From contig CM082588.2 in NCBI GenBank assembly GCA_040954595.2, forward strand, positions 7,920,844 through 7,984,843: 64,000 bases of DNA, given 5' to 3'. Shown piece by piece: positions 1-64,000 of this stretch. Under the pieces are notes generated by a model. The model searched no databases and was not told the DNA's origin. It was given only the letters and a program-made list of their open reading frames with translations. Positions within the stretch are counted from its first letter, which is position 1, and the number at the start of each line of letters is the position of its first letter. The DNA comes from Balanoglossus misakiensis (taxonomy: Eukaryota > Animalia > Hemichordata). A program made the position numbers and the translations under genes.

Positions 1-312
1 GTACTTTGGCTGATATCGAACAGAACCAACAAGAAACAACTCAACATCTTGGTCAGATATCAGAGACACAGAGTGACCATAGCAGTACTTTGGCTGATAT
101 CGAACAGAACCAACGGGAGAACCAACAAGAAACGACTCAACATCTTGGTCAGATATCAGAGACACAGAGTGACCATAGCAGTACTTTGGCTGATATCGAA
201 CAGAACCAACAAGAAGCGACTCAACATCTTGGTCAGATATCAGAGACACTGGTTGACATTAAAGAAGGCCTCAAGACTTCACATACCAGTGAGTCAAGAA
301 CGTGTGTTCCAG
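1..312 (+). CDS. NLR unit 1 exon 1, 3' part only (coiled-coil repeat; truncated by window start)
   Basis: Same repeat and tail (VDIKEGLKTSHTSESRTCVP) as other units; donor CCAG|GTAATA at 312/313, phase 1. Confidence 0.85.
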
Positions 313-455
313 GTAATAATTAAGATGAAGAAGTGATATTCATTTCTATGGCTGAAATCTACAATCATATTTGCTTAGTTTGAAAAAAAGATTCTGCTGT
401 ATGTACACCACCATTAAAAATAACTTTTTCTATAAATTCTCTCCTTTATCTCAAG

Positions 456-587
456 ATGCTTCCTGTGCTTGGTGCAACTGTAAGAGTGATAATCTCAAGA
501 AGTTTATACGCTGTTGTGCAGTGATGTATTGTGGGAAAGACTGCCAGGAACAACACTGGAGGAAAGGTCACAGAGAAGAATGCAAAG
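456..587 (+). CDS. NLR unit 1 exon 2, zf-MYND cassette
   Basis: Pyrimidine tract then TCAAG| acceptor; CAWC..FIRC..YCGKDCQEQHW..HREEC; donor AAG|GTACAA; 132 nt, phase 1-1. Confidence 0.8.
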
Positions 588-1222
588 GTACAATTGATCC
601 TTTTCTGAACTCCACATGACCCCACGAGATTTCACGTAGCTAAGCAATTTATATGGGAGGACATTCCCCTGGCACAGGGCAAACAAGTAACACATGTCCT
701 ACCATATTCAATGGCACAAACAATTTCCTTTTTTGTTAAACTCTGCACCTATTCTAATTTCTGAGCTACCAACACGTTGCTATAGTAATCAACCAAGTGT
801 CAGGAGATTTCTAAATGAGCAGGAAATCATCATTGTTAAAGTCTGAACCTATATTCTAGTTACATAGCAAGCTAGATAGTATGAAAATATTCACAAACAC
901 CTTTTAGTACATGTAAGAACTTATAAATAAGATACTGAAAATTTCCATGTTTCACGCATAATGTTTGTATTCTCATGTGCTGAGCTGTCTGTCAAAAAGC
1001 TGGGGGTAATCACGACATGACCCTGCCTATATGGAACACAATATGTGGTTCATATACATGTAGTTGTTGGTCACAATACATCTAGTACACCATTTGAAAC
1101 CCCTGACTATATTATACTTAGGTACAATGATGTTTTACAGCTTGTGAAAATAGTAAACTAAACAGCAACTATCTGCAATACAAAAGTCATACTATCAATA
1201 TTATATTGTTTTTTTCTTACAG

Positions 1223-4065
1223 ATACTTCTGCAGGGTTTGAGTGGCTTAAAGACTATCTCAAAGAATTGTACAGCCATGACTTTGACAAGTTCCAACCTC
1301 TGCCATGGAATGAAAACTTCTCACTCCATTTATCTGATGTCTATACCCGACTGAAGATGGGAGAGGTTAATGAAAGGGGTAAGATCATTAAGGACAATGA
1401 AGAAAATGACACTGTAGTTCATGAGAGTGCAATATTTGAAGCAGATCGAAATGGAGTGAGACCACGTAGAATAAGAATTGAAGGACCTCCAGCTATTGGC
1501 AAGTCAATGTTTAGTAGAAAGCTGGCCTACAACTGGGCTTGTGGAAAATTAGAGCAATTTAAATTAGTCTTTCTGTTGGAAATGAGATATATGAGTAAAG
1601 AATCAATCATAGAAACCATATTTGATCAATTACTTCCTGATGATGCAGAAATGTCCAGAGATGAGCTTGACAAGGTTCTGAAAAGGAATGCAGATTCTGT
1701 GCTGTTCCTCTGTGATGGTTTGGATGAAATGTGTAAGGATTTCAAGGAAAGTTCTGATATAAGTCGGATTATTGCAAAGAAATTATTGCCAAGATGTACA
1801 GTAGCTATCACAACCAGGCCCCATGAATGTGACACACAGCTGAAAAACTGTGATTCACATTATCACATAGAGGGCTTCACATGGAGTGATTGTTGGGAAT
1901 ATATCAGGAAGTACTTCAAGCATGAGTCTCAGACATGTGTGAATATGATCAAAAATTTAGAACGAAACCTCCAGTTTAAATGGTTGGATGATTTCCTTAG
2001 TAATCCCTTACATGTTTCATTTCTTTGTGTACTGTGGGAGGATCATCAAGATGGTGACCATTTCCCAACTAGAGTGACAGAGTTGTATTTTGAAGTATTG
2101 CAGTGTATTTTGAAGAGGTATTGTTCCAAGACTGGAGTCAGTCTTGATGAACAGGGAGAAGTACCCGTTGATATCATGGCTGGTGTAAATAAACTGGCTG
2201 CCATTGCTTATAATTATCTGAAACAGGGAAAAATACTCATAAATGAGGTAGATGTGATACCAACATGGCTCTTGTCACTAGGGTTACTTGTGCGTGATTG
2301 CGGTGTATCTCGCACAAAACCAAAGAAAGTTTGTTTCTTCTGTCACAAAACTTGGCTGGAATATTTTGCTGCTTTACATATTGCTGAATGTGTGAAGGAT
2401 ACTGCTTCCTTTGATGAGTTTCAATTTCTATCTGACGATATTATCCGCAGTTTCCAAGTCTTTAAATTTCTGACTGGCACTCTGAAGGAGAAAGCTGGTC
2501 CAGTATTTAAGGAAATTGGGATGGAGATGTGCAAGAATGCAGATGGTTATGACTTTGTGTTTAGAATGAAGAGCTATATAGCTTTCTTACATGAAAGTGT
2601 CAATTATCAAGCATTTTTGAAATTCATAGAACCCATCCTTTATGAATCTAAGTGTATCATTTATAATCCTTTATTTTATTTTATAGCAAGATCTATGGTT
2701 GTCAATTCTATGTCTTCACCATCACCATATTATATTCTAAGTGACGATTTGAATTTTCTTACATTGTATTATGATAGTTACTTGATGATAATCATTGATA
2801 TGCTGAAGTATGAACACTCATGTCAATGTAGACCCAAATTTAATAAAAATCTCTGGTTAGATATCAACAAAATGCAATCATCAGCGATATCCCACTTGGC
2901 AGAGGCACTGGAAAACAATCTTATTTCTCTTGAATGGCTTGTGTTGAATGTGACTTCATCCAGTGGCAAGAATCTGCTTCAGTTGGCAAAAGCTGTCAGA
3001 GAAACCAAAACGGTACAAAACATTCATATCATTGTAGATGATAGGGATAATGTTGTTGACAGCACTCCCAATGAAAAATGTAAGCAAGGCACCTCAAATA
3101 AAGAAACATACTTGACATCACATACTCTAAGAAATCTTATCGATAATGCTGTGAAAAATAAGCATATTGATTGTTTTTCATTGCATACAGTTGACCTGTC
3201 TGACCATCAACGGGAGCATATTGATAACATTCTTCCATATAAGTCATTGAAACAGGCCAGGCACTTTCAAAATATTGTGGAAACCGAAACAGGTTTAAAT
3301 AGTGCATTATTGAAAGTTGCTGATATGCTTGAACACTGTCAATCTACCAATGTTTGTCATTTTGTACTTTTTGATGGTGTCAGATATTCTGCCATTGAGG
3401 GCAGTACTGCAAGAGCTTTGTTAACAGCTGTTCAAAATATCAGCAAATCAATTAAATCTCTTGGCTTGTCAGTCACATCAGAATATGTAAAGATACCTTA
3501 TGTAGTTCCATCTGGATCATTGCCAATATCTGATGTTGTGAATAAGATTTTACATATTTTGATGTCTAACACCACATTAGAGGATCTTAAGTTATTTATA
3601 GAGAATGAAAATGTTGATGCTGTATCGAAGTTTATTCAATGTAATAAGTATGTCAAGTCACTGTCCTTTGCTCTGTATCAGTCCAGAATGAGCATAGACC
3701 ATTTATGTTCAGCTCTCTGTGCTGCTTTGAGTTCCAATACAACTCTGGAAAGCTTTGCGCTGGAGTTTTGTTATGAGTTTGTTAGAGTTTATAGTAACCA
3801 TGAACTTTCCACTGAGTATAAGTATCTTAGTCAATTGATTTTACCAACACATAGTCGATTGTGTGGTGGAAAAACTGCATTGAAGACAATTTCATTTACT
3901 TTTCCATCATTAAGTCCAAAACGCAGGGATGATATTGTCAATGTCATGACCGAGTATTTTAAAGGAAATGTTTCAGGGTCATACCAATACACTGTGAAGC
4001 AGATCATGTCCATTTATATGTACCGGTATATTCACTTTCTTAACGTATCGATCAGTGAACTCTAG
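1223..4065 (+). CDS. NLR unit 1 exon 3, NACHT + winged helix + LRR-like region
   Basis: Acceptor TTTTCTTACAG|; Walker A GPPAIGKS, Walker B VLFLCDGLDE, sensor-1 ITTRP, NPL, FCHKTWLEYFAA; LRR-like segments such as SNTTLESFAL. Confidence 0.92.
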
Positions 4066-4471
4066 AGAATGCTGAATGCCACATTTGCATAAGATGCATT
4101 CTGCTATATAGGGGAAACTCCATGAAAAATTGTAAACTTTAAAATTTTTTTTACATACACTTAATTTAAGGTACAGATATAAAATATACCAGGTAACAGA
4201 CTATACTATAGATATCAATGCTTGCACAGTTAGACAAACTGTCAAGGGATTTTCAACATATTGTATCCAGATGGAAATTTAATCAAATTACTAAGGACAT
4301 AAAGTGAACAAATAAACAAAATTTGATTTGTTCACTTTATAACAGTACTGGACTCAAATATCTACCACGAAGTGTTTTTCTTGACCAGAACTATGACAAT
4401 TTCAAAAGGCTTATGAGTTCCACAGATTTACGGGTATTATTGAATATTTGCAAGTATGTTTATAAAGCTAT

Positions 4472-5750
4472 GGCTGTGAGAAGAACAGCCACTTATAGGA
4501 TGAATAATATTGTTCAACTTTGTTTGTATTTGTGTAGTCAGCATTCACTTTGTATTTGTGTGATTGTATTACTTTATTTGAGAACTGGATGTTCTCCTTG
4601 CATTTGGACCTGAGGTCTTGAAATGCAATAAATTACTTTTATTATTACTGGCTGTGAGAAGAGCAGCCACTTGCCACTCATAGAGTGTATAATATTGTTC
4701 AACTTTCTTTGTATTTGTGTAGTCAGCATTTCACTTTGTATTTGTGTGATGTATTACTTTATTTGAAAACTGGATGTTCTCCTTGCATTTGGACCTGAGG
4801 TCTTGAAATGCAATAAATTACTTTTATTATTACTGGCTGTGAGAAGAGCAGCCACTTGCCACTCATAAAGTGTATAATTTTGTTCAACTTTCTCTGTATT
4901 TGTGTAGTCAGCATTTCACTTTGTATTTGTGTGATGTATTACTTTATTTGAGAACTGGATGTTCTCCTTGCATTTGGACCTGAGGTCTTGAAATGCAATA
5001 AATTACTATTATTATTACTGGCTGTGAGAAGAGCAGCCACTTGCCACTCATAGAGTGTATAATATTGTTCAACTTTCTTTGTATTTGTGTAGTCAGCATT
5101 TCATTTTGTATTTGTGTGATGTATTACTTTATTTGAGAAGTGGATGTTCTCCTTGCATTTGGACCTGAGGTCTTGAAATGCAATAAATTACTATTATTAT
5201 TACTGGCTGTGAGAAGAGCAGCCACTTGCCACTCATAGAGTGTATAATATTGTTCAACTTTCTTTGTATTTGTGTAGTCAGCATTCACTTTGTATTTGTG
5301 TGATGTATTACTTTATTTGAGAACTGGATGTTCTCCTTGCATTTGGACCTGAGGTCTTGAAATGCAATTAATTACTATTATTATTACTGGCTGTGAGAAG
5401 AGCAGCCACTTGCCACTCATAGAGTGTATAATATTGTTCAACTTTCTTTGTATTTGTGTAGTCTGCATTCACTTTGTATTTGTGTGATGTATTACTTTAT
5501 TTGAGAACTGGATGTTCTCCTTGCATTTGGACCTGAGGTCTTCAAACGCAATAAATTACTATTATTATTACTGGCTGTGAGAAGAGCAGCCACTTGCCAC
5601 TCATAGAGTGTATAATATTGTTCAACTTTCTTTGTATTTGTGTAGTCAGCATTTCATTTTGTATTTGTACGATGTATTACTTTATTTGAGAACTGGATGT
5701 TCTCCTTGCATTTGGACCTGAGGTCTTGAAAGGCAATAAATTACTTATTA
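4472..5750 (+). repeat. ~185-bp tandem repeat in 3' flank of unit 1 (~7 copies)
   Basis: GGCTGTGAGAAG recurs at ~4472, 4650, 4835, 5020, 5204, 5389, 5573; most units contain AATAAA. Confidence 0.93.
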
Positions 5751-6313
5751 TTATGAAGGACACAATTTGTATGTAAGGAAATATGCAGAGAGTAGCAGAA
5801 TATTTATTTAAACCAAGTGACACACTTTTGTAAGACACATTCCTGTACAGATTCAATTGAGTTCTGTTTCTAACCTCTGTGCAAAAATGTCAAAATTTGC
5901 TGGAAATTGTACGAAACTTATCATGTTTGGAGATGGCACAAGAGATTATATATCTTAACTCATTGTTATACATTTGCTTATTTCTATTTATTGCTTTACT
6001 TCATTGTTTTTTTATTAAAATGTTTTTTTCTTAATTTCTATGGAACCTGTAAATGAGATTTGTTTCAGTTGGTCTTCCTTGAAATAAATATAGTCTGAGA
6101 AGAAAGCAATTGTGAAAAATCTGTTTTCTTTATTTTAATTAAAACAGAATGAATGAAGAGATTGAAAGGTTGTATTATGTAAAGCGAGGGGAAAATATTG
6201 TTAAATGTTTTCCAAAAGTAAATGACAATTTGAAATTGCAACAAACTTGTTAGTATCACTGTTTATATCTATAATAGTAAAATTTATACTTCCCCCTGAT
6301 TTACCCCCGGCAG

Positions 6314-6845
6314 TTTTGAACTGCTGAAGCGCTGTTTTAGAGCAAGACTGCTGAAGACGGAGATGGAAGTCAATTATTTCCCATACGGCGGATCCATCAC
6401 CGACTACACCTGCCATATGTTTGACACCAAATTGGGCGTGTCGGTCACCAGGGCGATGAAGTTCAAAGGTCAATACGAAACGGAGGACGCGGAGAAACTA
6501 CTGAGAAAGAAACTGCATGGTGAGAAACAAGAATTATTCAGATAGTAAGAAATGGTACGGAGTTTTTCTTTAAAAAAAACAAGCAATTATTTTACTTTTA
6601 ATACTAATCTAATTCTTCTCGTATCATTTTTAGGTATTACCATGGCAACGAGAAATTCCTTAGAAGGCTGGTCCAAGCAAATATTACATGTGTGGGCTGC
6701 GTCCACTCACATTGCGAACACTGTCGCGGACGTTTACTACAGACTGCCGAGGGATATAACCTCAAACACGGTAGTTTTAATCACAACAGCCAGCAGGCAA
6801 TCTAGTATATTCAGCAACTCGACAAACACGCGGGGAAGAGCCTAA
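6314..6845 (+). pseudogene. 5'-truncated AAC4-like gene copy (exons 6314-6519 and 6634-6845 only)
   Basis: Last two exons match complete copies; the PNAGGNS exon and the promoter are absent upstream. Confidence 0.75.
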
Positions 6846-7421
6846 TTCTTAAAACTCGGCGACGGTTGATTTCAGGGGCGATTTCAAACACTCAGTATGG
6901 TTGCAAATAACGAGAAAGACTTTTAATCAGACTCCTAATCGCACAGCGAAATTTGATAATGTTGTTATAAAATATAATAGTTATATTATATCTGTACACG
7001 TACGTAAGGACGAAATTGAATTTGAAAGACATGCACGCTTTTGTCTTATTATATTAAATTGTATAAAACGTGGTATTATGAATCTATATTTCTAAGATCT
7101 GTTTCTACTTCTTTCATTCATTTAGGATTTTGTTACAAATAAAGTTTTTCGTTTCGCTTATTTACGGGATATTTAGTGCGACTGAGTCGTAAAAACAATG
7201 GGCTTCATTATGTGTAGGGAACGCGTCGGCCCGTCGACGCAACCCGAAACCACAAGCTCAGTCCCAAATTCGAAACTCACCTCACTACCAAAAACACGTT
7301 CACGGCAAGCATGCACGCAAAAAGTATTGAAATTATTTATTAAGACAAAAAAGCATCGAAAACACATTAAGTATTGAGATTTAAAAATCACCTAGTGGGC
7401 TAGTCTACATTTTGACCTATC

Positions 7422-7476
7422 TGACGTCAAATGCCGTGAATATATTCAGGCGAAAACGAGGTTGAGGGGATTTCCC
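7422..7476 (+). promoter_or_regulatory. CRE (TGACGTCA 7422-7429) and kappaB site (GGGGATTTCCC 7466-7476) upstream of unit 2
   Basis: Consensus matches ~0.5 kb upstream of the ATG; kappaB site positionally conserved in all six visible promoters. Confidence 0.55.
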
Positions 7477-7966
7477 GATGATATCACCATTACAGACAAC
7501 CATATATTTCTTTTTGTTTATATGTACGTGCATACTAGTATTTTGCGCCAATGTCAGTGGCCTTCACATTTGAAATCGTAGCCCCCAAACATCGATTTGT
7601 TGGACTTTTCTTCCCATATGATATAAAGTAATGAGAAACTTCATCTGATTGTATCATTCTAACCCCTTAACTTTAGCACTCAAAAAATATCAAGTAAGTT
7701 TCACATATACATATACATGGAACTATAAAGCCAGTCAAAATAGAAATGGCGACTGTTTTCACAAGCCTCTGTTAGTTGCGGTTCAGACTGCGTATTTGCG
7801 ATTTGCACACAGAGTTGGAATTTGTGCCTGTTTTTAGAAAATTTGAACATTTTAGTATATTACCAACACTGTTCGAGTTAATCTTGGAAGTGGAGATCTT
7901 CATATATCTGCGCCCAAGTGCTTCCAGAACTGGAGTCAAGTTGTGTTTTTGCGATATCTTACAAAG

Positions 7967-9113
7967 ATGGCGACCGGTGGTGCATTTTTAACTACAGCCG
8001 AGAAGGTGAATCACGCTAGACTTTGTCGACTACTTATCGACGGTGGATCTAATGCGGTGAGATGTGTATTTGACAGCAAGATTCCACCTAATGTGCTTGC
8101 AAAAACTCTTAACAAGCATAAGAAGTCGTTAGAGAAACTACGAGTGTTGTATAAAGGACCTAAACCGGGTCCAAAGGTTATCAGTGATGGTCAGTGGGAT
8201 CTGTTATACCCAACCCAACCCAACCTTGTCAAGTCTGAAGACTTCGACATTACATTGCTCACAGTTTTATTACGCAATATCTGTGGCCTTCGAGTGACAC
8301 AGTCCTCCCCTGGTGTTGAAGCTGATGTGGCCCGAATAAAAGACTTCAGGAATAAACTTCAACACATGCCGGGCACAGCTGTCCCTGACAGCGAATTTCA
8401 ATCTTTCTGGGATGACATTAGTAAAGTATTGGTACGTCTTGGCGCTAAGCAGGGAGATATCGATCAGTTGAAGACTGCGAGTATGGACCTTGCTGAGACA
8501 GACAAATACGAACAAACTTTAAAGGACTGGCAAGAATCCGACAAAAAGTTCCTACAGCGTATAGAAGAGAAAATTGGCGATCAAACTCGTCAGCTTGGTC
8601 AGATATCAGAGACACAGAGTGACCATAGCAGTACTTTGGCTGATATCGAACAGAACCAACGGGAGAACCAACAAGAAACAACTCAACATCTTGGTCAGAT
8701 ATCAGAGACACAGAGTGACCATAGCAGTACTTTGGCTGATATCGAACAGAACCAACGGGAGAACCAACAAGAAACGACTCAACATCTGGGTCAGATATCA
8801 GAGAGACAGAGTGACCATAGCAGTACTTTGGCTGATATCGAACAGAAACAACGGGAGAACCAACAAGAAACGACTCAACATCTTGGTCAGATATCAGAGA
8901 CACAGAGTGGCCATAGCAGTACTTTGGCTGATATCGAACAGAACCAACAAGAAACGACTCAACATCTTGGTCAGATATCAGAGACACAGAGTGGCCATAG
9001 CAGTACTTTGGCTGATATCGAACAGAACCAACAAGAAACGATTCAACATCTGGTTGACATCAAAGAAGGCCTCAAGACTTCACATACCAGTGAGTCAAGA
9101 ACATGTGTTCCAG
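7967..9113 (+). CDS. NLR unit 2 exon 1, DZIP3-type HEPN + 5 coiled-coil repeats
   Basis: ATG in AAAGATGG; NHARLCRLLIDGG, FDITLLTVLLRNICGL, RNKLQH; donor CCAG|GTAATA. Confidence 0.88.
8597..9052 (+). repeat. 96/84-bp coding VNTR, pattern LLLSS
   Basis: GQISETQ..HSSTLADIEQN(QREN)QQETTQHL units. Confidence 0.95.
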
Positions 9114-9864
9114 GTAATAATTAAGATGGAGAAGTGGAATTCATTTCTATGGCTGAAATCTACGACATTATAGCTTTTTTATAATTTGTATAATTTTTGG
9201 TCAAACTTAATTGTTCCTTTATGGTCTCATAAATTATATGTGCAGATAAGAACTCATATTCCAACTTGGTCAGATGACCCTGAGGGCCAATCTGGGTTAG
9301 CTTATTTCACATCTTAAGTCTTACATCATAATCATACATTGCATAGACCGTCATAAGCAAGTTTTTTTGCAATATATGAGAATGGGAATAATCAGGAAAT
9401 CAAGATAATTACAATCCCACTTTTCTAGGGAGTCCAAAATCATGTTAGGTGGTGACATGTTGGGTTTTTGCCGCAAGTTATCTTAAAGGGACAAAGACTC
9501 TCTCTCACTTCCCCTTTTCCATTAATAATGTTTGATACATGACACTGTTTATGTTATTCTACATGTGGATATATATAGTGAATCAACGTTCGACTGCACA
9601 CAACTTCCACCCCACTTGTATGATATGAGAGCAACAAATCTCGCCAAAATGAATATGGTCGAATGTTGATTCACTATATATTCACAAGTATATAACATAA
9701 ACAGTGTCTTGTATCAAATATAATTAATGGAAAAAGGGCAACGAGAATGAGACTTTAATGTCCTTTTAATGGCGACATCATGGTTGCTTAGTTTGAAAAA
9801 AAGATTCTGTTGCACACCACCATTGAAAATAACTTTTTCTATAAATTCTCTCCTTTATCTCAAG

Positions 9865-9996
9865 ATGCTTCCTGTGCTTGGTGCAACTGTAAGAGTGATA
9901 ATCTCAAGAAGTGTACACGCTGTTGTGCAGTGATGTATTGTGGGAAAGACTGCCAGGAACAACACTGGAGGAAAGGTCACAGAGAAGAATGCAAAG
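9865..9996 (+). CDS. NLR unit 2 exon 2, zf-MYND with all eight canonical ligands
   Basis: CAWC..CTRC..YCGKDC..HREEC; AG/GT flanks, 132 nt. Confidence 0.82.
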
Positions 9997-10622
9997 GTAC
10001 AATTGATCCTTTTCTGAACTCCACATGACCCCACGAGATTTCACGTAGCTAAGCAATTTATATGGGAGGACATTCCCCTAGCACAGGGCAAACAATTAAC
10101 ACATGTCCCGCCATATTCAATGGAACAAACAATTTCCTTTTTTGTTAAACTCTGCACCTATTCTAATTTCTTAGCTACCAACCCGTTGCTATAGTAATTA
10201 ACCAAGTCTCAGGAGATTTCTCAATGAGCAGGAAATCATCATTGTTAAAGTCTGAACCTATATTCTAGTTACATACCAAGCTAGATAGTATGAAAATATT
10301 CACAAACACCTTTTAGTACATGTAAGAACTTATAAATAAGATACTGAAAATTTCCATGTTTCACGCATAATGTTTGTATTCTCATGTGCAGAGCTGTCTG
10401 TCAAAAAGCTGGGGGTAATCACGACATGACCCTGCCTATGTGGAACACAATATGTGGTTCATATATTACGGTAGTTATGGGTCATAATACTTCTAGTACA
10501 CCATATGTAACCCCTGACTACATTATACTTAGGTACAATGATGTTTTACAGCTTGTGAAAATAATAAACTAAATCTGTAATACAAAAGTCATACTATCAA
10601 TATTATAATTGTTTTTCTACAG

Positions 10623-13459
10623 ATACTTCTGCAGAGTTTGAGTGGCTTAAAGACTATCTCAAAGAATTGTACAGCCATGACTTTGACAAGTTCCAACCGT
10701 TGCCATGGAATGAAAACTTCTCACTCCATTTATCTGATGTCTATACCCGACTGAAGATGGTAGAGGTTGATGAAAGGGGTAAGATCATTGAGGACAATAA
10801 AGCAAAGAACACTGTAGTTCATGAAAGTGCAATATTTGAAGCAGATCGAAATGGAGTGAGACCACGTAGAATAAGAATTAAAGGACCTCCAGCTATTGGC
10901 AAGTCAATGTTTAGTAGAAAGCTGGCCTACAACTGGGCTTGTGGCGAATTAGAGCAATTTAAATTAGTCTTTCTGTTGGAAATGAGATATATGAGTCAAG
11001 AATCAATCATAGAAACCATATTTGATCAATTACTTCCTGATGATGCAGAAATTTCCAGAGATGAGCTTGACAAGGTTCTGAAAAGGAATGCAGATTCTGT
11101 GCTGTTCCTCTGTGATGGTTTGGATGAAATGTGTAAGGATTTCAAGGAAAGCCTTGATATTAGTCGGATTATTGCAAAGAAATTATTGCCAAGATGTACA
11201 GTAGCTATCACAACCAGGCCCCATGAATGTGACACACAGTTGAAAAACTGTGATTCACATTATTACATACAGGGCTTCACAAAGAGTGATTGTAGGGAAT
11301 ATATCATGAAGTACTTCAAGCATGAGTCTGAGACTGGTAAGAATTTGATCGCAAATTTAGAACAAAACCTTGAGTTTGAATGGTTGGATGATTTTCTTAG
11401 TAATCCCTTACATGTTTCATTTCTTTGTGTACTGTGGGAGGATCATCAAGATGGTGACCATTTCCCAACTAGAGTGACAGAGTTGTATTTTGAAGTATTG
11501 AAGTGTATTTTGAAGAGGTATTGTTCCAAGACTGGAGTCAGTCTTGATGAACAGGGAGAAGTACCCGTTGATATCATGGCTGATGTAAATAAACTGACTG
11601 CCATTGCTTATAATTATCTGAAACAGGGCAAAATACTCATAAATGAGGTAGATGTGATGCCAACATGGCTCTTGTCACTAGGGTTACTTGTGCGTGATTG
11701 CGGTGTATCTCGCACAAAACCAAAGAAAGTTTGTTTCTTCTGTCACAAAACTTGGCTGGAATATTTTGCTGCTTTACATATTGCTGAATGTGTGAAGGAC
11801 ACTGCTTCCTTTGATGAGTTTCAATTTCTATCTGACGACATTCACCGCAATTTCCAAGTCTTTGTATTTCTGACTGGCACTCTGAAGGAGAAAGCTGGTC
11901 CAGTATTTAAGGAAATTGGGATGGAGACGTGCAAGTCTGCAGATGATGCTGGCTTGGACAGCTATATAGCTTTCTTACATGAAAGTGTCAATTATGAAGC
12001 ATTTTTGAAATTCATAAAACCCATCCTTTATCAATTTAAGTGTTTCATTTGTGATCCTTTATTTTTTAGACCAAGACCTGTGGTTGTCAATTCTTTGTCT
12101 TCACCATCACCATATTTTCTAAGTGACGATTTGGATTTTCATACATTGTATTATGAAGATAGTTACTCGATGATAATCATTGATATGCTGAAGTATAAAC
12201 ACTCACATGAAAGTATACCCAAATTTCATAACAATCTTGAGATACATATCAACAATATGCAATCATCAGAGATTTCCTATTTAGTAGAGGCACTGGAGAA
12301 GAATCTTATTTCTCTTGAATAGTTTGTGTTGAATGTGACTCCATCCAGTGACAAGAATCTTCTTCAGTTGGCAAAAGCTATCAGAGAAACCAAAGCAGTA
12401 CAAAACATTCATATCATTGTAGGTGATGATAGGGACAATGTTGTTGACAGCACTCCCAATGAAAAATGTAAGCAAGGCACCTCAATTAAAGAAACAGATT
12501 TGACATCACGCACTTTAAGAAACCTTATCGAAAATGCTGAGAAAAATGAGCATATTGATTGTTTGTCATTGCATACATTTGACCGGTCTGACCATCAACG
12601 GGAGAATATTGATAACATTGTTCCATATAATTCATTGAAACAGACCAGGCACTTTCATAATATTGTGGAAACCGAAACAGGTGTAAATAGCGTATTACTG
12701 AAAGTTGCTGATATGCTTGAACACTGTCAATCTACCAAGGTTTGTCACGTGGTACTTGATGATAGTGTCAGATATTATGCCATTGAGGGCAGTACTGCAA
12801 GAGCTTTGTCAAAAGCTGTTCAAAATATCAGCAAAACAATTAATTCTCTTAGCTTGCTTGTCACATCAGAATTTTTAGATATACCGGAATATTTTGATGT
12901 TCAATCTGAATTTTTGCCTATATGTCATGTTGTGAATGAGATTTTACACATTTTGATGTCTAACACCACATTAGAGGATCTTAAGTTATTTATAGAGAAT
13001 GAAAATGTTGATGCTGTATTGAAGTTTATTCAATGTAATAAGTATGTCAAGTCACTGTCCTTTGCTCTGTATCAGTCTACAGTGAGTATAGACCATTTAT
13101 GTTCAGCTCTCTGTGCTGCTTTGAGTTCCAATACAACTCTGGAAAGCTTTGCGCTGCATTTGTGTGATGAGTCAGATGCAATGTATAGTAACACTGAACA
13201 TTCCACTGAGCATAAGTATATAAGTAAATTCATTTTACCAACACATAGATTATTGTGTGATGGAAAAACTGCATTGAAGACGATTTCATTTACTTTTCAA
13301 TCATCAAGTCCAGAACGCAGGGATGATATTGTCAATGTCATGACCGAGCATTTTAAAGGAAATGTTTCAGGGTCATACAAATACACTGTGAAGAGGCTGA
13401 TCAGGTGGGATCTTCAATGGTATATTCACGTTCTGGAAGTATCCATCAGTGGGCCCTAG
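10623..13459 (+). pseudogene. NLR unit 2 exon 3 (NACHT + LRR-like) interrupted by in-frame TAG at 12320-12322
   Basis: Paralogs have TGG (LEW) at this codon; frame stays open downstream to 13459. Confidence 0.85.
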
Positions 13460-14625
13460 AGGATTATAAATGCCACATTTGCATAAAATGCATTCTGCTA
13501 TATAGGGGAAACTCCATGAAAAATTGTAAACTTTAAATATTTTTTACATACACTTCCCTGGTAATGAAATATACCAGGTAACAGACTATACTATAGACAT
13601 CAATGCTTGCACAGTTAGACAAACTGACGAGGAATTTTCAACATATTGTATCCAGATGGAAATTTAATCAATTTACTAAGGACACACAAAGTGAACAAAT
13701 AAACAAAATTTGATTTGTTCACTTTGTAACAGTACTATAATCAAATATCTACCTCGAAGTGTTTTTCTTGATCCAAACTATGACAAATTCAAAAGGCTTA
13801 TGAGTTCCACAGATTTACGGGTATTATTGAATATTTGCAAGTATGTTTATAAAGCTATGGCTGTGAGAAGAACAGCCACTTATAGGATGAATAATATTAT
13901 TCAACTTTCTTTGTATTTGTGTAGTCAGCATTCCCTTTGTATTTGTGTGATGTATTACTTTATTTGAGAACTGGATGTTCTCCTTGCATTTGGACCTGAG
14001 GTCTTGAAACGCAATAAATTACTATTATTATTACTAAGGACACAATTTGTATGTAAGGAAATATGCAGAGAGTAGCAGAATATTTATTTAAACCAAGTGA
14101 CACACTTTTGTAAGACACATTCCTGTACAGATTCAATTTAGTTCTGTTTCTTACCTCTGTGCAAAAATCCCAACATTTGCTGGAAATTGTACGAGACTTA
14201 TCAAGTTTGGAGATGGCACAACAAGAGTTGATATTTCTTAATTCATTGTTATACATTTTTTTCTTTGCTTTATTTTTTTATTGAAATGTTTTGTCTTAAT
14301 TTTTAGAGGACCTGTAAATAAGACTTGTTCCAGTTGGTCTTTCTGGAATAAAATAAAGTCTGAGAAGAAACCAATTCAGAAAAATCCATTTGCTTTATTT
14401 GTTTTTTTTTAGGGGTTGACAAAGGAAATACACTTGTATTGCAAAATGGTATTTTTTTGGTGCACATTTAACGCAGATACAGTTGACCTTGGAAATCTTC
14501 ATTTGATTTCCAACAAATTTTTTCAAAAAACAACAGAAAATACTAGTTGTAGGTATTTGGATGTTTTCTCACACCATCTTTTAAAAATTCTCAAAAAAAA
14601 AGAGATACCATCGTATAAAACTGTG

Positions 14626-14804
14626 TTAAAGGTATACAGTCACCTCCAATTTAAATACGCCCATGTATGGCTGAAATGGCATATTTGAGGGTTCTAAAAG
14701 CCATATGGAGGGGCTCTTATTTTCGCGTGTGCCCACCACTGAAAATCTGTGATTGGCTACATCTCAATTTGCCATGGTAACTGTAGCTAACTGTTTACTT
14801 TTAA
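14626..14804. mobile_element. TTAA-flanked MITE (Kolobok/T2-MITE-like termini)
   Basis: TTAAAGGTATACAGT...ACTGTTTACTTTTAA; decayed version of the perfect copy at 58133. Confidence 0.65.
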
Positions 14805-15918
14805 TTACTTGAGCTGCCACAAGATTGCCTCAGTGTTTTTGCTAAGGCCGGGAAACACTGGTAAATGAGTTGGGAACCCTGGTAACGCTTCTGCTAGCTA
14901 CCAATATGACTGCATTGACATACAAAGGGGAACCCAGGTAAAATGACTGGGGAACCCTGGTAACATGTAACACACAGACCTGTACGCAGAGCTACACATA
15001 AGGCTGAGAGGGCTGATAATAATATTGTGGGGAATAGAAGGTTCCCGTGTTCCCAGATACAAATGATTTGTTTGGGATTATTTTTCTATCGCGTAGGATT
15101 CTTAGAGAAAGCTTCTCTGTGATACGCTTCAATTGAAAGAATCTTACAGGACACTTGCATCAGATTCGGGGGGGGGGGGGGTATTATAGATATATTCTTC
15201 GACAGACTTTCACTGTAATTACATCAGTCCATTCACATGTGGAGTTCGTGACAACATACTTTTGATGTTGATATGGACCGAACCCAACTCATCGGTTTGG
15301 CCAAATTAATAAGGTGTTCTCTGAGTAGCGACTAAAGATTAAAAGACATGAAAAATGCAAACTTTGAAAAATAATATGCCAGTTTTTAGGTACAGTGTTT
15401 TTTTAAATCACAAATTAAAGCTCTGTACCTCGAATATAGCACCATTCGACCTACAGACTGAAACCTGACCACTTCTACCTCATAATCCTCCGTTTTGAAA
15501 GTAAACCATATTTCATATACTGAATAACTTTTATGATAACATTTTGTCTTAAATGTAGGTGTATTTACATCAATACAAACTTAAAAATAAGGGTACTCCT
15601 ACTACTAGTTTGAATTCTAATGATACAAGAGAACTACTGTATAAGAATACCAATTAAATAATGTACTATCATACTCGAAAACTTTTTTTCACTCTCTCCG
15701 CATTCTTCATGATTTTTTTTTAAATTGTCTTAGATTATCTTTACTACGTTTACAGCTAAAGTACAATTTATGAAGCCATGTTGATATACCCAAAGGCTGT
15801 ATGTTGTAATTTTTGATCTTATCAAATACAGCTAGCTGTCCTTCATTACAAATTAAAACAAAGGATCAGGTAGTCCGTATGTAAATGAGGCCATCAACGC
15901 TCATCTATTTTCAGCCCC

Positions 15919-16005
15919 TGACGTCATCGGTGTTCCCCCTGCATGCCCTGATGTGATTGGCTATTGATGACGTGTTCTCTGTGTTGCTAAATTTAGTGCT
16001 ATAAA
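15919..16005 (+). promoter_or_regulatory. Putative AAC4-like promoter: CRE, reverse CCAAT, half-CRE, TATA
   Basis: TGACGTCA 15919, ATTGG 15956, TGACGT ~15968, TATAAA 16000; conserved at 39635-39721 and 59731-59819. Confidence 0.55.
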
Positions 16006-16404
16006 CAAACACTCTGTAATCATGTGCAATATATTGAGGAATCGTAGTACAGGCAGCTGATCACCGCTAAAAGCATGTAGATTGTATTTGGTGCATTTCC
16101 CAGTTAAGCTGATGTATTGCTAAACATATGTAGAAGAAATTTACGGCCCGGGTAACGATGACAACTGCCGCTAGACGAACGAGCCAACACCGGAAGACGC
16201 ATCGACGGAGTTTTAACGGGTTCCACCCGACCCGTCCGCCGAAGACGCAGACGTGTCGTCGATGCTTTCTTCGCCGATGAACGAAACGCGACTCGCAAGA
16301 AGTTATCACACGCAAGACAACAGTCACCCCCACCACTAAACCTCTACCTTGGCGACAACTTTGCCGTCAAGCTTCACGACTTGTTCAAATTTGAGAAAGA
16401 CGTC

Positions 16405-19400
16405 ATGAACAACAGTGAAGGTGGTTTGATACGCTGTGAGTTTGAAGCGAGGCGTGGATTTGATGAGATGAAGCTATCGGAGCAAGCGAAGAGAATTTAC
16501 ACCAGTCCAAACGCCGGTGGAAATTCAGTTGAGTCCGAAGTACTGAGGTAATATTTTTACATGCCATGGAAAAGTGAAAGAAATCCACGCACAAAATAAT
16601 TCTAAGCAGGATGTTGAGATTCCGCTGTGAATTGCCAGTCGAAATAAATAATTAGGGTTTCGAGACCCTCTGGTCTCGAAACCCTCTTGAAATCGTGTTG
16701 TTTTTTATTATTATTCTTCTTCCCACTCTTAAAAACAGCCGCTATTCGAAGACCGTTGCACCCAATGACTTGAAATTTGGCTCATAGGTAAATCTCAAAG
16801 CAAGTAATTTTCTGATCATGTAACTATGGCAACAGGTCACATGACCTGGCAGCCATCTTGGATTGAAAGTTTAAAATTGATCTCATTTGCATAAAAAATG
16901 ACGAATCAAAATTCTTTGAACAAACTTTGTGGACCATATGGCCAGGGTCCTATATGCAAAATTTCAATGTTCAAGTCTTTGCCGATTTTGAGGAGATGAT
17001 TTTTAAAGCATTATTTTTCATATTTTTCAAGACCATTGGACCCAGCCTTAGGCCTATACTTTCCATAGTTAAGCTATGGCCACCTAGGATCTTAGATTTA
17101 TGCCCAATATCTCAACATCCGCTGGGCTGATCAGCTTCAAATTTATTGTGCAGCTAGCCTACCTTCCAACAATCAGTTCCAACTGGAAAAAATAATATGA
17201 AAAATCGACCGATTTTTTTATATTAATTTTTTTATGAAATCTATACCTATACGTATTCCACTATAGTTAAGCTATGGCCAAGTCGTTTTGTAGAATTCTG
17301 GTTGGTGCAATAGTCCTATCGGCCAGTGTGCAGCATAGGACCACAAAAAGAAGCCAAATTAATTCAAGGGTCACCTGTGACACCTGCCTAACTCATTAAT
17401 TATGTGCATACCTAATTCGAGGCAAACCAATAGGGCTACAGGTCTGATTTTTGTTAGACATGGACCAGTATGGGGTCAAATTATCCCCCGAAATTTGGGG
17501 TGACCTTGAGTGACCTTTGACCTTCTTCCGCATATCTCGGCATCCAGAGCAGGTACAGCTTAGGTGTTTGGGTGGATGGTACCAAAATAAGAAGCCAAAT
17601 TCAAGGGTCACCTGTGACACCTGCCTAACTCATTAATTATGTGCATACCTAATTCCAGGCAAACCAATAGGGCTACAGGTCTGATTTTTGTTGGACATGA
17701 ACCAGTATGGGGTCAAATTATCCCCCAAAATTTGGGGTGACCTTGGGTGACCTTTGACCTACTTCCTCATATCTCGGCATTTACAGCAGGTACAGCTTAG
17801 GTGTTTGGGTGGATGGTATGAAAATAAGAAGCCAAAATTTAGGGTCACCTGTGATTCCTGCCTAACTCATTAATTATGTGCATACCTAATTCTAGGCGAA
17901 CCAAGGGGGCTACAGGTCTGGTGTTTGTTGGATATGTACCACTATGGGGTCAAATGTTTTTGCCCACATTTTGGGTGACCTTGGGTGACCTTTGACCTAC
18001 TTCCACATATCTCAGCATCTAGAGCAGGTACAGCTTAGGTGTTTGGGTGGATGGAACCAAAATAAGAAGCCCAAATTTAGGGTCACCTGTGACACCTGCC
18101 TTACTCATTAATTATGTGCATACCTAATTCCAGGCGAACTAACAGGACTACAGGTCTGGTGTTTGTTGGACATGGACCAGTATGGGGTCAAATTTTCCCC
18201 CCAAATTTCGGGTGACCTTGGGTAACCTTTGACCTACTTCCGCATATCTCGGCATCCACAGCAGGTACAGCTTAGGTGTTTGGGAGGATGGTACCAAAAT
18301 AATTAGCCAAAATTTAGGACCACCTGTGACACCTGCCTAACTATGTGCATAACTAAGTACACACAAACCAATAGGGCTAGATGTGTGGTTTTTATTGGAC
18401 ATGGACCAATATAGTGTCAAAATTTTCTGCTCATATTTAGGGTGACCTCACATGACGTTTGACCAACTTTCCCACATCCTACACCCTGACTAATTAAATA
18501 TGCACATATCTATCTCCAGGCGAACCAATAGGGCTAGCAGTGTCTCGAAACCCGCTTATTGCTGTTCACAGCTATATTTACAGCTATTTTTATTTTTTTG
18601 TCTGAAAAACTGCGTTTATTCGTTTTTTTACCTCCAAAACTTACGAAATGGAGACCACAATGAACTGAGTTCGATTGGATCGTGCAGCAACTAAATGTAT
18701 AGAAAACGGCTTGTTTTTAATGTTTCTAAAACGACCGTTTTGAGGGCTAAAAGTGGTCAAAATGGCAATTTTGTCTTAAGTGGAGTCAGTAAGACTTTTT
18801 TTCCGAATCAACACCAGTTTCAACTTAGAACGGACTTATTAGCTTCCCAAACCTTCTATACAAAATTCTGTTTAATCTACTTATATTTAATCTAATTTGA
18901 TTTATCTATTTCTAAGAAATGTATGTTTTCCAAAAGTAAATGATGACAACTTGAAATTGCAACAAACTTGTTAGTATCACCATTTATATCTATAATAGTA
19001 CAATTTATATTTCCCACTGTTTTACCCCCGACAGTTTTGAACTGCTGAAGCGCTGTTTTAGAGCAAGATTGCTGAAGACGGAGATGGAAGTCAATTATTT
19101 CCCATACGGCGGATCCATCACCGACTACACCTGCCATATGTTTGACACCAAATTGGGCGTGTCGGTCACCAGGGCGATGAAGTTCAAAGGTCAATACGAA
19201 ACGGAGGACGCGGAGAAACTACTGAGAAAGAAATTACAGGGTGAGAAACAAGAATTATTCAGATAGTAAGAAATGGTACGGAGTTTAAAAAAAAAACAAA
19301 AACAAACAATTATTTTACTACTAATCTAATTCTTCTCGTATCATTTTTAGGTATTACCATGGCAACGAGAAATTCCTTAGAATGCTGGTCCAAGCAAATA

Positions 19401-19562
19401 TTACATGTGTGGGGTGCGTCCGCTCACATTGCGAACACTGTCGCGGACGTTTACTACAGACTGCCGAGGGATATAACCTCGAACACGGTAGTTTTAATCA
19501 CAACAGCCAGCAGGCAATCTAGTATATTCAGCAACTCGACAAACACCCGGGGAAGAGCCTAA
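16405..19562 (+). CDS. AAC4-like protein, spliced (exons 16405-16547, 19035-19240, 19351-19562); start codon uncertain
   Basis: Spliced product reads SPNAGGNSVESEVLS|FELLKRCFRARLLKTEMEVNYFPYGGSITDY..LGVSVTRAMK..LLRKKLQ|GITMATRN..WSKQILHVW, recognised as the AAC-rich mRNA clone AAC4 family; phases join in frame (561 nt). Confidence 0.78.
16652..18580 (+). mobile_element. Non-autonomous DINE/HINE (Helentron-associated)-like element in AAC4-like intron 1
   Basis: Absent from sister copy (60466 reads AATAATTACAGC). 5' hairpin GGGTTTCGAGACC-ctct-GGTCTCGAAACCC, ATT/CTT microsatellite, internal repeats, 3' subTIR GTCTCGAAACCC (18542-18553) and stem-loop GCTGT-tc-ACAGC. Confidence 0.8.
17300..18540. 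repeat. ~237-bp internal tandem repeats (~5 copies) of the HINE-like element
   Basis: CACCTGTGA recurs at ~17372, 17609, 17846, 18084, 18321. Confidence 0.9.
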
Positions 19563-20051
19563 TTCTTAAAACCCGGCGACGGTTGATTTCAGGGGCGATT
19601 TCAAACACTCAGTATGGTTGCAAATAATGAGAAAGACTTTTAATCAGACTCGTAATCGCACAGCGAAATTTGATAATGTTATTATAAAATATAATAGTTA
19701 TATTATATCTGTACACGTACGTAAGGACGAAATTGTTTTCTGAAGACATGAATTTGAAAGACATGCGTTTGTTTTATTATATTAAATTGTATAAAACGTG
19801 GTATTATGAATCTATATTTCTAAGATCTTTTTCAACTTCTTTCATTTATTCGATTTAGGATTTTGTCGAAACCACAAGCTCAGTCCCAAATTCGAAACTC
19901 ACCTCACTACCAAAAACACGCTCAAGGCAAGCATGCACGCAAAAAGTATTGAAATTATTTGTAAGAACAAAAAAAGCATCGAAAACACATTAAGTATTGA
20001 GATTTAAAAATCACCAAGCGACTAGTGGGCTAGTCTACATTTTGACCTATC

Positions 20052-20106
20052 TGACGTCAAATGCCATGAATATATTCAGGCGAAAACGAGGTTGAGGGGA
20101 TTCCCC
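20052..20106 (+). promoter_or_regulatory. CRE and kappaB site upstream of unit 3
   Basis: TGACGTCA 20052-20059; GGGGATTCCCC 20096-20106. Confidence 0.55.
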
Positions 20107-20581
20107 TTTGATTCCCCGGTTGCGGACAACCATATATTTATTTTTGTTTATATGTACTTGCATACTAGTATTTTGCGCCAATGTCAGTGGCCTTCACATT
20201 TGAAATCGTAGCCCCCAAACATCGATTTGTTGGACTTTTCTACCCATATGATATAAAGTTACGAGAAACTTCATCTGATTGTATCATTCTAACCACTTAA
20301 CTCTAGCACTCAAAATATTTCAAGTGAGTTTCACATATACATATACATGGAACGGTAAGGCCACTGTGCCAAGCCTCTGTTAGTCGTAGTTAAGAGTTCA
20401 GACTGCGTGTTTGTGAGTTGCAGACAGAGTTGGAATTTGCGCCTGGTTTTTAGCAAATGTGAACATTTTAGTGTATCACCAACACTGTTCGAGGTAATCT
20501 TGGAAGTGGAGATCTTCATATATCTGCGCCCAAGTGCTTCCAGAACTGGAGTCAAGTTGTGTTTTGTGATATCGTACAAAG

Positions 20582-22328
20582 ATGGCGACTGGTGGTGCCT
20601 TTATAACCACACCCGAAAAGGTGAATCACGCTAAACTTTGTCGACTACTTATTGACGGCGGATCTAAAGCGGTGAGATGTGTATTTGACAGCAAGATTCC
20701 ACCTAATCTGCTTGCGAAAACTCTTAACAAGCATAAGGCATCGTTAGAGAAACTACGAATGTCGTATAGAGGACCTAATCCAGGTCAAAAGGTTATCAGT
20801 GATGGTCAGTGGAATCTGTTATACCCAACCCAACCCAACCTTGTCAAGTCTCAATATTTCGACATTACATTGCTCACAGTTTTATTACGGAATATCTGTG
20901 GCCTTCGACATCCAAGAGATAGAGTGTGGACACATCCCTTCCCTGGTGATCTCCGTGTTGAAGCTGATGTGGCCCGAATAAGAGAGTTCAGGAATAGACT
21001 TCAACACATGACGGGCACAGCTGTCCCTGAGAGCGAATTTCAATCTTTCTGGGATGACATTAGTAAAGTACTGGTACGTCTTGGCGCTAAGCAGGGAGAT
21101 ATCAGTCAGTTGAAGACTGCGAGTATGGGCCTTGCAGAGACAGACAAATACGAACAAACTTTAAAGGACTGGGAAGAATCCGACATGGTGCTGGAAAAGT
21201 TCCTACAGCGTATGGAAGAGAAAATTGGTGATCAAACTCAACATCTTGGTCAGATATCAGAGACACAGACTGGCCATAGCAGTACTTTGGCTGATATCGA
21301 ACAGAACCAACGGGAGAACCAACAAGAAACGACTCAACATCTTGGTCAGATATCAGAGACACAGACTGGCCATAGCAGTACTTTGGCTGATATCGAACAG
21401 AACCAACGGGAGAACCAACAAGAAACGACTCAACATCTTGGTCAGATATCAGAGACACAGACTGGCCATAGCAGTACTTTGGCTGATATCGAACAGAACC
21501 AACGGGAGAACCAACAAGAAACGACTCAACATCTTGGTCAGATATCAGTGACACAGACTGGCCATAGCAGTACTTTGGCTGATATCGAACAGAACCAACA
21601 AGAAACGACTCAACATCTTGGTCAGATATCAGAGACACAGAGTGGCCATAGCAGTACTTTGGCTGATATCGAACAGAACCAACGGGAGAACCAACAAGAA
21701 ACGACTCAACATCTTGGTCAGATATCAGTGACACAGACTGGCCATAGCAGTACTTTGGCTGATATCGAACAGAACCAACGGGAGAACCAACAAGAAACGA
21801 CTCAACATCTTGGTCAGATATCAGAGACACAGAGTGGCCATAGCAGTACTTTGGCTGATATCGAACAGAACCAACAAGAAACGACTCAACATCTTGGTCA
21901 GATATCAGAGACACAGAGTGGCCATAGCAGTACTTTGGCTGATATCGAACAGAACCAACAAGAAACGACTCAACATCTTGGTCAGATATCAGAGACACAG
22001 ACTGGCCATAGCAGTACTTTGGCTGATATCGAACAGAACCAACGGGAGAACCAACAAGAAACGACTCAACATCTTGGTCAGATATCAGAGACACAGACTG
22101 GCCATAGCAGTACTTTGGCTGATATCGAACAGAACCAACGGGAGAACCAACAAGAAACGACTCAACATCTTGGTCAGATATCAGTGACACAGACTGGCCA
22201 TAGCAGTATTTTGGCTGATATCAAACAGAACCAACGGGAGAACCAACAAGAAATGATTCAACATCTGGTTGACATCAAAGAAGGCCCCAAGACTTCACAT
22301 ACCAGTGAGTCAAGAACATGTGTTCCAG
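20582..22328 (+). CDS. NLR unit 3 exon 1, HEPN + 11 coiled-coil repeats
   Basis: RNRLQH motif; donor CCAG|GTAATA. Confidence 0.9.
21248..22267 (+). repeat. 96/84-bp coding VNTR, pattern LLLSLLSSLLL
   Basis: Counted from translation. Confidence 0.95.
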
Positions 22329-23077
22329 GTAATAATTAAGATTGACAAGTTGAATGCATTTCTATGGCTGAAATCTACAATCTTGTAGGTTTTTTAGAAT
22401 TTGTATAATTTTTGGTCAAACTTAATTTTTCCTTCATGGTCTCATAAATTATATGTGCAGATAAGAACTCTTATTCCAATTTGGTCAGATGACCCTGAGG
22501 GCCAATCTGGGTTAGCTCATTTCACATCTCAAGTCTTACGTCATAATCATACATTGCATAGACCATTTATAAGCAAGTTTTATACTTATTTTTGCAATAT
22601 ATGAGAATGAGAATAATCAGGAAATCTAGATAATTACAATCCCACTTTTCTGGGGAGTCCAAAATCTTGTTAGGTGGTGACATCTTGGGTTTTTGCCGCC
22701 AGTTATTTAAAGGGACAAAGACTCTCTCTCAATTCCCCTTTTCCATTAATAAATGTTTGATACACGACACTGTTTATGTACATGTATATAGTGAATCAAC
22801 GTTCGACCGCACACAACTTCCATCTCACTTGTATGATATGAGAGCAACAAATCTCACCAAAATGAATATGGTCGAATGTTGATTCACTATATATACACAT
22901 GTAGAATAACATAAACAGTGTCTTGTATCAAATATAATTAATGGAAAAAGGGCAGCGAGAGTGAGACTTTAATGTCCCTTTAATGGCGACATCATGGTTG
23001 CTTAGTTTGAAAAAAGATTCTGTTGTACACCACCATTAAAAATAACTTTTTCTATAAATTCTCTCCTTTATCTCAAG

Positions 23078-23209
23078 ATGCTTCCTGTGCTTGGTGCAAC
23101 TGTAAGAGTGATAATCTCAAGAAGTTTATACGCTGTTGTGCACTGATGTATTGTGGGAAAGACTGCCAGAAACAACACTGGATGAAAGGTCACAGAGAAG
23201 AATGCAAAG
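23078..23209 (+). CDS. NLR unit 3 exon 2, zf-MYND
   Basis: As unit 1; splice sites conserved. Confidence 0.8.
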
Positions 23210-23815
23210 GTACAATTGATCATTTTCTGAACTCCACGTGACCCCACGAGATTTCACGTAGCTAAACAATTTATATGGGAGGACATTCCCCTGGCACAGG
23301 GCAAACAATTAACATCTCCCACCATATTCAATGGCACAAACAATTTCCTTTTTTGTTAAACTCTGCATTCACCTATTCTAATTTCTTAGCTACCAACCCG
23401 TTGCTATGGTAATTAACCAAGTCTCAGGAGATTTCTCAATGAGCTGGAAATCATCATTGTTAAAGTCTGAAGCTATATTCTAGTTACATACCAAGCTAGA
23501 TAGTATGAAAATATTCACAAACACCTTTTAGTCCGTGTAAGAACTTATGAATAAGATACTGAAAATTTCCATGTTTCACGCATAATGTTTGTATTCACAT
23601 GTGCTGAGCTGTCTGTCAAAAAGCTGGGGGTAATCACGACATGACCCTGCCTATGTGGAACATAATATGTGGCTCATAATACTTCTAGTATACCATATGT
23701 AACCCCTGACTATATTATACTTAGTACAATGATGTTTTACAGCTTGTGAAAATAGTAAACTAAATCTGCAATACAAAAGTCATACTATCAATATTTCATT
23801 GTTTTTTTCTTACAG

Positions 23816-26670
23816 ATACTTCTGCAGGGTTTGAGTGGCTGAAAGACCATCTCAAAGAATTGTACAGCCATGACTTTGACAAGTTCCAACCGTTGCCATG
23901 GAGTGAAAACTTCTCACTTCATTTATCTGATGTCTATACCCGACTGAAGATGGTAGAGGTTGATGAAAGGGGTAAGATCAATAAGGACAATGAAGCAAAG
24001 AACACTGTAGTTCATGAGAGGGCAATATTTGAAGCAGATAGAAGAGGAGTGAGACCCCGTAGAATAAGAATTGAAGGACCTCCAGCTATTGGCAAGTCAA
24101 TGTTTTCTAGAAAGCTGGCCTACAACTGGGCTTGTGGAAAATTAGAGCAATTTAAATTAGTCTTTCTGTTGGAAATGAGATATTTGAGTAAAGAATCAAT
24201 CATAGAAACCATATTTGATCAATTACTTCCTGATGATGCAGAAATTTCCAGAGATGAGCTTGACAAGGTTCTGAAAAGGAATGCAGATTCTGTGCTGTTC
24301 CTTTGTGATGGTTTGGATGAAATGTGTAAGGATTTCAAGGAAAGTTCCGATATTAGTCGGATTATTGCAAAGAAATTATTGCCAAGATGTACAGTAGCTA
24401 TCACAACCAGGCCCCATGAATGTGACACACAGCTGAAAAACTGTGATTCACATTATCACATACAGGGCTTCACAGAGAGTGATTGTAGGGAATATATCAG
24501 GAAGTATTTCAAGAATAAGTGTGAGACTGGTAAGAATTTGATCACAAATTTAGAACAAAACCTCCAGTTTGAGTGGTTGGATGATTTCCTTAGTAATCCC
24601 TTACATGTTTCATTTCTTTGTGTACTGTGGGAGGATCATCAAGATGGTGACCATTTCCCAACTAGAGTGACAGAGTTGTATTTTGAAGTATTGAAGTGTA
24701 TTTTGAAGAGGTATTGTTCCAAGACTGGCGTCAGTCTTGATGAACAAGAGGAAGTACCCATTGATATCATGGCTGATGTAAATAAACTGGCTGCCATTGC
24801 TTATAATTATCTGAAACAGAGAAAACTACTCATAAATGAGGTAGATGTGATGCCAACATGGCTCTTGTCACTAGGGTTACTTGTGCGTGATTGCGGTGTA
24901 TCTCGCACAAAACCAAAGAAAGTTTGTTTCTTTTGTCACAAAACTTGGCTGGAATATTTTGCTTCTTTACATATTGCTGAATGTGTGAAGGATACTGCTT
25001 CCTTTGATGAGTTTCAATTTCTATATAGTAACAATTATGATGGCAACAATGACCAAGTCTTTGTATTTCTGACTGGCACTCTGAAGGAGAAAGCTGGTCC
25101 AGTATTTAAGGGGATTGGGATGGCGATGTGCAAGTCTACAGATGCTGATGGCCTTGAGTTACATGTAAGAATGAAAAGATATATAGCTATCTTACGTGAA
25201 AGTGTCAATTATCAAGCATTTTGGAAATTCATAGAACCCATCCTTTATCAATTTAAGTATTTCATTTGTAATTCTTCATTAAATTTTACAGCAAGATCTA
25301 TGGTTGTCAATTCTGTGTCTTCACCATCACCATACTGTCTAAGTGACGATTTGAATTTTCATAGATTATATTATGAACACAGTTACTTGATGATAATCAT
25401 TGATATACTGAAGTATGAACACTCATGTGAAAGTAGACCCAAATTTAATAACAATCTCGAGTTAGATACAAACAAAATGCAATCATCAGCGATATCGTAT
25501 TTGGTAGAGGCATTGGAGAAGAATCTTATTTCTCTTGAATGGCTTGTGTTGTATGTGACTCTATCTAGTGACAAGAATCTGCTTCAGTTGGCAAAAGCTA
25601 TCAGAGAAACCAAAGCGGTACAAAACTTTTATATCAATGTACGGATTGATAGGGATAATGTTGTTGACAGCACTCCCAATGAGAAATGTAAGCAAGGCAC
25701 CTCAAATAAAGAAACAGATTTGACATCATGCACTTTAAGAAACCTTATCGAAAATGCTGTGAAAAATAAGCATATTGATTGTTTGTCATTGCATACAGTT
25801 AACGAGTATGACCATCAATGGGAGGAGATTGATAACATTGTTCCATATAAGTCATTGAAACAGGCCAGGTACTTTCATAATGTTGTGGAAACCAAAACAG
25901 GTGTAAATAGCGTATTATTGAAAGTTGCTGATATGCTTGAACACTGTCAATCTACCAAGGTTTGTCATTTTGTACTTTTTGATAGTGTCAGATATTCTGC
26001 CATTGAGAACAAGACTGCAAGAGCATTGTTCAAAGCTGTTCAAAATATCCGCAAAATAAAATCTCTTTGCTTGTTTGTCGCATCAGTATGTTCAAAGATA
26101 CCTTTTATAGTTCCATCTGGATTTTTGCCAATATCTGATGTTGTGAATGAGATTTTACATATTTTGAGGTCTAACACCACATTACAGGATCTTAAGTTAT
26201 TTATAGAGAATGAAAATGTTGATGCTGTATCGAAGTTTATTCAATGTAATAGGTATGTCAAGTCACTGTCCTTTGGTCTGTATCAGTTCAGAATGAGCAT
26301 AGACCATTTATATTCAGCTCTCTGTGCTGCTTTGAGTTCCAATACAACTCTGGAAAGCTTTGTGCTGCATTTATGTTATGAGTTTCAATTACTTCATAGT
26401 AACCCTGAATTTTCCACTGTGCGTAAGTATATTAGTCAATTGATTTTACCAACACATAGGTTATTGTGTGATGGAAAATCTGCATTGAAGACTATTTCAT
26501 TAACTTTTCCATCATCAAGTCCAGAACGCAGTGATTATATTGTCAATGTCATGACCGAATATTTTAAAGGAAATGTTTCAGGGTCATACCAATACACTGT
26601 GAAGAGGCTGACCGTGTCAGAGTTAACAGGGTATATTCACGTTCTGAAAGTATCGATCAGTGAACCCTAG
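23816..26670 (+). CDS. NLR unit 3 exon 3, NACHT + LRR-like (spliced product ~1577 aa)
   Basis: Intact frame; NACHT motifs conserved. Confidence 0.92.
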
Positions 26671-27077
26671 AGAATGCTGAATGCCACATTTGCATAAGAT
26701 GCATTCTGCTGTATAGGGGAAACTCCATGAAAAATTGTAAACTTTAATTTTGTTTTACATACACTTAATTTAAGGTACAGAAATAAAATATACCAGGTAA
26801 CAGAATATACTATAGATATCAATGCTTGCACAGTTAGACAAACTGTCAAGGAATTTTCAATATACTGTATCTAGATGGAAATATAATCAATTTACTAAGG
26901 ACACACAAAGTGAAAAAATAAACAAAATTTGATTTGTTCACTTTATAACAGTACTAGAATCAAATATCTACCACAAAGTGTTTTTCTTGACTGGAACTAT
27001 GACAAATTCAAAAGGCTTATGAGTTCCACAGAATTACAGGTATTATTGAATATTTGCAAGTATGTTTTTAAAGCTAT

Positions 27078-27620
27078 GGCTGTGAGAAGAACAGCCACTT
27101 ATAGGATGAATAATATTGTTCAACTTTCTTTGTATTTGTGTAGTCAGCATTCACTTTGTATTTGTGTGATGTATTACTTTAGTTGAAAACTGGATGTTCT
27201 CCTTGCATTTGGACCTGAGGTCTTCAAACGCAATAAATTACTATTATTATTACTGGCTGTGAGAAGAGCAGCCACTTGCCACTCATAGAGTGTATAATAT
27301 TGTTCAACTTTCTTTGTATTTGTGTAGTCAGCATTTCACTTTGTATTTGTGTGATGTATTACTTTATTTGAGAACTGGATGTTCTCCTTGCATTTGGACC
27401 TGAGGTCTTGAAACGCAATAAATTACTATTATTATTACTGGCTGTGAGAAGAGCAGCCACTTGCCACTCATAGAGTGTATAATATTGTTCAACTTTCTTT
27501 GTATTTGTGTAGTCAGCATTCATTTTGTATTTGTGTGATGTATTACTTTAGTTGAGAACTGGATGTTCTCCTTGCATTTGGACCTGAGATCTTGAAACGC
27601 AATAAATTACTATAATTATT
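27078..27620 (+). repeat. ~185-bp 3' repeat, 3 copies
   Basis: Same unit as 4472-5750. Confidence 0.9.
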
Positions 27621-28221
27621 ATGAAGGACACAATTTGTATGTAAGGAAATATGCAGAGAGTAGCAGAATATTTATTTAAACCAAGTGACACACTTTTGTA
27701 AGACACATTCCTGTACAGATTCAATTTAGTTCTGTTTCTTACCTCTGTGCAAAAATGCCAACATTTTCTGGAAATTGTACGATACTTATCAAGTTTGGAG
27801 ATGGCACAAGAGTTTATATATCTTAACTCATTGTTATGCATTTTTTTCTTTGCTTTATCTTTTCATTGAAATGTTTTGTCTTAATTTTTATAGGACCTGT
27901 AAATAAGACTTGTTCCAGTTGGTCTTTCTGGAAATCAATAAAGTCTGAGGAGACACCATTTCTGAAAAATCCATTTGCTTTATTTGGTCTAAACTACAGT
28001 TTTTTGGGGGTTGACAAATGAAATACACTTGTATTGCAAAATGGTATTTTTTGGTGCACATTCAACGCAGAAACAGTTGACCTTGGAAATCTTTATTTGT
28101 TTTCCAACAAATTTTCTCAAAAAACAACAGAAAATACTAGTTGTAGGTATTTGGATTTGTTTTCTTGCGCCATCTCTTAAAAATTCTCAAAAAAAGAGAG
28201 ATACCATCGTATGAAACTGTG

Positions 28222-28401
28222 TTAAAGGTAAACAGTCACCTCCAATTTACATACGCCCATATATGGCTGAAATGGTGTATATGAGTGTTCTAAAGAACAT
28301 ATGGTGGTGCTCTTTTTTTTCGCGTATGCCACCCACTGAAAATCTGTGATTGGCTAGATCACAATTTGCCATGGTAACTGTAGCTAACTGTATACCTTTA
28401 A
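28222..28401. mobile_element. TTAA-flanked MITE copy
   Basis: TTAAAGGTAAACAGT...ACTGTATACCTTTAA. Confidence 0.7.
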
Positions 28402-29481
28402 TTACTTGAGCTGCCACAAGATTGCCTCAGTGTTTTTGCTAAGGCCGGGAAACACTGGTAAATGAGTTGGGAACCCAGGTAACACTTCTGCTAGCTACCA
28501 ATATGACTGCATTGACATACAAAGGGGAACCCCGGTAAAATGACTTGGGAACCCTGGTAACATTTATCTGGCTAATGCCCTTAACAAAAACACTGCACTT
28601 TCTCTGCTATTTCAGTCCAAAGAACAATTACACCAGAAAAAATATGTGTGTCAATTAACGTCTTAAAAATAGAAAACATTGCAAGGGTTTCTTGAGCTTA
28701 GTCCCTTCTCAGGTCCAAAATGAAGTACCGGTAGTGTAAATATTTTTCTCCCAAATGGGGGACTGGTGGTGTTCATTCAGTAAAACGAAAAATAATTTTG
28801 CTTTTCCCATCATTGTGTACTTGTACGCACAGTCCATATATATTTCAGTCTTCCGTACATCTGCAAGAGAAAAAGAAATGTATTCAAAGTCCATGAGCTG
28901 TATGTTTAAGATTTTTTGAAATTATTGAGATCCTTGTATCAAGAACAGTTTCTCCTCGACTGATTTAAACATCATGAAATGCTCACTGTTTATCAACACA
29001 GGTCATGTCTGTGCATGCAGTCAGCATTGTTTGTTTGTGAACACTTGAATTCATTTCTCCAGAAACACTTACCACCAGTATTACTTGTACACAGACTATG
29101 ATGACAAGCAGAACACTTTTTAGCATAATGAAAATGTAGTCAAATAATAAAAATGCCCAATTAAAAAGTATTTAGACCATGGCGTACACTTGAGTATTTT
29201 TACGTACATGAATGTCTCAAATAAACACAGATAGTTGGTGATAGTGATAAGTATATCATTGGTGGTTGAGTTATGTTAGTATTATCTCCACAAATACTGC
29301 AACCCATCCAACATTACATTTCGAAAGCTTGTTGATGAGGTCATCAACATAGACATAAATAAATATGGGGAAGTACACCTCCTTAACCTAACTACATGAA
29401 TGTATAGAGGAACGCCCTATTAGCATTTTAACCTATCTGAAGTCAAATGCCATGAATATATTCGGGCGAAAACGAGGTTGA

Positions 29482-29492
29482 GGGGATTCCCC
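29482..29492 (+). promoter_or_regulatory. kappaB site upstream of unit 4
   Basis: GGGGATTCCCC. Confidence 0.5.
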
Positions 29493-29962
29493 GATGATAT
29501 CACCATTACGGACAACCATATATTTCTTTTTGTTTATACGTACTTGCCTCCTAGTATTTTGCGCCAATGTCAGTGGCCTTCACATTTGAAATCATAGCCC
29601 CCAAAAATCAATTTGTTGGACTTTTCTACACATATGATATAAAGTTACGAGAAACTTCATCTGATTGTATCATTCTAACCACTTAACTGTAGCACTCAAA
29701 ATATTTCAAGTGAGTTTCACATATACATATACATGGAACTGTAAGGCCACTGTGCCAAGCCTCTGTTAGTCGTAGTTAAGAGTTCAGACTGTTTGTGATT
29801 TGAGCACAGAGTTGGAATTTGCGCCTGTTTGTAGAAAATGTGAACAATTTAGTGTATCACCAATACTGTTCGAGTTAATCTTGGAAGTGGAGATCTTCAT
29901 ATATCTGCGCCCAAGTGCTTCCAGAACTGGAGTCAAGTTGTGTTTTGTGATATCGTACAAAG

Positions 29963-31433
29963 ATGGCGACTTGTGGTGCATTTTTAACTACAGCCGAGAA
30001 GGTGAATCACGCTAGACTTTGTCGACTACTTATCGACGGCGGATCTAAAGCGGTGAGATGTATATTTGACAAGAGAATTCCATCTAATCTTACACTTGCG
30101 GACACACTGAAGAACCATAAAGTTTCGTTACAGAGACTTCGTCCAAATGTTATCAGTGATGGTCAGTGGGATCTGTTATACCCAACCCAACCCAACCTTG
30201 TCAAGTCTCAATATTTCGACATTACATTGCTCACAGTTTTATTACGGAATATCTGTGGCCTTCGACATCCAAGAGATAGAGTATGGACACATCATCCCTC
30301 CCCTGGTGATCTCCGTGTTGAAGCTGATGTGACCCGAATAAGAGAGTTCAGGAATAGACTTCAACACATGACGGGCACAGCTGTCCCTGAGAGCGAATTT
30401 CAATCTTTCTGGGATGACATTAGTAAAGTATTGGTACGTCTTGGCGCTAAGCAGGGAGATATCGATCAGTTAAAGACTGCGAGTATGGACCTTGCCGAGA
30501 CAGACAAATACAAACAAACTTTAAAGCACTGGGAAGAATCTGACATGGTGCTGGAAAAGTTCCTACAGCGTATGGAAGAGAAAATTGGCGATCAAACTCG
30601 TCAGCTTGGTCAGATATCAGAGACACAGAGTGACCATAGCAGTACTTTGGCTGATATCGAACAGAACCAACAAGAAACGACTCAACATCTTGGTCAGATA
30701 TCAGAGACACAGACTGGCCATAGCAGTACTTTGGCTGATATCGAACAGAACCAACGGGAGAACCAACAAGAAACAACTCAACATCTTGGTCAGATATCAG
30801 AGACACAGAGTGGCCATAGCAGTACTTTGGCTGATATTGAACAGAACCAACGGGAGAACCAACAAGAAACGACTCAACATCTTGGTCAGATATCAGAGAC
30901 ACAGAGTGGCCATAGCAGTACTTTGGCTGATATTGAACAGAACCAACGGGAGAACCAACAAGAAACAACTCAACATCTTGGTCAGATATCAGAGACACAG
31001 AGTGGCCATAGCAGTACTTTGGCTGATATTGAACAGAACCAACGGGAGAACCAACAAGAAACGACTCAACATCTTGGTCAGATATCAGAGACACAGAGTG
31101 GCCATAGCAGTACTTTGGCTGATATGCAACAGAACCAACGGGAGAACCAACAAGAAACAACTCAACATCTTGGTCAGATATCAGAGACACAGAGTGACCA
31201 TAGCAGTACTTTGGCTGATATCGAACAGAACCAACGGGAGAACCAACAAGAAACAACTCAACATCTTGGTCAGATATCAGAGACACAGAGTGGCCATAGC
31301 AGTACTTTGGCTGATATCGAACAGAACCAACAAGAATCAACTCAACATCTTGGTCAGATATCAGAGACACTGGTTGACATTAAAGAAGGCCTCAAGACTT
31401 CACATACCAGTGAGTCAAGAACATGTGTTCCAG
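29963..31433 (+). CDS. NLR unit 4 exon 1, HEPN + 8 coiled-coil repeats
   Basis: RNRLQH motif; donor CCAG|GTAATA. Confidence 0.9.
30608..31351 (+). repeat. 96/84-bp coding VNTR, pattern SLLLLLLS
   Basis: Counted from translation. Confidence 0.95.
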
Positions 31434-32194
31434 GTAATAATTAAGATTGACAAGTGGAATGCATTTCTATGGCTGAAATCTACAATCTTGTAGGTTTTTT
31501 AGAATTTGTATAATTTTTGGTCAAACTTAATTTTTCCTTCATGGTCTCATAAATTATATGTGCAGATAAGAAATCATATTCCAACTTGGTCAGATGACCC
31601 TGAGGGCCAATCTGGGTTAGCTTATTTCACATCTCAAGTCGTACCTCATAATCATACATTGCATAGACCATCATAAGCAAGTTTTATACTTATGTTTGCA
31701 ATATATGAGAATGGGAATAATCAGGAAATCAAGATAATTACAATCCCACTTTTCTGGGGAGTCCAAAATCATGTTAGGTGGTGACATGTTGGTTTTTTGC
31801 TGCCATTTATCTTAAAGGGACAAAGACTCTCTCTCACTTCCCCTTTTCCATTAATAATGTTTGATACATGACACTGTTTATGTTATTCTACATGTGGATA
31901 TATATATAGTGAATCAACATTCGACCGCACACAACTTCCATCCCACTTGTATATGAGAGCAACAAATCTCGCCAAAATGAATATGGTCGAACGTTGATTC
32001 ACTATAATATCCACATGTAGAATAACGTAAACAGTGTCTTTTATCAAACATAATTAATGGAAAAAGGGCAGCGAGAAAGAGACTTTAATGTCCCATTAAT
32101 GGCGACATCATGGTTGCTTAGTTTAAAAAAAAGATTCTGTTGTACACCACCATTAAAAATAACTTTTTCTATAAATTCTCTCCTTTATCTCAAG

Positions 32195-32326
32195 ATGTTT
32201 CCTGTGCTTGGTGCAACTGTAAGAGTGATAATCTCAAGAAGTTTATACGCTGTTGTGCAGTGATGTATTGTGGGAAAGACTGTCAGAAACAACACTGGAT
32301 GAAAGGTCACAGAGAAGAATGCAAAG
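32195..32326 (+). CDS. NLR unit 4 exon 2, zf-MYND
   Basis: As unit 1. Confidence 0.8.
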
Positions 32327-32942
32327 GTACAATTGATCATTTTCTGAACTCCACGTGACCCCACGAGATTTCACGTAGCTAAGCAATTTATATGGGAGGA
32401 CATTCCCCTGGCACAGGGCAAACAATTAACATGTCCCACCATATTCAATGGCACAAACAATTTCCTTTTTTGTTAAACTCTGCATTCACCTATTCTAATT
32501 TCTTAGCTACCAACCCGTTGCTATGGTAATTAAACAAGTCTCAGGAGATTTCTCAATGAGCTGGAAATCATCATTGTTAAAGTCTGCAGCTATATTCTAG
32601 TTACATACCAAGCTAGATAGTATGAAAATATTCACAAACACTTTTTAGTACATGTAAGAACTTATAAATAAGATACTGAAAATTTCCATGTTTCACACAT
32701 AATGTTTGTATTCTCATGTGCAGAGCTGTCTGTCAAAAAGCTGGGGGTAATCACGACATGACCCTGCCTATGTGGAACACAATATGTGGTTCATATACTA
32801 CGGTAGTTGTGGGTCATAATACTTATAGTATACCATATGTAACCCCTGACTACATTATACTTAGTACAATGATGTTTTACAGCTTGTACTAAATCTGCAA
32901 TGCAAAAGTCATATCATCAATGTTATAATTGTTTTTCTACAG

Positions 32943-35788
32943 ATACTTCTGCAGAGTTTGAGTGGCTTAAAGACTATCTCAAAGGATTGTACAGCCATGA
33001 CTTTGACAAGTTCCAACCATTGCCATGGAATGAAAACTTCTCACTCCATTTATCTGATGTCTATACCCGACTGAAGATGGTAGAGGTTGATGAAAGGGGT
33101 AAGATCATTGAGGACAATGAAGAAAATGACACTGTAGTTCATGAGAGTGCAATATTTGAAGCAGATAGAAAAGGAGTGAGACCACGTAGAATAAGAATTG
33201 AAGGACCTCCAGCTATTGGCAAGTCAATGTTTTCTAGAAAGCTAGCCTACAACTGGGCTTGTGGAAATTTAGAGCAATTTAAATTAGTCTTTCTGTTGGA
33301 AATAAGATATATGAGTAAAGAATCAATCATAGAAACCATATTTGATCAATTACTTCCTGATGATGCAGAAATTTCCAGAGATGAGCTTGACAAGGTTCTG
33401 AAAAGGAATGCAGATTCTGTGCTGTTCCTCTGTGATGGTTTGGATGAAATGTGTAAGGATTTCAAGGAAAGTTCCGATATAAGTCGGATTATTGCAAAGA
33501 AATTATTGCCAAGATGTACAGTAGCTATCACAACCAGGCCCCATGAATGTGACACACAGCTGAAAAACTGTGATTCACATTATCACATACAGGGCTTCAC
33601 AGAGAGTGATTGTAGGGAATATATCAGGAAGTACTTCAAGAATAAGTCTGAGACTGGTGAGAATTTGATCACAAATTTAGAACAAAACCTTGAGTTTGAA
33701 TGGTTGGATGATTTCCTTAGTAATCCCTTACATGTTTCATTTCTTTGTGTACTGTGGGAGGATCATCAAGATGGTGACCATTTCCCAACTAGAGTGACAG
33801 AGTTGTATTTTGAAGTATTGCAGTGTATTTTGAAGAGGTATTGTTCCAAGACTGGAGTCAGTCTTGATGAACAAGGAGAAGTACCCGTTGATATCATGGC
33901 TGATGTAAATAAACTGACTGCCATTGCTTATAATTATCTGAAACAGGGAAATATACTCATAAATGAGGTAGATGTGATGCCATCATGGCTCTTGTCACTA
34001 GGGTTACTTGTGCGTGATTGCGGTGTATCTCGCACAAAACCAAAGAAAGTTTGTTTCTTTTGTCACAAAACTTGGCTGGAATATTTTGCTGCTTTACATA
34101 TTGCTGAATGTGTGAAGGATACTGCTTCCTTTGATGAGTTTCAATTTTTATCTGACGACATTCACCGCAATTTCCAAGTCTTTGTATTTCTGACTGGCAC
34201 TCTGAAGGAGAAAGCTGGTCCAGTATTTAAGGAAGTTGGGATGGAGACGTGCAAGTCTGCAGGTGATGCTGACTTAATAGGCAAAATGAACCGCTATATA
34301 GATTTCTTACATGAAAGTGTCAATTATCAAGCATTTTTGAAATTCATAGAACCCATCCTTTATCAACTTAAGTGTTTCTTTTGTGATCCTTTAGTTTATT
34401 TAAGAGTAAGACCTTCTATGGTTGTCAGTTCTTTGTCTTCACCATCACCATTTATTCTAAGTGACGATTTGAATTTGCGTACATTGCTTTTTAAATATAG
34501 TTACTTGATGATAATCATTGATATACTGAAGTATGAACACTCAGGTGAAAGGAGACCCAAATTTGGTAAAATTCTTGAGATAGATATCAAAAATATGCAA
34601 TCATCAGCGATATCCTATTTGGCGGAGGAACTGGAGAAGAATCTTATTTCTCTTGAATGGCTTGCGTTGTATGTGACTCCATCCAGTGACAAGAATCTGC
34701 TTCAGTTGGCAAAAGCTATCAGAGAAACCAAAGCAGTACAAAACATTTATATCAATCTACAGATTGATAGGGATAATGTTGTTGACAGCACTCCCAATGA
34801 AAGATGTAAGCAAGGCACCTCAAATAAAGAAACAGATTTGACATCACGCACTTTAAGAAACCTTATCGAAAATGCTGTGAAAAATAAGCATATTGATTGT
34901 TTGTCATTGCATACAGTTGACCAGTCTGACAATCAACGGGAGGTAATTGATAACATAGTTCCATTTAAGTCATTCGAACAGGCCAGGCACTTTCATAATA
35001 TTGTGGAAACCAGAACAGGTTTAAATAGTGCATTATTGAAAGTTGCTGATATGCTTGAACACTGTCAATCTACCAAGGTTTGTCATTTTGTATTTTTTGA
35101 GGATTTCACATATCCTGCCATTGAGGGTAGTACTGCAAGAGCTTTGTTAAAAGCTGTTCAAAATATCAGCAAAACAATAAAATCTCTTAGATTGATTGTC
35201 ACATCAGAATATGTAAATTTACCTTATGTAGTTCCACCTGGATCATTGCCAATATCTCATGTTGTGAATGAGATTTTACATATTTTGATGTCTTACACCA
35301 CATTAGAGGATCTTAAGTTATTTATAGAGAATGAAAATGTTGTTGCTGTATCGAAGTTTATTCAATGTAATAAGTCTGTCAAGTCACTGTCCTTTGCTCT
35401 GTATCAGCCCATAATGAGCATAGACCATTTATGTTCAGCTCTCTGTGCTGCTTTGAGTTCCAATACAACTCTGGAAAGCTTTGCGCTGGAACTTTGTGAC
35501 ATATGTATGCCATCTGTCAACCCTGAACCTTCCACTGAGCATAAGTATATTAGTCAATTGATTATACCAACACATAGGTTATTGTGTGGTGGAATAACCG
35601 CATTGAAGACGATCTCATTTACTTTTCAATCATCACGTCCAGAACGCAGTGATTATATTGTCAATGTCATGACCGAGTATTTTAAAGGAAACATTTCAGG
35701 GTCATACCAATACACTGTGAAGAGTTTGATGAGGTTCGGTAATATAATATTTATTCACTTTCTGGAAGTATCGATCAGTGAACCCTAG
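32943..35788 (+). CDS. NLR unit 4 exon 3, NACHT + LRR-like (spliced product ~1482 aa)
   Basis: Acceptor TTTTTCTACAG|; intact frame. Confidence 0.92.
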
Positions 35789-36194
35789 AGAATGCTTAAA
35801 GCCACATTTGCATAAGATGCATTCTGCTATATAGGGGAGACTCCATGCAAAATTGTAAACTTTAGTTTTTTTTACATACACTTAATTTAAGGTACAGATA
35901 TAAAATATACCAGGTAACAGACTATACTACAAACATCAATGTTTGTACAGTTAGACAAACTGACGAGGAATTTTCAACATACTGTATCCAGACGGAAATA
36001 TAACCAATTTACTAAGGACACACAAAGTGAACAAATAAACCAAATTTGATTTGTTCACTTTATAACAGTACTAGAATCAAATATCTACCACAAAGTGTTT
36101 TTCTTGACCGTAACTATGACAAATTCAATAGGCTTATGAGTTCCACAGATTTACGGGTATTATTAAATATTTGCAAGTATGTTTATAAAGCTAT

Positions 36195-36555
36195 GGCTGT
36201 GAGAAGAACAGCCACTTATAGGATGAATAATATTGTTCAACTTTCTTTGTATTTGTGTAGTCAGCATTCACTTTGTATTTGTGTGATGTATTACTTTATT
36301 TGAGAACTGGATGTTCTCCTTGCATTTGGACCTGAGGTCTTGAAACGCAATAAATTACTATTATTATTACTGGCTGTGAGAAGAGCAGCCACTTGCCACT
36401 CATAGAGTGTATAATATTGTTCAACTTTCTTTGTATTTGTGTAGTCAGCATTCACTTTGTATTTGTGTGATGTATTACTTTATTTGAGAACTGGATGTTC
36501 TCCTTGCATTTGGACCTGAGGTCTTCAAACGCAATAAATTACTATTATTATTACT
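36195..36555 (+). repeat. ~185-bp 3' repeat, 2 copies
   Basis: Same unit. Confidence 0.88.
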
Positions 36556-37170
36556 AAGGACACAATTTGTATGTAAGGAAAGATGCGGAGAGTAGCAGAA
36601 TATTTATTTAAACCAAGTGACACACTTTTGTAAGACACATTCCTGTACAGATTCAATTTAGTTCTGTTTCTTACCTCTGTCCAAAATGCCAACATTTGCT
36701 GGAAATTGTATGAGACTTATCAAGTTTGGAGATGGCACAACAAGAGTTTATATATCTTAACCCATTGTTATGCATTTGCTTATTTCTATTTATTGCTTTA
36801 CTTTATTGTTTTTTTATTGAAATGTTTTTTTCTTAATTTCTATAGAACCTGTAAATGAGACTTGTTCCAGTTGGTCTTCCTTGAAATAAATATAGTCTGA
36901 GAAGAAAGCAATTCTGAAAAATCTGTTTTCTTTATTTGGTCTAAACTAGTTTTTGGGGGTTGACAAAGGAAATACACTTGTATTGCAAAATGGTATTTTT
37001 TGGTGCACATTTAACGCAGAAACAGTTGACCTTGGAAATCTTCATTTGATTCCCAACAAATTTTCTCAAAAAACAACAGAAAATACTAGTTGTAGGTATT
37101 TGGATGTTTTCTCACACCATCTTTTAAAAATTCTCAAAAAAAAAGAGAGATACCATTGTATGAAACTGTG

Positions 37171-37349
37171 TTAAAGGTATACAGTCACCTCCAATTTAAA
37201 TACGCCCATGTATGGCTGAAATGGCATATTTGAGTGTTCTACAAGACATATGGAGGTGCTCTTTTTTTCGCGTGTGGCACCCACTGAAAATCTGTGATTG
37301 GCTAGATCTCAATTTGCCATGGTAACTGTAGCTAACTGTATACCTTTAA
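37171..37349. mobile_element. TTAA-flanked MITE copy
   Basis: TTAAAGGTATACAGT...ACTGTATACCTTTAA. Confidence 0.72.
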
Positions 37350-39634
37350 TTACTTGAGCTGCCACAAGATTGCCTCAGTGTTTTTGCTAAGGCCGGGAAA
37401 CACTGGTAAATGAGTTGGGAACCCCGGTAACGCTTCTGCTAGCTACTAATATGACTGCATTGACATACAAAGGGGAACCGTGGTAACATTTATCTGGCTA
37501 CTGCCCTTAACAAAAACATTGCACTTTCTCTGCTATTTCAGTCCAAAGAACAATTACACCAGAAAAAATATGTGTGTCAATTAATTTCTTAAAAATAGAA
37601 AACATTGCAAGGGTTTCCTGAGCTAGTCCCTTCTCAGGTCCAAAATGAAGTAGTGTAATTTTTTTTCTCCCAAATGGGGACTGGTGGTGTTCATTCAGTA
37701 CAACGAAAAACAATTCTCGCTCCTCCCATCATTTGTGTACTTGTACGCACAGTCCAATATATATTTCAGTCTGCCGTACATCTGCAAGAGAAAAAGACAT
37801 GTATTCAAAGTCCATGAGCTGTACGTTTAGGATTTTTTGAAATTATTGTGATCTTTGTATAGTTTCTCCTAAACCAATTTAAACATCATGAAATGCTCAC
37901 TGTTTATCAACACAGTTCATGTCTGTGCATGCAGTCAGCATTGTTTGTTTGTAAACACTTGAATTCATTTCTCCAGAAACACTTACCACCAGTATTACTT
38001 GTACACAGACTATGTTGACAAGCAGAACACTTTTTAGCATAATGAAAATGTAGTCAAATAATAAAAATGCCCAATTAAAAAGTATTAGACCATGGCGTAC
38101 ACTTGAGTATTTTTACGTACATGAATGTCTCAAATAAACACAGATAGTTGGTGATAGTGATAAGTATATCATTAGTGGTTGAGTTATGTTAGTATTGACT
38201 CCACAAATACTGCAACCTAACCAACATTACATTTCGAAAGCTTGTTGATGAGGTCATCAACATAGACATAAATAAATATGGGAAAGTACACCTCCTTAAC
38301 CTAACTACATGGATATATAGAGGAACACCGTATTAGCATTTTGACCTATCTGAAGTCAAATGCCATGTGAACACTTGAATTCATTTCTCCAGAAACACTT
38401 ACCACCAGTATTACTTGTACACAGACTATGTTGACAAGCAGAACACTTTTGAGCATGATGAAAATGTAGTCAAATTATAAAGCTAATGCCCAATTAAAAA
38501 GTATTAGACCACTTGAGTATTTTTATGTACATGAATGTCTCAAATAAACACAAGGTAGCTTTCAACCTTGTAGCTTTCATCACACTGGAGTTGACCCTTG
38601 ACCTTACAGGGGTATTTTAAGAACACTGTGCGTATCTCTGAACGCTACAAGGCGATTTTCGAGCGTAAAGATCAATTTTCTGCAATTCAGCTCCAGATAT
38701 AAGGCTGAGAGGGCTGATAATAATATTGTGGGGAATAGAAGGTTCCCGTGTTTCCAGCTACAAATGATTTGTTTGGGATTATTTTTCTATCGCGTAGGAT
38801 TCTTAGAGAAAGCCTCTTAGTGATACGCTTCAATTGAAAGAATTATCTTACAGGACACTTGCATCAGATTTAGGGTGGGGGGAGGGGGGGGGGTATTACA
38901 GATATATTCTTCGACGGACTTTCACTGTAATTACATCAGTCCATTCACATGTGGAGTTCGTGACAACATACTTTTGATGTTGATATGGACCGAACCCAAC
39001 TCATCGGTTTGGCCAAATTAATAAGGTGTTCTCTGAGTAGCGACTAAAGATTAAAAGAGATAAAAAATGCAAACTTTGAAAAATAATATGCCAGTTTTTA
39101 AGTTCAGTGTTTTTTAAATCACAAATTAAAGCTCTGTACCTAAAATATAGCACCATTCGACCTACAGACTGAAACCTGACCACTTCTACTCCATAATCCC
39201 CCGTTTTGAAAGTAAAACATATTTCATATACTGAATAACTTTTATGATAACATTTTGTCTTAAATGTAGGTGTATTTACATCAATACAAACTTAAAAATA
39301 AGGGTACTCCTACTACTTGTTTGAATTCTAATGATACAAGAGAACTACTGTATAAGAATACCAATTAAATAATGTACTATCATACTCGAAAACTTTTTTT
39401 CACTCTCTCCGCATTCTTCATGATTTTTTTTTTAAATTGTCTAAGATTCTCTTTACTACGTTTACAGCTACAGTACAATGTATGAAGCCATGTTGATATA
39501 CCCAAAGACTATATGTTGTAATTTTTGATCTTATCAAATACATGCAGCTAGTTGTCCTTCATTACAAATTAAAACAAAGGATCAGATAGTCCGTATGTAA
39601 ATGAGGCCATCAACGCTCATCTATTTTCAGCCCC

Positions 39635-39721
39635 TGACGTCATCGGTGTTCCCCCTGCATGCCCTGATGTGATTGGCTATTGATGACGTGTTCTCTGTGT
39701 TGCTAAATTTAGTGCTATAAA
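39635..39721 (+). promoter_or_regulatory. Putative AAC4-like promoter (CRE/CCAAT/TATA)
   Basis: Same motif set as 15919-16005. Confidence 0.55.
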
Positions 39722-40120
39722 CAAACACTCTGCAATCATGTGCAATATATTGAGGAATCGTAGTACGGGCAGCTGATCACCGCTAAAAGCATGTAGATTG
39801 TATTTGGTGCATTTCCCAGTTAAGCTGATGTATTGCTAAACATATGTAGAAGAAATTTACGGCCCGGGTAACGATGACAACTGCCGCTAGACGAACGAGC
39901 CAACACCGGAAGACGCATCGACGGAGTTTTACCGGGTTCCACCCGACCCGTCCGCCGAAGACGCAGACGTGTCGTCGATGCTTTCTTCGCCGATGAACGA
40001 AACGCATGTCCCAAGAAGTTATCACACGCAAGACAACAGTCGCCTCCACCACTAAACCTCTACCTTGGCGACAACTTTGCCGTCAAGCTTCACGACTTGT
40101 TCAAATTTGAGAAAGACGTC

Positions 40121-41355
40121 ATGAACAACAGTGAAGGTGGTTTGATACGCTGTGAGTTTGAAGTGAGGCGTGGATTTGATGAGATGAAGCTATCGGAGCA
40201 AGCGAAGAGAATTTACACCAGTCCAAACGCCGGTGGAAATTCAGTTGAGTCCGAAGTACTGAGGTAATATTTTTACATGCCATGGAAAAGAGAAAGAAAT
40301 CCACACACAAAAAAAATTCTAAGCAGGATGTTGAGATTCCGCTGTGAATTGCCAGTCGAAATAAATAATAACAGCTATTTTTATTTTTTTGTCTGAAAAT
40401 CTGCGTTTATTCGTTTTTTTACCTCCAAAACTTACGAATGGAGACCACAATGAACTGAGTTCGATTGGATCGTGCATCAACTAAATGTAAAGAAAACGGC
40501 GTGTTTTTAATGTTGATAAAAACGACCGTTTAGAGGGCTAAAAGTGGTCACAAAATGGCAATTTTGTCTTAAGTTGGGTCAGTAAGACTTTTTTTTCGAA
40601 TCAACACCAGTTTCAATTTAGACCAGACTTAAGCTTCCCAAACCTTCTATACAAAATTATGTTTAATCTATTTATATTTAATCTAATTTGATTTATCTAT
40701 TTCTAAGAAATGTATGTTTTCCAAGAGTAAATGATGACAACTTGAAATTGCAACAAACTTGTTAGTATCACTGTTTATATCTATAATAGTACAATTTATA
40801 TTTCCCCCTGTTTTACCCCCGACAGTTTTGAACTGCTGAAGCGCTGTTTTAGAGCAAGATTGCTGAAGACGGAGATGGAAGTCAATTATTTCCCATACGG
40901 CGGATCCATCACCGACTACACCTGCCATATGTTTGACACCAAATTGGGCGTGTCGGTCACCAGGGCGATGAAGTTCAAAGGTCAATACGAAACGGAGGAC
41001 GCGGAGAAACTACTGAGAAAGAAATTACAGGGTGAGAAACAAGAGTTATTCAGATAGTAAGAAATGGTATGGAGTTTGCCTTTTAAAAGAACAAGCAATT
41101 ATTTTACTTAATACTAATCTAATTCTTCTCGTATCATTTTTAGGTATTACCACGGCAACGAGAAATTCCTTAGAAGGCTGGTCCAAGCAAATATTACATG
41201 TGTGGGCTGCCTCCACTCACATTGCGAACACTGTCGCGGATGTTTACTACAGACTGTCGAGGGATATAACCTCAAACACGGTAGTTTTAATCACAACAGC
41301 CAGCAGACGATCTAGTATATTCAGCAACTCGACAAACACCCGGGGAAGAGCCTAA
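40121..41355 (+). CDS. AAC4-like protein, spliced (40121-40263, 40826-41031, 41144-41355); start uncertain
   Basis: Same exons, splice sites and frame as the 16405 copy, without the intronic insertion. Confidence 0.78.
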
Positions 41356-42159
41356 TTCTTAAAACCCGGCGACGGTTGATTTCAGAGGCGATTTCAAACA
41401 CTCAATATGGTTGAAAAATAACGAGAAAGACTTTTAATCAGACTCATAATCGCACAGTTGATAATGTAATATAATAGTTATATTATATCTGTACACGTAC
41501 GTAAGGACGGAATTGTTTTCTGAAGACATGAATTTGAAAGACATGCGTTTGTTTTATTATATTAAATTGTATAAAACGTGGTATTATGAATCTATATTTC
41601 TAAGATCTTTTTCAACTTCTTTCTTTCATTCGATTTAGGATTTTGTTACCAATAAAGTTTTTCGTTTCTCTTATTTACGGGATATTTAGTGCGACTGAGA
41701 CGTGAAAACAATGTGGCTTTGTGTTTACGTCCAATGATGTGCATCGCGAACACTGAGCAGAGAGAGATGGAGAGATAGCGAGAGAGAGTATTTTGAGAAA
41801 AGGCTGCAAAATAACGTTTTCCACATGGATATATAGCATTTTGACTAGACTTGCTCAACCTTGACTTGCTCCAAGTCTAGACTATGGGCTTCATTATGTG
41901 TAGGGAACGCATAGGCCCATACGCTACCCGAAACCACAAGCTCAGTCCCAAATTCGAAACTCACCTCACTACCAAAAACACGCTTAAGGCAAGCATGCAC
42001 GCAAAAAGTATTGAAATTATTTATTAAGACAAAAAAACAACATCGAAAACACATTAAGTATTGAGATTTAAAAATCACCAAGCGACTAGTGGGCTAGTCT
42101 ACATTTTGACCTATCTGAAGTCAAATGCCATGAATATATTCAGGCGAAAACGAGGTTGA

Positions 42160-42170
42160 GGGGATTCCCC
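42160..42170 (+). promoter_or_regulatory. kappaB site upstream of unit 5
   Basis: GGGGATTCCCC. Confidence 0.5.
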
Positions 42171-42660
42171 GATGATATCACCATTACGGACAACCATATA
42201 TTTCTTTTTGTTTATATGTACGTGCATACTAGTATTTTGCGCCAATGTCAGTGGCCTTCACATTTGAAATCGTAGCCCCAAAACATCGATTTGTTGGACT
42301 TTTCTACCCATATGATATAAAATTACGAGAAACTTCATCTGATTGTATCATTCTAACCACTTAACTTTACCACTCAAAAAATATCAAGTGAGTTTCACAT
42401 ATACATATACATGGAACTGTAAGGCCAGTCAAAATAGAAATGACGACTGTTTTCACAAGCTTCTGTTAGTTACGGTTCAGACTGCGTATTTGCGATTTGC
42501 ACACAGAGTTGGAATTTGCGCCTAGTTTTTAGCAAATGTGAACATTATAGTGTATCACCAATACTGTTCGAATTAATCTTGGAAGTGGAGATCTTCATAT
42601 ATCTGCGCCCAAGTGCTTCCAGAACTGGAGTCAAGTTGTGTTTTGTGATATCGTACAAAG

Positions 42661-43897
42661 ATGGCGACCGGTGGTGCATTTTTAACTACAGCCGAGAAGG
42701 TGAATCACGCTAGACTTTGTCGACTACTTATCGACGGCGGATCTAAAGCGGTGAGATGTGTATTTGACAACAAGATTCCACCTAATGTGCTTGCAAAAAC
42801 TCTTAACAAGCATAAGAAGTCGTTAGAGAAACTACGAGTGTTGTATAAAGGACCTAATCCGGGTCCAAAGGTTATCAGTGATGGTCAGTGGGATCTGTTA
42901 TACCCAACCCAACCCAACCTTGTCAAGTCTGAAGACTTCGACATTACATTGCTCACAGTTTTATTACGCAATATCTGTGGCCTTCGAGTGACACAGTCCT
43001 CCCCTGGTGATCTCCGTGTTGAAGCTGATGTGGCCCGAATAAAAGACTTCAGGAATAAACTTCAACACATGCCGGGCACAGCTGTCCCTGACAGCGAATT
43101 TCAATCTTTCTGGGATGACATTAGTAAAGTATTGGTACGTCTTGGCGCTAAGCAGGGAGATATCGATCAGTTGAAGACTGCGAGTATGGACCTTGCTGAG
43201 ACAGACAAATACGAACAAACTTTAAAGCACTGGGTGCTGGAAGAGAAAGTTGATAAGATATCAGAGACACAGAGTGGCCATAGCAGTACTTTGGCTGATA
43301 TCGAACAGAACCAACGGGAGAACCAACAAGAAACGACTCAACATCTTGATAAGATATCAGAGACACAGAGTGGCCATAGCAGTACTTTGGCTGATATCGA
43401 ACAGAATCAACGGGAGAACCAACAAGAAACGACTCAACATCTTGGTCAGATATCAGAGAGACAGAGTGGCCATAGCAGTACTTTGGCTGATATCGAACAG
43501 AACCAACGGGAGAACCAACAAGAAACGACTCAACATCTTGATCAGATATCAGAGACACAGAGTGGCCATAGCAGTACTTTGGCTGATATTGAACAGAACC
43601 ATCGGGAGAACCAACATGAAACGACTCAACATCTTGGTCAGATATCAGAGACACAGAGTGGCCATAGCAGTACTTTGGCTGATATCGAACAGAACCAACA
43701 AGAAACGACTCAACATCTTGGTCAGATATCAGAGACACAGAGTGGCCATAGCAGTACTTTGGCTGATATGCAACAGAATCAACGGGAGAACCAACAAGAA
43801 ACGACTCAACATCTTGGTCAGATATCAGAGACACTGGTTAACATCAAAGAAGGCCTCAAGACTTCACATACCAGTGAGTCAAGAACATGTGTTCCAG
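42661..43897 (+). CDS. NLR unit 5 exon 1, HEPN + 6 coiled-coil repeats
   Basis: RNKLQH motif; donor CCAG|GTAATA. Confidence 0.9.
43252..43815 (+). repeat. 96/84-bp coding VNTR, pattern LLLLSL
   Basis: Counted from translation. Confidence 0.95.
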
Positions 43898-44036
43898 GTA
43901 ATATTTAAGATGGAGAAGTGGAATTCATTTCTTTGGCTGAAATCTACAATCATGGTTGCTTATTTTGAAAAAAAGATTCTGTTGTACACCACCATTAAAA
44001 ATAACTTTTTCTATAAATTCTCTCCTTTATCTCAAG

Positions 44037-44168
44037 ATGCTTCCTGTGCTTGGTGCAACTGTAAGAGTGATAATCTCAAGAAGTTTATACGCTGTTGTGC
44101 AGTGATGTATTGTGGGAAAGATTGCCAGAAACAACACTGGATGAAAGGTCACAGAGAAGAATGCAAAG
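44037..44168 (+). CDS. NLR unit 5 exon 2, zf-MYND
   Basis: As unit 1; preceded by the short (~140 nt) intron form. Confidence 0.8.
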
Positions 44169-44804
44169 GTACAATTGATCATTTTCTGAACTACACGTGA
44201 CCCCACGAGATGTCACGTAGCTAAGCAATTTATATGGGAGGACATTCCCCTGGCACAGGGCAAACAATTAACATGTCCCACCATATTCAATGGCAAAAAC
44301 AATTTCCTTTTTTGTTAAACTCTGCACCTTTTCTAATTTCTTAGCTACCAACACGTTGCTATAGTAATCAACCAAGTCTCAGGAGATTTCTCAATGAGCT
44401 GGAAATCATCATTGTTAAAGTCTGAACCTATATTCTAGTTACATACCAAGCTAGATAGTATGAAAATATTCACAAACAACTTTTAGTACATGTTAGAACT
44501 TATAAAGAAGATACTGAAAATTTCCATGTTTCACACATAATGTTTGTATTCTCATGTGCAGAGCTGACACTGTCAAAAAGCTGTGGGTAATCACGACATG
44601 ACCCTGCCTATGTGGAACACAATATGTGGTTCATATACTGTACAGTAGTTGTGGCTCATAATACTTCTAGTATAGCATATGTAACCCCTGACTATATTAT
44701 ACTTAGTACAATGATGTTTTACAGCTTGTGAAAATAGTAAAACAAACAGCAATTACCTGCAATACAAAAGTCATACTATCAATATTATAATTGTTTTTCT
44801 ACAG

Positions 44805-47638
44805 ATACTTCTGCAGGGTTTGAGTGGCTTAAAGACTATCTCAAAGGATTGTACAGCCATGACTTTGACAAGTTCCAACCGTTACCATGGAATGAAAACT
44901 TCTCGCTTCATTTATCTGATGTGTATACCCGACTGAAGATGGTAGAGGTTGATGAAAGGGGTAAGATCATTGAGGACAATGAAGAAAATGACACTGTTGT
45001 TCATGAAAGTGCAATATTTGAAGCAGATCGAAATGGAGTGAGACCACGTAGAATAAGAATTGAAGGACCTCCAGCTATTGGCAAGTCAATGTTTTCACGA
45101 AAGCTGGCCTACAACTGGGCTTGTGGCAAATTAGAGCAATTTAAATTGGTCTTTCTGTTGGAAATGAGATATATGAGTCAAGAATCAATCAGAGAAACCA
45201 TATTTGATCAATTACTTCCTGATGATGCAGAAATTTCCAGAGATGAGCTTGACAAGGTTCTGAAAAGGAATGCAGATTCTGTGCTGTTCCTCTGTGATGG
45301 TTTGGATGAAATGTGTAAGGATTTCAAGGAAAGTTCCGATATTAGTCAGATTATTGCAAAGAAATTATTGCCAAGATGTACAGTAGCTATCACAACCAGG
45401 CCCCATGAATGTGACACACAGCTGAAAAACTGTGATTCACATTATCACATACAGGGCTTCACATGGAGTGATTGTTGGGAATATATCAGGAAGTATTTCA
45501 AGAATAAGTGTGAGACTGGTGAAAATTTGATCTCAAATTTAGAACAAAACCTCCAGTTTGCATGGTTGGATGATTTCCTTAGTAATCCCTTACATGTTTC
45601 ATTTCTTTGTGTACTGTGGGAGGATCATCAAGATGGTGACCATTTCCCAACTAGAGTGACAGAGTTGTATTTTGAAGTATTGCAGTGTATTTTGAAGAGG
45701 TATTGTTGCAAGACTGGAGTCAGTCTTGATGAACAAGGAGAAGTACCCGATGATATCATGGCTGATGTAAATAAACTGGCTGCCATTGCTTATAATTATC
45801 TGAAACAGGGAAAAATACTCATAAATGAGGTAGATGTGATGCCAACATGGCTCTTGTCACTAGGGTTACTTGTGCGTGATTGCGGTGTATCTCGCACAAA
45901 ACCAAAGAAAGTTTGTTTCTTCTGTCACAAAACTTGGCTGGAATATTTTGCTGCTTTACATATTGCTGAATGTGTGAAGGATACTGCTTCCTTTGATGAG
46001 TTTCAATTTTTATCTGACGACATTGACCGCAATTTCTTGGTATTTCTGACTGGCACTCTGAAGGAGAAAGCTGGTCCAGTATTTAAGGGGATTGGGATGG
46101 AGACGTGCAAGTCTGTAGGTGATGCTGACTTAACAGGCAAAATGTACCGCTATATAGCTTTCTTACATGAAAGTGTCAATTATCAAGCATTTTTCAAATT
46201 CATAGAACCCATCCTTTATGAATTTACGCGTTTCCTTAGTACTCCTTTCTATTTAATTGCAAGAACTTCTACGGTTGTCAATTCTTTGCCTTCACCATCA
46301 CCATTTATTCTAAGTGACGATTTGAATTTTCGTACATTGTATTATAAAGATAGTTACTTGATGATAATCATTGATATGCTGAAGTATAAACACTCAGGTG
46401 AAAGTAGAACCAAATTTGGTAAAATTCTTGATATAGATATAAACCAAATGCAATCATCAGAGATTTCCTATTTGGCAGAGGCACTGGAGAAGAATCTCAT
46501 TTGTCTTGAATGGCTTGTGTTGAATGTGGCTCCATCCAGTGACAAGAATCTGCTTCAGTTGGCAAAAGCTATCAGAGAAACCAAAGCGGTACAAAACATT
46601 CATATCCTTGTAGATGATGATGTTGTTGACAGCATTCCCAATGAAAAATGTAAGCAAGGCACCTCAAATAAAGAAACAGATTTGACATCACGCACTTTAA
46701 GAAACCTTATCGAAAATGCTGTGAAAAATAATCATATTGATTGTTTGTCATTGCATACAATTGACCTACATGTATCTGACCATTCACGGGAGAATATTGA
46801 TAACATTGTTCCATATAAGTCATTGAAACAGGCCAGGCACTTTCATAATGTTGTGGAAACCGAAACAAGTTTAAATAGCGTATTATTGAAAGTTGCTGAT
46901 ATGCTTGAACACTGTCAATCTACCAAGGTTTGTCATGTGATACTTGTTGATAGTGTCACATATTCTGCCATTGAGGGCAGTACTGCAAGAGCTTTGTTAA
47001 AAGCTGTTCAAAATATCAGCAAAACAATTACATCTCTTTGCTTGTTTGTCGCAATCGAAAATGTAAAGATACCTTGTGTAGTTCCATCTGGATCATTGCC
47101 AATATCTCATGTTGTGAATGAGATTGTAAACATTTTGATATCTAACACCACATTAGAGGATCTTATGTTATTTATAGAGAATGACAATGTTGATGCTGTA
47201 TCGAAGTTTATTCAATGTAATAAGTATGTCAAGTCACTGTCCTTTGCTCTGTATCAGTCCAGAATGAGCATAGACCATTTATATTCAGCTCTCTGTGCTG
47301 CTTTGAGTTCCAATACAACTCTGGAAAGCTTTGCGCTGCATTTTTGTGAGATTTGTATGCCATCTGTCAACCCTGAACTTTCCACTGAGCATAAGTATAT
47401 TAGTCAATTCATATTACCAACACATAGGTTATTGTGTGGTGGAATAACCGCATTGAAGACGATCTCATTTACTTTTCCATCATCAAGTCCAAAAGTCACG
47501 GTTGATATTGTCAATGTCATGACCGAGTATTTTAAAGGAAATGTTTCAGGGTCATACCAATACACTGTGAAGAGGCAGATCGGGTTAGGTTATCAAATGT
47601 ATTTTCACGTTCTGAAAGTATCCATCAGTGAACCCTAG
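44805..47638 (+). CDS. NLR unit 5 exon 3, NACHT + LRR-like (spliced product ~1400 aa)
   Basis: Intact frame; NACHT motifs conserved. Confidence 0.92.
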
Positions 47639-48050
47639 AGAATGCTGAATGCCACATTTGCCTAAGATGCATTCTGCTATATACATGTAGGGGAGACTCC
47701 CTGCAAAATTGTAAACTTTAGTTTTTTTTACATACACTTAATTTAAGGTACAGAAATAAAATATACCAGGTAACAGACTATACTACAAACATCAATGTTT
47801 GTACAGTTAGACAAACTGACGAGGAATTTTCAACATACTGTATCCAGATGGAAATATAATCAATTTACTAAGGACACACAAAGTGAACAAGTAAACAAAA
47901 TTTGATTTGTTCACTTTATAACAGTACTAGAATCAAAAGTCTACCACGAATTGTTTTTCTTGACCGGAACTATGACAATTTCAATAGGCTTATGAGTTCC
48001 ACAGATTTACAGGTATTATTGAATATTTGCAAGTATGTTTATAAAGCTAT

Positions 48051-48410
48051 GGCTGTGAGAAGAACAGCCACTTATAGGATGAATAATATTGTTCAACTTT
48101 CTTTGTATTTGTGTAGTCAGCATTCACTTTGTATTTGTGTGATGTATTACTTTATTTGAGAACTGGATGTTCTCCTTGCATTTGGACCTGAGGTCTTGAA
48201 ACCAGGAAATTACTATAATTATTACTGGCTGTGAGAAGAGCAGCCACTTGCCACTCATAGAGTGTATAATATTGTTCAACTTTCTTTGTATTTGTGTAGT
48301 CAGCATTCAATTTGTATTTGTGTGATGTATTAATTTATTTGAGAACTGGAAGTTCTCCTTGCATTTGGACCTGAGGTCTTCAAACGCAATAAATTACTAT
48401 TATTATTACT
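48051..48410 (+). repeat. ~185-bp 3' repeat, 2 copies
   Basis: Same unit. Confidence 0.88.
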
Positions 48411-49001
48411 AAGGACACAATTTGTATGTAAGGAAATATGCGGAGAGTAGCAGAATATTTATTTAAACCAAGTGACACACTTTTGTAAGACACATTCCTG
48501 TACAGATTCAATTTAGTTCTGTTTCTTACCTCTGTGCAAAAATGCCAACATTTTCTGGAAATTGTACAAGACTTATCAAGTTTGGAGATGGCACAACAAG
48601 AGTTGATATTTCTTAATTCTTTGTTATACATTTTTTTCTTTGCTTTATTTTTTTATTGAAATGTTTTGTCTTAATTTTTATAGGACCTGTAAATAAGACT
48701 TGTTCCAGTTGGTCTTTCTGGAAATAAATAAAGTCTGAGGAGACACCATTTCTGAAAAATCCAATTGCTTTATTTATTTATTTTTTTTGGGTTGACAAGG
48801 GAAGTACACTTGTATTGCAAAATGGTATTTTTTTGGTGCAAATTTAACGCAGAAACAGTTGACCTTGGAAATCTTCCTTTGATTTCCAACAAAGTTTCTC
48901 AAAAAACAACAGAAAATACTAGTTGTAGGTATTTGGATGTTTTCTCACATCATCTTTTAAAAATTCTCAAAAAAAAAGAGATACCATCGTATAAAACTGT
49001 G

Positions 49002-49183
49002 TTAAAGGTATACAGTCACCTCCAATTTACAAACGCCCATATATGGCTGAAATGGCATATTTGAGTGTTCTACAAGACATATGGAGGCGCTTTTTTTTTT
49101 GCGTGTGGCACCCACTGAAAATCTGTGATTGGCTAGATCTCAATTTGCCATGCAGGTAACTGTAGCTAACTGTATACCTTTAA
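49002..49183. mobile_element. TTAA-flanked MITE copy
   Basis: TTAAAGGTATACAGT...ACTGTATACCTTTAA. Confidence 0.72.
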
Positions 49184-50271
49184 TTACTTGAGCTGCCACA
49201 AGATTGCCTCAGTGTTTTTGCTAAGGCCGGGAAACATTGGTAAATGAGTTGGGAACCCTGGTAACACTTCTGCTATCTACTAATATGACTTCATTGACAT
49301 ACAAAGGGGAACTCTGGTAAAATGACTGGGGAATCCTGGTAACATTTATCTGGCTACTGCCCTTAACAAAAACACTGCACTTTCTCTGCTATTTCAGTCC
49401 AAAGAACAATTTATACACCAGGAAAAATATGTGTGTCAATTAACGTCTTAAAAATAGAAAACATTGCAAGGGTTTCCTGAGCTAGTCCCTTCTCAGGTCC
49501 AAAATGAAGTAGTGTAAATTTTTTTCTCCCAAATGGGGGACTGGTGGTGTTCATTCAGTAAAATGAAAAATAATTCTCGCTCCTCCCATCATTTGTGTAC
49601 TTGTACGCACAGTCCAACATATATATTTCAGTCTTCCGTACATCTGCAAGAGAAAAAGAAATGTATTCAAAGTCCATGAGCTGTAAGTTTATGATTTTTT
49701 GAAATTATTGAGATCTTTGTATCAAGAACAGTTTCTCCTCGACTGATTTAAACATCATGAAATGCTCACTGTTTATCAACACAGTTCATGTCTGTGCATG
49801 CCAGTCAGCATTGCATGTTTGTTTGTGAACACTTGAATTCATTTCTCCAGAAAAACTTACCACCAGTATTACTTGTACACAGACTATGATGACAAGCAGA
49901 ACACTTTTTAGCATAATGAAAATGTAGTCAAATTATAAAGCTAATGCCCAATTAAAAAGCCTTAGACCATGGCGTACACTTGAGTATTTTTATGTACATG
50001 AATGTCTCAAATAAACACAGATAGTTGGTGATAGTGATAAGTATATCATTGGTGGTTGAGTTATGTTAGTATTGACTCCACAAATACTGCAACCTAACCA
50101 ACATTACATTTCGAAAGCTTGTTGATGAGGTCATCAACATAGACATAAATAAATATGGGAAAGTACACCTCCTTAACCTAACTACATGGATATTTAGAGG
50201 AACACCGTATTAGCATTTTGACCTATCTGAAGTCAAATGCCATGAATATTTGCCGGCGAAAACGAGGTTGA

Positions 50272-50282
50272 GGGGATTCCCC
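50272..50282 (+). promoter_or_regulatory. kappaB site upstream of unit 6
   Basis: GGGGATTCCCC. Confidence 0.5.
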
Positions 50283-50743
50283 GATGATATCACCATTACG
50301 GACAACCATATATTTCTTTTTGTTTATACGTACTTGCATGCTAGTATTTTGCGCCAATGTCAGTGGCCTTCACATTTGAAATCGTAGCCCCCAAACATCG
50401 ATTTGTTGGACTTTTCTTCCCATATGATATAAAGTTACAAGAAACTTCATCTGATTGTATCATTCTAACCACTAAACTGTAGCACTCAAAATATTTCAAG
50501 TGAGTTTCACATATACATATACATGGAACGGTAAGGCCACTGTGCCAAGCCTCTGCTAGTTCAGACTGCGTGTTTGTCATTTCCACACAGAGTTGGAATT
50601 TGCGCCTGGTTTTAGCAAATGTGAACATTTTAGTGTATCACCAACACTGTTCGAGGTAATCTTGGAAGTGGAGATCTTCATATATCTGCGCCCAAGTGCT
50701 TCCAGAACTGGAGTCAAGTTGTGTTTTGTGATATCGTACAAAG

Positions 50744-51926
50744 ATGGCGACCGGTGGTGCATTTTTAACTACAGCCGAGAAGGTGAATCACGCTAGACTT
50801 TGTCGACTACTTATCGACGGTGGATCTAAAGCGGTGAGATGTGTATTTGACAACAATATTCCACCTAATGTGCTTGCAAACACCCTTAACAAGCATAAGG
50901 TGTCGTTAGAGAAACTACGAATGTCGTATAAAGGACCTAATCCAGGTCAAAAGGTTATCAGTGATGGTCAGTGGGATCTGTTATACCCAACCCAACCCAA
51001 CCATGTCAAGTCTCAATATTTCGACATTACATTGCTCACAGTTTTATTACGGAATATCTGTGGCCTTCGACATCCAAGAGATAGAGTATGGACACATCCC
51101 TCCCCTGGTGATCTCCGTGTTGAAGCTGATGTGGCCCGAATAAGAGAGTTCAGGAATAGACTACAACACATGACGGGCACAGCTGTCCCTGACAGCCAAT
51201 TTCAATCTTTCTGGGATGACATTAGTAAAGTATTGGTACGTCTTGGCGCTAAGCAGGGAGATATCGATCAGTTGAAGACTGCGAGTATGGACCTTGCTGA
51301 GACAGACAAATACGAACAAACTTTAAAGCACTGGGAAGAATCTGACATGGTGCTGGAAAAGTTCCTACAGCGTATGGAAGAGAAAATTGGTGATCAAACT
51401 CGTCAGCTTGGTCAGATATCAGAGACACAGAGTGGCCATAGCAGTACTTTGGCTGATATCGAACAGAACCAACGGGAGAACCAACAAGAAACGACTCAAC
51501 ATCTGGGTCAGATATCAGAGACACAGAGTGGCCATAGCAGTACTTTGGCTGATATCGAACAGAACCAACGGGAGAACCAACAAGAAACGACTCAACATCT
51601 TGGTCAGATATCAGAGACACAGAGTGACCATAGCAGTACTTTGGCGGATATCGAACAGAACCAACAAGAAACGACTCAACATCTTGGTCAGATATCAGAG
51701 ACACAGAGTGACCATAGCAGTACTTTGACTGATATCGAACAGAACCAACGGGAGAACCAACAAGAAACGACTCAACATCTTGGTCAGATATCAGAGACAC
51801 AGAGTGGCCATAGCAGTACTTTGGCTGATATCGAACAGAACCAACAAGAAACGATTCAACATCTGGTTGACATCAAAGAAGGCCTCAAGACTTCACATAC
51901 CAGTGAGTCAAGAACATGTGTTCCAG
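50744..51926 (+). CDS. NLR unit 6 exon 1, HEPN + 5 coiled-coil repeats
   Basis: RNRLQH motif; donor CCAG|GTAATA. Confidence 0.9.
51410..51865 (+). repeat. 96/84-bp coding VNTR, pattern LLSLS
   Basis: Counted from translation. Confidence 0.95.
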
Positions 51927-52704
51927 GTAATAATTAAGATGGAGAAGTTGAATGCATTTCTATGGCTGAAATCTACGACATTATAGCTTTTTTTATAACT
52001 TGCATAATTTTTGGTCAAACTTAATTTTTCCGTCAATTGGTCTCATAATTTATATGTGCAGATAATATTCTTATTCCAATTTGGTCAGCTGGCTTGGGCT
52101 GACCCAGGGCCAATCTGGGGTAGCTTGTTTCTCATCTCAAGTCTTACATCATAATCATACATTGCATAGACCATCAGAAGCAAGTTTTATACTTATTTTT
52201 GCAATATATGAGAATGGGAATAATCAGGAAATCAAGATAATTACAATCCCACTTTTCTGGGGGAGTCCAAAATCATGTAAGGTGGTGACATGTTGGTTTT
52301 TTGCTGCCAGTTATCTCAAAGGGACAAAGATTCTCTCTCACTGTCCCTTTTCCATTAATAATGTTTGATACATGACACTGTTTATGTTATTCTACATGTA
52401 GATACATGTGTATATAGTGAATCAACGTTCGACTGCACACAACTTCCATCCCACTTGTATGATATGAGAGCAACAAATCTCACCAAAATGGTCGAATGTT
52501 GATTCACTATATATTCAAATGTAGAATAACATAAACAGTGTTTTGTATCAAACATAATTAATGGAAAAAGGGCAGCGAGAAAGAGACTTTATGTCCCTTT
52601 AATGGATTGGCGACATCATGGTTGCTTAGTTTTAAAAAAAAAGAATCTGTTGTACACCACCATTAAAAATAACTTTTTCTATAAATTCTCTCCTTTATCT
52701 CAAG

Positions 52705-52836
52705 ATACTTCCTGTGCTTGGTGCAACTGTAAGAGTGATAATCTCAAGAAGTTTATACGCTGTTGTGCAGTGATGTATTGTGGGAAAGACTGTCAGAAAC
52801 AACACTGGATGAAAGGTCACAGAGAAGAATGCAAAG
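52705..52836 (+). CDS. NLR unit 6 exon 2, zf-MYND
   Basis: As unit 1. Confidence 0.8.
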
Positions 52837-53485
52837 GTACAATTGATCATTTTCTGAACTCCACGTGACCCCACGAGATTTCACTTAGCTAAGCAATTTA
52901 TATGGGAGGACATTCCCCTGGCACAGGGCAAACAATTAACACGTCCCACCATATTCAATGGCACAAACAATTACATTTTTGTTAAATTCTGCACTGGTTC
53001 TAGATACATTCCAAGCTTGATAGAATTACTTAGCTACCAACCTATTGCTATCATGGTAATTAACCAAGTCTCGGGAGTTTTCTCAATGAGCTGAAAATCA
53101 TCATTGTTAAACTTTGAACCTATATTCTTATCTAGTTACAAACCAAGCTAGATAGTATCAAAATATTCACAAACAACTATTGGTACAAGTAAGAACTTAA
53201 TTAAGATATTGAAAATCTCCATGTTTCACGCAAAATGTTTGTATTCTCATGTGCAGAGCTGTCTGTGAAAAAGCTGGGGGTAATCACGACATGACCCTGC
53301 CTATGTGGAACACAATATGTGGTTCATATACTACAGTAGTTGTGGGTCACAAGACTTCTAGTATACCATATGTAACCCCTGACTACATTATACTTAGTAC
53401 AATGATGTTTTACAGCTTGTGAAAATAGTAAACTAAATCTGCAATACAAAAGTCATACTATCAATATTATATTGTTTTTCTACAG

Positions 53486-56319
53486 ATACTTCTGCAGGGT
53501 TTGAGTGGCTTAAAGACTATCTCAAAGAATTGTACAGCCATGACTTTGACAAGTTCCAACCGTTGCCATGGAATGAAAACTTCTCACTCCATTTATCTGA
53601 TGTGTATACCCGACTGAAGATGGTAGAGGTTTATGAAAGGGGTAAGATCATTGATGACAATGAAGAAAATGACACTGTTGTTCATGAGAGTGCAATATTT
53701 GAAGCAGATAGAAAAGGAGTGAGACCATGTAGAATAAGAATTGAAGGACCTCCAGCTATTGGCAAGTCAATGTTTAGTAGAAAACTGGCCTACAACTGGG
53801 CTTGTGGAAAATTAGAGCAATTTAAATTAGTCTTTCTGTTGGAAATGAGATATATGAGTAAAGAATCAATCATAGAAACCATATTTGATCAATTACTTCC
53901 TGATGATGCAGAAATTTCCAGAGATGAGCTTGACAAGGTTCTGAAAAGGAATGCAGATTCTGTGCTGTTCCTCTGTGATGGTTTGGATGAAATGTGTAAG
54001 GATTTCAAGGAAAGTTCCAATATAAGTCAGATTATTGCAAAGAAATTATTGCCAAGATGTACAGTAGCTATCACAACCAGGCCCCATGAATGTGACACAC
54101 AGCTGAAAAACTGTGATTCACATTATCACATACAGGGCTTCACAATGAGTGATTGTGTGGAATATATCAGGAAGTACTTCAAGCATGAGTCTGAGACTGG
54201 TATAAAATTAATCCGAAATTTAGTACAAAATCTCCGGTTTAAATGGATGGATGCTTTCCTTAGTAATCCCTTACATGTTTCATTTCTTTGTGTACTGTGG
54301 GAGGATCATCAAGATGGTGACCATTTCCCAACTAGAGTGACAGAGTTGTATTTTGAAGTATTGCAGTGTATTTTGAAGAGGTATTGTTCCAAGACTGGAG
54401 TCAGTCTTGATGAACAGGGAGAAGTACCCATTGATATCATGGCTGATGTAAATAAACTGGCTGCCATTGCTTATAATTATCTGAAACAGGGAAAAATACT
54501 CATAAATGAGGTAGATGTGATGCCAACATGGCTCTTGTCACTAGGGTTACTTGTGCGTGATTGCGGTGTATCTCGCACAAAACCAAAGAAAGTTTGTTTC
54601 TTCTGTCACAAAACTTGGCTGGAATATTTTGCTGCTTTACATATTGCTGAATGTGTGAAGGATACTGCTTCCTTTGATGAGTTTCAATTTCTATCTGACG
54701 ACATTGACCGCAATTTCCAAGTCTTTGTATTTCTGACTGGGACTCTGAAGGAGACAGCTGGTCCAGTATTTAAGGAAATTGGGATGCAGACGTGCAAGTC
54801 TGCAGATGATGCTAACTTAATAGGCAAAATGAACCGCTATATAGATTTCTTACTTCAAAGTGTCAATTATCATGCATTTTTGAAATTCATAGAACCCATC
54901 CTTTATCAATTAACGCGTTTCATTTGTAATACTTTATTTTATCTTAGAATAAGACCTTCTAGGGTTGTCAATTCTTTGTCTTCACCATCACCATCACCAT
55001 ATATTCTAAGTGACGATGTGAATTTTCATACATTGTGTTATGGAGATAGGTACTTGATGATAATCATTGATATGCTGAAGTATAAACACTCACATGAAAG
55101 TAGACCTAAATGTGATAACAATCTCCAGTTAGATATAAACAAAATGAAATCATCACAGATTTCCTATTTGGCAGAGGCACTGGAGAAGAATCTTATTTCT
55201 CTTGAATGGCTTGTGTTGTATGTGACTCTATCCAGTGGCAAGGATCTGCTTCAGTTGGCAAAAGCTATCAGAGAAACCAATGCGGTACAAAACATTCATA
55301 TCGTTGTAAGTGATGATAGGGATAATGTTGTTGACAGCACTCCCAATGAAAAATGTAAGCAAGGCACCTCAAATAAAGAAACAGATTTGACATCACGCAC
55401 TTTAAGAAACCTTATTGAAAATGCTGTGAAAAATGAGCATATTGATTGTTTGTCATTGCTTACAGTTGACCTGTCTGACGATCAATGGGAGAATATTGAA
55501 AACATTGTTCCATATAAGTCATTGAAACAGGCCAGGCACTTTCATAATTTTGTGGAAACCGAAACAGGTGTAAATAGCGTATTATTGAAAGTTGCTGATA
55601 TGCTTGAACACTGTCAATCTACCAAGGTTTGTCATTTTGTACTTTTTGAGAATTTCACATATTCTGTCATTGAGGGCAGTACTGCAAGAGCTTTGTTCAA
55701 AGCTGTTCAAAATATCAGCAAAACAATTAAATCTCTTAGCTTGATTGTCACATCAGAATTTGAAAGTATACATTTATCTGATGTTGTGAATAAGATTTTA
55801 CACATTTTGATATATAACACCACATTAGAGGATCTTAAGTTATTTATAGAGAATGACAATGTTGATGCTGTATTGAAGTTTATTCAATGTAATAAGTATG
55901 TCAAGTCACTGTCCTTTGCTCTGTATCAGCCCGGAATGAGCATAGACCATTTATGTTCAGCTCTCTGTGCTGCTTTGAGTTCCAATACAACTCTGGAAAG
56001 CTTTGCGCTGGAGTTTTGTTATGAGTTTGATATAGTTCATAGTAACCCTGAACTTTCCACTGAGCATAAGTATATTAGTCAATTGATTTTACCAACACAT
56101 AGATTATTGTGTGATGGAAAAACTGCATTGAAGACGATTTTATTTACTTTTCCATCATTTAGTCCAGAACGCAGGGATGATATTGTCAATGTCATGACCG
56201 AGTATTTTAAAGGAAATGTTTCAGGGTCATACCAATACCCGTACACTGTGAAGAGGTCGATCAATTTTTTTTATGACATGTATATTCACACTCTTAAAGT
56301 ATCCATCAGTGGACCCTAG
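53486..56319 (+). CDS. NLR unit 6 exon 3, NACHT + LRR-like (spliced product ~1382 aa)
   Basis: Intact frame; NACHT motifs conserved. Confidence 0.92.
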
Positions 56320-56717
56320 AGAATTATAAATGCCACATTTGCATAAGATGCATTCTGCTATATAGGGGAAACTCCATGAAAAATTGTAAACTTTACATAT
56401 TTTTTTACATACACTTACCTGGTAATAAAATATACCAGGTAACAGACTATACTACAGACATCAATACTTGCACAGTTAGACAAACTGACGAGGAATTTTC
56501 AATATACTGTATCCAGATGGAAATATAACCAATTTACTAAGGACACAAAGTGAACAAATAAACAGAATTTGATTTGTTCACTTTATAACAGTACTATAAT
56601 CAAATATTTACCATGAAGTGGTTTTCTTGACCGGAACTATGACAAATTCAAAAGGCTTATGAGTTCCACAGATTTACGGGTATTATTGAATATTTGCAAG
56701 TATGTTTATAAAGCTAT

Positions 56718-57455
56718 GGCTGTGAGAAGAACAGCCACTTATAGGATGAATAATATTGTTCAACTTTCTTTGTATTTGTGTAGTCAGCATTCACTTTGTA
56801 TTTGTGTGATGTATTACTTTATTTGAGAACTGGATGTTCTCCTTGCATTTGGACCTGAGGTCTTCAAACGCAATAAATTATTATTATATTTACTGGCTGT
56901 GAGAAGAGCAGCCACTTGCCACTCATAGAGTGTATAATATTGTTCAACTTTCTTTGTATTTGTGTAGTCAGCATAATTCACTTTGTATTTGTGTGATGTA
57001 TTACTTTATTTGAGAACTGGATGTTCTCCTTGCATTTGGACATGAGGTCTTGAAACGCAATAAATTACTATTATTATTACTGGCTGTGAGAAGAGCAGCC
57101 ACTTGCCACTCATAGAGTGTATAATATTGTTCAACTTTCTTTGTATTTGTGTAGTCAGCATAATTCACTTTGTATTTGTGTGATGTATTACTTTATTTGA
57201 GAACTGGATGTTCTCCTTGCATTTGGACCTGAGGTCTTCAAACGCAATAAATTATTATTATATTTACTGGCTGTGAGAAGAGCAGCCACTTGCCACTCAT
57301 AGAGTGTATAATATTGTTCAACTTTCTTTGTATTTGTGTAGTCAGCATAATTCACTTTGTATTTGTGTGATGTATTACTTTATTTGAGAACTGGATGTTC
57401 TCCTTGCATTTGGACATGAGGTCTTCAAACGCAATAAATTACTATTATTATTACT
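56718..57455 (+). repeat. ~185-bp 3' repeat, 4 copies
   Basis: Same unit. Confidence 0.9.
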
Positions 57456-58132
57456 AAGGACACAATTTGTATGTAAGGAAATATGTGGAGAGTAGCAGAA
57501 TATTTATTTAAACCAAGTGACACACTTTTGTAAGACACATTCCTGTACAGATTCAATTTAGTTCTGTTTCTTACCTCTATGCAAAAATGCCAACATTTGC
57601 TGGAAATTGTACGATACTTATCAAGTTTGGAGATGGCACAACAAGAGTTTTTATATCTTAACTCATTGTTATACATTTGCTTATTTCTATTTCTTGCTTT
57701 ACTTCATTGTTTTTTATTGAAATGTTTTTTTCTTAATTTCTATAGAACCTGTAAATGAGACTTGTTCCAGTTCTTCCTTGAAATAAATAAAGTCTGAGAA
57801 GAAAGCAATTCTGTAAATGAGACTTGTTCCAGTTCTTCCTTGAAATAAATAAAGTCTGAGAAGAAAGCAATTCTGCAAAATCTGTTTTCTTTATTTGGTC
57901 TAAACTAGTTTTTGGGGGTTGACAAAGGAAATACACTTGTATTGCAAAATGGTATTTTTTTGGTGCACATTTAACGCAGAAACAGTTGACCTTGGAAATC
58001 TTCATTTGATTTCCAACAAATTTTCTCAAAAAACAACAGAAAATACTAGTTGTACGTATTGGGATTTGTTTTCTCACACCATCTCTTAAAAATTCTCAAA
58101 AAAAAGAAGAGATACCGTCGTATAAAACTGTG

Positions 58133-58314
58133 TTAAAGGTATACAGTTACCTCCAATTTACATACGCCCATGTATGGCTGAAATGGCGTATTTGAGTGTT
58201 CTAAAAAACATATGGTGGCGTTGTTGTTTTTTTCGCGCGTGCCACCCACTGAAAATCTGTGATTGGCTAGATCTCAATTTGCCATGGTAACTGTAGCTAA
58301 CTGTATACCTTTAA
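58133..58314. mobile_element. TTAA-flanked MITE copy with perfect termini
   Basis: TTAAAGGTATACAGTTA...TAACTGTATACCTTTAA, 17-bp inverted repeat including TTAA. Confidence 0.75.
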
Positions 58315-59730
58315 TTACTTGAGCTGCCACACGATTGCCTCAGTGTTTTTCCTAAGGCAGGGAAACTCTGGTAAATGAGTTGGGAACCCCGGTAATGCTT
58401 CTGCTAGCTACCAATATGACTGCATTGACATACAAAGGGGAACCCAGGTAAAATGACTGGGGAACTCCGGTAACATTTATCTGGCAACTGTCCGCTCGCT
58501 TTCTAAAACTTTTATGTTTATCCATGGAGATAAACTCGCTGTAAGCCTTATATTTAATATGGCGATCTCAACATGTAAACACACAAAAATAAATCAAACG
58601 CGAGTGGTTCGGACGTTAGGACAAGTTAATCGCATCATATTTGGAGTCGGTTAGGAGGCAGAAGTAGACAGGGAAAGGATTTTGCTTCGATAAAATCGAA
58701 TTTCGGCCGAAAAAGCTGCGGTCCGGATCCGGACCGCGGAAGCACCAGTTTTTTCTATGGCGCCTTGCAGGGCTGTGGTGGAGGCCATGTAACACACATA
58801 CCTGTACGCAGAGCTACACATAAGGCTGAGAGGGCTGATAATAATATTGTGGGGAATAGAAGGTTCCCGTTTTCCCAGATACAAATGATTTGTTTGGGAT
58901 TATTTTTCTATCGCGTAGGATTCTTAGAGAAAGCTTCTTTGTGATACGCTTCAATTGAAAGAATTATCTTACAGGACACTTGCATCAGATTCAGGGGGGG
59001 GGGGTATTACAGATATATTCTTCGACGGACTTTCACTGTAATTACATCAGTGCATTCACATGTGGAGTTCGTGACAACATACTTTTGATGTTGATATGGA
59101 CCGAACCCAACCCATCAGTTTAGCCAAATTAATAAGGTGTTCTCTGAGTAGCGACTAAAGATTAAAAGAGATAAAAACTTTGAAAAATAATATGCCAGTT
59201 TTTAGGTACAGTGTTTTTTTAAATCACAAATTAAAGATCTGTACCTAAAATATAGCACCATTCGACCTACAGACTGAAACCTGACCACTTCTACCCCATA
59301 ATCCCCCGTTTTGAAAGTAAAACATATTTCATATACTGAATAACTTTTATGATAACATTTTGTCTTAAATGTAGGTGTATTTACATCAATACACACTGAA
59401 AAATAAGGGTACTCCTACTACTTGTTTGAATTCTAATGATACAAGAGAACTATAAGAATACCAATTAAATAATGTACTATCATACTCGAAAACTTTTTTT
59501 CACTCTCTCCGCATTCTTCATGATTTTTTTTTTAAATTGTCTAAGATTCTCTTTACTACGTTTACAGCTAAAGTACAATGTATGAAGCCATGTTGATATA
59601 CCCAAAGGCTATATGTTGTAATTTTTGATCTTATCAAATACAGCTAGTTGTCCTTCATTACAAATTAAAACAAAGGATCAGGTAGTCCGTATGTAAATGA
59701 GGCCATCAACGCTCATCTATTTTCAGCCCC

Positions 59731-59819
59731 TGACGTCATCGGTGTTCCCCCCCTGCATGCCCTGATGTGATTGGCTATTGATGACGTCTTCTCTGTGTTG
59801 CTAAATTTAGTGCTATAAA
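59731..59819 (+). promoter_or_regulatory. Putative AAC4-like promoter (CRE/CCAAT/TATA)
   Basis: Same motif set as 15919-16005. Confidence 0.55.
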
Positions 59820-60218
59820 CAAACACTCTGCAATCATGTGCAATATATTGAGGAATCGTAGTACAGGCAGCTTATCACCGCTAAAAGCATGTAGATTGTA
59901 TTTGGTGCATTTCCCAGTTGAGCCGATGTATTGCTAAACATATGTAGAAGAAATTTACGGCCCGGGTAACGATGACAACTGCCGCTAGACGAACGAGCCA
60001 ACACCGGAAGACGCATCGACGGAGTTTTAACGGGTTCCACCCGACCCGTCCGCCGAAGACGCACACGTGTCGTCGATGCTTTCTTCGCCGATGAACGAAA
60101 CGCGACTCGCCAGAAGTTATCACACGCAAGACAACATTCGCCTCCGCCACTAAACCTCTTCCTTGGCGACAACTTTGCCGTCAAGCTTCACGATTTGTTC
60201 AAATTTGAGAAAGACGTC

Positions 60219-61450
60219 ATGAACAACATTGAAGGTGGTTTGATACGCTGTGAGTTTGAAGCGAGGCGTGGATTTGACGAGATGAAGCTATCGGAGCAAA
60301 CGGAGAGAATTTACACCAGTCCAAACGCCGGTGGAAATTCAGTTGAGTCCGAAGTACTGAGGTAATATTTTTACATGCCATGGAAAAGTGAAAGAAATCC
60401 ACGCACAAAATAATTCTAAGCAGGATGTTGAGATTCCGCTGTGAATTGCCAGTCGAAATAAATAATTACAGCTATTTTTATTTTTTTGTCTGAAAAACTG
60501 CGTTTATTCGTTTTTTTACCTCCAAAACTTACGAAATGGAGACCACAATGAACTGAGTTCGATTGGATCGTGCAGCAACTAAATGTATAGAAAACGGCTT
60601 GTTTTTAATGTTTCTAAAACGACCGTTTTGAGGGCTAAAAGTGGTCAAAATGGCAATTTTGTCTTAAGTGGAGTCAGTAAGACTTTTTTTCCGAATCAAC
60701 ACCAGTTTCAACTTAGAACGGACTTATTAGCTTCCCAAACCTTCTATACAAAATTCTGTTTAATCTACTTATATTTAATCTAATTTGATTTATCTATTTC
60801 TAAGAAATGTATGTTTTCCAAAAGTAAATGATGACAACTTGAAATTGCAACAAACTTGTTAGTATCACCATTTATATCTATAATAGTACAATTTATATTT
60901 CCCACTGTTTTACCCCCGACAGTTTTGAACTGCTGAAGCGCTGTTTTAGAGCAAGATTGCTGAAGACGGAGATGGAAGTCAATTATTTCCCATACGGCGG
61001 ATCCATCACCGACTACACCTGCCATATGTTTGACACCAAATTGGGCGTGTCGGTCACCAGGGCGATGAAGTTCAAAGGTCAATACGAAACGGAGGACGCG
61101 GAGAAACTACTGAGAAAGAAATTACAGGGTGAGAAACAAGAATTATTCAGATAGTAAGAAATGGTACGGAGTTTAAAAAAAAAACAAAAACAAACAATTA
61201 TTTTACTACTAATCTAATTCTTCTCGTATCATTTTTAGGTATTACCATGGCAACGAGAAATTCCTTAGAATGCTGGTCCAAGCAAATATTACATGTGTGG
61301 GGTGCGTCCGCTCACATTGCGAACACTGTCGCGGACGTTTACTACAGACTGCCGAGGGATATAACCTCGAACACGGTAGTTTTAATCACAACAGCCAGCA
61401 GGCAATCTAGTATATTCAGCAACTCGACAAACACCCGGGGAAGAGCCTAA
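60219..61450 (+). CDS. AAC4-like protein, spliced (60219-60361, 60923-61128, 61239-61450); start uncertain
   Basis: Last two exons translate identically to the 19035-19562 copy. Confidence 0.78.
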
Positions 61451-61983
61451 TTCTTAAAACCCGGCGACGGTTGATTTCAGGGGCGATTTCAAACACTCAG
61501 TATGGTTGCAAATAATGAGAAAGACTTTTAATCAGACTCGTAATCGCACAGCGAAATTTGATAATGTTATTATAAAATATAATAGTTATATTATATCTGT
61601 ACACGTACGTAAGGACGAAATTGTTTTCTGAAGACATGAATTTGAAAGACATGCGTTTGTTTTATTATATTAAATTGTATAAAACGTGGTATTATGAATC
61701 TATATTTCTAAGATCTTTTTCAACTTCTTTCATTTATTCGATTTAGGATTTTGTCGAAACCACAAGCTCAGTCCCAAATTCGAAACTCACCTCACTACCA
61801 AAAACACGCTCAAGGCAAGCATGCACGCAAAAAGTATTGAAATTATTTGTAAGAACAAAAAAAGCATCGAAAACACATTAAGTATTGAGATTTAAAAATC
61901 ACCAAGCGACTAGTGGGCTAGTCTACATTTTGACCTATCTGACGTCAAATGCCATGAATATATTCAGGCGAAAACGAGGTTGA

Positions 61984-61994
61984 GGGGATTCCCC
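61984..61994 (+). promoter_or_regulatory. kappaB site upstream of unit 7
   Basis: GGGGATTCCCC. Confidence 0.5.
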
Positions 61995-62469
61995 TTTGAT
62001 TCCCCGGTTGCGGACAACCATATATTTATTTTTGTTTATATGTACTTGCATACTAGTATTTTGCGCCAATGTCAGTGGCCTTCACATTTGAAATCGTAGC
62101 CCCCAAACATCGATTTGTTGGACTTTTCTACCCATATGATATAAAGTTACGAGAAACTTCATCTGATTGTATCATTCTAACCACTTAACTCTAGCACTCA
62201 AAATATTTCAAGTGAGTTTCACATATACATATACATGGAACGGTAAGGCCACTGTGCCAAGCCTCTGTTAGTCGTAGTTAAGAGTTCAGACTGCGTGTTT
62301 GTGAGTTGCAGACAGAGTTGGAATTTGCGCCTGGTTTTTAGCAAATGTGAACATTTTAGTGTATCACCAACACTGTTCGAGGTAATCTTGGAAGTGGAGA
62401 TCTTCATATATCTGCGCCCAAGTGCTTCCAGAACTGGAGTCAAGTTGTGTTTTGTGATATCGTACAAAG

Positions 62470-64000
62470 ATGGCGACTGGTGGTGCCTTTATAACCACAC
62501 CCGAAAAGGTGAATCACGCTAAACTTTGTCGACTACTTATTGACGGCGGATCTAAAGCGGTGAGATGTGTATTTGACAGCAAGATTCCACCTAATCTGCT
62601 TGCGAAAACTCTTAACAAGCATAAGGCATCGTTAGAGAAACTACGAATGTCGTATAGAGGACCTAATCCAGGTCAAAAGGTTATCAGTGTTGGCCAGTGG
62701 GATCTGTTATACCCAACCCAACCCAACCTTGTCAAGTCTCAATATTTCGACATTACATTGCTCACAGTTTTATTACGGAATATCTGTGGCCTTCGACATC
62801 CAAGAGATAGAGTGTGGACACATCCCTTCCCTGGTGATCTCCGTGTTGAAGCTGATGTGGCCCGAATAAGAGAGTTCAGGAATAGACTTCAACACATGAC
62901 GGGCACAGCTGTCCCTGAGAGCGAATTTCAATCTTTCTGGGATGACATTAGTAAAGTACTGGTACGTCTTGGCGCTAAGCAGGGAGATATCAGTCAGTTG
63001 AAGACTGCGAGTATGGGCCTTGCAGAGACAGACAAATACGAACAAACTTTAAAGGACTGGGAAGAATCCGACATGGTGCTGGAAAAGTTCCTACAGCGTA
63101 TGGAAGAGAAAATTGGTGATCAAACTCAACATCTTGGTCAGATATCAGAGACACAGACTGGCCATAGCAGTACTTTGGCTGATATCGAACAGAACCAACG
63201 GGAGAACCAACAAGAAACGACTCAACATCTTGGTCAGATATCAGAGACACAGACTGGCCATAGCAGTACTTTGGCTGATATCGAACAGAACCAACGGGAG
63301 AACCAACAAGAAACGATTCAACATCTTGGTCAGATATCAGAGACACAGAGTGGCCATAGCAGTACTTTGGCTGATATCGAACAGAACCAACGGGAGAACC
63401 AACAAGAAACGACTCAACATCTTGGTCAGATATCAGAGACACAGAGTGACCATAGCAGTACTTTGGCTGATATCGAACAGAACCAACAAGAAACGACTCA
63501 ACATCTTGGTCAGATATCAGAGACACAGACTGGCCATAGCAGTACTTTGGCTGATATCGAACAGAACCAACGGGAGAACCAACAAGAAACGACTCAACAT
63601 CTTGGTCAGATATCAGTGACACAGACTGGCCATAGCAGTACTTTGGCTGATATCGAACAGAACCAACAAGAAACGACTCAACATCTTGGTCAGATATCAG
63701 AGACACAGAGTGGCCATAGCAGTACTTTGGCTGATATCGAACAGAACCAACGGGAGAACCAACAAGAAACGACTCAACATCTTGGTCAGATATCAGTGAC
63801 ACAGACTGGCCATAGCAGTACTTTGGCTGATATCGAACAGAACCAACGGGAGAACCAACAAGAAACGACTCAACATCTTGGTCAGATATCAGAGACACAG
63901 AGTGGCCATAGCAGTACTTTGGCTGATATCGAACAGAACCAACAAGAAACGACTCAACATCTTGGTCAGATATCAGAGACACAGAGTGGCCATAGCAGTA
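62470..64000 (+). CDS. NLR unit 7 exon 1, HEPN + at least 9 repeats (runs off window end)
   Basis: ATG at 62470, MATGGAFITTPEKVNHAK, near-identical to unit 3; absent from the ORF track because there is no stop in the window. Confidence 0.9.
   Translation, partial: MATGGAFITTPEKVNHAKLCRLLIDGGSKAVRCVFDSKIPPNLLAKTLNKHKASLEKLRMSYRGPNPGQKVISVGQWDLLYPTQPNLVKSQYFDITLLTVLLRNICGLRHPRDRVWTHPFPGDLRVEADVARIREFRNRLQHMTGTAVPESEFQSFWDDISKVLVRLGAKQGDISQLKTASMGLAETDKYEQTLKDWEESDMVLEKFLQRMEEKIGDQTQHLGQISETQTGHSSTLADIEQNQRENQQETTQHLGQISETQTGHSSTLADIEQNQRENQQETIQHLGQISETQSGHSSTLADIEQNQRENQQETTQHLGQISETQSDHSSTLADIEQNQQETTQHLGQISETQTGHSSTLADIEQNQRENQQETTQHLGQISVTQTGHSSTLADIEQNQQETTQHLGQISETQSGHSSTLADIEQNQRENQQETTQHLGQISVTQTGHSSTLADIEQNQRENQQETTQHLGQISETQSGHSSTLADIEQNQQETTQHLGQISETQSGHSS
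63136..64000 (+). repeat. 96/84-bp coding VNTR, pattern LLLSLSLLS then truncated
   Basis: Read from sequence. Confidence 0.93.

Follow-up and report, generated by a model that had tools for sequence, protein, structure and literature searches.

The 64,000-nt stretch of Balanoglossus misakiensis DNA analysed here (the window) harbors a recently expanded tandem cluster of HEPN-NLR genes, seven units on the + strand arranged head to tail, in which an exon for a HEPN domain and a repetitive stalk is followed by a short MYND exon and a NACHT-LRR exon (Table 1). The best reading of the frame-compatible GT-AG phase-1 junctions, which occur in all copies, is that HEPN and NACHT-LRR belong to one polypeptide. 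By analogy with known NLRs we hold it reasonably probable that ligand-triggered oligomerisation of the NACHT part activates a HEPN RNase and that each intact copy is a self-contained immune sensor.

The array and its exons

Long pairwise alignments gave unit-to-unit identities of about 90-93%; regions of units 3 and 7 are 98.3% identical over 3.5 kb, and a PHI-like test (p 0.0005) indicated that the copies are mosaic. Introns 1 and 2 begin with GT and end with AG in all six units having them, exon 2 measures 132 bp wherever it occurs (6/6), and the length of exon 1 modulo 3 is 1 in all of units 2-6, the five that have a start codon. All exon junctions are of phase 1, and the three exons of each unit join in frame, as read from the sequence. 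The preliminary description had claimed just such a seven-unit array, and the introns together with the four open frames bear it out; the junctions that it proposed for unit 4 (31433/32195 and 32326/32943) are exact at the sequence level. The protein of about 1380-1580 aa that it gave for intact units holds for the stop-free joined exons of units 3-6 (1,382-1,577 aa) and is broken in unit 2 by a TAG.

Four of the seven units are complete and intact, since the window edges cut units 1 and 7 and unit 2 carries a nonsense codon (TAG at 12320, where the other five copies have TGG); unit 2 is thus a pseudogene or an LRR-truncated form. Exon 3 cannot stand alone because no Met precedes residue 45, which lies past columns that are invariant in 23 NLRs (P25, W28, L34, T41 and L43). 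Long open reading frames on the opposite strand and in alternative frames across the VNTR were read as by-products of the repeats. A 129-aa open reading frame found at 16162, 39878 and 59976 had no match in Pfam and sits within a 1.7-kb intergenic repeat, and a scan of the window with Rfam gave 0 matches.

Table 1. Units of the array and features of unit 4 (positions in the window)
Feature	Position	Strand	Remarks
Unit 1, 5'-truncated by window	1..4065	+	Exon 1 end (to 312), MYND exon 456-587, NACHT-LRR exon 1223-4065; frame open
Unit 2	7967..13459	+	Exons 7967-9113, 9865-9996, 10623-13459; premature TAG near LRR start
Unit 3, intact, 1,577 aa predicted	20582..26670	+	Exons 20582-22328, 23078-23209, 23816-26670; 11 stalk repeats
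Unit 4, intact, 1,482 aa predicted	29963..35788	+	Exons 29963-31433, 32195-32326, 32943-35788; 8 stalk repeats
Unit 5, intact, 1,400 aa predicted	42661..47638	+	Exons 42661-43897, 44037-44168, 44805-47638; 6 stalk repeats
Unit 6, intact, 1,382 aa predicted	50744..56319	+	Exons 50744-51926, 52705-52836, 53486-56319; 5 stalk repeats
Unit 7, exon 1, cut by window end	62470..64000	+	HEPN and at least 9 full repeats
Unit 4 HEPN_DZIP3 domain	30092..30508	+	Pfam; Rx4H motif at 30350-30367
Unit 4 coding VNTR, predicted coiled-coil stalk	30663..31331	+	96/84-bp units = 32/28 aa, Q/E/T/S-rich
Unit 4 MYND exon	32195..32326	+	132 bp, phase 1-1; Phe in place of the third zinc-ligand Cys
Unit 4 NACHT NBD	33188..33643	+	Walker A 33203, Walker B 33431, sensor 1 33530
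Unit 4 HD1 proline motif, WHD His motif	33719, 34061	+	Downstream of NBD
Unit 4 HD2-equivalent region	34145..34570	+	Approximate bounds, placed by position after WHD motif
Unit 4 degenerate ribonuclease-inhibitor-type LRR	34571..35785	+	Predicted: 11 beta-alpha repeats, C-terminal beta-hairpin with hypervariable tip

Domains and selection

HEPN RNases pair to form their active site. The HEPN domain of the array is likely RNA-cutting, as predicted from its profile and motif: HEPN_DZIP3 (PF18738) was matched by all three exon-1 frames scanned with Pfam (E 1e-35 to 1e-42; 122-145 bits versus a gathering cut-off of 27), and the Rx4H motif RN[KR]LQH, with a polar residue after the R, is present in 6/6 units with a HEPN domain. 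Across 74 aligned HEPN rows, 69 have the R of this motif, 69 the N and 68 the H. Although HEPN-NLRs count among the most frequent NLR types of corals and bivalves, the studies listed in literature searches included none that had tested a DZIP3-type HEPN biochemically; a search for a sequence-related solved structure of the domain found none.

The stalk is built from repeats that are always 28 (4x7) or 32 (3x7+11) codons long, and their number in intact units varies from 5 to 11. The hydrophobic period, of ten tried, peaks at about 3.56; this heptad/hendecad periodicity predicts a coiled coil. A search of the Atlas gave no usable match for the stalk. The distance from HEPN to Walker A is 386-577 aa, as compared to a median of 182 and a maximum of 373 in 119 homologues.

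NACHT (PF05729) was found by Pfam with E 2e-28; all five NACHT motifs (Walker A, Walker B, sensor 1, HD1 Pro and WHD His) are present in 6/6 units, and this part has sequence matches to NLRP3, NLRC4 and NAIP. The C-terminus is an LRR solenoid by predicted fold only: Pfam gave no LRR family match, and in Foldseek the model (pLDDT 80) matched NLRP14, RI, NOD2, NLRC4 and NAIP at E 4e-8 to 1e-5, with a Z of 20.1 to the top NLRP LRR chain and of 19.4 to NLRP3. Every Atlas match of the C-terminus was to an LRR family, all under 0.9 and hence a lead only. Because of the missing Pfam LRR match, a profile-based NLR definition would miss these receptors. In dataset S5 of PMC13012124 none of 73 NACHT proteins of Ptychodera is a NACHT-LRR, and our findings suggest that Pfam overlooks the LRRs of hemichordate NLRs. 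A NACHT-LRR protein of this fold need not be immune: the oocyte lattice NLRPs are one example, and they rank among the top fold matches. The HEPN, NACHT and zf-MYND domains named in the preliminary description all pass Pfam; its LRR stands as a predicted ribonuclease-inhibitor-type fold (Z 20) and not as a Pfam family.

Selection is purifying on the NBD and HEPN and diversifying on HD2, the LRR strands and four sites of HD1. Pairwise dN/dS was 0.35 (CI 0.19-0.65) for the NBD and 0.53 (0.33-0.87) for HEPN, 1.90 (1.24-3.13) for HD2, 1.57 (1.09-2.28) for the LRR strands with the following loops and 0.86 for the LRR helices; for the whole LRR it was only 1.06-1.18 and for the HD1 patch taken as a block 0.71. 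With gap-adjacent columns removed, the intervals for HD2 (0.96-11.5) and the strands (0.90-2.21) both include 1. Model M2a was better than M1a in all three regions, with a significance that is inflated because the copies are mosaic. Selected sites make up 19 of 164 in strands and post-strand loops versus 3 of 245 elsewhere (p 6e-6). According to PMC5752844, NAIP5 binds flagellin via HD1, HD2 and LRR, not via NBD or WHD, and the selection split across domains in the array coincides with the contact split described there.

Proposed mechanism and the MYND exon

By analogy with NAIP/NLRC4, the resting receptor would be closed and ADP-bound; a ligand, differing per paralogue, would bind to HD1, HD2 and the concave LRR face, whereupon the conserved NBD-WHD would oligomerise. 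The 28/32-residue stalks would then bundle the N-termini such that the HEPN domains meet in a paired active site, and cleavage of host or invader RNA would stop translation or let the infected cell die. The sensor-triggered RNase logic of the preliminary description is still the best reading of the profiles, intact motifs, LRR fold and diversifying selection, with a mechanism that is inferred.

Alternatively, HEPN could be an RNA-binding sensor or interaction module, and the receptor would signal NAIP-like through partners, for instance caspase adaptors or helpers of the DED-NLR type; an RNA-sensor role for HEPN-NLRs is suggested in PMC8662601. The diversification pattern is like that of NAIP, a sensor dependent on NLRC4, and possible helpers are the 25 (27) DED-NACHT genes of Ptychodera (PMC13012124 dataset S5). 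We consider this unlikely, as no window copy has lost the catalytic R or H, 68-69 of the 74 aligned rows have them too, HEPN is conserved, unlike a diversifying ligand surface, and it sits where the nearest NACHT relatives have a DED.

The MYND exon probably provides an accessory binding module, perhaps an optional one. All three exons scanned match zf-MYND (PF01753) in Pfam with E 5e-10 to 4e-8 (33.7-39.8 bits versus a cut-off of 22.7). All eight zinc ligands (Cys7-His, aligned to SMYD2) are present in unit 2 only; in units 1 and 3-6 (5/6 copies) the third, a Cys, is Phe, for which an extra adjacent Cys might substitute. The integrated MYND of the preliminary description is thus upheld by its profile and weakened by the lost ligand and by the symmetry of exon 2, which makes it skippable in frame (5/5 units tested). 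A MYND was present in 0 of 237 homologues; the search for longer proteins carrying this MYND found no candidate, which is weak evidence, and among the matches listed in literature searches there was no MYND-NACHT/NLR or HEPN-MYND fusion. Supplementary NLR tables of PMC13012124, PMC8260672 and PMC8662601 likewise contain no MYND, and pearl-oyster or bioRxiv supplements could list such an architecture.

Could the five-part protein be a minor or absent form and the real product an ordinary HEPN-NACHT-LRR protein, with the exon mostly skipped or exon 1 also yielding a short HEPN-stalk product? The acceptor (AAG) and donor (GTACAA) of exon 2 are both weaker than consensus, 7 of 9 variable MYND sites are non-synonymous, read-through of exon 1 meets a stop 3 codons into intron 1, and intron 1 of unit 3 contains AATAAA/ATTAAA hexamers. 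To us this is improbable, since exon 2 is free of indels, has both splice sites retained in 6/6 copies and varies at 9 of 132 sites versus 114 of 723 in the introns on either side (Fisher p 0.0065; the sites are non-independent). The MYND shows no sign of diversification: its dN/dS is 0.57, on 9 variable sites and with an interval that starts at 0.11 and has no upper bound.

Self/non-self loci are also under diversifying selection, and the array might serve allorecognition, gamete or developmental control by the same switch mechanism, not defence against pathogens. The oocyte NLRPs mentioned above would fit, as would the MYND of the fungal allorecognition protein het-Va (PMC9262711). Such a role appears very unlikely, because PMC3710099 describes HEPN domains chiefly from defence and conflict systems and because tandem birth-and-death arrays, mosaic copies and a pseudogene are the pattern reported for invertebrate NLR clusters. 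The near-identity of units 3 and 7 and the broken unit 2 could point to an assembly artefact or to a repeat that is decaying and has no function. Both are hardly credible, as most copies diverge by about 8% and have their own insertions and repeat numbers, four complete frames are open, the repeat lengths never leave 28 or 32 codons and the NBD is under purifying selection (dN/dS 0.35). As a compact test set for HEPN-NLRs, the array offers paralogues that are nearly identical, share a conserved engine and differ in a diversified, NAIP-like ligand surface and in stalk length.

Origin and relation to known systems

In a quick NACHT tree, built without a clade test and with its two groups drawn from separate searches, the six copies fall into one group (SH-aLRT 100) with hemichordate NLRs, 12 of them DED-NLRs and 3 others, and none of the 16 HEPN-NACHT rows lies in it; in the HEPN tree the copies group with two HEPN-NACHT proteins from Ptychodera (support 98). 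The nesting of the NACHT among hemichordate DED-NLRs implies an independent DED-to-HEPN swap and suggests that a HEPN effector was joined to NACHT more than once in animals. The closest NACHT-LRR relatives are two DED-NLRs of Ptychodera flava (XP_070556172.1 and XP_070557075.1), which align to 84-92% of exon 3 at 37% identity. They share the degenerate LRR of the array and carry an N-terminal DED where the array has HEPN-stalk-MYND; in XP_070557075.1 the homology begins at the exon-3 boundary. The closest HEPN is that of the P. flava HEPN-NACHT protein XP_070561656.1 (52% identity, first five residues identical), whose NACHT is just 27% identical to that of the array, whose C-terminus is unalignable and which has a short linker and no MYND. 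From these comparisons the gene likely arose by replacement of the DED exon of a hemichordate DED-NLR with a HEPN-stalk exon. A wider scenario, in which the DED was swapped for an RNase by phase-1 exon shuffling, the MYND was captured as a decoy or adaptor and an elastic coiled-coil VNTR tunes the pairing of HEPN, is distinctly doubtful; if true, DED swap and MYND capture would be an animal parallel to the integrated domains of plant NLRs, and each paralogue would be a one-protein RNA-destroying immune switch that works independently of caspases.

The preliminary description did not recognize the architecture as a known one, which overstated its novelty. HEPN-NLRs (HEPN_DZIP3 PF18738 - NACHT PF05729 - LRR) have been reported from nine taxa (PMC8662601), from the pearl oyster with more than 50 genes (PMC9646362), from cnidarians (PMC8260672) and in dataset S5 of PMC13012124; corals, molluscs and amphioxus are among the animals known to have them. 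They share with the array the domain order, an intact Rx4H, tandem clusters and a proposed RNase or RNA-sensor role. The HEPN-NACHT-LRR core is therefore already known; new here are the MYND exon between stalk and NACHT, the long spacer and the chimeric origin of a NACHT from a different clade, in addition to which the LRR is too degenerate for Pfam. Our searches found the MYND exon and this particular chimeric origin nowhere else. A stalked version exists in the coral Montipora foliosa (XP_068709712.1, RefSeq), which like the array has HEPN_DZIP3, a tandem-repeat stalk (perfect, 21 aa), NACHT and LRR; it differs in that the charged repeat is unrelated and shorter, a MYND is lacking, the LRR_6 repeats are canonical and the NACHT falls outside the clade of the array.

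Mouse NAIP5/NLRC4 serves as a model of how the receptor may work: there the ligand is read by HD1, HD2 and LRR, and the conserved NBD-WHD oligomerises (PMC5752844). The C-terminus and NACHT of the array have fold and sequence matches to NLRC4 and NAIP; the mouse proteins differ in having BIR or CARD N-termini and a caspase output, NAIP needs a helper, and they are not orthologous. RNase L contains ankyrin repeats and a pseudokinase and responds to the messenger 2-5A, and Avs and bNACHT are bacterial STAND/NACHT proteins with nuclease effectors. HEPN-STAND fusions are noted in PMC3710099. With RNase L, Avs and bNACHT the array would share, by analogy only, the logic that sensor-driven assembly activates a nuclease; the bacterial systems, unlike the array, are intron-less and have other sensors.

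Array and surrounding repeats

On the + strand of the window seven units lie head-to-tail. In each, exon 1 carries HEPN and the repeats, exon 2 measures 132 bp and the long exon 3 encodes the NACHT part. The introns are GT..AG and of phase 1 throughout in all six intron-containing units, which agrees with the in-frame, phase-1 joining of three open reading frames claimed in the preliminary description. Joined by script, the exons gave open frames of 1,577, 1,482, 1,400 and 1,382 aa in units 3, 4, 5 and 6, respectively; the ~1380-1580 aa protein described there for intact units is read in these four. Unit 2 has a TAG at 12320, where the five other copies have TGG, and the window edges truncate units 1 and 7. 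The splicing of exons 1, 2 and 3 is predicted from sequence. Exon 3 is unlikely to be a separate gene because its first Met (residue 45) lies downstream of five columns invariant among 23 aligned NLRs. In a Pfam scan HEPN_DZIP3, zf-MYND and NACHT all scored over the cut-off; the LRR, also named in that description, had no Pfam match in the unit products and was seen in the predicted fold.

The nonsense codon of unit 2 (12320-12322), situated in the final coding exon, deletes most of the LRR. Were its transcript to escape decay, the truncated product would be expected, as for other NLRs, to be auto-active.

Repeats in and between the units
Feature	Window positions	Location or character
Hairpin MITE, ~280 bp	9483-9770; 22707-22984; 31812-32100; 52318-52603	Intron 1 of units 2, 3, 4 and 6
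Second, distinct TTAA-AGG...CCT-TTAA element	37171-37349	26-nt terminal inverted repeats
1.7-kb intergenic segment, 96% identical	14964-16654; 38699-40369; 58786-60468	Upstream of units 3, 5 and 7 only
185-bp minisatellite, 1.9-6.9 copies	4488-5754; 27094-27621; 36211-36555; 48067-48410; 56734-57455	~420 bp past the stop codon
237-bp tandem repeat, 4.7 copies	17367-18469	Only between units 2 and 3

The ~280-bp MITE, which we take to resemble Kolobok/T2-type MITEs, has TTAA flanks and AGG...CCT ends; it is absent in units 1 and 5, where ~610 bp of intron 1 are missing. The short intron 1 shared by these two units and the 98.3% identity of 18574-22112 with 60462-64000, four units apart, hint at a higher-order duplication of four genes, overlaid by gene conversion. 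The 1.7-kb segment contains a Met-less 129-aa ORF that has no Pfam match, and the minisatellite may lie within or just past the 3' UTR.

HEPN domain, stalk and MYND exon

The motif RN[KR]LQH is present in all six copies, and across 74 aligned rows its R, N and H are conserved in 69, 69 and 68, respectively. HEPN domains act in pairs. An Rx4-6H motif is a predicted metal-independent RNase site, and NACHT and LRR fusions are listed for the DZIP3-type HEPN family (PMC3710099). That HEPN serves here instead as sensor or adaptor, acting with a helper NLR, appears rather unlikely.

The stalk consists of 5-11 repeats, each solely of 28 or 32 residues, with a hydrophobic period near 3.56; this fits a polar coiled coil. 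Repeat stalks as such are not unique to the array: a HEPN-like motif occurs together with a Walker-A-like one in 119 homologues, of which 11 were kept by the output filter, and five of these have repeat periods of 14, 21, 28 or 36. The window spacer, by arithmetic 386-577 aa, is longer than any in these homologues (maximum 373, n=119). In the HEPN-STAND proteins P0034, P0042, P0185, P0222 and P0225, unrelated coiled-coil-compatible repeats (14, 21, 28, 36 aa) directly follow HEPN_DZIP3; from this recurrence, stalks able to expand would seem to belong to the general design of the family.

The MYND pattern was absent from all 237 fetched homologues, and PF01753 from all 89 precomputed homologue domain lists; a MYND-NACHT fusion was not found in the literature searches or in the supplements of PMC13012124, PMC8260672 and PMC8662601. 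Aligned to SMYD2, unit 2 keeps all eight zinc ligands; in units 1 and 3-6 a Phe stands where the third Cys would be. The exon has proportionally fewer variable sites than its introns (9/132 vs 114/723, p 0.0065); seven of its nine changes are non-synonymous, and its dN/dS is uninformative. It is probably real, its importance being uncertain. Since it can be skipped with the frame kept, it might be left out, or the product split; we give this reading, partly compatible with the one preferred below, only a modest chance.

NACHT-LRR exon and probable origin of the gene

All five NTPase/switch motifs are intact in the six copies, and the NACHT domain matches NLRP3, NLRC4 and NAIP. The fold predicted for the C-terminal 444 residues (16-row alignment, pLDDT 80) comprises 11 beta-alpha repeats, closes with a hairpin and resembles the LRRs of NLRP, ribonuclease inhibitor, NOD2 and RanGAP (TM ~0.44; Z up to 20.1, rmsd 4.3 across 321 residues). 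The C-termini of P0001 and P0002 (Ptychodera flava DED-NLRs), P0014 and other Ptychodera NLRs align to this region yet carry no Pfam LRR, so the published zero counts of NACHT-LRR in hemichordates are probably undercounts.

Pairwise dN/dS was 0.35 for the NBD, 0.53 for HEPN and 0.86 for the LRR remainder; the values for HD2 (1.90) and for LRR strands with following loops (1.57) have intervals that include 1 once gap-adjacent columns are removed. M2a was significant against M1a in all three tested regions, a significance inflated by the mosaic nature of the copies, and flagged 4 sites in HD1, 17 in HD2 and 22 in the LRR, 19 of the latter on strands or post-strand loops (19/164 vs 3/245 elsewhere).

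Hemichordate proteins make up 15 of the 21 homologues of exon 3, and 12 of the 15 are DED-NACHT; the best share 37% identity across 84-92% of the query. The best HEPN match, Ptychodera XP_070561656.1, is 52% identical, its NACHT just 27%, and its C-terminus does not align. In a quick IQ-TREE of NACHT (43 rows, support by SH-aLRT only) the six copies fell inside a 21-row hemichordate clade (support 100) and all 16 HEPN-NACHT rows outside. In a FastTree of HEPN (207 rows) they were sister to both Ptychodera HEPN-NACHT proteins (support 98); the groups compared came from separate searches. From the homologue sets and these trees we infer that the host is a hemichordate and that the gene is a chimera formed by phase-1 exon shuffling, a HEPN-stalk exon having replaced a DED exon. 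An independent origin of the array is probable.

Proposed function and known systems

The array is genuine and well formed, a cluster of predicted immune receptors whose kind has already been published. HEPN-NLRs are reported, as untested, from nine invertebrate taxa (PMC8662601); pearl oyster has >50 HEPN-NACHT genes with Rx4H in tandem arrays (PMC9646362); across nine cnidarians no domain accompanies NACHT more often than HEPN (PMC8260672); and HEPN_DZIP3-NACHT-LRR occurs in Anthozoa (44, or 97 at a looser cut-off) and amphioxus, with 3 (5) HEPN-NACHT in Ptychodera (PMC13012124, dataset S5). The architecture had been described as unrecognised; this holds for the MYND exon and the spacer length, without match among homologues, and not for the HEPN-NLR plan. 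A non-immune role is improbable, and an artefact scarcely credible.

We favor, as somewhat probable, a sensor-triggered RNase, and infer all its steps past domain identity: a ligand would bind HD1, HD2 and LRR and open NACHT, whose oligomerisation would bundle the stalks, so that the HEPN heads could come together in pairs and cleave RNA, leading to shutdown or death of the cell.

The array's own features appear to be the lineage-specific MYND exon and the long VNTR stalk. A repeat stalk is already present in coral, Montipora XP_068709712.1 (P0185, one of the five homologues with repeat periods) having the order HEPN, 21-aa repeats, NACHT, LRR. The array also matches NAIP5 in its variable HD1/HD2/LRR and conserved NBD/WHD, a split seen here in sequences and in NAIP5 in flagellin binding (PMC5752844).

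Follow-up and report, generated by a model that had tools for sequence, protein, structure and literature searches.

A phase-symmetric zf-MYND exon, probably acquired by exon shuffling, in a hemichordate array of HEPN-stalk-NACHT genes

The gene array

The 64-kb stretch of Balanoglossus misakiensis DNA analysed here (the window) contains a tandem array of six HEPN-stalk-NACHT-repeat genes, all on the plus strand and each with one zf-MYND segment (Table 1). At the level of the predicted gene models, an anatomy of three exon modules (HEPN-stalk, MYND, and NACHT-solenoid) is confirmed. The HEPN_DZIP3 domain is recognized by Pfam with scores of 137 and 127 bits, and its RN-x3-H motif, which agrees with the Rx4-6H pattern of HEPN domains, is intact in all five complete exons scanned. 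The NACHT domain scores 96.6 bits, and its Walker A and B motifs are intact in 6/6 genes. In the C-terminal part, LRRs gave no Pfam match, and structure prediction indicates a solenoid of alternating strands and helices; the predicted structure of the whole NACHT exon matches NLRC4, NLRP14, NLRP3, and NOD2 (E down to 5e-24, TM 0.3-0.5). Pfam also matched the stalk weakly to ZMYND8_CC (E 0.06), which was taken as chance.

Table 1. Features of the array, with positions in the window
Feature	Positions	Strand	Remarks
Gene 1 HEPN-stalk exon, 3' part	1..312	+	Exon truncated by window start
3' splice signal of MYND exon, 39 nt (gene 1 coordinates)	417..455	+	Branch-like TAAC, pyrimidine tract, AAG; identical in 6/6
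Gene 1 zf-MYND exon	456..587	+	132 nt, phase 1-1; third ligand Cys to Phe; mosaic of two sequence types
Gene 1 NACHT and C-terminal solenoid exon	1223..4065	+	Open
Gene 2 HEPN_DZIP3 and repeat stalk exon	7967..9113	+	
Gene 2 zf-MYND exon	9865..9996	+	Sole copy with all eight canonical ligands
Gene 2 NACHT exon	10623..13459	+	In-frame TAG at 12320
Gene 3 HEPN and stalk exon	20582..22328	+	96-nt unit, 11 repeats
Gene 3 zf-MYND exon	23078..23209	+	Third ligand Cys to Phe
Gene 3 NACHT exon	23816..26670	+	Open; spliced model 1577 aa
Gene 4 HEPN and stalk exon	29963..31433	+	
Gene 4 zf-MYND exon	32195..32326	+	Third ligand Cys to Phe
Gene 4 NACHT exon	32943..35788	+	Open; spliced model 1482 aa
Gene 5 HEPN and stalk exon	42661..43897	+	
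Gene 5 zf-MYND exon	44037..44168	+	Third ligand Cys to Phe
Gene 5 NACHT exon	44805..47638	+	Open
Gene 6 HEPN and stalk exon	50744..51926	+	HEPN_DZIP3 137 bits; RN-x3-H motif
Gene 6 zf-MYND exon	52705..52836	+	Third ligand Cys to Phe
Gene 6 NACHT exon	53486..56319	+	Open; spliced model 1382 aa; predicted NLR fold, C-terminal alpha/beta solenoid
Gene 7 HEPN and stalk exon	62470..64000	+	Truncated by window end; MYND exon would fall beyond window

The MYND exon and its splice signals

The HEPN-stalk exon ends in phase 1 in all five complete copies, with lengths of 1147, 1747, 1471, 1237, and 1183 nt (3n+1), and the NACHT exon continues in the same phase. As the 132-nt exon in between has phase 1 on either side, its inclusion and its skipping would both preserve the frame, and the original prediction of a symmetric phase 1-1 exon that can be skipped in frame holds for 6/6 copies, all with AG/GT ends. 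The claim that the exon matches the domain boundaries was also borne out, as the zf-MYND profile (1-39 of 39) covers residues 3-42 of the 43 encoded. All five copies scanned pass the Pfam zf-MYND family (PF01753) with 35.5-39.9 bits at a cut-off of 22.7, and the copy at 44037 is assigned by alignment only. The MYND exon is free of indels, whereas the introns on its two sides have 16 and 22 distinct gaps. Judging from the sequence, the segment is probably spliced into transcripts.

In all six copies, an AAG acceptor precedes the exon, and the donor AAG|GTACAA follows it. Compared with AG|GTRAGT, this donor has a perfect exonic AAG and mismatches only at +4 to +6, and the upstream donor of the HEPN-stalk exon, CAG|GTAATA, also lacks +5G and +6T. 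A crude count of consensus matches that uses no species model gives 6/9 for the MYND donor and 7/9 for the upstream one. As ordinary donors of the AG//GUNNN type, which covers AAG|GTACAA, constitute a major class (PMC11732430), and as the two donors of the gene are that similar, skipping is hardly to be expected from the donor. The site had been described as a non-consensus donor (G|GTACAA), which is correct with respect to the mismatches at +4 to +6, but the class is common and +5G is missing also upstream.

On the other side of the exon, the invariant 39-nt run before the acceptor is the longest invariant intronic stretch (the next has 27 nt; naive p=0.0015), and the acceptor region has an AG-free zone of 59-63 nt with 80% pyrimidines. 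AAG acceptors are generally weaker than CAG or TAG acceptors. Two copies carry a 0.6-kb deletion that spares both splice sites. Long inverted repeats bracketing the exon were not found in the three copies examined, which have just one 12-nt pair (in gene 2).

Zinc ligands and peptide-binding residues

MYND fingers canonically have eight zinc ligands (C4-C2HC) in cross-brace order (PMC3555993). Such a complete set is found in one of the six copies, and this canonical finger belongs to a gene with a premature stop (gene 2). In the other five copies, which include every gene without an internal stop, the third ligand is changed from Cys to Phe, an aspect that was absent from the original sequence-only prediction. 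Among 368 natural motif matches, this position is Cys in 357, and in the other 11 the Cys either is found one residue later (9) or is absent (2). The Phe-variant copies keep the remaining seven ligands, and spare Cys residues adjoin the lost one. A frameshift was ruled out as the origin of the variant; there are two substitutions instead, Cys to Phe and Thr to Ile, which are adjacent to each other. In BS69 and PHD2, loss of zinc ligands abolishes binding (PMC3555993, PMC6916684). In the five variant copies, the second zinc site has probably either been rebuilt by means of an adjoining spare Cys or become weaker; a single-sequence fold of the variant (pLDDT 59.5) was uninformative.

The peptide-binding face of BS69 has a conserved Tyr, Gln, and Trp (Y540/Q546/W550; PMC4742278), and the equivalent pocket residues, mapped by their spacing to the ligands, are kept in 6/6 copies. 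In the spliced model, there is an Asp at the junction, two residues after the last Cys, and this Asp is likely the counterpart of BS69 Arg560. BS69/ZMYND11 has the succession of a helical stalk and a MYND finger as well as the Tyr/Gln/Trp pocket in common with the array genes, but it is a nuclear chromatin reader and not an NLR, and the array MYND lacks a basic residue where Arg560 would likely align and does not reach the cut-off of the ZMYND11/8 Pfam model (PF24324; 13 bits vs 27). An internal PxLxP ligand for autoinhibition was considered and rejected, as there was one match in one copy only.

Relatives and the origin of the exon

Invertebrate HEPN_DZIP3-NACHT NLR-like proteins, known from the pearl oyster (PMC9646362), Ptychodera (P0021), and corals, share the N-terminal HEPN_DZIP3 with RN-x3-H, the NACHT domain, the C-terminal repeats, and the tandem arrangement, but the array genes differ by a long stalk of 28/32-residue repeats and the MYND exon between HEPN and NACHT. 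The HEPN domain is 52% identical to that of P0021, whereas the NACHT of P0021 is only 29% identical. The NACHT exon is closest to hemichordate DED-NACHT proteins (P0001-P0015), with the likeness starting approximately at the exon start; local alignments give 31-46% identity to these proteins, and the hemichordate NACHT matches, mostly of this type, have 37-46% as compared to the 29% of P0021. In P0001-P0015, a DED, an OTU-DED, or a low-complexity stretch replaces HEPN-stalk-MYND, and in 12 of the 15 hemichordate matches Pfam recognizes a DED in the slot before NACHT, which in many ends near the junction.

A MYND domain was found in none of 86 fetched HEPN/NACHT relatives, the annotation of which could miss a small exon, and in none of 66 HEPN matches, and neither NACHT nor HEPN was found in the best 150 of 798 MYND matches in a representative library. 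The best single-finger match among these 150 is the ankyrin-MYND protein XP_077977699 (P0201) of the hemichordate Glandiceps talaboti, with 60% identity over 48 codons, starting at the Asp of the 5' junction and ending two codons beyond the 3' junction, and thus over the exon length. Ankyrin-MYND proteins lack NACHT and HEPN and have canonical ligands, and similar clusters occur in fungi and diatoms. The search for a donor MYND gene hence leads to a hemichordate ankyrin-MYND protein, but by a small margin (score 166 vs 157 for the next MYND motif of the top 150 representative matches). Remnants of the P0201 flanks were not detected in either intron above the level of shuffled sequences (27-90 of 100 score as high), and a word-index search of longer proteins with the 43-aa finger yielded no candidate, which is weak evidence.

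Exon shuffling, as originally proposed, is supported by the lack of MYND in the 86 relatives, by the DED that mostly occupies the slot, and by the junction-to-junction match, and the MYND exon was likely shuffled from a host gene of the ankyrin-MYND type into a phase-1 intron before the NACHT exon. As HEPN is nearest to one hemichordate NLR, NACHT to DED-NACHT proteins, and MYND to an ankyrin-MYND protein, the gene appears to be a chimera assembled at phase-1 junctions. It is a clear and seemingly recent example of an animal NLR put together from exon modules, three in number, that differ in origin, and for the captured MYND a class of candidate donors can be named. No report of a MYND domain in an NLR was found in the literature searched, and such an architecture could be listed in the supplementary domain tables of invertebrate NLR surveys or in bioRxiv supplements; one supplement file of PMC8662601 contains no MYND, and het-Va of Podospora is described as a SET-MYND protein and not as an NLR fusion.

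Variation between the copies

It is mainly in the C-terminal solenoid, and not in the MYND domain, that the paralogs differ. The C-terminal part has amino-acid changes at 384/1241 sites as compared to 7/109 in MYND (p=2e-9), and the solenoid has an excess of nonsynonymous over synonymous changes (p=0.002; pN/pS 1.2-1.4), whereas MYND is similar to the NACHT core (61/767, p=0.70). The MYND exon has fewer variable sites than intron 2 (9/132 vs 90/585, p=0.008), but there is no difference to the nearest 90-130 intronic nt (22/213, p=0.31-0.33), and purifying selection is not shown by the ratio of nonsynonymous (7/109) to synonymous changes (2/20; p=0.63), with 7/9 changes altering amino acids. 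Because a purifying signal is missing and the adjacent intron is equally conserved, the low variation of MYND may also result from gene conversion or recent duplication. Across the MYND exon, gene 1 combines the two sequence types as a mosaic, which points to exchange between copies.

Possible roles of the MYND domain

As canonical and altered finger forms are present in one array, the fate of the captured domain (adaptor, decoy, or passenger) is directly testable. The preferred reading of the sequence data, with a probability of roughly 0.45, is that the shuffled in-frame MYND is included in most transcripts and serves as a conserved adaptor for the docking of peptides, and not as the pathogen sensor. 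The diversifying C-terminal solenoid would then sense the ligand, NACHT would oligomerise, and the coiled-coil-like stalk would gather the HEPN domains to an RNase that cuts RNA, while MYND, in the slot that is occupied by the DED in relatives, may bind a host partner of the Pro-x-Leu type, such as a chaperone, an inhibitor, or a localisation factor. MYND fingers can recruit HSP90 co-chaperones via PxLE (PMC6916684).

It is rather doubtful that the domain is a decaying passenger, i.e. a phase-symmetric insertion that is tolerated and at most a spacer, the Cys-to-Phe form of which was spread by duplication and gene conversion; this would be an ordinary instance of modular turnover within a cluster of invertebrate NLR genes. 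The ligand loss in 5/6 copies, rare in natural fingers (2/368), is in line with a passenger, and so are the predominance of amino-acid-altering changes, the exon conservation that does not exceed that of the adjacent intron, and the exchange seen in gene 1, but stops and indels are absent from every MYND copy, the 7/109 changes are few as compared to the 90/585 of intron 2 (p=0.011), the acceptor region is invariant, neither the pocket residues nor any of the seven other ligands has been lost, and spare Cys residues adjoin the missing one. An integrated decoy is unlikely. In that case, MYND would mimic a pathogen-targeted host MYND, and the binding would pull or cross-link the stalk-MYND and thereby activate the NLR and the HEPN RNase, which would mean that the principle of integrated domains, known from plants, applies also to an animal receptor with RNase output. 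An exogenous host-type domain, absent from the relatives examined, is indeed found here in an NLR, and the order of stalk and MYND resembles the coiled-coil-MYND dimer of BS69, which binds EBNA2 and E1A (PMC4742278; PMC12839526). Also the Cys-to-Phe and Thr-to-Ile changes, which probably align to the peptide-contact strand of BS69, could reflect a specificity shift, and a decoy for a conserved target need not diversify. However, few parts vary as little as MYND, and it is the C-terminus that has the excess of amino-acid changes, the nearest match is an ankyrin-MYND protein and not BS69, the cut-off of the ZMYND11/8 model is missed, and viral binding is described as particular to BS69, whose Arg560 is needed for E1A/EBNA2 (PMC3555993) and likely corresponds to the Asp here. 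Plant NLRs with integrated domains likewise contain an exogenous host domain fused via intron-level recombination (PMC5819176, PMC12118082), but the array proteins have an animal type of NACHT and an enzymatic effector of their own, and a decoy function is only putative. The bait reading that had been proposed originally is weakened, as the conservation of MYND equals that of the NACHT core and it is the C-terminal solenoid that diversifies. In integrated decoys, the inserted domain is fast-changing in some cases but not in all, and here it is not the fast-changing part.

Improbable to a similar degree is a regulated cassette exon that gives two functional isoforms with different partner binding or activation thresholds, which would be compatible with the other readings. 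Skipping in frame is possible in 6/6 copies, and in human multi-isoform genes 1-1 exons make up 21.3% of alternative but 11.1% of constitutive exons (PMC3632108, Table 3), from which a prior of about one in three can be calculated (own arithmetic); young exons are often alternative (PMC3632108), and the AAG acceptor and the lack of donor matches at +4 to +6 fit as well. Against this, the donor is of a major class and has nearly as many consensus matches as the upstream one, the acceptor tract is long, AG-free, pyrimidine-rich, and invariant, and the three copies examined have no long inverted repeat but the 12-nt pair. It is very unlikely that all is combined, with an ankyrin-MYND finger as plant-style decoy that has a retuned strand and a rebuilt zinc site, detects pathogens, triggers the HEPN RNase, and is switched by skipping. 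Highly improbable is that the segment is no internal exon at all and either is never spliced in or is read through into intron 2, resulting in a HEPN-stalk-MYND protein without NACHT. A read-through would meet a stop after 10 codons in 6/6 copies, and the donor GT may be a co-opted Gly codon, as the P0201 match extends two codons beyond, but only 2/6 copies have canonical poly(A) hexamers in intron 2, and these at unrelated places, the introns have no further similarity to the P0201 flanks, and the phases fit on both sides.

Architecture of the gene array

On its + strand the window carries six genes head to tail and the first part of a seventh, and each gene has three coding parts: an exon for HEPN_DZIP3 and a stalk, a 132-nt segment, and an exon of about 2.85 kb for NACHT and the C-terminal region. 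The stalk consists of proline-free 84/96-nt repeats (28 and 32 residues, period near 3.55 residues), with a copy number of about 5 to 11; its length differs from gene to gene, and by its sequence it is a variable-length spacer from HEPN to MYND. The 15 best among 20 NACHT hits are hemichordate proteins, and a model of the NACHT exon (AlphaFold2, 16 sequences, pLDDT 75), in which an alternating strand/helix solenoid is predicted beyond about residue 540, matches NLRC4, NLRP14, NLRP3 and NOD2 in structure comparison. The tandem arrangement is shared with pearl oyster HEPN-NACHT proteins, for which RN-type Rx4H motifs have been described (PMC9646362).

Across 3.5 kb, gene 7 shares 98.3% identity with gene 3; this may reflect a very recent duplication or conversion, or the assembly may contain an allelic copy. 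A 185-nt tandem repeat, possibly part of the 3' UTR, immediately follows the stop codon in five genes, and between genes there are a 237-nt tandem repeat and a recurring CpG-rich element, the 129-codon frame of which has no Pfam match (best E 0.17).

Positions of features in the window
Feature	Positions	Strand	Remarks
Stalk repeats	8594-9051, 21236-22266, 30663-31331, 43256-43834, 51407-51866, 63124-64000	+	96- and 84-nt units
185-nt tandem repeat	4488-5754, 27094-27621, 36211-36555, 48067-48410, 56734-57455		2 to 7 copies
237-nt tandem repeat	17367-18469		4.7 copies, between genes 2 and 3
CpG-rich intergenic element	16162-16548, 39878-40264, 59976-60362		open frame
Gene 3/gene 7 near-identity	18574-22112, 60462-64000		
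MITE-like hairpin	52318-52600, ~9493-9756		intron 1
Seven-base exon starts, gene 6	52705-52711, 53486-53492		MYND exon, NACHT exon
Premature stop, gene 2	12320-12322		TAG

The MYND exon and its origin

The 132-nt segment is flanked by AG (5') and GT (3') in 6/6 genes; the donor upstream of it and the acceptor downstream are both in phase 1, and the reading frame is kept whether it is included or skipped. All five scanned copies pass the zf-MYND cut-off across the whole profile, and the six aligned copies have no indels in the exon and many in its introns. The segment is presumably spliced into the mRNA, and phases, ends, full-profile matches and the indel-free exon bear out the original prediction of a symmetric, frame-preserving zf-MYND exon; this exon is a real feature of the array, while its skipping and a bait function are putative. 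The first seven bases of the MYND exon match those of the NACHT exon almost completely, and in gene 6 fully, either by chance or as a trace of the insertion.

None of the 86 retrieved relatives (NACHT or HEPN) contains a MYND domain, and the literature searched, including one paper supplement, yielded no MYND-containing NLR. In 12 of the 15 hemichordate hits a DED precedes NACHT, with an OTU in front in two of them, and similarity to the relatives starts near the NACHT exon start. The nearest HEPN among longer proteins (52%) belongs to a Ptychodera HEPN_DZIP3-NACHT protein, the attached NACHT of which is just 29% identical. Among 1.84 billion representative sequences, 798 matched the MYND finger; neither NACHT nor HEPN occurs in the 150 best of these, and the top single finger within those 150 belongs to P0201, a Glandiceps talaboti (Hemichordata) protein of the ankyrin-MYND type. 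Its 60% identity extends across 48 codons, starting at the Asp of the 5' junction and reaching two codons beyond the 3' junction. The Asp and Gly at the exon ends would fit phase-1 introns in the donor gene. P0201 is a hemichordate candidate for the donor MYND gene, but the margin is small (score 166, runner-up 157); comparable ankyrin-MYND clusters occur also in fungi and diatoms, and the array introns contain no further donor remnants. As the relatives examined are MYND-free, the kinship of HEPN and NACHT is mismatched and the finger matches ankyrin-MYND proteins, it is likely that the gene is a three-way chimera put together at phase-1 junctions. Another enzyme domain added before a related NACHT is seen in OTU-DED-NACHT proteins of Ptychodera and Glandiceps (P0004, P0005).

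Zinc ligands

Only gene 2 has all eight zinc ligands, and in the other five copies the third-ligand Cys is replaced by Phe, with Ile adjoining. Gene 2 is also the only one of the six with a premature stop, early in the solenoid, beyond which the frame is open for 378 codons; it may have become a pseudogene recently, or it may encode a receptor without most of its sensor. Of 368 motif matches in natural fingers, 357 have Cys at the third-ligand position, 9 have a shortened Cys-x-Cys and 2 have no Cys there, and in BS69 and PHD2 ligand loss abolished binding (PMC3555993, PMC6916684). All copies keep unchanged the remaining seven ligands, the pocket residues Tyr, Gln and Trp (described in PMC4742278) and two spare Cys, one of them immediately following the fourth ligand, and a rebuilt zinc site is therefore possible in the Phe copies. 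Gene 1 has the Phe-Ile pair of genes 3-6 and downstream sites in common with gene 2, and this mosaic points to exchange between copies within the exon.

Function and splicing

HEPN RNases work as dimers. Binding of a ligand at the solenoid would free NACHT to oligomerise, and the proline-free stalk would then bring the HEPN domains together. The preferred reading of the MYND domain (probability about 0.45) is a docking adaptor that is normally included and binds a host partner, because the domain lies where the relatives have their DED and its peptide face is kept. That the exon is instead decaying cargo is rather unlikely: in its favour, the third ligand lost in five copies is rarely missing in natural fingers, and the exon, more conserved than intron 2 (between the MYND and NACHT exons) overall (p about 0.01), does not differ from its immediate flanks (p about 0.3), but the invariance of the other seven ligands, spare Cys and pocket speaks against decay. 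The original prediction saw a pathogen bait, like the integrated domains of plant NLRs. By simple counts in six paralogs, which do not account for gene conversion, the C-terminal 540 codons have pN 0.11-0.12 and pN/pS 1.2-1.4, whereas MYND (pN 0.025, pN/pS about 0.6, N vs S uninformative at p=0.63) resembles the NACHT core. The C-terminal excess of amino-acid change (p=0.002) and its difference from MYND (p=2e-9) are both significant, but may be overstated if the variable region is misaligned. Given this excess, the solenoid is likely the variable sensing surface, and a decoy role of MYND is unlikely. The comparison with BS69 (ZMYND11), a binder of viral proteins, turned out to be architectural only, as the finger reaches 13 bits with the ZMYND11/8 Pfam model (cut-off 27) and has Asp at the likely equivalent of Arg560, which is described as required for E1A binding (PMC3555993).

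Functional, regulated skipping would be compatible with any of these readings, and the 1-1 phase favours it, this class making up 21.3% of alternative and 11.1% of constitutive human exons (PMC3632108 Table 3), from which our own arithmetic gives a prior of about one in three. The donor, earlier taken as non-consensus and thus as a pointer to skipping, probably does not sustain this claim by itself: AAG/GTACAA has the complete exonic consensus and belongs to one of the two main classes of donor, AG//GUNNN (as described in PMC11732430), the upstream donor likewise lacks +5G and +6T, and a crude count gives 6/9 consensus matches against 7/9 upstream. The acceptor is AAG, but the 59-63 nt ahead of it are free of AG and 80% pyrimidine, and the 39 nt directly 5' of it, invariant in 6/6 copies, are the longest unchanged intronic run. 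Functional, regulated skipping is judged unlikely. In intron 1, between the HEPN-stalk and MYND exons, a 0.6-kb deletion in genes 1 and 5 has left donor and acceptor sites intact. This intron also carries a MITE-like hairpin, about 280 nt long and with 82-nt arms that are 84% complementary; by alignment genes 3 and 4 have it too, and genes 1 and 5 lack it owing to that deletion.

Follow-up and report, generated by a model that had tools for sequence, protein, structure and literature searches.

The 64,000-nucleotide stretch of Balanoglossus misakiensis DNA analysed here (the window) contains a tandem array of six paralogous NLR genes and the start of a seventh; diversifying selection is the likely force behind a composite surface of these receptors that would bind ligands and thereby activate a predicted HEPN RNase. 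Each gene is predicted to encode, in order, HEPN_DZIP3, a repeat linker, zf-MYND, NACHT and a RanGAP-like LRR region. HD1, HD2, the LRR strand ends and loops, and a predicted C-terminal hairpin differ in each copy, likely because selection favours new binding specificities. An initial annotation had read short divergent patches among near-identical copies as a ligand-binding LRR surface under diversifying selection; we confirmed the observation and found partial support for the interpretation. Invertebrates have large expanded NLR families, and to our knowledge the direct binding of variable pathogen proteins by their members, as by plant NLRs and NAIPs, is largely unexplored.

In our predicted gene models, the HEPN, MYND and NACHT exons join in frame through GT-AG phase-1 introns (Table 1). 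One public contig, which covers this joint only, connects the end of the MYND exon to the start of the NACHT exon. Five receptors are apparently full-frame and ~85% identical, with the 5' end of copy 1 lying outside the window. Copy 2 carries a TAG codon (12320-12322) within the second predicted LRR strand, and its downstream motifs (SLLLV, RLIRWDLQWY) are therefore untranslated from this allele. A false duplication of two haplotypes is not favoured, as the sensors of copies 1 and 5 resemble each other no more than those of other pairs do (dN 0.129). A putative small gene is interleaved with the array.

Table 1. Features of the NLR array (window coordinates; the last exon listed for copies 1 to 6 is the NACHT-LRR exon).
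Feature	Position	Strand	Details
NLR copy 1	3..4065	+	Repeat exon end 3-312, MYND 456-587, NACHT-LRR 1223-4065; 5' end beyond window edge; GT-AG phase-1 introns, open frame
NLR copy 2	7967..13459	+	Exons 7967-9113, 9865-9996, 10623-13459; premature TAG
NLR copy 3	20582..26670	+	Exons 20582-22328, 23078-23209, 23816-26670; 1577 aa
NLR copy 4	29963..35788	+	Exons 29963-31433, 32195-32326, 32943-35788; 1482 aa
NLR copy 5	42661..47638	+	Exons 42661-43897, 44037-44168, 44805-47638; 1400 aa; recombinant
NLR copy 6	50744..56319	+	Exons 50744-51926, 52705-52836, 53486-56319; 1382 aa
NLR copy 7	62470..64000	+	First exon alone (HEPN and repeats), truncated by window edge
HEPN_DZIP3 effector domain, copy 6	50744..51330 (end approximate)	+	R-N-x3-H motif
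Near-invariant NBD, Walker A (GPPAIGKS) to sensor-1, copy 5	45065..45403	+	96.8% aa identity
Variable HD1 helices 1-2 within core, copy 5	45452..45574	+	Candidate selected codons 45464, 45476, 45521, 45533, 45554
Near-invariant winged-helix region, copy 5	45767..46006	+	73/80 columns invariant
Variable HD2 and low-confidence insertion before LRR, copy 5	46007..46366	+	
Irregular RI/RanGAP-type LRR solenoid (predicted), copy 5	46409..47551	+	11 predicted strand-helix units
Hypervariable tip of predicted C-terminal beta-hairpin, copy 5	47573..47602	+	0/10 columns invariant, p-distance 0.50
Hairpin tip, other copies	4000-4029, 13394-13423, 26605-26634, 35723-35752, 56254-56283	+	

The central NACHT NTPase (PF05729, E=1.1e-27) contains Walker A and B, sensor-1, HD1 and a winged helix, the arrangement that defines an animal NLR, and its exon matched NLRP3 (E=1e-12, residues 70-385). 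Upstream, the HEPN_DZIP3 match (PF18738, E=5.4e-40) is separated from zf-MYND (E=4e-8) by a linker of 5-11 repeat units. The R-N-x3-H motif is intact in all six copies having the HEPN first exon; together, the domain match and this Rx4-6H motif predict an RNase effector. A Pfam search detected no NAIP-type BIR domain, the N-terminus being HEPN plus MYND, and no LRR match in the receptors. No homologues of the sensor half were found among 7989 candidates, and an ESM Atlas search returned only LRR-type leads scoring <0.9. We modelled the fold from a shallow, 19-sequence alignment, since a single-sequence fold reached a pLDDT of only 38 and was not used. The model (pLDDT 75) aligned as a whole to NOD2 (Z 22.9, rmsd 12.3, 648 residues aligned) and to NLRC4, and its residues 539-935 aligned to Rna1p (Z 17.8, rmsd 5.2, 293 residues aligned). 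By this predicted fold, the sensor region that had been described as LRR-like is an LRR solenoid of RI/RanGAP type.

All 18 motifs quoted in the initial annotation were located in the six NACHT-LRR exons. The NBD from Walker A to sensor-1 is near-invariant, as had been noted (104 of 113 columns; nucleotide p-distance 0.027), and so is the winged helix (96.8% amino-acid identity; p-distance 0.016). The claim of a near-invariant core holds for these regions but not for HD1 helices 1-2 (columns 216-256), which are 75.8% identical and in copy 1 (1870-1992) lie upstream of position 2420, where the variable region had been taken to start. The most variable long segments precede the LRR, with HD2 76% and the insertion 65% identical. 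Among the patches, nucleotide p-distance was 0.235 at the LWLDINK motif, 0.137 at SLGLSV, 0.473 at columns 864-870 and 0.502 over the C-terminal 10 codons; the non-coding means were 0.061 (intron 2) and 0.055 (3' flank). The patches had also been said to look more divergent than adjacent introns. Three of four match or exceed the most divergent 18-30-nt windows of intron 2 and the 3' flank (0.16-0.23), whereas SLGLSV falls at about the 95th percentile of non-coding windows (0.114 in intron 2, 0.141 in the 3' flank).

Mapped onto the fold model, variation affects 21 of 34 outward-facing LRR strand positions versus 9 of 29 inward-facing ones, and strand positions with at least three residues number seven outward and none inward. 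Nonsynonymous changes per site reach 0.59 in post-strand loops and 0.38 in strand C-halves versus 0.15 in helices and strand N-halves; within helices, nonsynonymous changes (0.154) are fewer than synonymous ones (0.257), and C-edge positions differ from polar helix positions at p=1e-5. Variation at the x positions of LxLxx strands and in the following loops, with helices fixed, was therefore borne out in its outward bias, its loops and its conserved helices, but it is not a property of the LRR alone. The C-terminal patch, previously assigned to an LxLxx strand, instead forms the tip of a beta-hairpin in the model. Nor does the variation keep to a single concave face of the LRR: it favours the C-ends of strands and the loops after them, and reaches HD1, HD2, the insertion and the C-terminal hairpin. 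As modelled, the frame is conserved and the variable residues are exposed, within the LRR and after it, which would place these proteins among highly variable NLRs. At the 35 candidate sites, which were placed by secondary structure, 34% of residues are hydrophobic and only 10% aromatic, the latter a point against the ligand-binding explanation.

Pairwise dN/dS was 0.53 in the core and 1.43 in the sensor half. Tree-free N/S was 2.15 in HD2 (CI 1.41-3.88), 1.27 across the whole sensor (CI 1.03-1.63) and 1.08 in the LRR-like region alone (CI 0.86-1.41). Such values could also arise under relaxed constraint combined with patchy gene conversion, with exposed loops tolerating change at omega ~1 in the absence of positive selection, while conversion homogenises the core and the sensor half retains tracts that are old or imported. 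Several observations suit this explanation: ancestry is mosaic, with 58% of informative site pairs incompatible beyond 30 nt and trees that depend on the region; synonymous diversity, too, is higher close to candidate sites (0.29 vs 0.12); and windows picked by total change have N/S of only 1.09-1.17 (p 0.11-0.35). We nevertheless consider it unlikely. Synonymous divergence in the core (dS 0.061) equals intron divergence (0.061), indicating no surplus homogenisation of the core taken as a whole. Counted without a tree, alleles per nonsynonymous site are twice as numerous in the sensor (0.306) as in intron 2 (0.156; 3' flank 0.138), and exposed polar positions in the helices lying between the loops remain conserved.

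The M7/M8-type check proposed in the initial annotation was highly significant, with LRTs of 190-198 for plain M1a/M2a, M7/M8 and M8a/M8, but it gave false positives when neutral evolution was simulated on mosaic trees with varying rates. We rejected these plain site tests as decisive because the null simulations produced equally large statistics; a null model placing 81% of codons at omega 1 reproduced the plain LRT, in keeping with relaxation. Allowing multi-nucleotide changes in M1a/M2a gave an LRT of 126.4, exceeded by five of nine null simulations. In the HEPN control, omega was 0.55 with an LRT of ~1 on its own fitting tree, versus a falsely selected 18.6 on a star tree. Routine M7/M8-type tests thus mislead on mosaic arrays of this kind.

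A stricter test, combining codon-level rate variation with multi-nucleotide changes and compared with worst-case null simulations, gave an LRT of 35.3 with omega 5.2 on 12% of codons, a value reached by none of 30 nulls. Tested separately, HD2 (LRT 14.0; 0/16 nulls) and the LRR (LRT 14.1; 0/13 nulls) exceeded every null replicate, which counts against relaxation; the HD1 patch of the core was not significant (LRT 4.4). The full statistic was 35.0 without copy 2, 23.6 without copy 3 and 19.3 without copy 1. It fell to 21.5 when the doubtfully aligned hairpin tip of copy 1 was masked (reached by 2/30 nulls), and removal of the 30 C-terminal columns lowered it to 14.0 (5/30 nulls). A dN/dS above 1 at the patches is favoured by the strict test, and sensor-half dN exceeds both dS and intron divergence, but the signal weakens on masking or on dropping copies; we regard the evidence for omega >1 as genuine, though of moderate strength.

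Recombination among the copies is evident in copy 5, which is copy-2-like in its upstream region and HEPN and copy-4-like in its sensor and 3' flank. Pairing of copies 4 and 5 was rejected in HEPN (pAU 0.0008) and pairing of copies 2 and 5 in the 3' flank (pAU 0.006); copies 1 and 5 have a common intron deletion. Raised synonymous diversity beside the patches, and a hairpin tip that is near random between copies at constant length, would also fit patches written by a mutator targeted to them in the germline or by exchange of templated cassettes (VLR- or DGR-like). We find this highly improbable: the patch substitution spectrum matches that of non-coding DNA (chi-square p=0.88) and shows no A bias that would signal hypermutation, and WRC/GYW sites in patches vary (22/41) about as often as C and G in general do there (0.54, 0.44). 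No donor template for 42 patch alleles was found within the window, where the longest matches (8-13 nt) were within shuffle range, apart from two alleles matching one base longer than their shuffle maximum.

Variable positions in HD1, HD2 and the LRR might instead be intra-protein or inter-copy contacts, governing the off-state or partner choice, that co-evolve or escape pathogen inhibitors rather than bind ligand. The HD1 and HD2 patches do lie outside the classical sensor, and the available part of the plant hvNLR paper proposes the same alternative for variable NB-ARC sites (PMC8226289). This seems very unlikely here, given that the strongest signal comes from the tip of the predicted hairpin and from loop positions where residue chemistry is unconstrained, and that the oligomerising domains of NAIP5-NLRC4 (NBD and winged helix), as described in the accessible text of PMC5752844, are the invariant ones in our array.

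Under selection for ligand binding, each copy would bind its own cytosolic protein from a pathogen, and the edge of the LRR, the hairpin and the helical domains would act jointly, by analogy with NAIP5. Binding would free the receptor from a state locked by ADP, and oligomers, possibly mixed between copies, would form, driven by the conserved NBD and winged helix. Oligomerisation could then gather HEPN domains so that RNA is cut and infection is stopped or the cell killed. Effector and sensor halves may be paired anew by unequal crossing-over and by short conversion events that run through the conserved core, while selection would prevent homogenisation of the patches. More tentatively, and with considerable doubt, we propose that an invertebrate deuterostome uses plant-style, direct-binding variable NLRs, with specificity set by an antibody-loop-like hairpin tip, the LRR loop edge and HD1/HD2, a self-contained HEPN RNase output serving as an RNA-cutting resistosome, and sensor and effector halves reshuffled by crossing-over through the conserved core. 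Because five receptors differ in few mapped patches, the array suits swap experiments, for which the HEPN domain is a possible direct read-out.

The closest proteins found are from hemichordates. The Ptychodera flava proteins P0001 and P0002 are 36-41% identical, the latter aligning over 98% of the NACHT-LRR exon with a similar C-terminal segment, and both carry a DED where the present receptors have HEPN-repeat-MYND. The closest HEPN belongs to P0018 (52% identity), whose NACHT is more distant (29%), suggesting an effector swap. According to the available parts of PMC9646362, PMC13012124 and PMC3710099, HEPN_DZIP3-NACHT(-LRR) receptors occur in bivalves, cnidarians and amphioxus; ours resemble them in the N-terminal DZIP3-type HEPN, an Rx4H motif with asparagine after arginine, and expanded tandem arrays, and differ by an added zf-MYND exon and the repeat linker. 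A zf-MYND annotation was absent from all 63 HEPN relatives listed and from six supplementary files of PMC13012124; the NACHT-combination supplement of PMC9646362 could affect how novel this architecture is. Those parts of the three papers report no site-level selection map for such receptors, and our literature search found no site-level study of a hemichordate or echinoderm NLR.

Zebrafish NLR-B30.2 genes likewise show tandem expansion, N-terminal peptide repeats, gene conversion uneven along the gene and positive selection on a C-terminal module (moderately supported here), as described in the available text of Howe et al., 2016 (PMC4852459). In the fish genes the LRRs show little variability and B30.2 is the target of selection, whereas here the LRR, helical domains and a small hairpin vary, all within the NACHT exon. 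In the portions available of Prigozhin and Krasileva, 2021 (PMC8226289), the plant hvNLRs RPP1 and RPP13 vary at exposed LRR and post-LRR positions and at a few in the nucleotide-binding region, a pattern of exposed variation on a conserved frame that our receptors share. In contrast to those proteins, ours have an animal NACHT rather than NB-ARC and HEPN rather than TIR or CC, and their variation, seen among the paralogues of a single assembly, favours the C-ends of strands and the loops and has a predicted role in ligand binding. NAIP5, according to the accessible text of PMC5752844, contacts flagellin through HD1, HD2, the insertion domain and the LRR and not through the NBD or winged helix, so that the split between variable and invariant domains here parallels that between contact and non-contact domains in a mouse NAIP paralogue. 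The NAIPs serve as an analogy only, since our receptors have no BIR domains and sequence similarity is remote; every copy having its own effector, no NLRC4-type partner is implied. The variable-sensor pattern is thus known from plant and mouse receptors; here it occurs in invertebrate ones whose effector is predicted to cut RNA.

Along its + strand the window carries tandem copies of a single gene, arranged head to tail: six NACHT-LRR exons, then a seventh copy represented by its first exon (copies 1-7, in window order). Each gene has three coding exons, separated by phase-1 GT-AG introns. Open frames span 1382-1577 aa in copies 3-6, and the frame of copy 1 is open but truncated at the window edge. 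Copy 2 carries a TAG at 12320-12322, with the frame otherwise kept downstream; this premature stop removes nearly the whole LRR, and the copy 2 product could be absent, or a sensor-less and possibly unregulated form. In one public contig the end of the MYND exon is directly fused to the start of the NACHT exon, a mere hint of splicing because the underlying run is not recorded as RNA. Among proteins matching with E below 1e-20, 15/17 are hemichordate, which points to an acorn worm or a relative as the probable host.

The linker between HEPN and MYND is an in-frame repeat whose unit number depends on the copy. The MYND exon of copy 2 (9865-9996) encodes KKCTRCC, where the other five copies have KKFIRCC; judging from sequence, the cysteine without a counterpart in those five may be a zinc ligand, and we can only guess that MYND serves as a partner-binding or decoy module. 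A small multi-exon gene precedes copies 3, 5, and 7, with only its later exons before copy 2. It has the conserved motifs TEMEV..PYGGSITDY and GVSVTRAMKF, had no match in a Pfam search, and presumably resembles AAC4-like nuclease-fold proteins.

Exons, spacer gene, and repeats of the array
Feature	Coordinates	Content or location
Exon 1 (+ strand)		HEPN_DZIP3 and 5-11 repeat units
Exon 2 (+ strand)		zf-MYND, 132-nt
Exon 3 (+ strand)		NACHT-LRR, 2.84-kb
Repeat linker	8594-9051, 21236-22266, 30613-31331, 43256-43834, 51407-51866, 63124-64000	in-frame 84/96-nt units
Small multi-exon gene	16162-19559, 39878-41352, 59976-61447; partial 6300-6842	between NLR copies
185-bp tandem repeat	4488-5754, 27094-27621, 36211-36555, 48067-48410, 56734-57455	2-7 copies; after five of six NLR stops
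237-bp satellite	17367-18469	once, in long spacer

The initial annotation described hypervariable patches in an LRR-like region against a near-invariant NACHT core, and all motifs that it quoted are present in the window. Identity across copies is 96.8% both from Walker A to sensor-1 and in the winged helix, but HD1 helices 1-2, at 75.8%, depart from a near-invariant core. Identity is 76.1% in HD2, 65.2% in the insertion, 80.1% in the LRR, and 20% in the C-terminal ten residues; non-coding divergence is 0.061 in intron 2 and 0.055 in the 3' flank. As had been claimed, coding patches are more divergent than introns: minimum changes per 30-nt window reach 44 in the sensor half (alignment columns 401-961) versus 12-14 in non-coding DNA, sites with at least three bases number 57/1575 versus 1/585 in intron 2, and nonsynonymous diversity (0.306) is twofold the intron diversity (0.156). 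The codon alignment has 17 gap runs, every one of them made of whole codons and located past column 400. Hypervariable patches on a conserved core are a real feature of the array.

We then asked whether diversifying selection, as proposed, acts on these patches. Pairwise dN/dS was 0.53 for columns 1-400 (the core) and 1.43 for columns 401-961. Site models, run with custom codon-model code, gave large likelihood-ratio statistics (LRTs; M1a/M2a, 189.5; M7/M8, the suggested check, 198.4; M8a/M8, 189.8) with omega 7-8 at 11-12% of codons; the LRT was 126.4 when multi-nucleotide changes were allowed and 96.7 when gap-adjacent columns were also removed. The copies are mosaic (among 128 informative sites, 58% of site pairs are incompatible; local clustering only within 30 nt), and we therefore simulated a worst-case null with omega capped at 1, pronounced rate variation, and a new random tree per 10 codons. 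Plain LRTs under this null were 83-149, surpassing 126.4 in 5/9 replicates; plain site tests therefore prove nothing for these copies. Such models also scored as selected an invariant serine at column 97 (Walker A +3 region; about 45095 in copy 5), whose codon switches by two bases between AGT (three copies) and TCN (the other three).

A strict test, with both rate variation and multi-nucleotide changes, gave an LRT of 35.3 (omega 5.2), a value reached in 0/30 nulls (maximum 26.8). Strict LRTs were 14.0 for HD2 plus insertion (0/16 nulls; maximum 11.8), 14.1 for the LRR without the C-terminal hairpin (0/13; maximum 12.5), and 4.4 for the core. The hairpin tip of copy 1 aligns better when shifted, and masking it lowered the LRT to 21.5, a value that 2/30 nulls reached; removing the last 30 columns gave 14.0, reached by 5/30. 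Against nulls simulated with six copies, the LRT was 19.3 without copy 1 and 23.6 without copy 3. Tree-free allele counts gave N/S of 2.15 (1.41-3.88) in HD2, 1.27 (1.03-1.63) in the sensor half, and 1.08 (0.86-1.41) in the LRR-like region; in windows chosen by total change N/S was only 1.09-1.17, path counting being biased toward synonymous steps. A neutral null would require coding-specific rates well above intron rates. At invariant residues, synonymous diversity was 0.29 within 5 codons of candidate sites and 0.12 farther off, a pattern compatible either with selection that shields patches against conversion or with locally differing rates. Support for diversifying selection from six copies is good but not conclusive.

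The 35 candidate sites (posterior above 0.9) fall in the LRR (15), hairpin (8), HD2/insertion (6), HD1 (5), and pre-NBD (1). An AlphaFold model of the copy 5 third exon (19-sequence alignment; mean pLDDT 75; low confidence at 473-515, 605-624, and the hairpin tip 925-929) predicts NACHT, HD2, an insertion, 11 strand-helix units, and a terminal beta-hairpin, with intra-NACHT boundaries that we assigned from an NLRP3 alignment. The whole model aligns to NOD2 (Z 22.9, rmsd 12.3, 648 aligned) and to NLRC4, and its residues 539-935 align to the Rna1p LRR (Z 17.8, rmsd 5.2, 293 aligned). Nonsynonymous changes per site were 0.59 in post-strand loops, 0.38 in strand C-halves, 0.20 in pre-strand loops, 0.15 in strand N-halves and in helices, 0.18 at polar helix positions, and 0.79 in the hairpin; synonymous changes were 0.13-0.32 across LRR classes and 0.69, saturated, in the hairpin. 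With facing assigned by hand, 21/34 outward and 9/29 inward strand positions were variable. These counts favour a bias of variation, on the predicted fold, toward the outward side of strand C-ends and toward the subsequent loops. Strand C-ends and following loops make up one lateral edge of an LRR. The expected placement at LxLxx strands and following loops, with fixed helices, is recovered in part, but variation extends to HD1, HD2/insertion, and the hairpin.

The patch mutation spectrum agrees with that of non-coding DNA (p=0.88), and for 42 patch alleles no donor-length matches were found elsewhere in the window. In regional tree tests on the five copies having all regions, copy 5 groups with copy 2 in upstream DNA and HEPN (4+5 rejected; pAU 0.005, 0.0008) but with copy 4 in the 3' flank (2+5 rejected; pAU 0.006), a switch that fits crossing-over inside the conserved core or a short way upstream of it. 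The 2+5 pairing is weakly rejected by HD2 (pAU 0.038) and not by the LRR (0.12); the core does not resolve it. Copies 1 and 5 have in common a ~610 bp deletion in intron 1 (313-455 and 43898-44036), yet their sensors resemble each other no more than those of other pairs do. The blocks 18574-22112 and 60462-64000 are 98.3% identical, above other unit pairs, suggesting a recent larger duplication ~42 kb apart.

The HEPN domain, analyzed on its own tree, had omega 0.55 and no selection signal, and R-N-x3-H is kept in 6/6 copies. An effector swap is likely, since the protein with the closest HEPN (52%) has a NACHT that shares just 29% identity with that of the array, and the closest NACHT-LRR relatives bear DED. 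Each copy would most likely be a cytosolic sensor whose ligand site is formed by HD1, HD2, the LRR loop edge, and the hairpin. Once a ligand binds, the conserved NACHT core would become active and the receptor would oligomerise, gathering HEPN domains that would act as an RNase. The receptor anatomy is shown here, and these three steps are drawn from work on NAIP5 (PMC5752844), plant hvNLRs (PMC8226289), and the HEPN motif (PMC3710099, PMC9646362).

The literature searched, which covered few subscription papers, described neither selection at the level of sites in any hemichordate NLR nor, with one relevant supplement left out, a HEPN-MYND-NACHT architecture; zf-MYND was annotated in 0/63 of the HEPN relatives listed. 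In published work, zebrafish NLRs combine conversion with selection on a C-terminal module (PMC4852459), fungal NLRs undergo diversity-enhancing evolution (PMC13449251), and pearl oyster (PMC9646362) and amphioxus, like this array, have HEPN_DZIP3-NACHT receptors in tandem.

Follow-up and report, generated by a model that had tools for sequence, protein, structure and literature searches.

HEPN-NACHT receptors are among the most common NLRs of cnidarians and bivalves, and the sections of the literature available to us treat their RNase role as a prediction (PMC8260672, PMC9646362). The DZIP3/hRUL138-like receptors of these animals share with the genes reported here an N-terminal HEPN_DZIP3 domain with an Rx4H motif, a NACHT domain, a repeat-type C-terminus, and tandem expansion with copy variation. 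The accessible portions of the papers describing these receptors (PMC3710099, PMC8260672, PMC9646362, PMC10236652) mention neither a repeat stalk nor a zf-MYND domain, and in three of the papers the word "coiled" does not occur. Our genes add both, in that a stalk of 152–340 amino acids built from two types of unit and a zf-MYND exon are inserted between HEPN and NACHT.

The genes lie in a 64-kb window, which is the whole stretch of DNA that was analyzed. The window, probably from an acorn worm, contains seven tandem immune-receptor genes (U1–U7) on the plus strand, each of which carries in its coding sequence a repeat built of 28- and 32-residue units. The gene plan comprises three in-frame exons: exon A, which encodes HEPN and the stalk; the MYND exon; and an exon that encodes NACHT and the C-terminus. 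At the window edges, U1 is readable from the end of its repeat onward and U7 in exon A only. The end of exon A in U1 (positions 1–312) holds the last long (L) and short (S) stalk units, a GQISETL heptad, and a linker. Exon A spans 7967–9113 in U2, 20582–22328 in U3, 29963–31433 in U4, 42661–43897 in U5, 50744–51926 in U6, and 62470–64000 in U7. Matching exon phases yield open frames of 1382–1577 amino acids in four of the five complete copies; a premature TAG (12320–12322) interrupts the NACHT exon of U2. In U6, the splice from MYND to NACHT is crossed by one contig of a public short-read run (X3) with a GT..AG joint. The joint between exon A and MYND, which was not seen among the short-read contigs of this run, is drawn here from exon phase. 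Run X3 is without a library record and its listed pieces fall on exons and a high-copy element; its absence of cover over 51776–52250 carries no weight either way. The public runs found represent a single sample.

All three copies of exon A that were scanned match HEPN_DZIP3 with 117–127 bits (Pfam cut-off, 27), and the Rx4H motif, a predicted RNase motif, is intact as RN[K/R]LQH in six of six HEPN domains (RNKLQH in U2). The exons for NACHT and the LRR-like region occupy 1223–4065 (U1), 10623–13459 (U2), 23816–26670 (U3), 32943–35788 (U4), 44805–47638 (U5), and 53486–56319 (U6). The Pfam NACHT domain scores 97–101 bits in the three full exons scanned, and the Walker A and B sequences GPPAIGKS and LCDGLDE are present in all six NACHT copies. 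Searches with the C-terminus returned neither a Pfam LRR match nor a PDB sequence match; its top matches in the Atlas are NLR LRR/HD2 clusters with scores of only 0.75–0.78. RNase activity and NLR-type activation are predicted for these genes from what is known of the family.

The zf-MYND exon, 132 bp in length with phase 1-1 in U1, separates the stalk from NACHT in each of the six readable copies (U1, 456–587; U2, 9865–9996; U3, 23078–23209; U4, 32195–32326; U5, 44037–44168; U6, 52705–52836). The U6 copy matches Pfam PF01753 with 35.4 bits against a cut-off of 22.7, and the other five are near-identical. The proline-motif-binding residues Y, Q(+6), and W(+10) are kept in all six copies. At one of the eight expected zinc-ligand sites, U2 retains C-x2-C (KCTRC), whereas the sequence is KFIRC in the remaining five copies, which have spare cysteines close by. 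We found no description of a MYND finger in NLRs in the literature searched. Combinations of MYND with NACHT might appear in the domain tables of PMC10236652, PMC8260672, and PMC9646362. As judged from its predicted domains, the MYND-bearing, stalked form is a new architecture variant of the known HEPN-NLRs.

The best matches to the HEPN exon are hemichordate NLRs (49–51%; Ptychodera flava, Glandiceps, and Saccoglossus), as are those to the NACHT exon (37% over 94%). The genes are predicted to encode HEPN-stalk-MYND-NACHT-LRR-like receptors whose nearest relatives are hemichordate NLRs. These NACHT relatives mostly bear PF01335 (death effector domain), unlike the HEPN-bearing genes of the window. 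The HEPN-NACHT proteins of Ptychodera have a short, non-repetitive coil and lack MYND, whereas the window genes have a long repeat and MYND.

Parsing of every repeat unit gave 46 complete units, each of which is exactly 84 bp (14 units, designated S) or 96 bp (32 units, designated L). This bears out the original prediction of 28- and 32-residue units in which core residues follow 3-4-3-4 spacing (L2-I5-Q9-H12-L16-I19-Q23-T26, read from the sequence) and the long unit adds four residues. L corresponds to S plus a 12-bp near-duplicate that is bounded by the 9-bp direct repeat AGAACCAAC. The unit order is LLLSS in U2 (8591–9046; 152 amino acids), LLLSLLSSLLL in U3 (21242–22261; 340 amino acids), SLLLLLLS in U4 (30602–31345), LLLLSL in U5 (43246–43809), and LLSLS in U6 (51404–51859; 152 amino acids); in U7, LLLSLSLLS is followed by a partial tenth unit that meets the window end (63130–64000). 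These patterns, the range of 152 to 340 amino acids, and the extra GQISETL heptad that closes U1, U4, and U5 only are all as had been predicted.

The repeat likely forms a polar-core coiled-coil stalk. Its heptad register runs from canonical flanks, which place L/M/I at core positions, through the repeat and out again, and the core layers of the stalk alternate hydrophobic L/I with polar Q/H, Q/N, and Q/T. In the available sections of two reports, QxxH is a named hydrophilic-core motif of the stalks of trimeric autotransporters (PMC2373917, PMC6839023). AlphaFold2 supplied with 81 sequences predicts a helix over residues 184–260 (block pLDDT of 74–93), which takes in the flank and roughly the initial 1.3 units of the repeat; with 6 sequences, it predicts one helix over residues 190–382 at low confidence. 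Among indels in the stalk outside the unit count, 7-residue events account for 3 of 6 by manual reading and 2 of 5 by MAFFT as compared to 0 of 23 elsewhere in the genes, in a post hoc test whose outcome hinges on alignment of the U5 flank; the exon A flank of U5 is 19 amino acids shorter than that of U6. The 21-bp internal homology makes 7-residue indels possible without selection.

Foldseek gave no match in the PDB at E ≤ 0.001, comparison of the stalk with PDB sequences gave only weak compositional matches to other coiled coils (best E = 0.036), and for the stalk the Atlas returned unnamed clusters scoring 0.85 or less. A Pfam match of the stalk exon to XhlA (24.5 bits, below the cut-off of 34.7) was regarded as one that any coil might give. 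We set aside the idea of an amyloid or RHIM-type motif: the repeat is internal and lacks an IQIG-like core. A predicted complex of three copies of U6 residues 170–388 scored 0.19 against a mark of 0.32, with controls not folded; this result weighs neither way.

It is rather unlikely, to our judgment, that the repeat is instead a mostly disordered Q/S/T-rich spacer that follows a short true coiled coil composed of the flank and perhaps one unit. Its heptads would then be inherited from the duplicated piece of coil; duplication of any 28-residue piece of coil yields a heptad repeat automatically. In the prediction from 81 sequences, pLDDT falls below 50 over most of residues 282–393, and thus most of the later units, and part of this region is modelled as coil. 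The unit holds two glycines and many Ser/Thr residues, and its helix propensity is lower than that of the flank (0.49–0.50 versus 0.43 on a propensity scale); the neutral substitution counts described below fit a spacer as well. Core positions are not clearly more conserved than other positions of the unit, and the absence of proline from the repeat is not significant (P = 0.25). However, the confidently predicted helix includes the first unit, from which later units hardly differ in sequence, and the low-confidence part may merely have too few aligned homologs. All unit lengths are compatible with a coil, and a separate clade has stalks with heptad-multiple periods and the same core layout.

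That clade emerged from 81 anchored homolog linkers between HEPN and NACHT, 15 of which contain repeats of their own. Eleven of the 15 have periods of 14, 21, 28, 35, or 42 and the same hxxhxxxQxx[T/H/D] layout; these homologs, which were retrieved with a query that is itself rich in those residues, constitute one clade apart from the window genes on the HEPN tree. The other two groups of repeat-bearing homologs have periods of 36 and 58. Stalk expansion by repeats falls in four separate places on this tree, a quick tree from which P0049 and P0072 were left out because they lack an anchor.

A tunable polar-core stalk between NACHT and HEPN had been proposed. The polar-core stalk is likely; the zf-MYND exon, however, intervenes before NACHT, and we set rotational tuning aside. 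An L unit contributes ~37° less twist than does an S unit, but U2 and U6 match in both length and computed net twist, and a probable short linker precedes NACHT together with MYND, which makes tuning of rotation a weak proposition.

Order of the units likely drifts through ordinary minisatellite turnover and does not represent a barcode; ordinary minisatellite behavior is the most likely source of the binary pattern. The 5′ SNP backgrounds are shared by L and S. Alleles of the repeat comprise 21 nonsynonymous and 5 synonymous changes, which fits neutral site counts (p = 0.82), although the premature stop in U2 suggests that the array may be partly decaying, and decay would also be expected to produce neutral counts. 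Units diverge by 2.4% within paralogs and 3.3% between them, as compared to mostly 5–8% between paralogs for HEPN and 9–12.5% for the C-terminus. The claim that the stalk changes faster than anything else is therefore not supported: it is the LRR-like region at the C-terminus that shows diversifying change (pN/pS of 1.65 versus 0.43 in the NACHT core), and a non-coding 185-bp repeat has at least as wide a variation in copy number. This repeat, our internal control for neutral copy change, has 7 copies after U1 (4472–5754, no strand assigned), 1 after U2 (13859–14035), 3 after U3 (27078–27621), 2 after U4 (36195–36555), 2 after U5 (48051–48410), and 4 after U6 (56718–57455). U3 and U7 had been noted for near-identical flanks yet different repeats. 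The difference is real, but it amounts to gain or loss of a single 180-bp block (L+S), as seen in minisatellite variant repeats, plus one substitution across the readable repeat. We judge the stalk to be real and length-tolerant, with probable minisatellite turnover.

We consider it improbable that L/S order acts as a register barcode in which only matching stalks pair, thereby limiting the mixed oligomers that different paralogs or alleles could form. In other coils, buried polar layers are what fixes register. The barcode keeps some standing because one L/S mismatch would displace the core by a layer, so that downstream of it polar layers would face hydrophobic ones, and units resemble those of their own paralog slightly more than those of other paralogs (0 of 2000 permutations). 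The strings are all different, as originally predicted; six random strings of the given copy numbers, however, were all different in 93% of 100,000 draws (P = 0.93). The patterns thus do not exceed chance, nor are units paralog-specific: they are homogenized across paralogs, five of six arrays start with LL, and units 3–8 of U3 are identical to units 5–10 of U7 (499 of 499 bases). Together with the neutral-looking alleles, these findings argue against the binary code that had been proposed. In addition, a 4-residue loop-out or a slip of register within so nearly perfect a repeat would presumably restore pairing. Just as improbable is an elaboration in which the stalk is a self-rewriting register code: slippage at the 9-bp repeat toggles stutters, only matched stalks zip so that each receptor activates only its own RNase partners, and MYND is a bait for proline-motif viral proteins.

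Stalk length could instead be a selected dial, with more units providing more binding energy or reach and thereby setting the threshold of RNase activation for each paralog. We regard this as a slim prospect. The stalks would measure about 23–50 nm by rise per residue, and the recurrent expansion on the HEPN tree fits such a role. Length was tied to no other trait in this analysis, however; the range of 5–11 units does not exceed the spread of the non-coding control (1–7), and U2 and U6 are equal in net rotation. That the array differences are assembly artefacts, or that U3 and U7 represent two alleles of a single locus that were left uncollapsed, as a single difference in the 2008 bases upstream of the two might suggest, is hardly credible given that each array has units marked by SNPs of its own, that every unit keeps the frame and measures exactly 84 or 96 bp, that the genes preceding U3 and U7 differ by about 9%, and that both unit types occur in contigs of the short-read run (loose end at 51837), which may be the source sample.

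On balance, we favor a model in which the coding minisatellite forms a weak polar-core coiled-coil stalk between HEPN and MYND-NACHT and the L/S order drifts by repeat turnover. The LRR-like C-terminus, which evolves rapidly, would bind a ligand from the invader and NACHT domains would oligomerize; the resulting crowding would zip the weak stalks and bring HEPN domains together in pairs as an active, RNA-cleaving RNase. The weakness of the stalk core would limit spontaneous assembly. Selection appears to maintain the frame and the heptad register and not length or L/S order, and the patterns would arise through slippage at the 9-bp direct repeat together with unequal exchange, both inside a paralog and from one paralog to another. 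The MYND finger may recruit a partner or serve as bait, and the stalk may contain two, three, or four chains.

The array indicates that the link between HEPN and NACHT is a coiled-coil-type stalk that tolerates large, heptad-quantized changes in length, and repeat expansion of this stalk occurs in several separate lineages. U2 and U6, which are equal in length and different in order, and the series of 5–11 units provide natural reagents to address the roles of stalk length and stutter order in NLR activation.

Further comparisons place this locus among known systems. HEPN-NACHT-WD40 proteins among the cnidarian sequences (P0002, P0010, P0052, and others) have a repeat stalk in the corresponding place, with periods that are multiples of the heptad, but they belong to a separate clade and have other unit sequences and a WD40 sensor, and the MYND motif was not found in them. 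The coiled coil followed by a MYND finger with its binding residues is shared, as far as the available text shows, with BS69/ZMYND11 (PMC4742278), a chromatin protein; the module described here lies inside an NLR and has Phe at one expected zinc-ligand position in five of six copies. Minisatellite variant repeat maps, in the accessible part of PMC2674676, likewise consist of array-unique strings of interspersed variants that change as blocks are duplicated and groups of repeats are transferred, whereas in our window a 12-bp in-frame indel within coding sequence distinguishes the variants, and the comparison is between arrays of paralogs. Finally, the stalks of trimeric autotransporter adhesins, in the portions consulted (PMC2373917, PMC6839023), share QxxH-type hydrophilic layers and 4-residue insertions that generate hendecads. 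Those adhesins are surface trimers with heads and membrane anchors, and the resemblance, with no homology shown, is one of working.

The window carries seven related genes (U1–U7) in tandem, all on the + strand and spaced about 9–13 kb apart. By Pfam, the first coding exon encodes HEPN_DZIP3 and the last encodes NACHT, and both exons have hemichordate best relatives (Ptychodera flava, 49%, for the HEPN exon; for the NACHT exon, a protein matching at 37% across 94% of its length), which points to another acorn worm as the probable source. Joining three exons yields open frames of 1382–1577 aa in U3–U6, and Rx4H of HEPN is intact in six of six copies. U2 has one premature stop, a TAG at 12320–12322 at the position of a Trp in the other copies, which would remove most of the C-terminal sensor region; it may mark a pseudogene, a truncated receptor or an assembly error. 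The genes look mosaic, since U2 and U5 differ by 1.7% in HEPN, where they share a 6-residue deletion, and are 10.2% apart in the C-terminus. In hemichordates, this HEPN appears to have been shuffled onto further types of zinc-finger module: in P0105, a Glandiceps homolog, it is followed by a B-box-type finger (PF00643) and a coil in place of NACHT. A 237-bp tandem repeat (4.7 copies; 17340–18477) lies upstream of U3 only and was not found upstream of U7, which is otherwise near-identical to U3 there. A MITE-like long inverted repeat of very high contig depth (82-nt arms, 84% complementary), located at 52318–52600 with equivalents in U2, U3 and U4, sits within a ~600-bp stretch of intron 1 that is missing in U1 and U5.

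The original prediction set the coding-repeat stalk between NACHT and HEPN; a zf-MYND exon also lies there, after the stalk, in all six readable copies. When public contigs were mapped to U6, one contig of short-read run X3 (depth 8) contained a GT..AG joint from the interior of a supposed intron to the NACHT exon, thereby exposing a 132-bp, phase 1-1 exon. This exon occurs on the + strand at 456–587 (U1), 9865–9996 (U2), 23078–23209 (U3), 32195–32326 (U4), 44037–44168 (U5) and 52705–52836 (U6), and encodes a zf-MYND finger (35.4 bits for the U6 copy, cut-off 22.7). The splice joint between the HEPN-stalk exon and MYND was not seen in the reads. With this placement, what follows HEPN and its stalk is a probable short linker and then MYND, rather than NACHT itself; the exon, symmetric in phase, is probably an exon-shuffled insert. 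An expected zinc-ligand position is Phe in five copies and Cys in U2, and U1 and U2 have two other residues in common (EQHWR). Tyr, Gln(+6) and Trp(+10), the residues with which BS69 binds proline motifs (PMC4742278), are retained in the finger. With a strict MYND pattern, none of the 103 homologs of one set gave a match, nor did any of the 26 that could be anchored among the 29 of another, although the gene models might overlook an exon of this size. Judging by titles and abstract openings, none of the 9 papers listed by a search combining MYND, NACHT and NLR deals with a HEPN-stalk-MYND-NACHT architecture.

All 46 complete units of the coding repeat are 84 bp (S, 28 aa; 14 units) or 96 bp (L, 32 aa; 32 units), and the arrays of U2–U7 encode 152, 340, 248, 188, 152 and at least 276 residues. 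Parsing reproduced the predicted L/S strings exactly, together with the extra GQISETL heptad that terminates U1, U4 and U5, the 3-4-3-4 spacing of the L-I-Q-H-L-I-Q-T core and the four additional residues of L. At the DNA level, L has the S sequence with an added 12-bp near-duplicate, delimited by the direct repeat AGAACCAAC, which would provide a ready slippage substrate.

This binary pattern is real and most likely ordinary. As predicted, U3 and U7 are near-identical in their flanks and differ in the repeat: 1 of 2008 upstream bases differs, the repeat differs by one 180-bp L+S block and one base, and 499 of 499 bases downstream of the block are identical. Compared with blocks in U1 and U6, the additional block differs by 2 bases, consistent with inter-array transfer. 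The HEPN exon has three differences, all within 12 bases (20802–20813 of U3), resembling a short conversion tract. Through one of them, an Asp that looks conserved is replaced by Val in U7. A non-coding 185-bp repeat 3' of each gene also varies (7, 1, 3, 2, 2 and 4 copies in U1–U6), so copy-number change within these gene units needs no protein function. Alteration of variant-unit strings by block duplication and transfer is standard minisatellite behavior (PMC2674676).

The L/S string is probably not a code. All six strings differ, as claimed, but six random strings of the given copy numbers all differ in 93% of draws. Distinct codon alleles of the repeat (21 nonsynonymous, 5 synonymous) match the neutral site-count expectation (ratio 1.0–1.25, p=0.82), and S and L each occur on Val/Thr, Asp and plain backgrounds, indicating that the 12-bp indel recombines or recurs. 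In 45 units compared over their first 66 bp, divergence is 2.4% within and 3.3% between paralogs, units being slightly more alike inside an array than across arrays (0/2000 permutations). Divergence between paralogs reaches 5–8% in HEPN (13 of 15 pairs), 3–5% in the NACHT core and 9–12.5% in the C-terminus; thus, the repeat is shared and homogenized rather than paralog-specific. The claim that the stalk changes faster than anything else is not supported. Pairwise pN/pS, counted outside any codon model from non-independent pairs, stands at 0.64 in HEPN, 0.43 in the nucleotide-binding domain and 1.65 in the C-terminal region. The latter, weakly assigned as LRR, has patchy hypervariable stretches and is a likelier seat of specificity than the repeat. 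The U2 and U6 stalks have equal length and computed twist, which would render any code based on distance or rotation degenerate. Chance-level uniqueness, neutral-looking alleles and homogenized units together make a paralog barcode unlikely.

The predicted polar-core coiled coil is probable. A heptad register passes from a canonical flank through the repeat and exits into LVDIKEGL. With 81 sequences, AlphaFold2 gave HEPN pLDDT mostly >90 and a helix at 184–260 (blocks 74–93) that runs through the flank to roughly 1.3 units into the repeat, but most later units fell <50; with 6 sequences, the entire stalk was modeled as a single low-confidence helix (mean 47). Two glycines per unit and modest helix propensity argue against a coil, and proline avoidance was not significant in the repeat. 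Apart from unit number, stalk indels measure 7, 7, 7, 4, 3 and 5 residues in the exact-match reading, compared with 0 of 23 seven-residue indels elsewhere in the genes (post hoc Fisher p=0.005); MAFFT splits the U5 flank indel as 12+7, leaving 2 of 5 (p about 0.03, by hand and likewise post hoc). The combination of Leu at a and Ile at d resembles that of tetramers, and the polar motifs are reminiscent of trimers. Trimeric autotransporter stalks have QxxH among their named hydrophilic-core motifs and also contain 4-residue insertions (PMC2373917, PMC6839023); the window's stalks have both.

Repeats occupy the same linker in 15 of 81 anchored homologs (83 in all), with periods of 14, 21, 28, 35 or 42 in eleven, 36 in three and 58 in one. 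The eight heptad-period linkers examined have a common hxxhxxxQxx[T/H/D] layout. In a quick HEPN tree, the eleven heptad-period homologs form one clade, apart from the window's genes, the period-36 Dendronephthya group and the period-58 protein. Expansions thus fall in four separate places, two heptad-based, although query composition favors heptad-type matches. P0024, P0040, P0051, P0113 and P0121 (Dendronephthya) and P0061 are HEPN-NACHT proteins with independent 36- and 58-residue stalk repeats.

Knowledge of the NLR and HEPN families suggests a model in which the variable C-terminus would sense ligand, NACHT would oligomerize, and the weak polar-core stalks would then zip. The HEPN RNase site requires a dimer, and pairing of HEPN domains would complete it. 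Frame and register of the stalk would have to hold, while 5–11 units would be tolerated. The observations to retain are the MYND exon and the recurrent expansion of the stalk. A search of listings and selected passages in largely open-access literature found no account of repeat-expanded stalks or a MYND finger in HEPN_DZIP3-NACHT receptors. Tandem expansions of these receptors are known from cnidarians and the pearl oyster (PMC3710099, PMC8260672, PMC9646362, PMC10236652); tandem expansion is common to those receptors and the window's genes.
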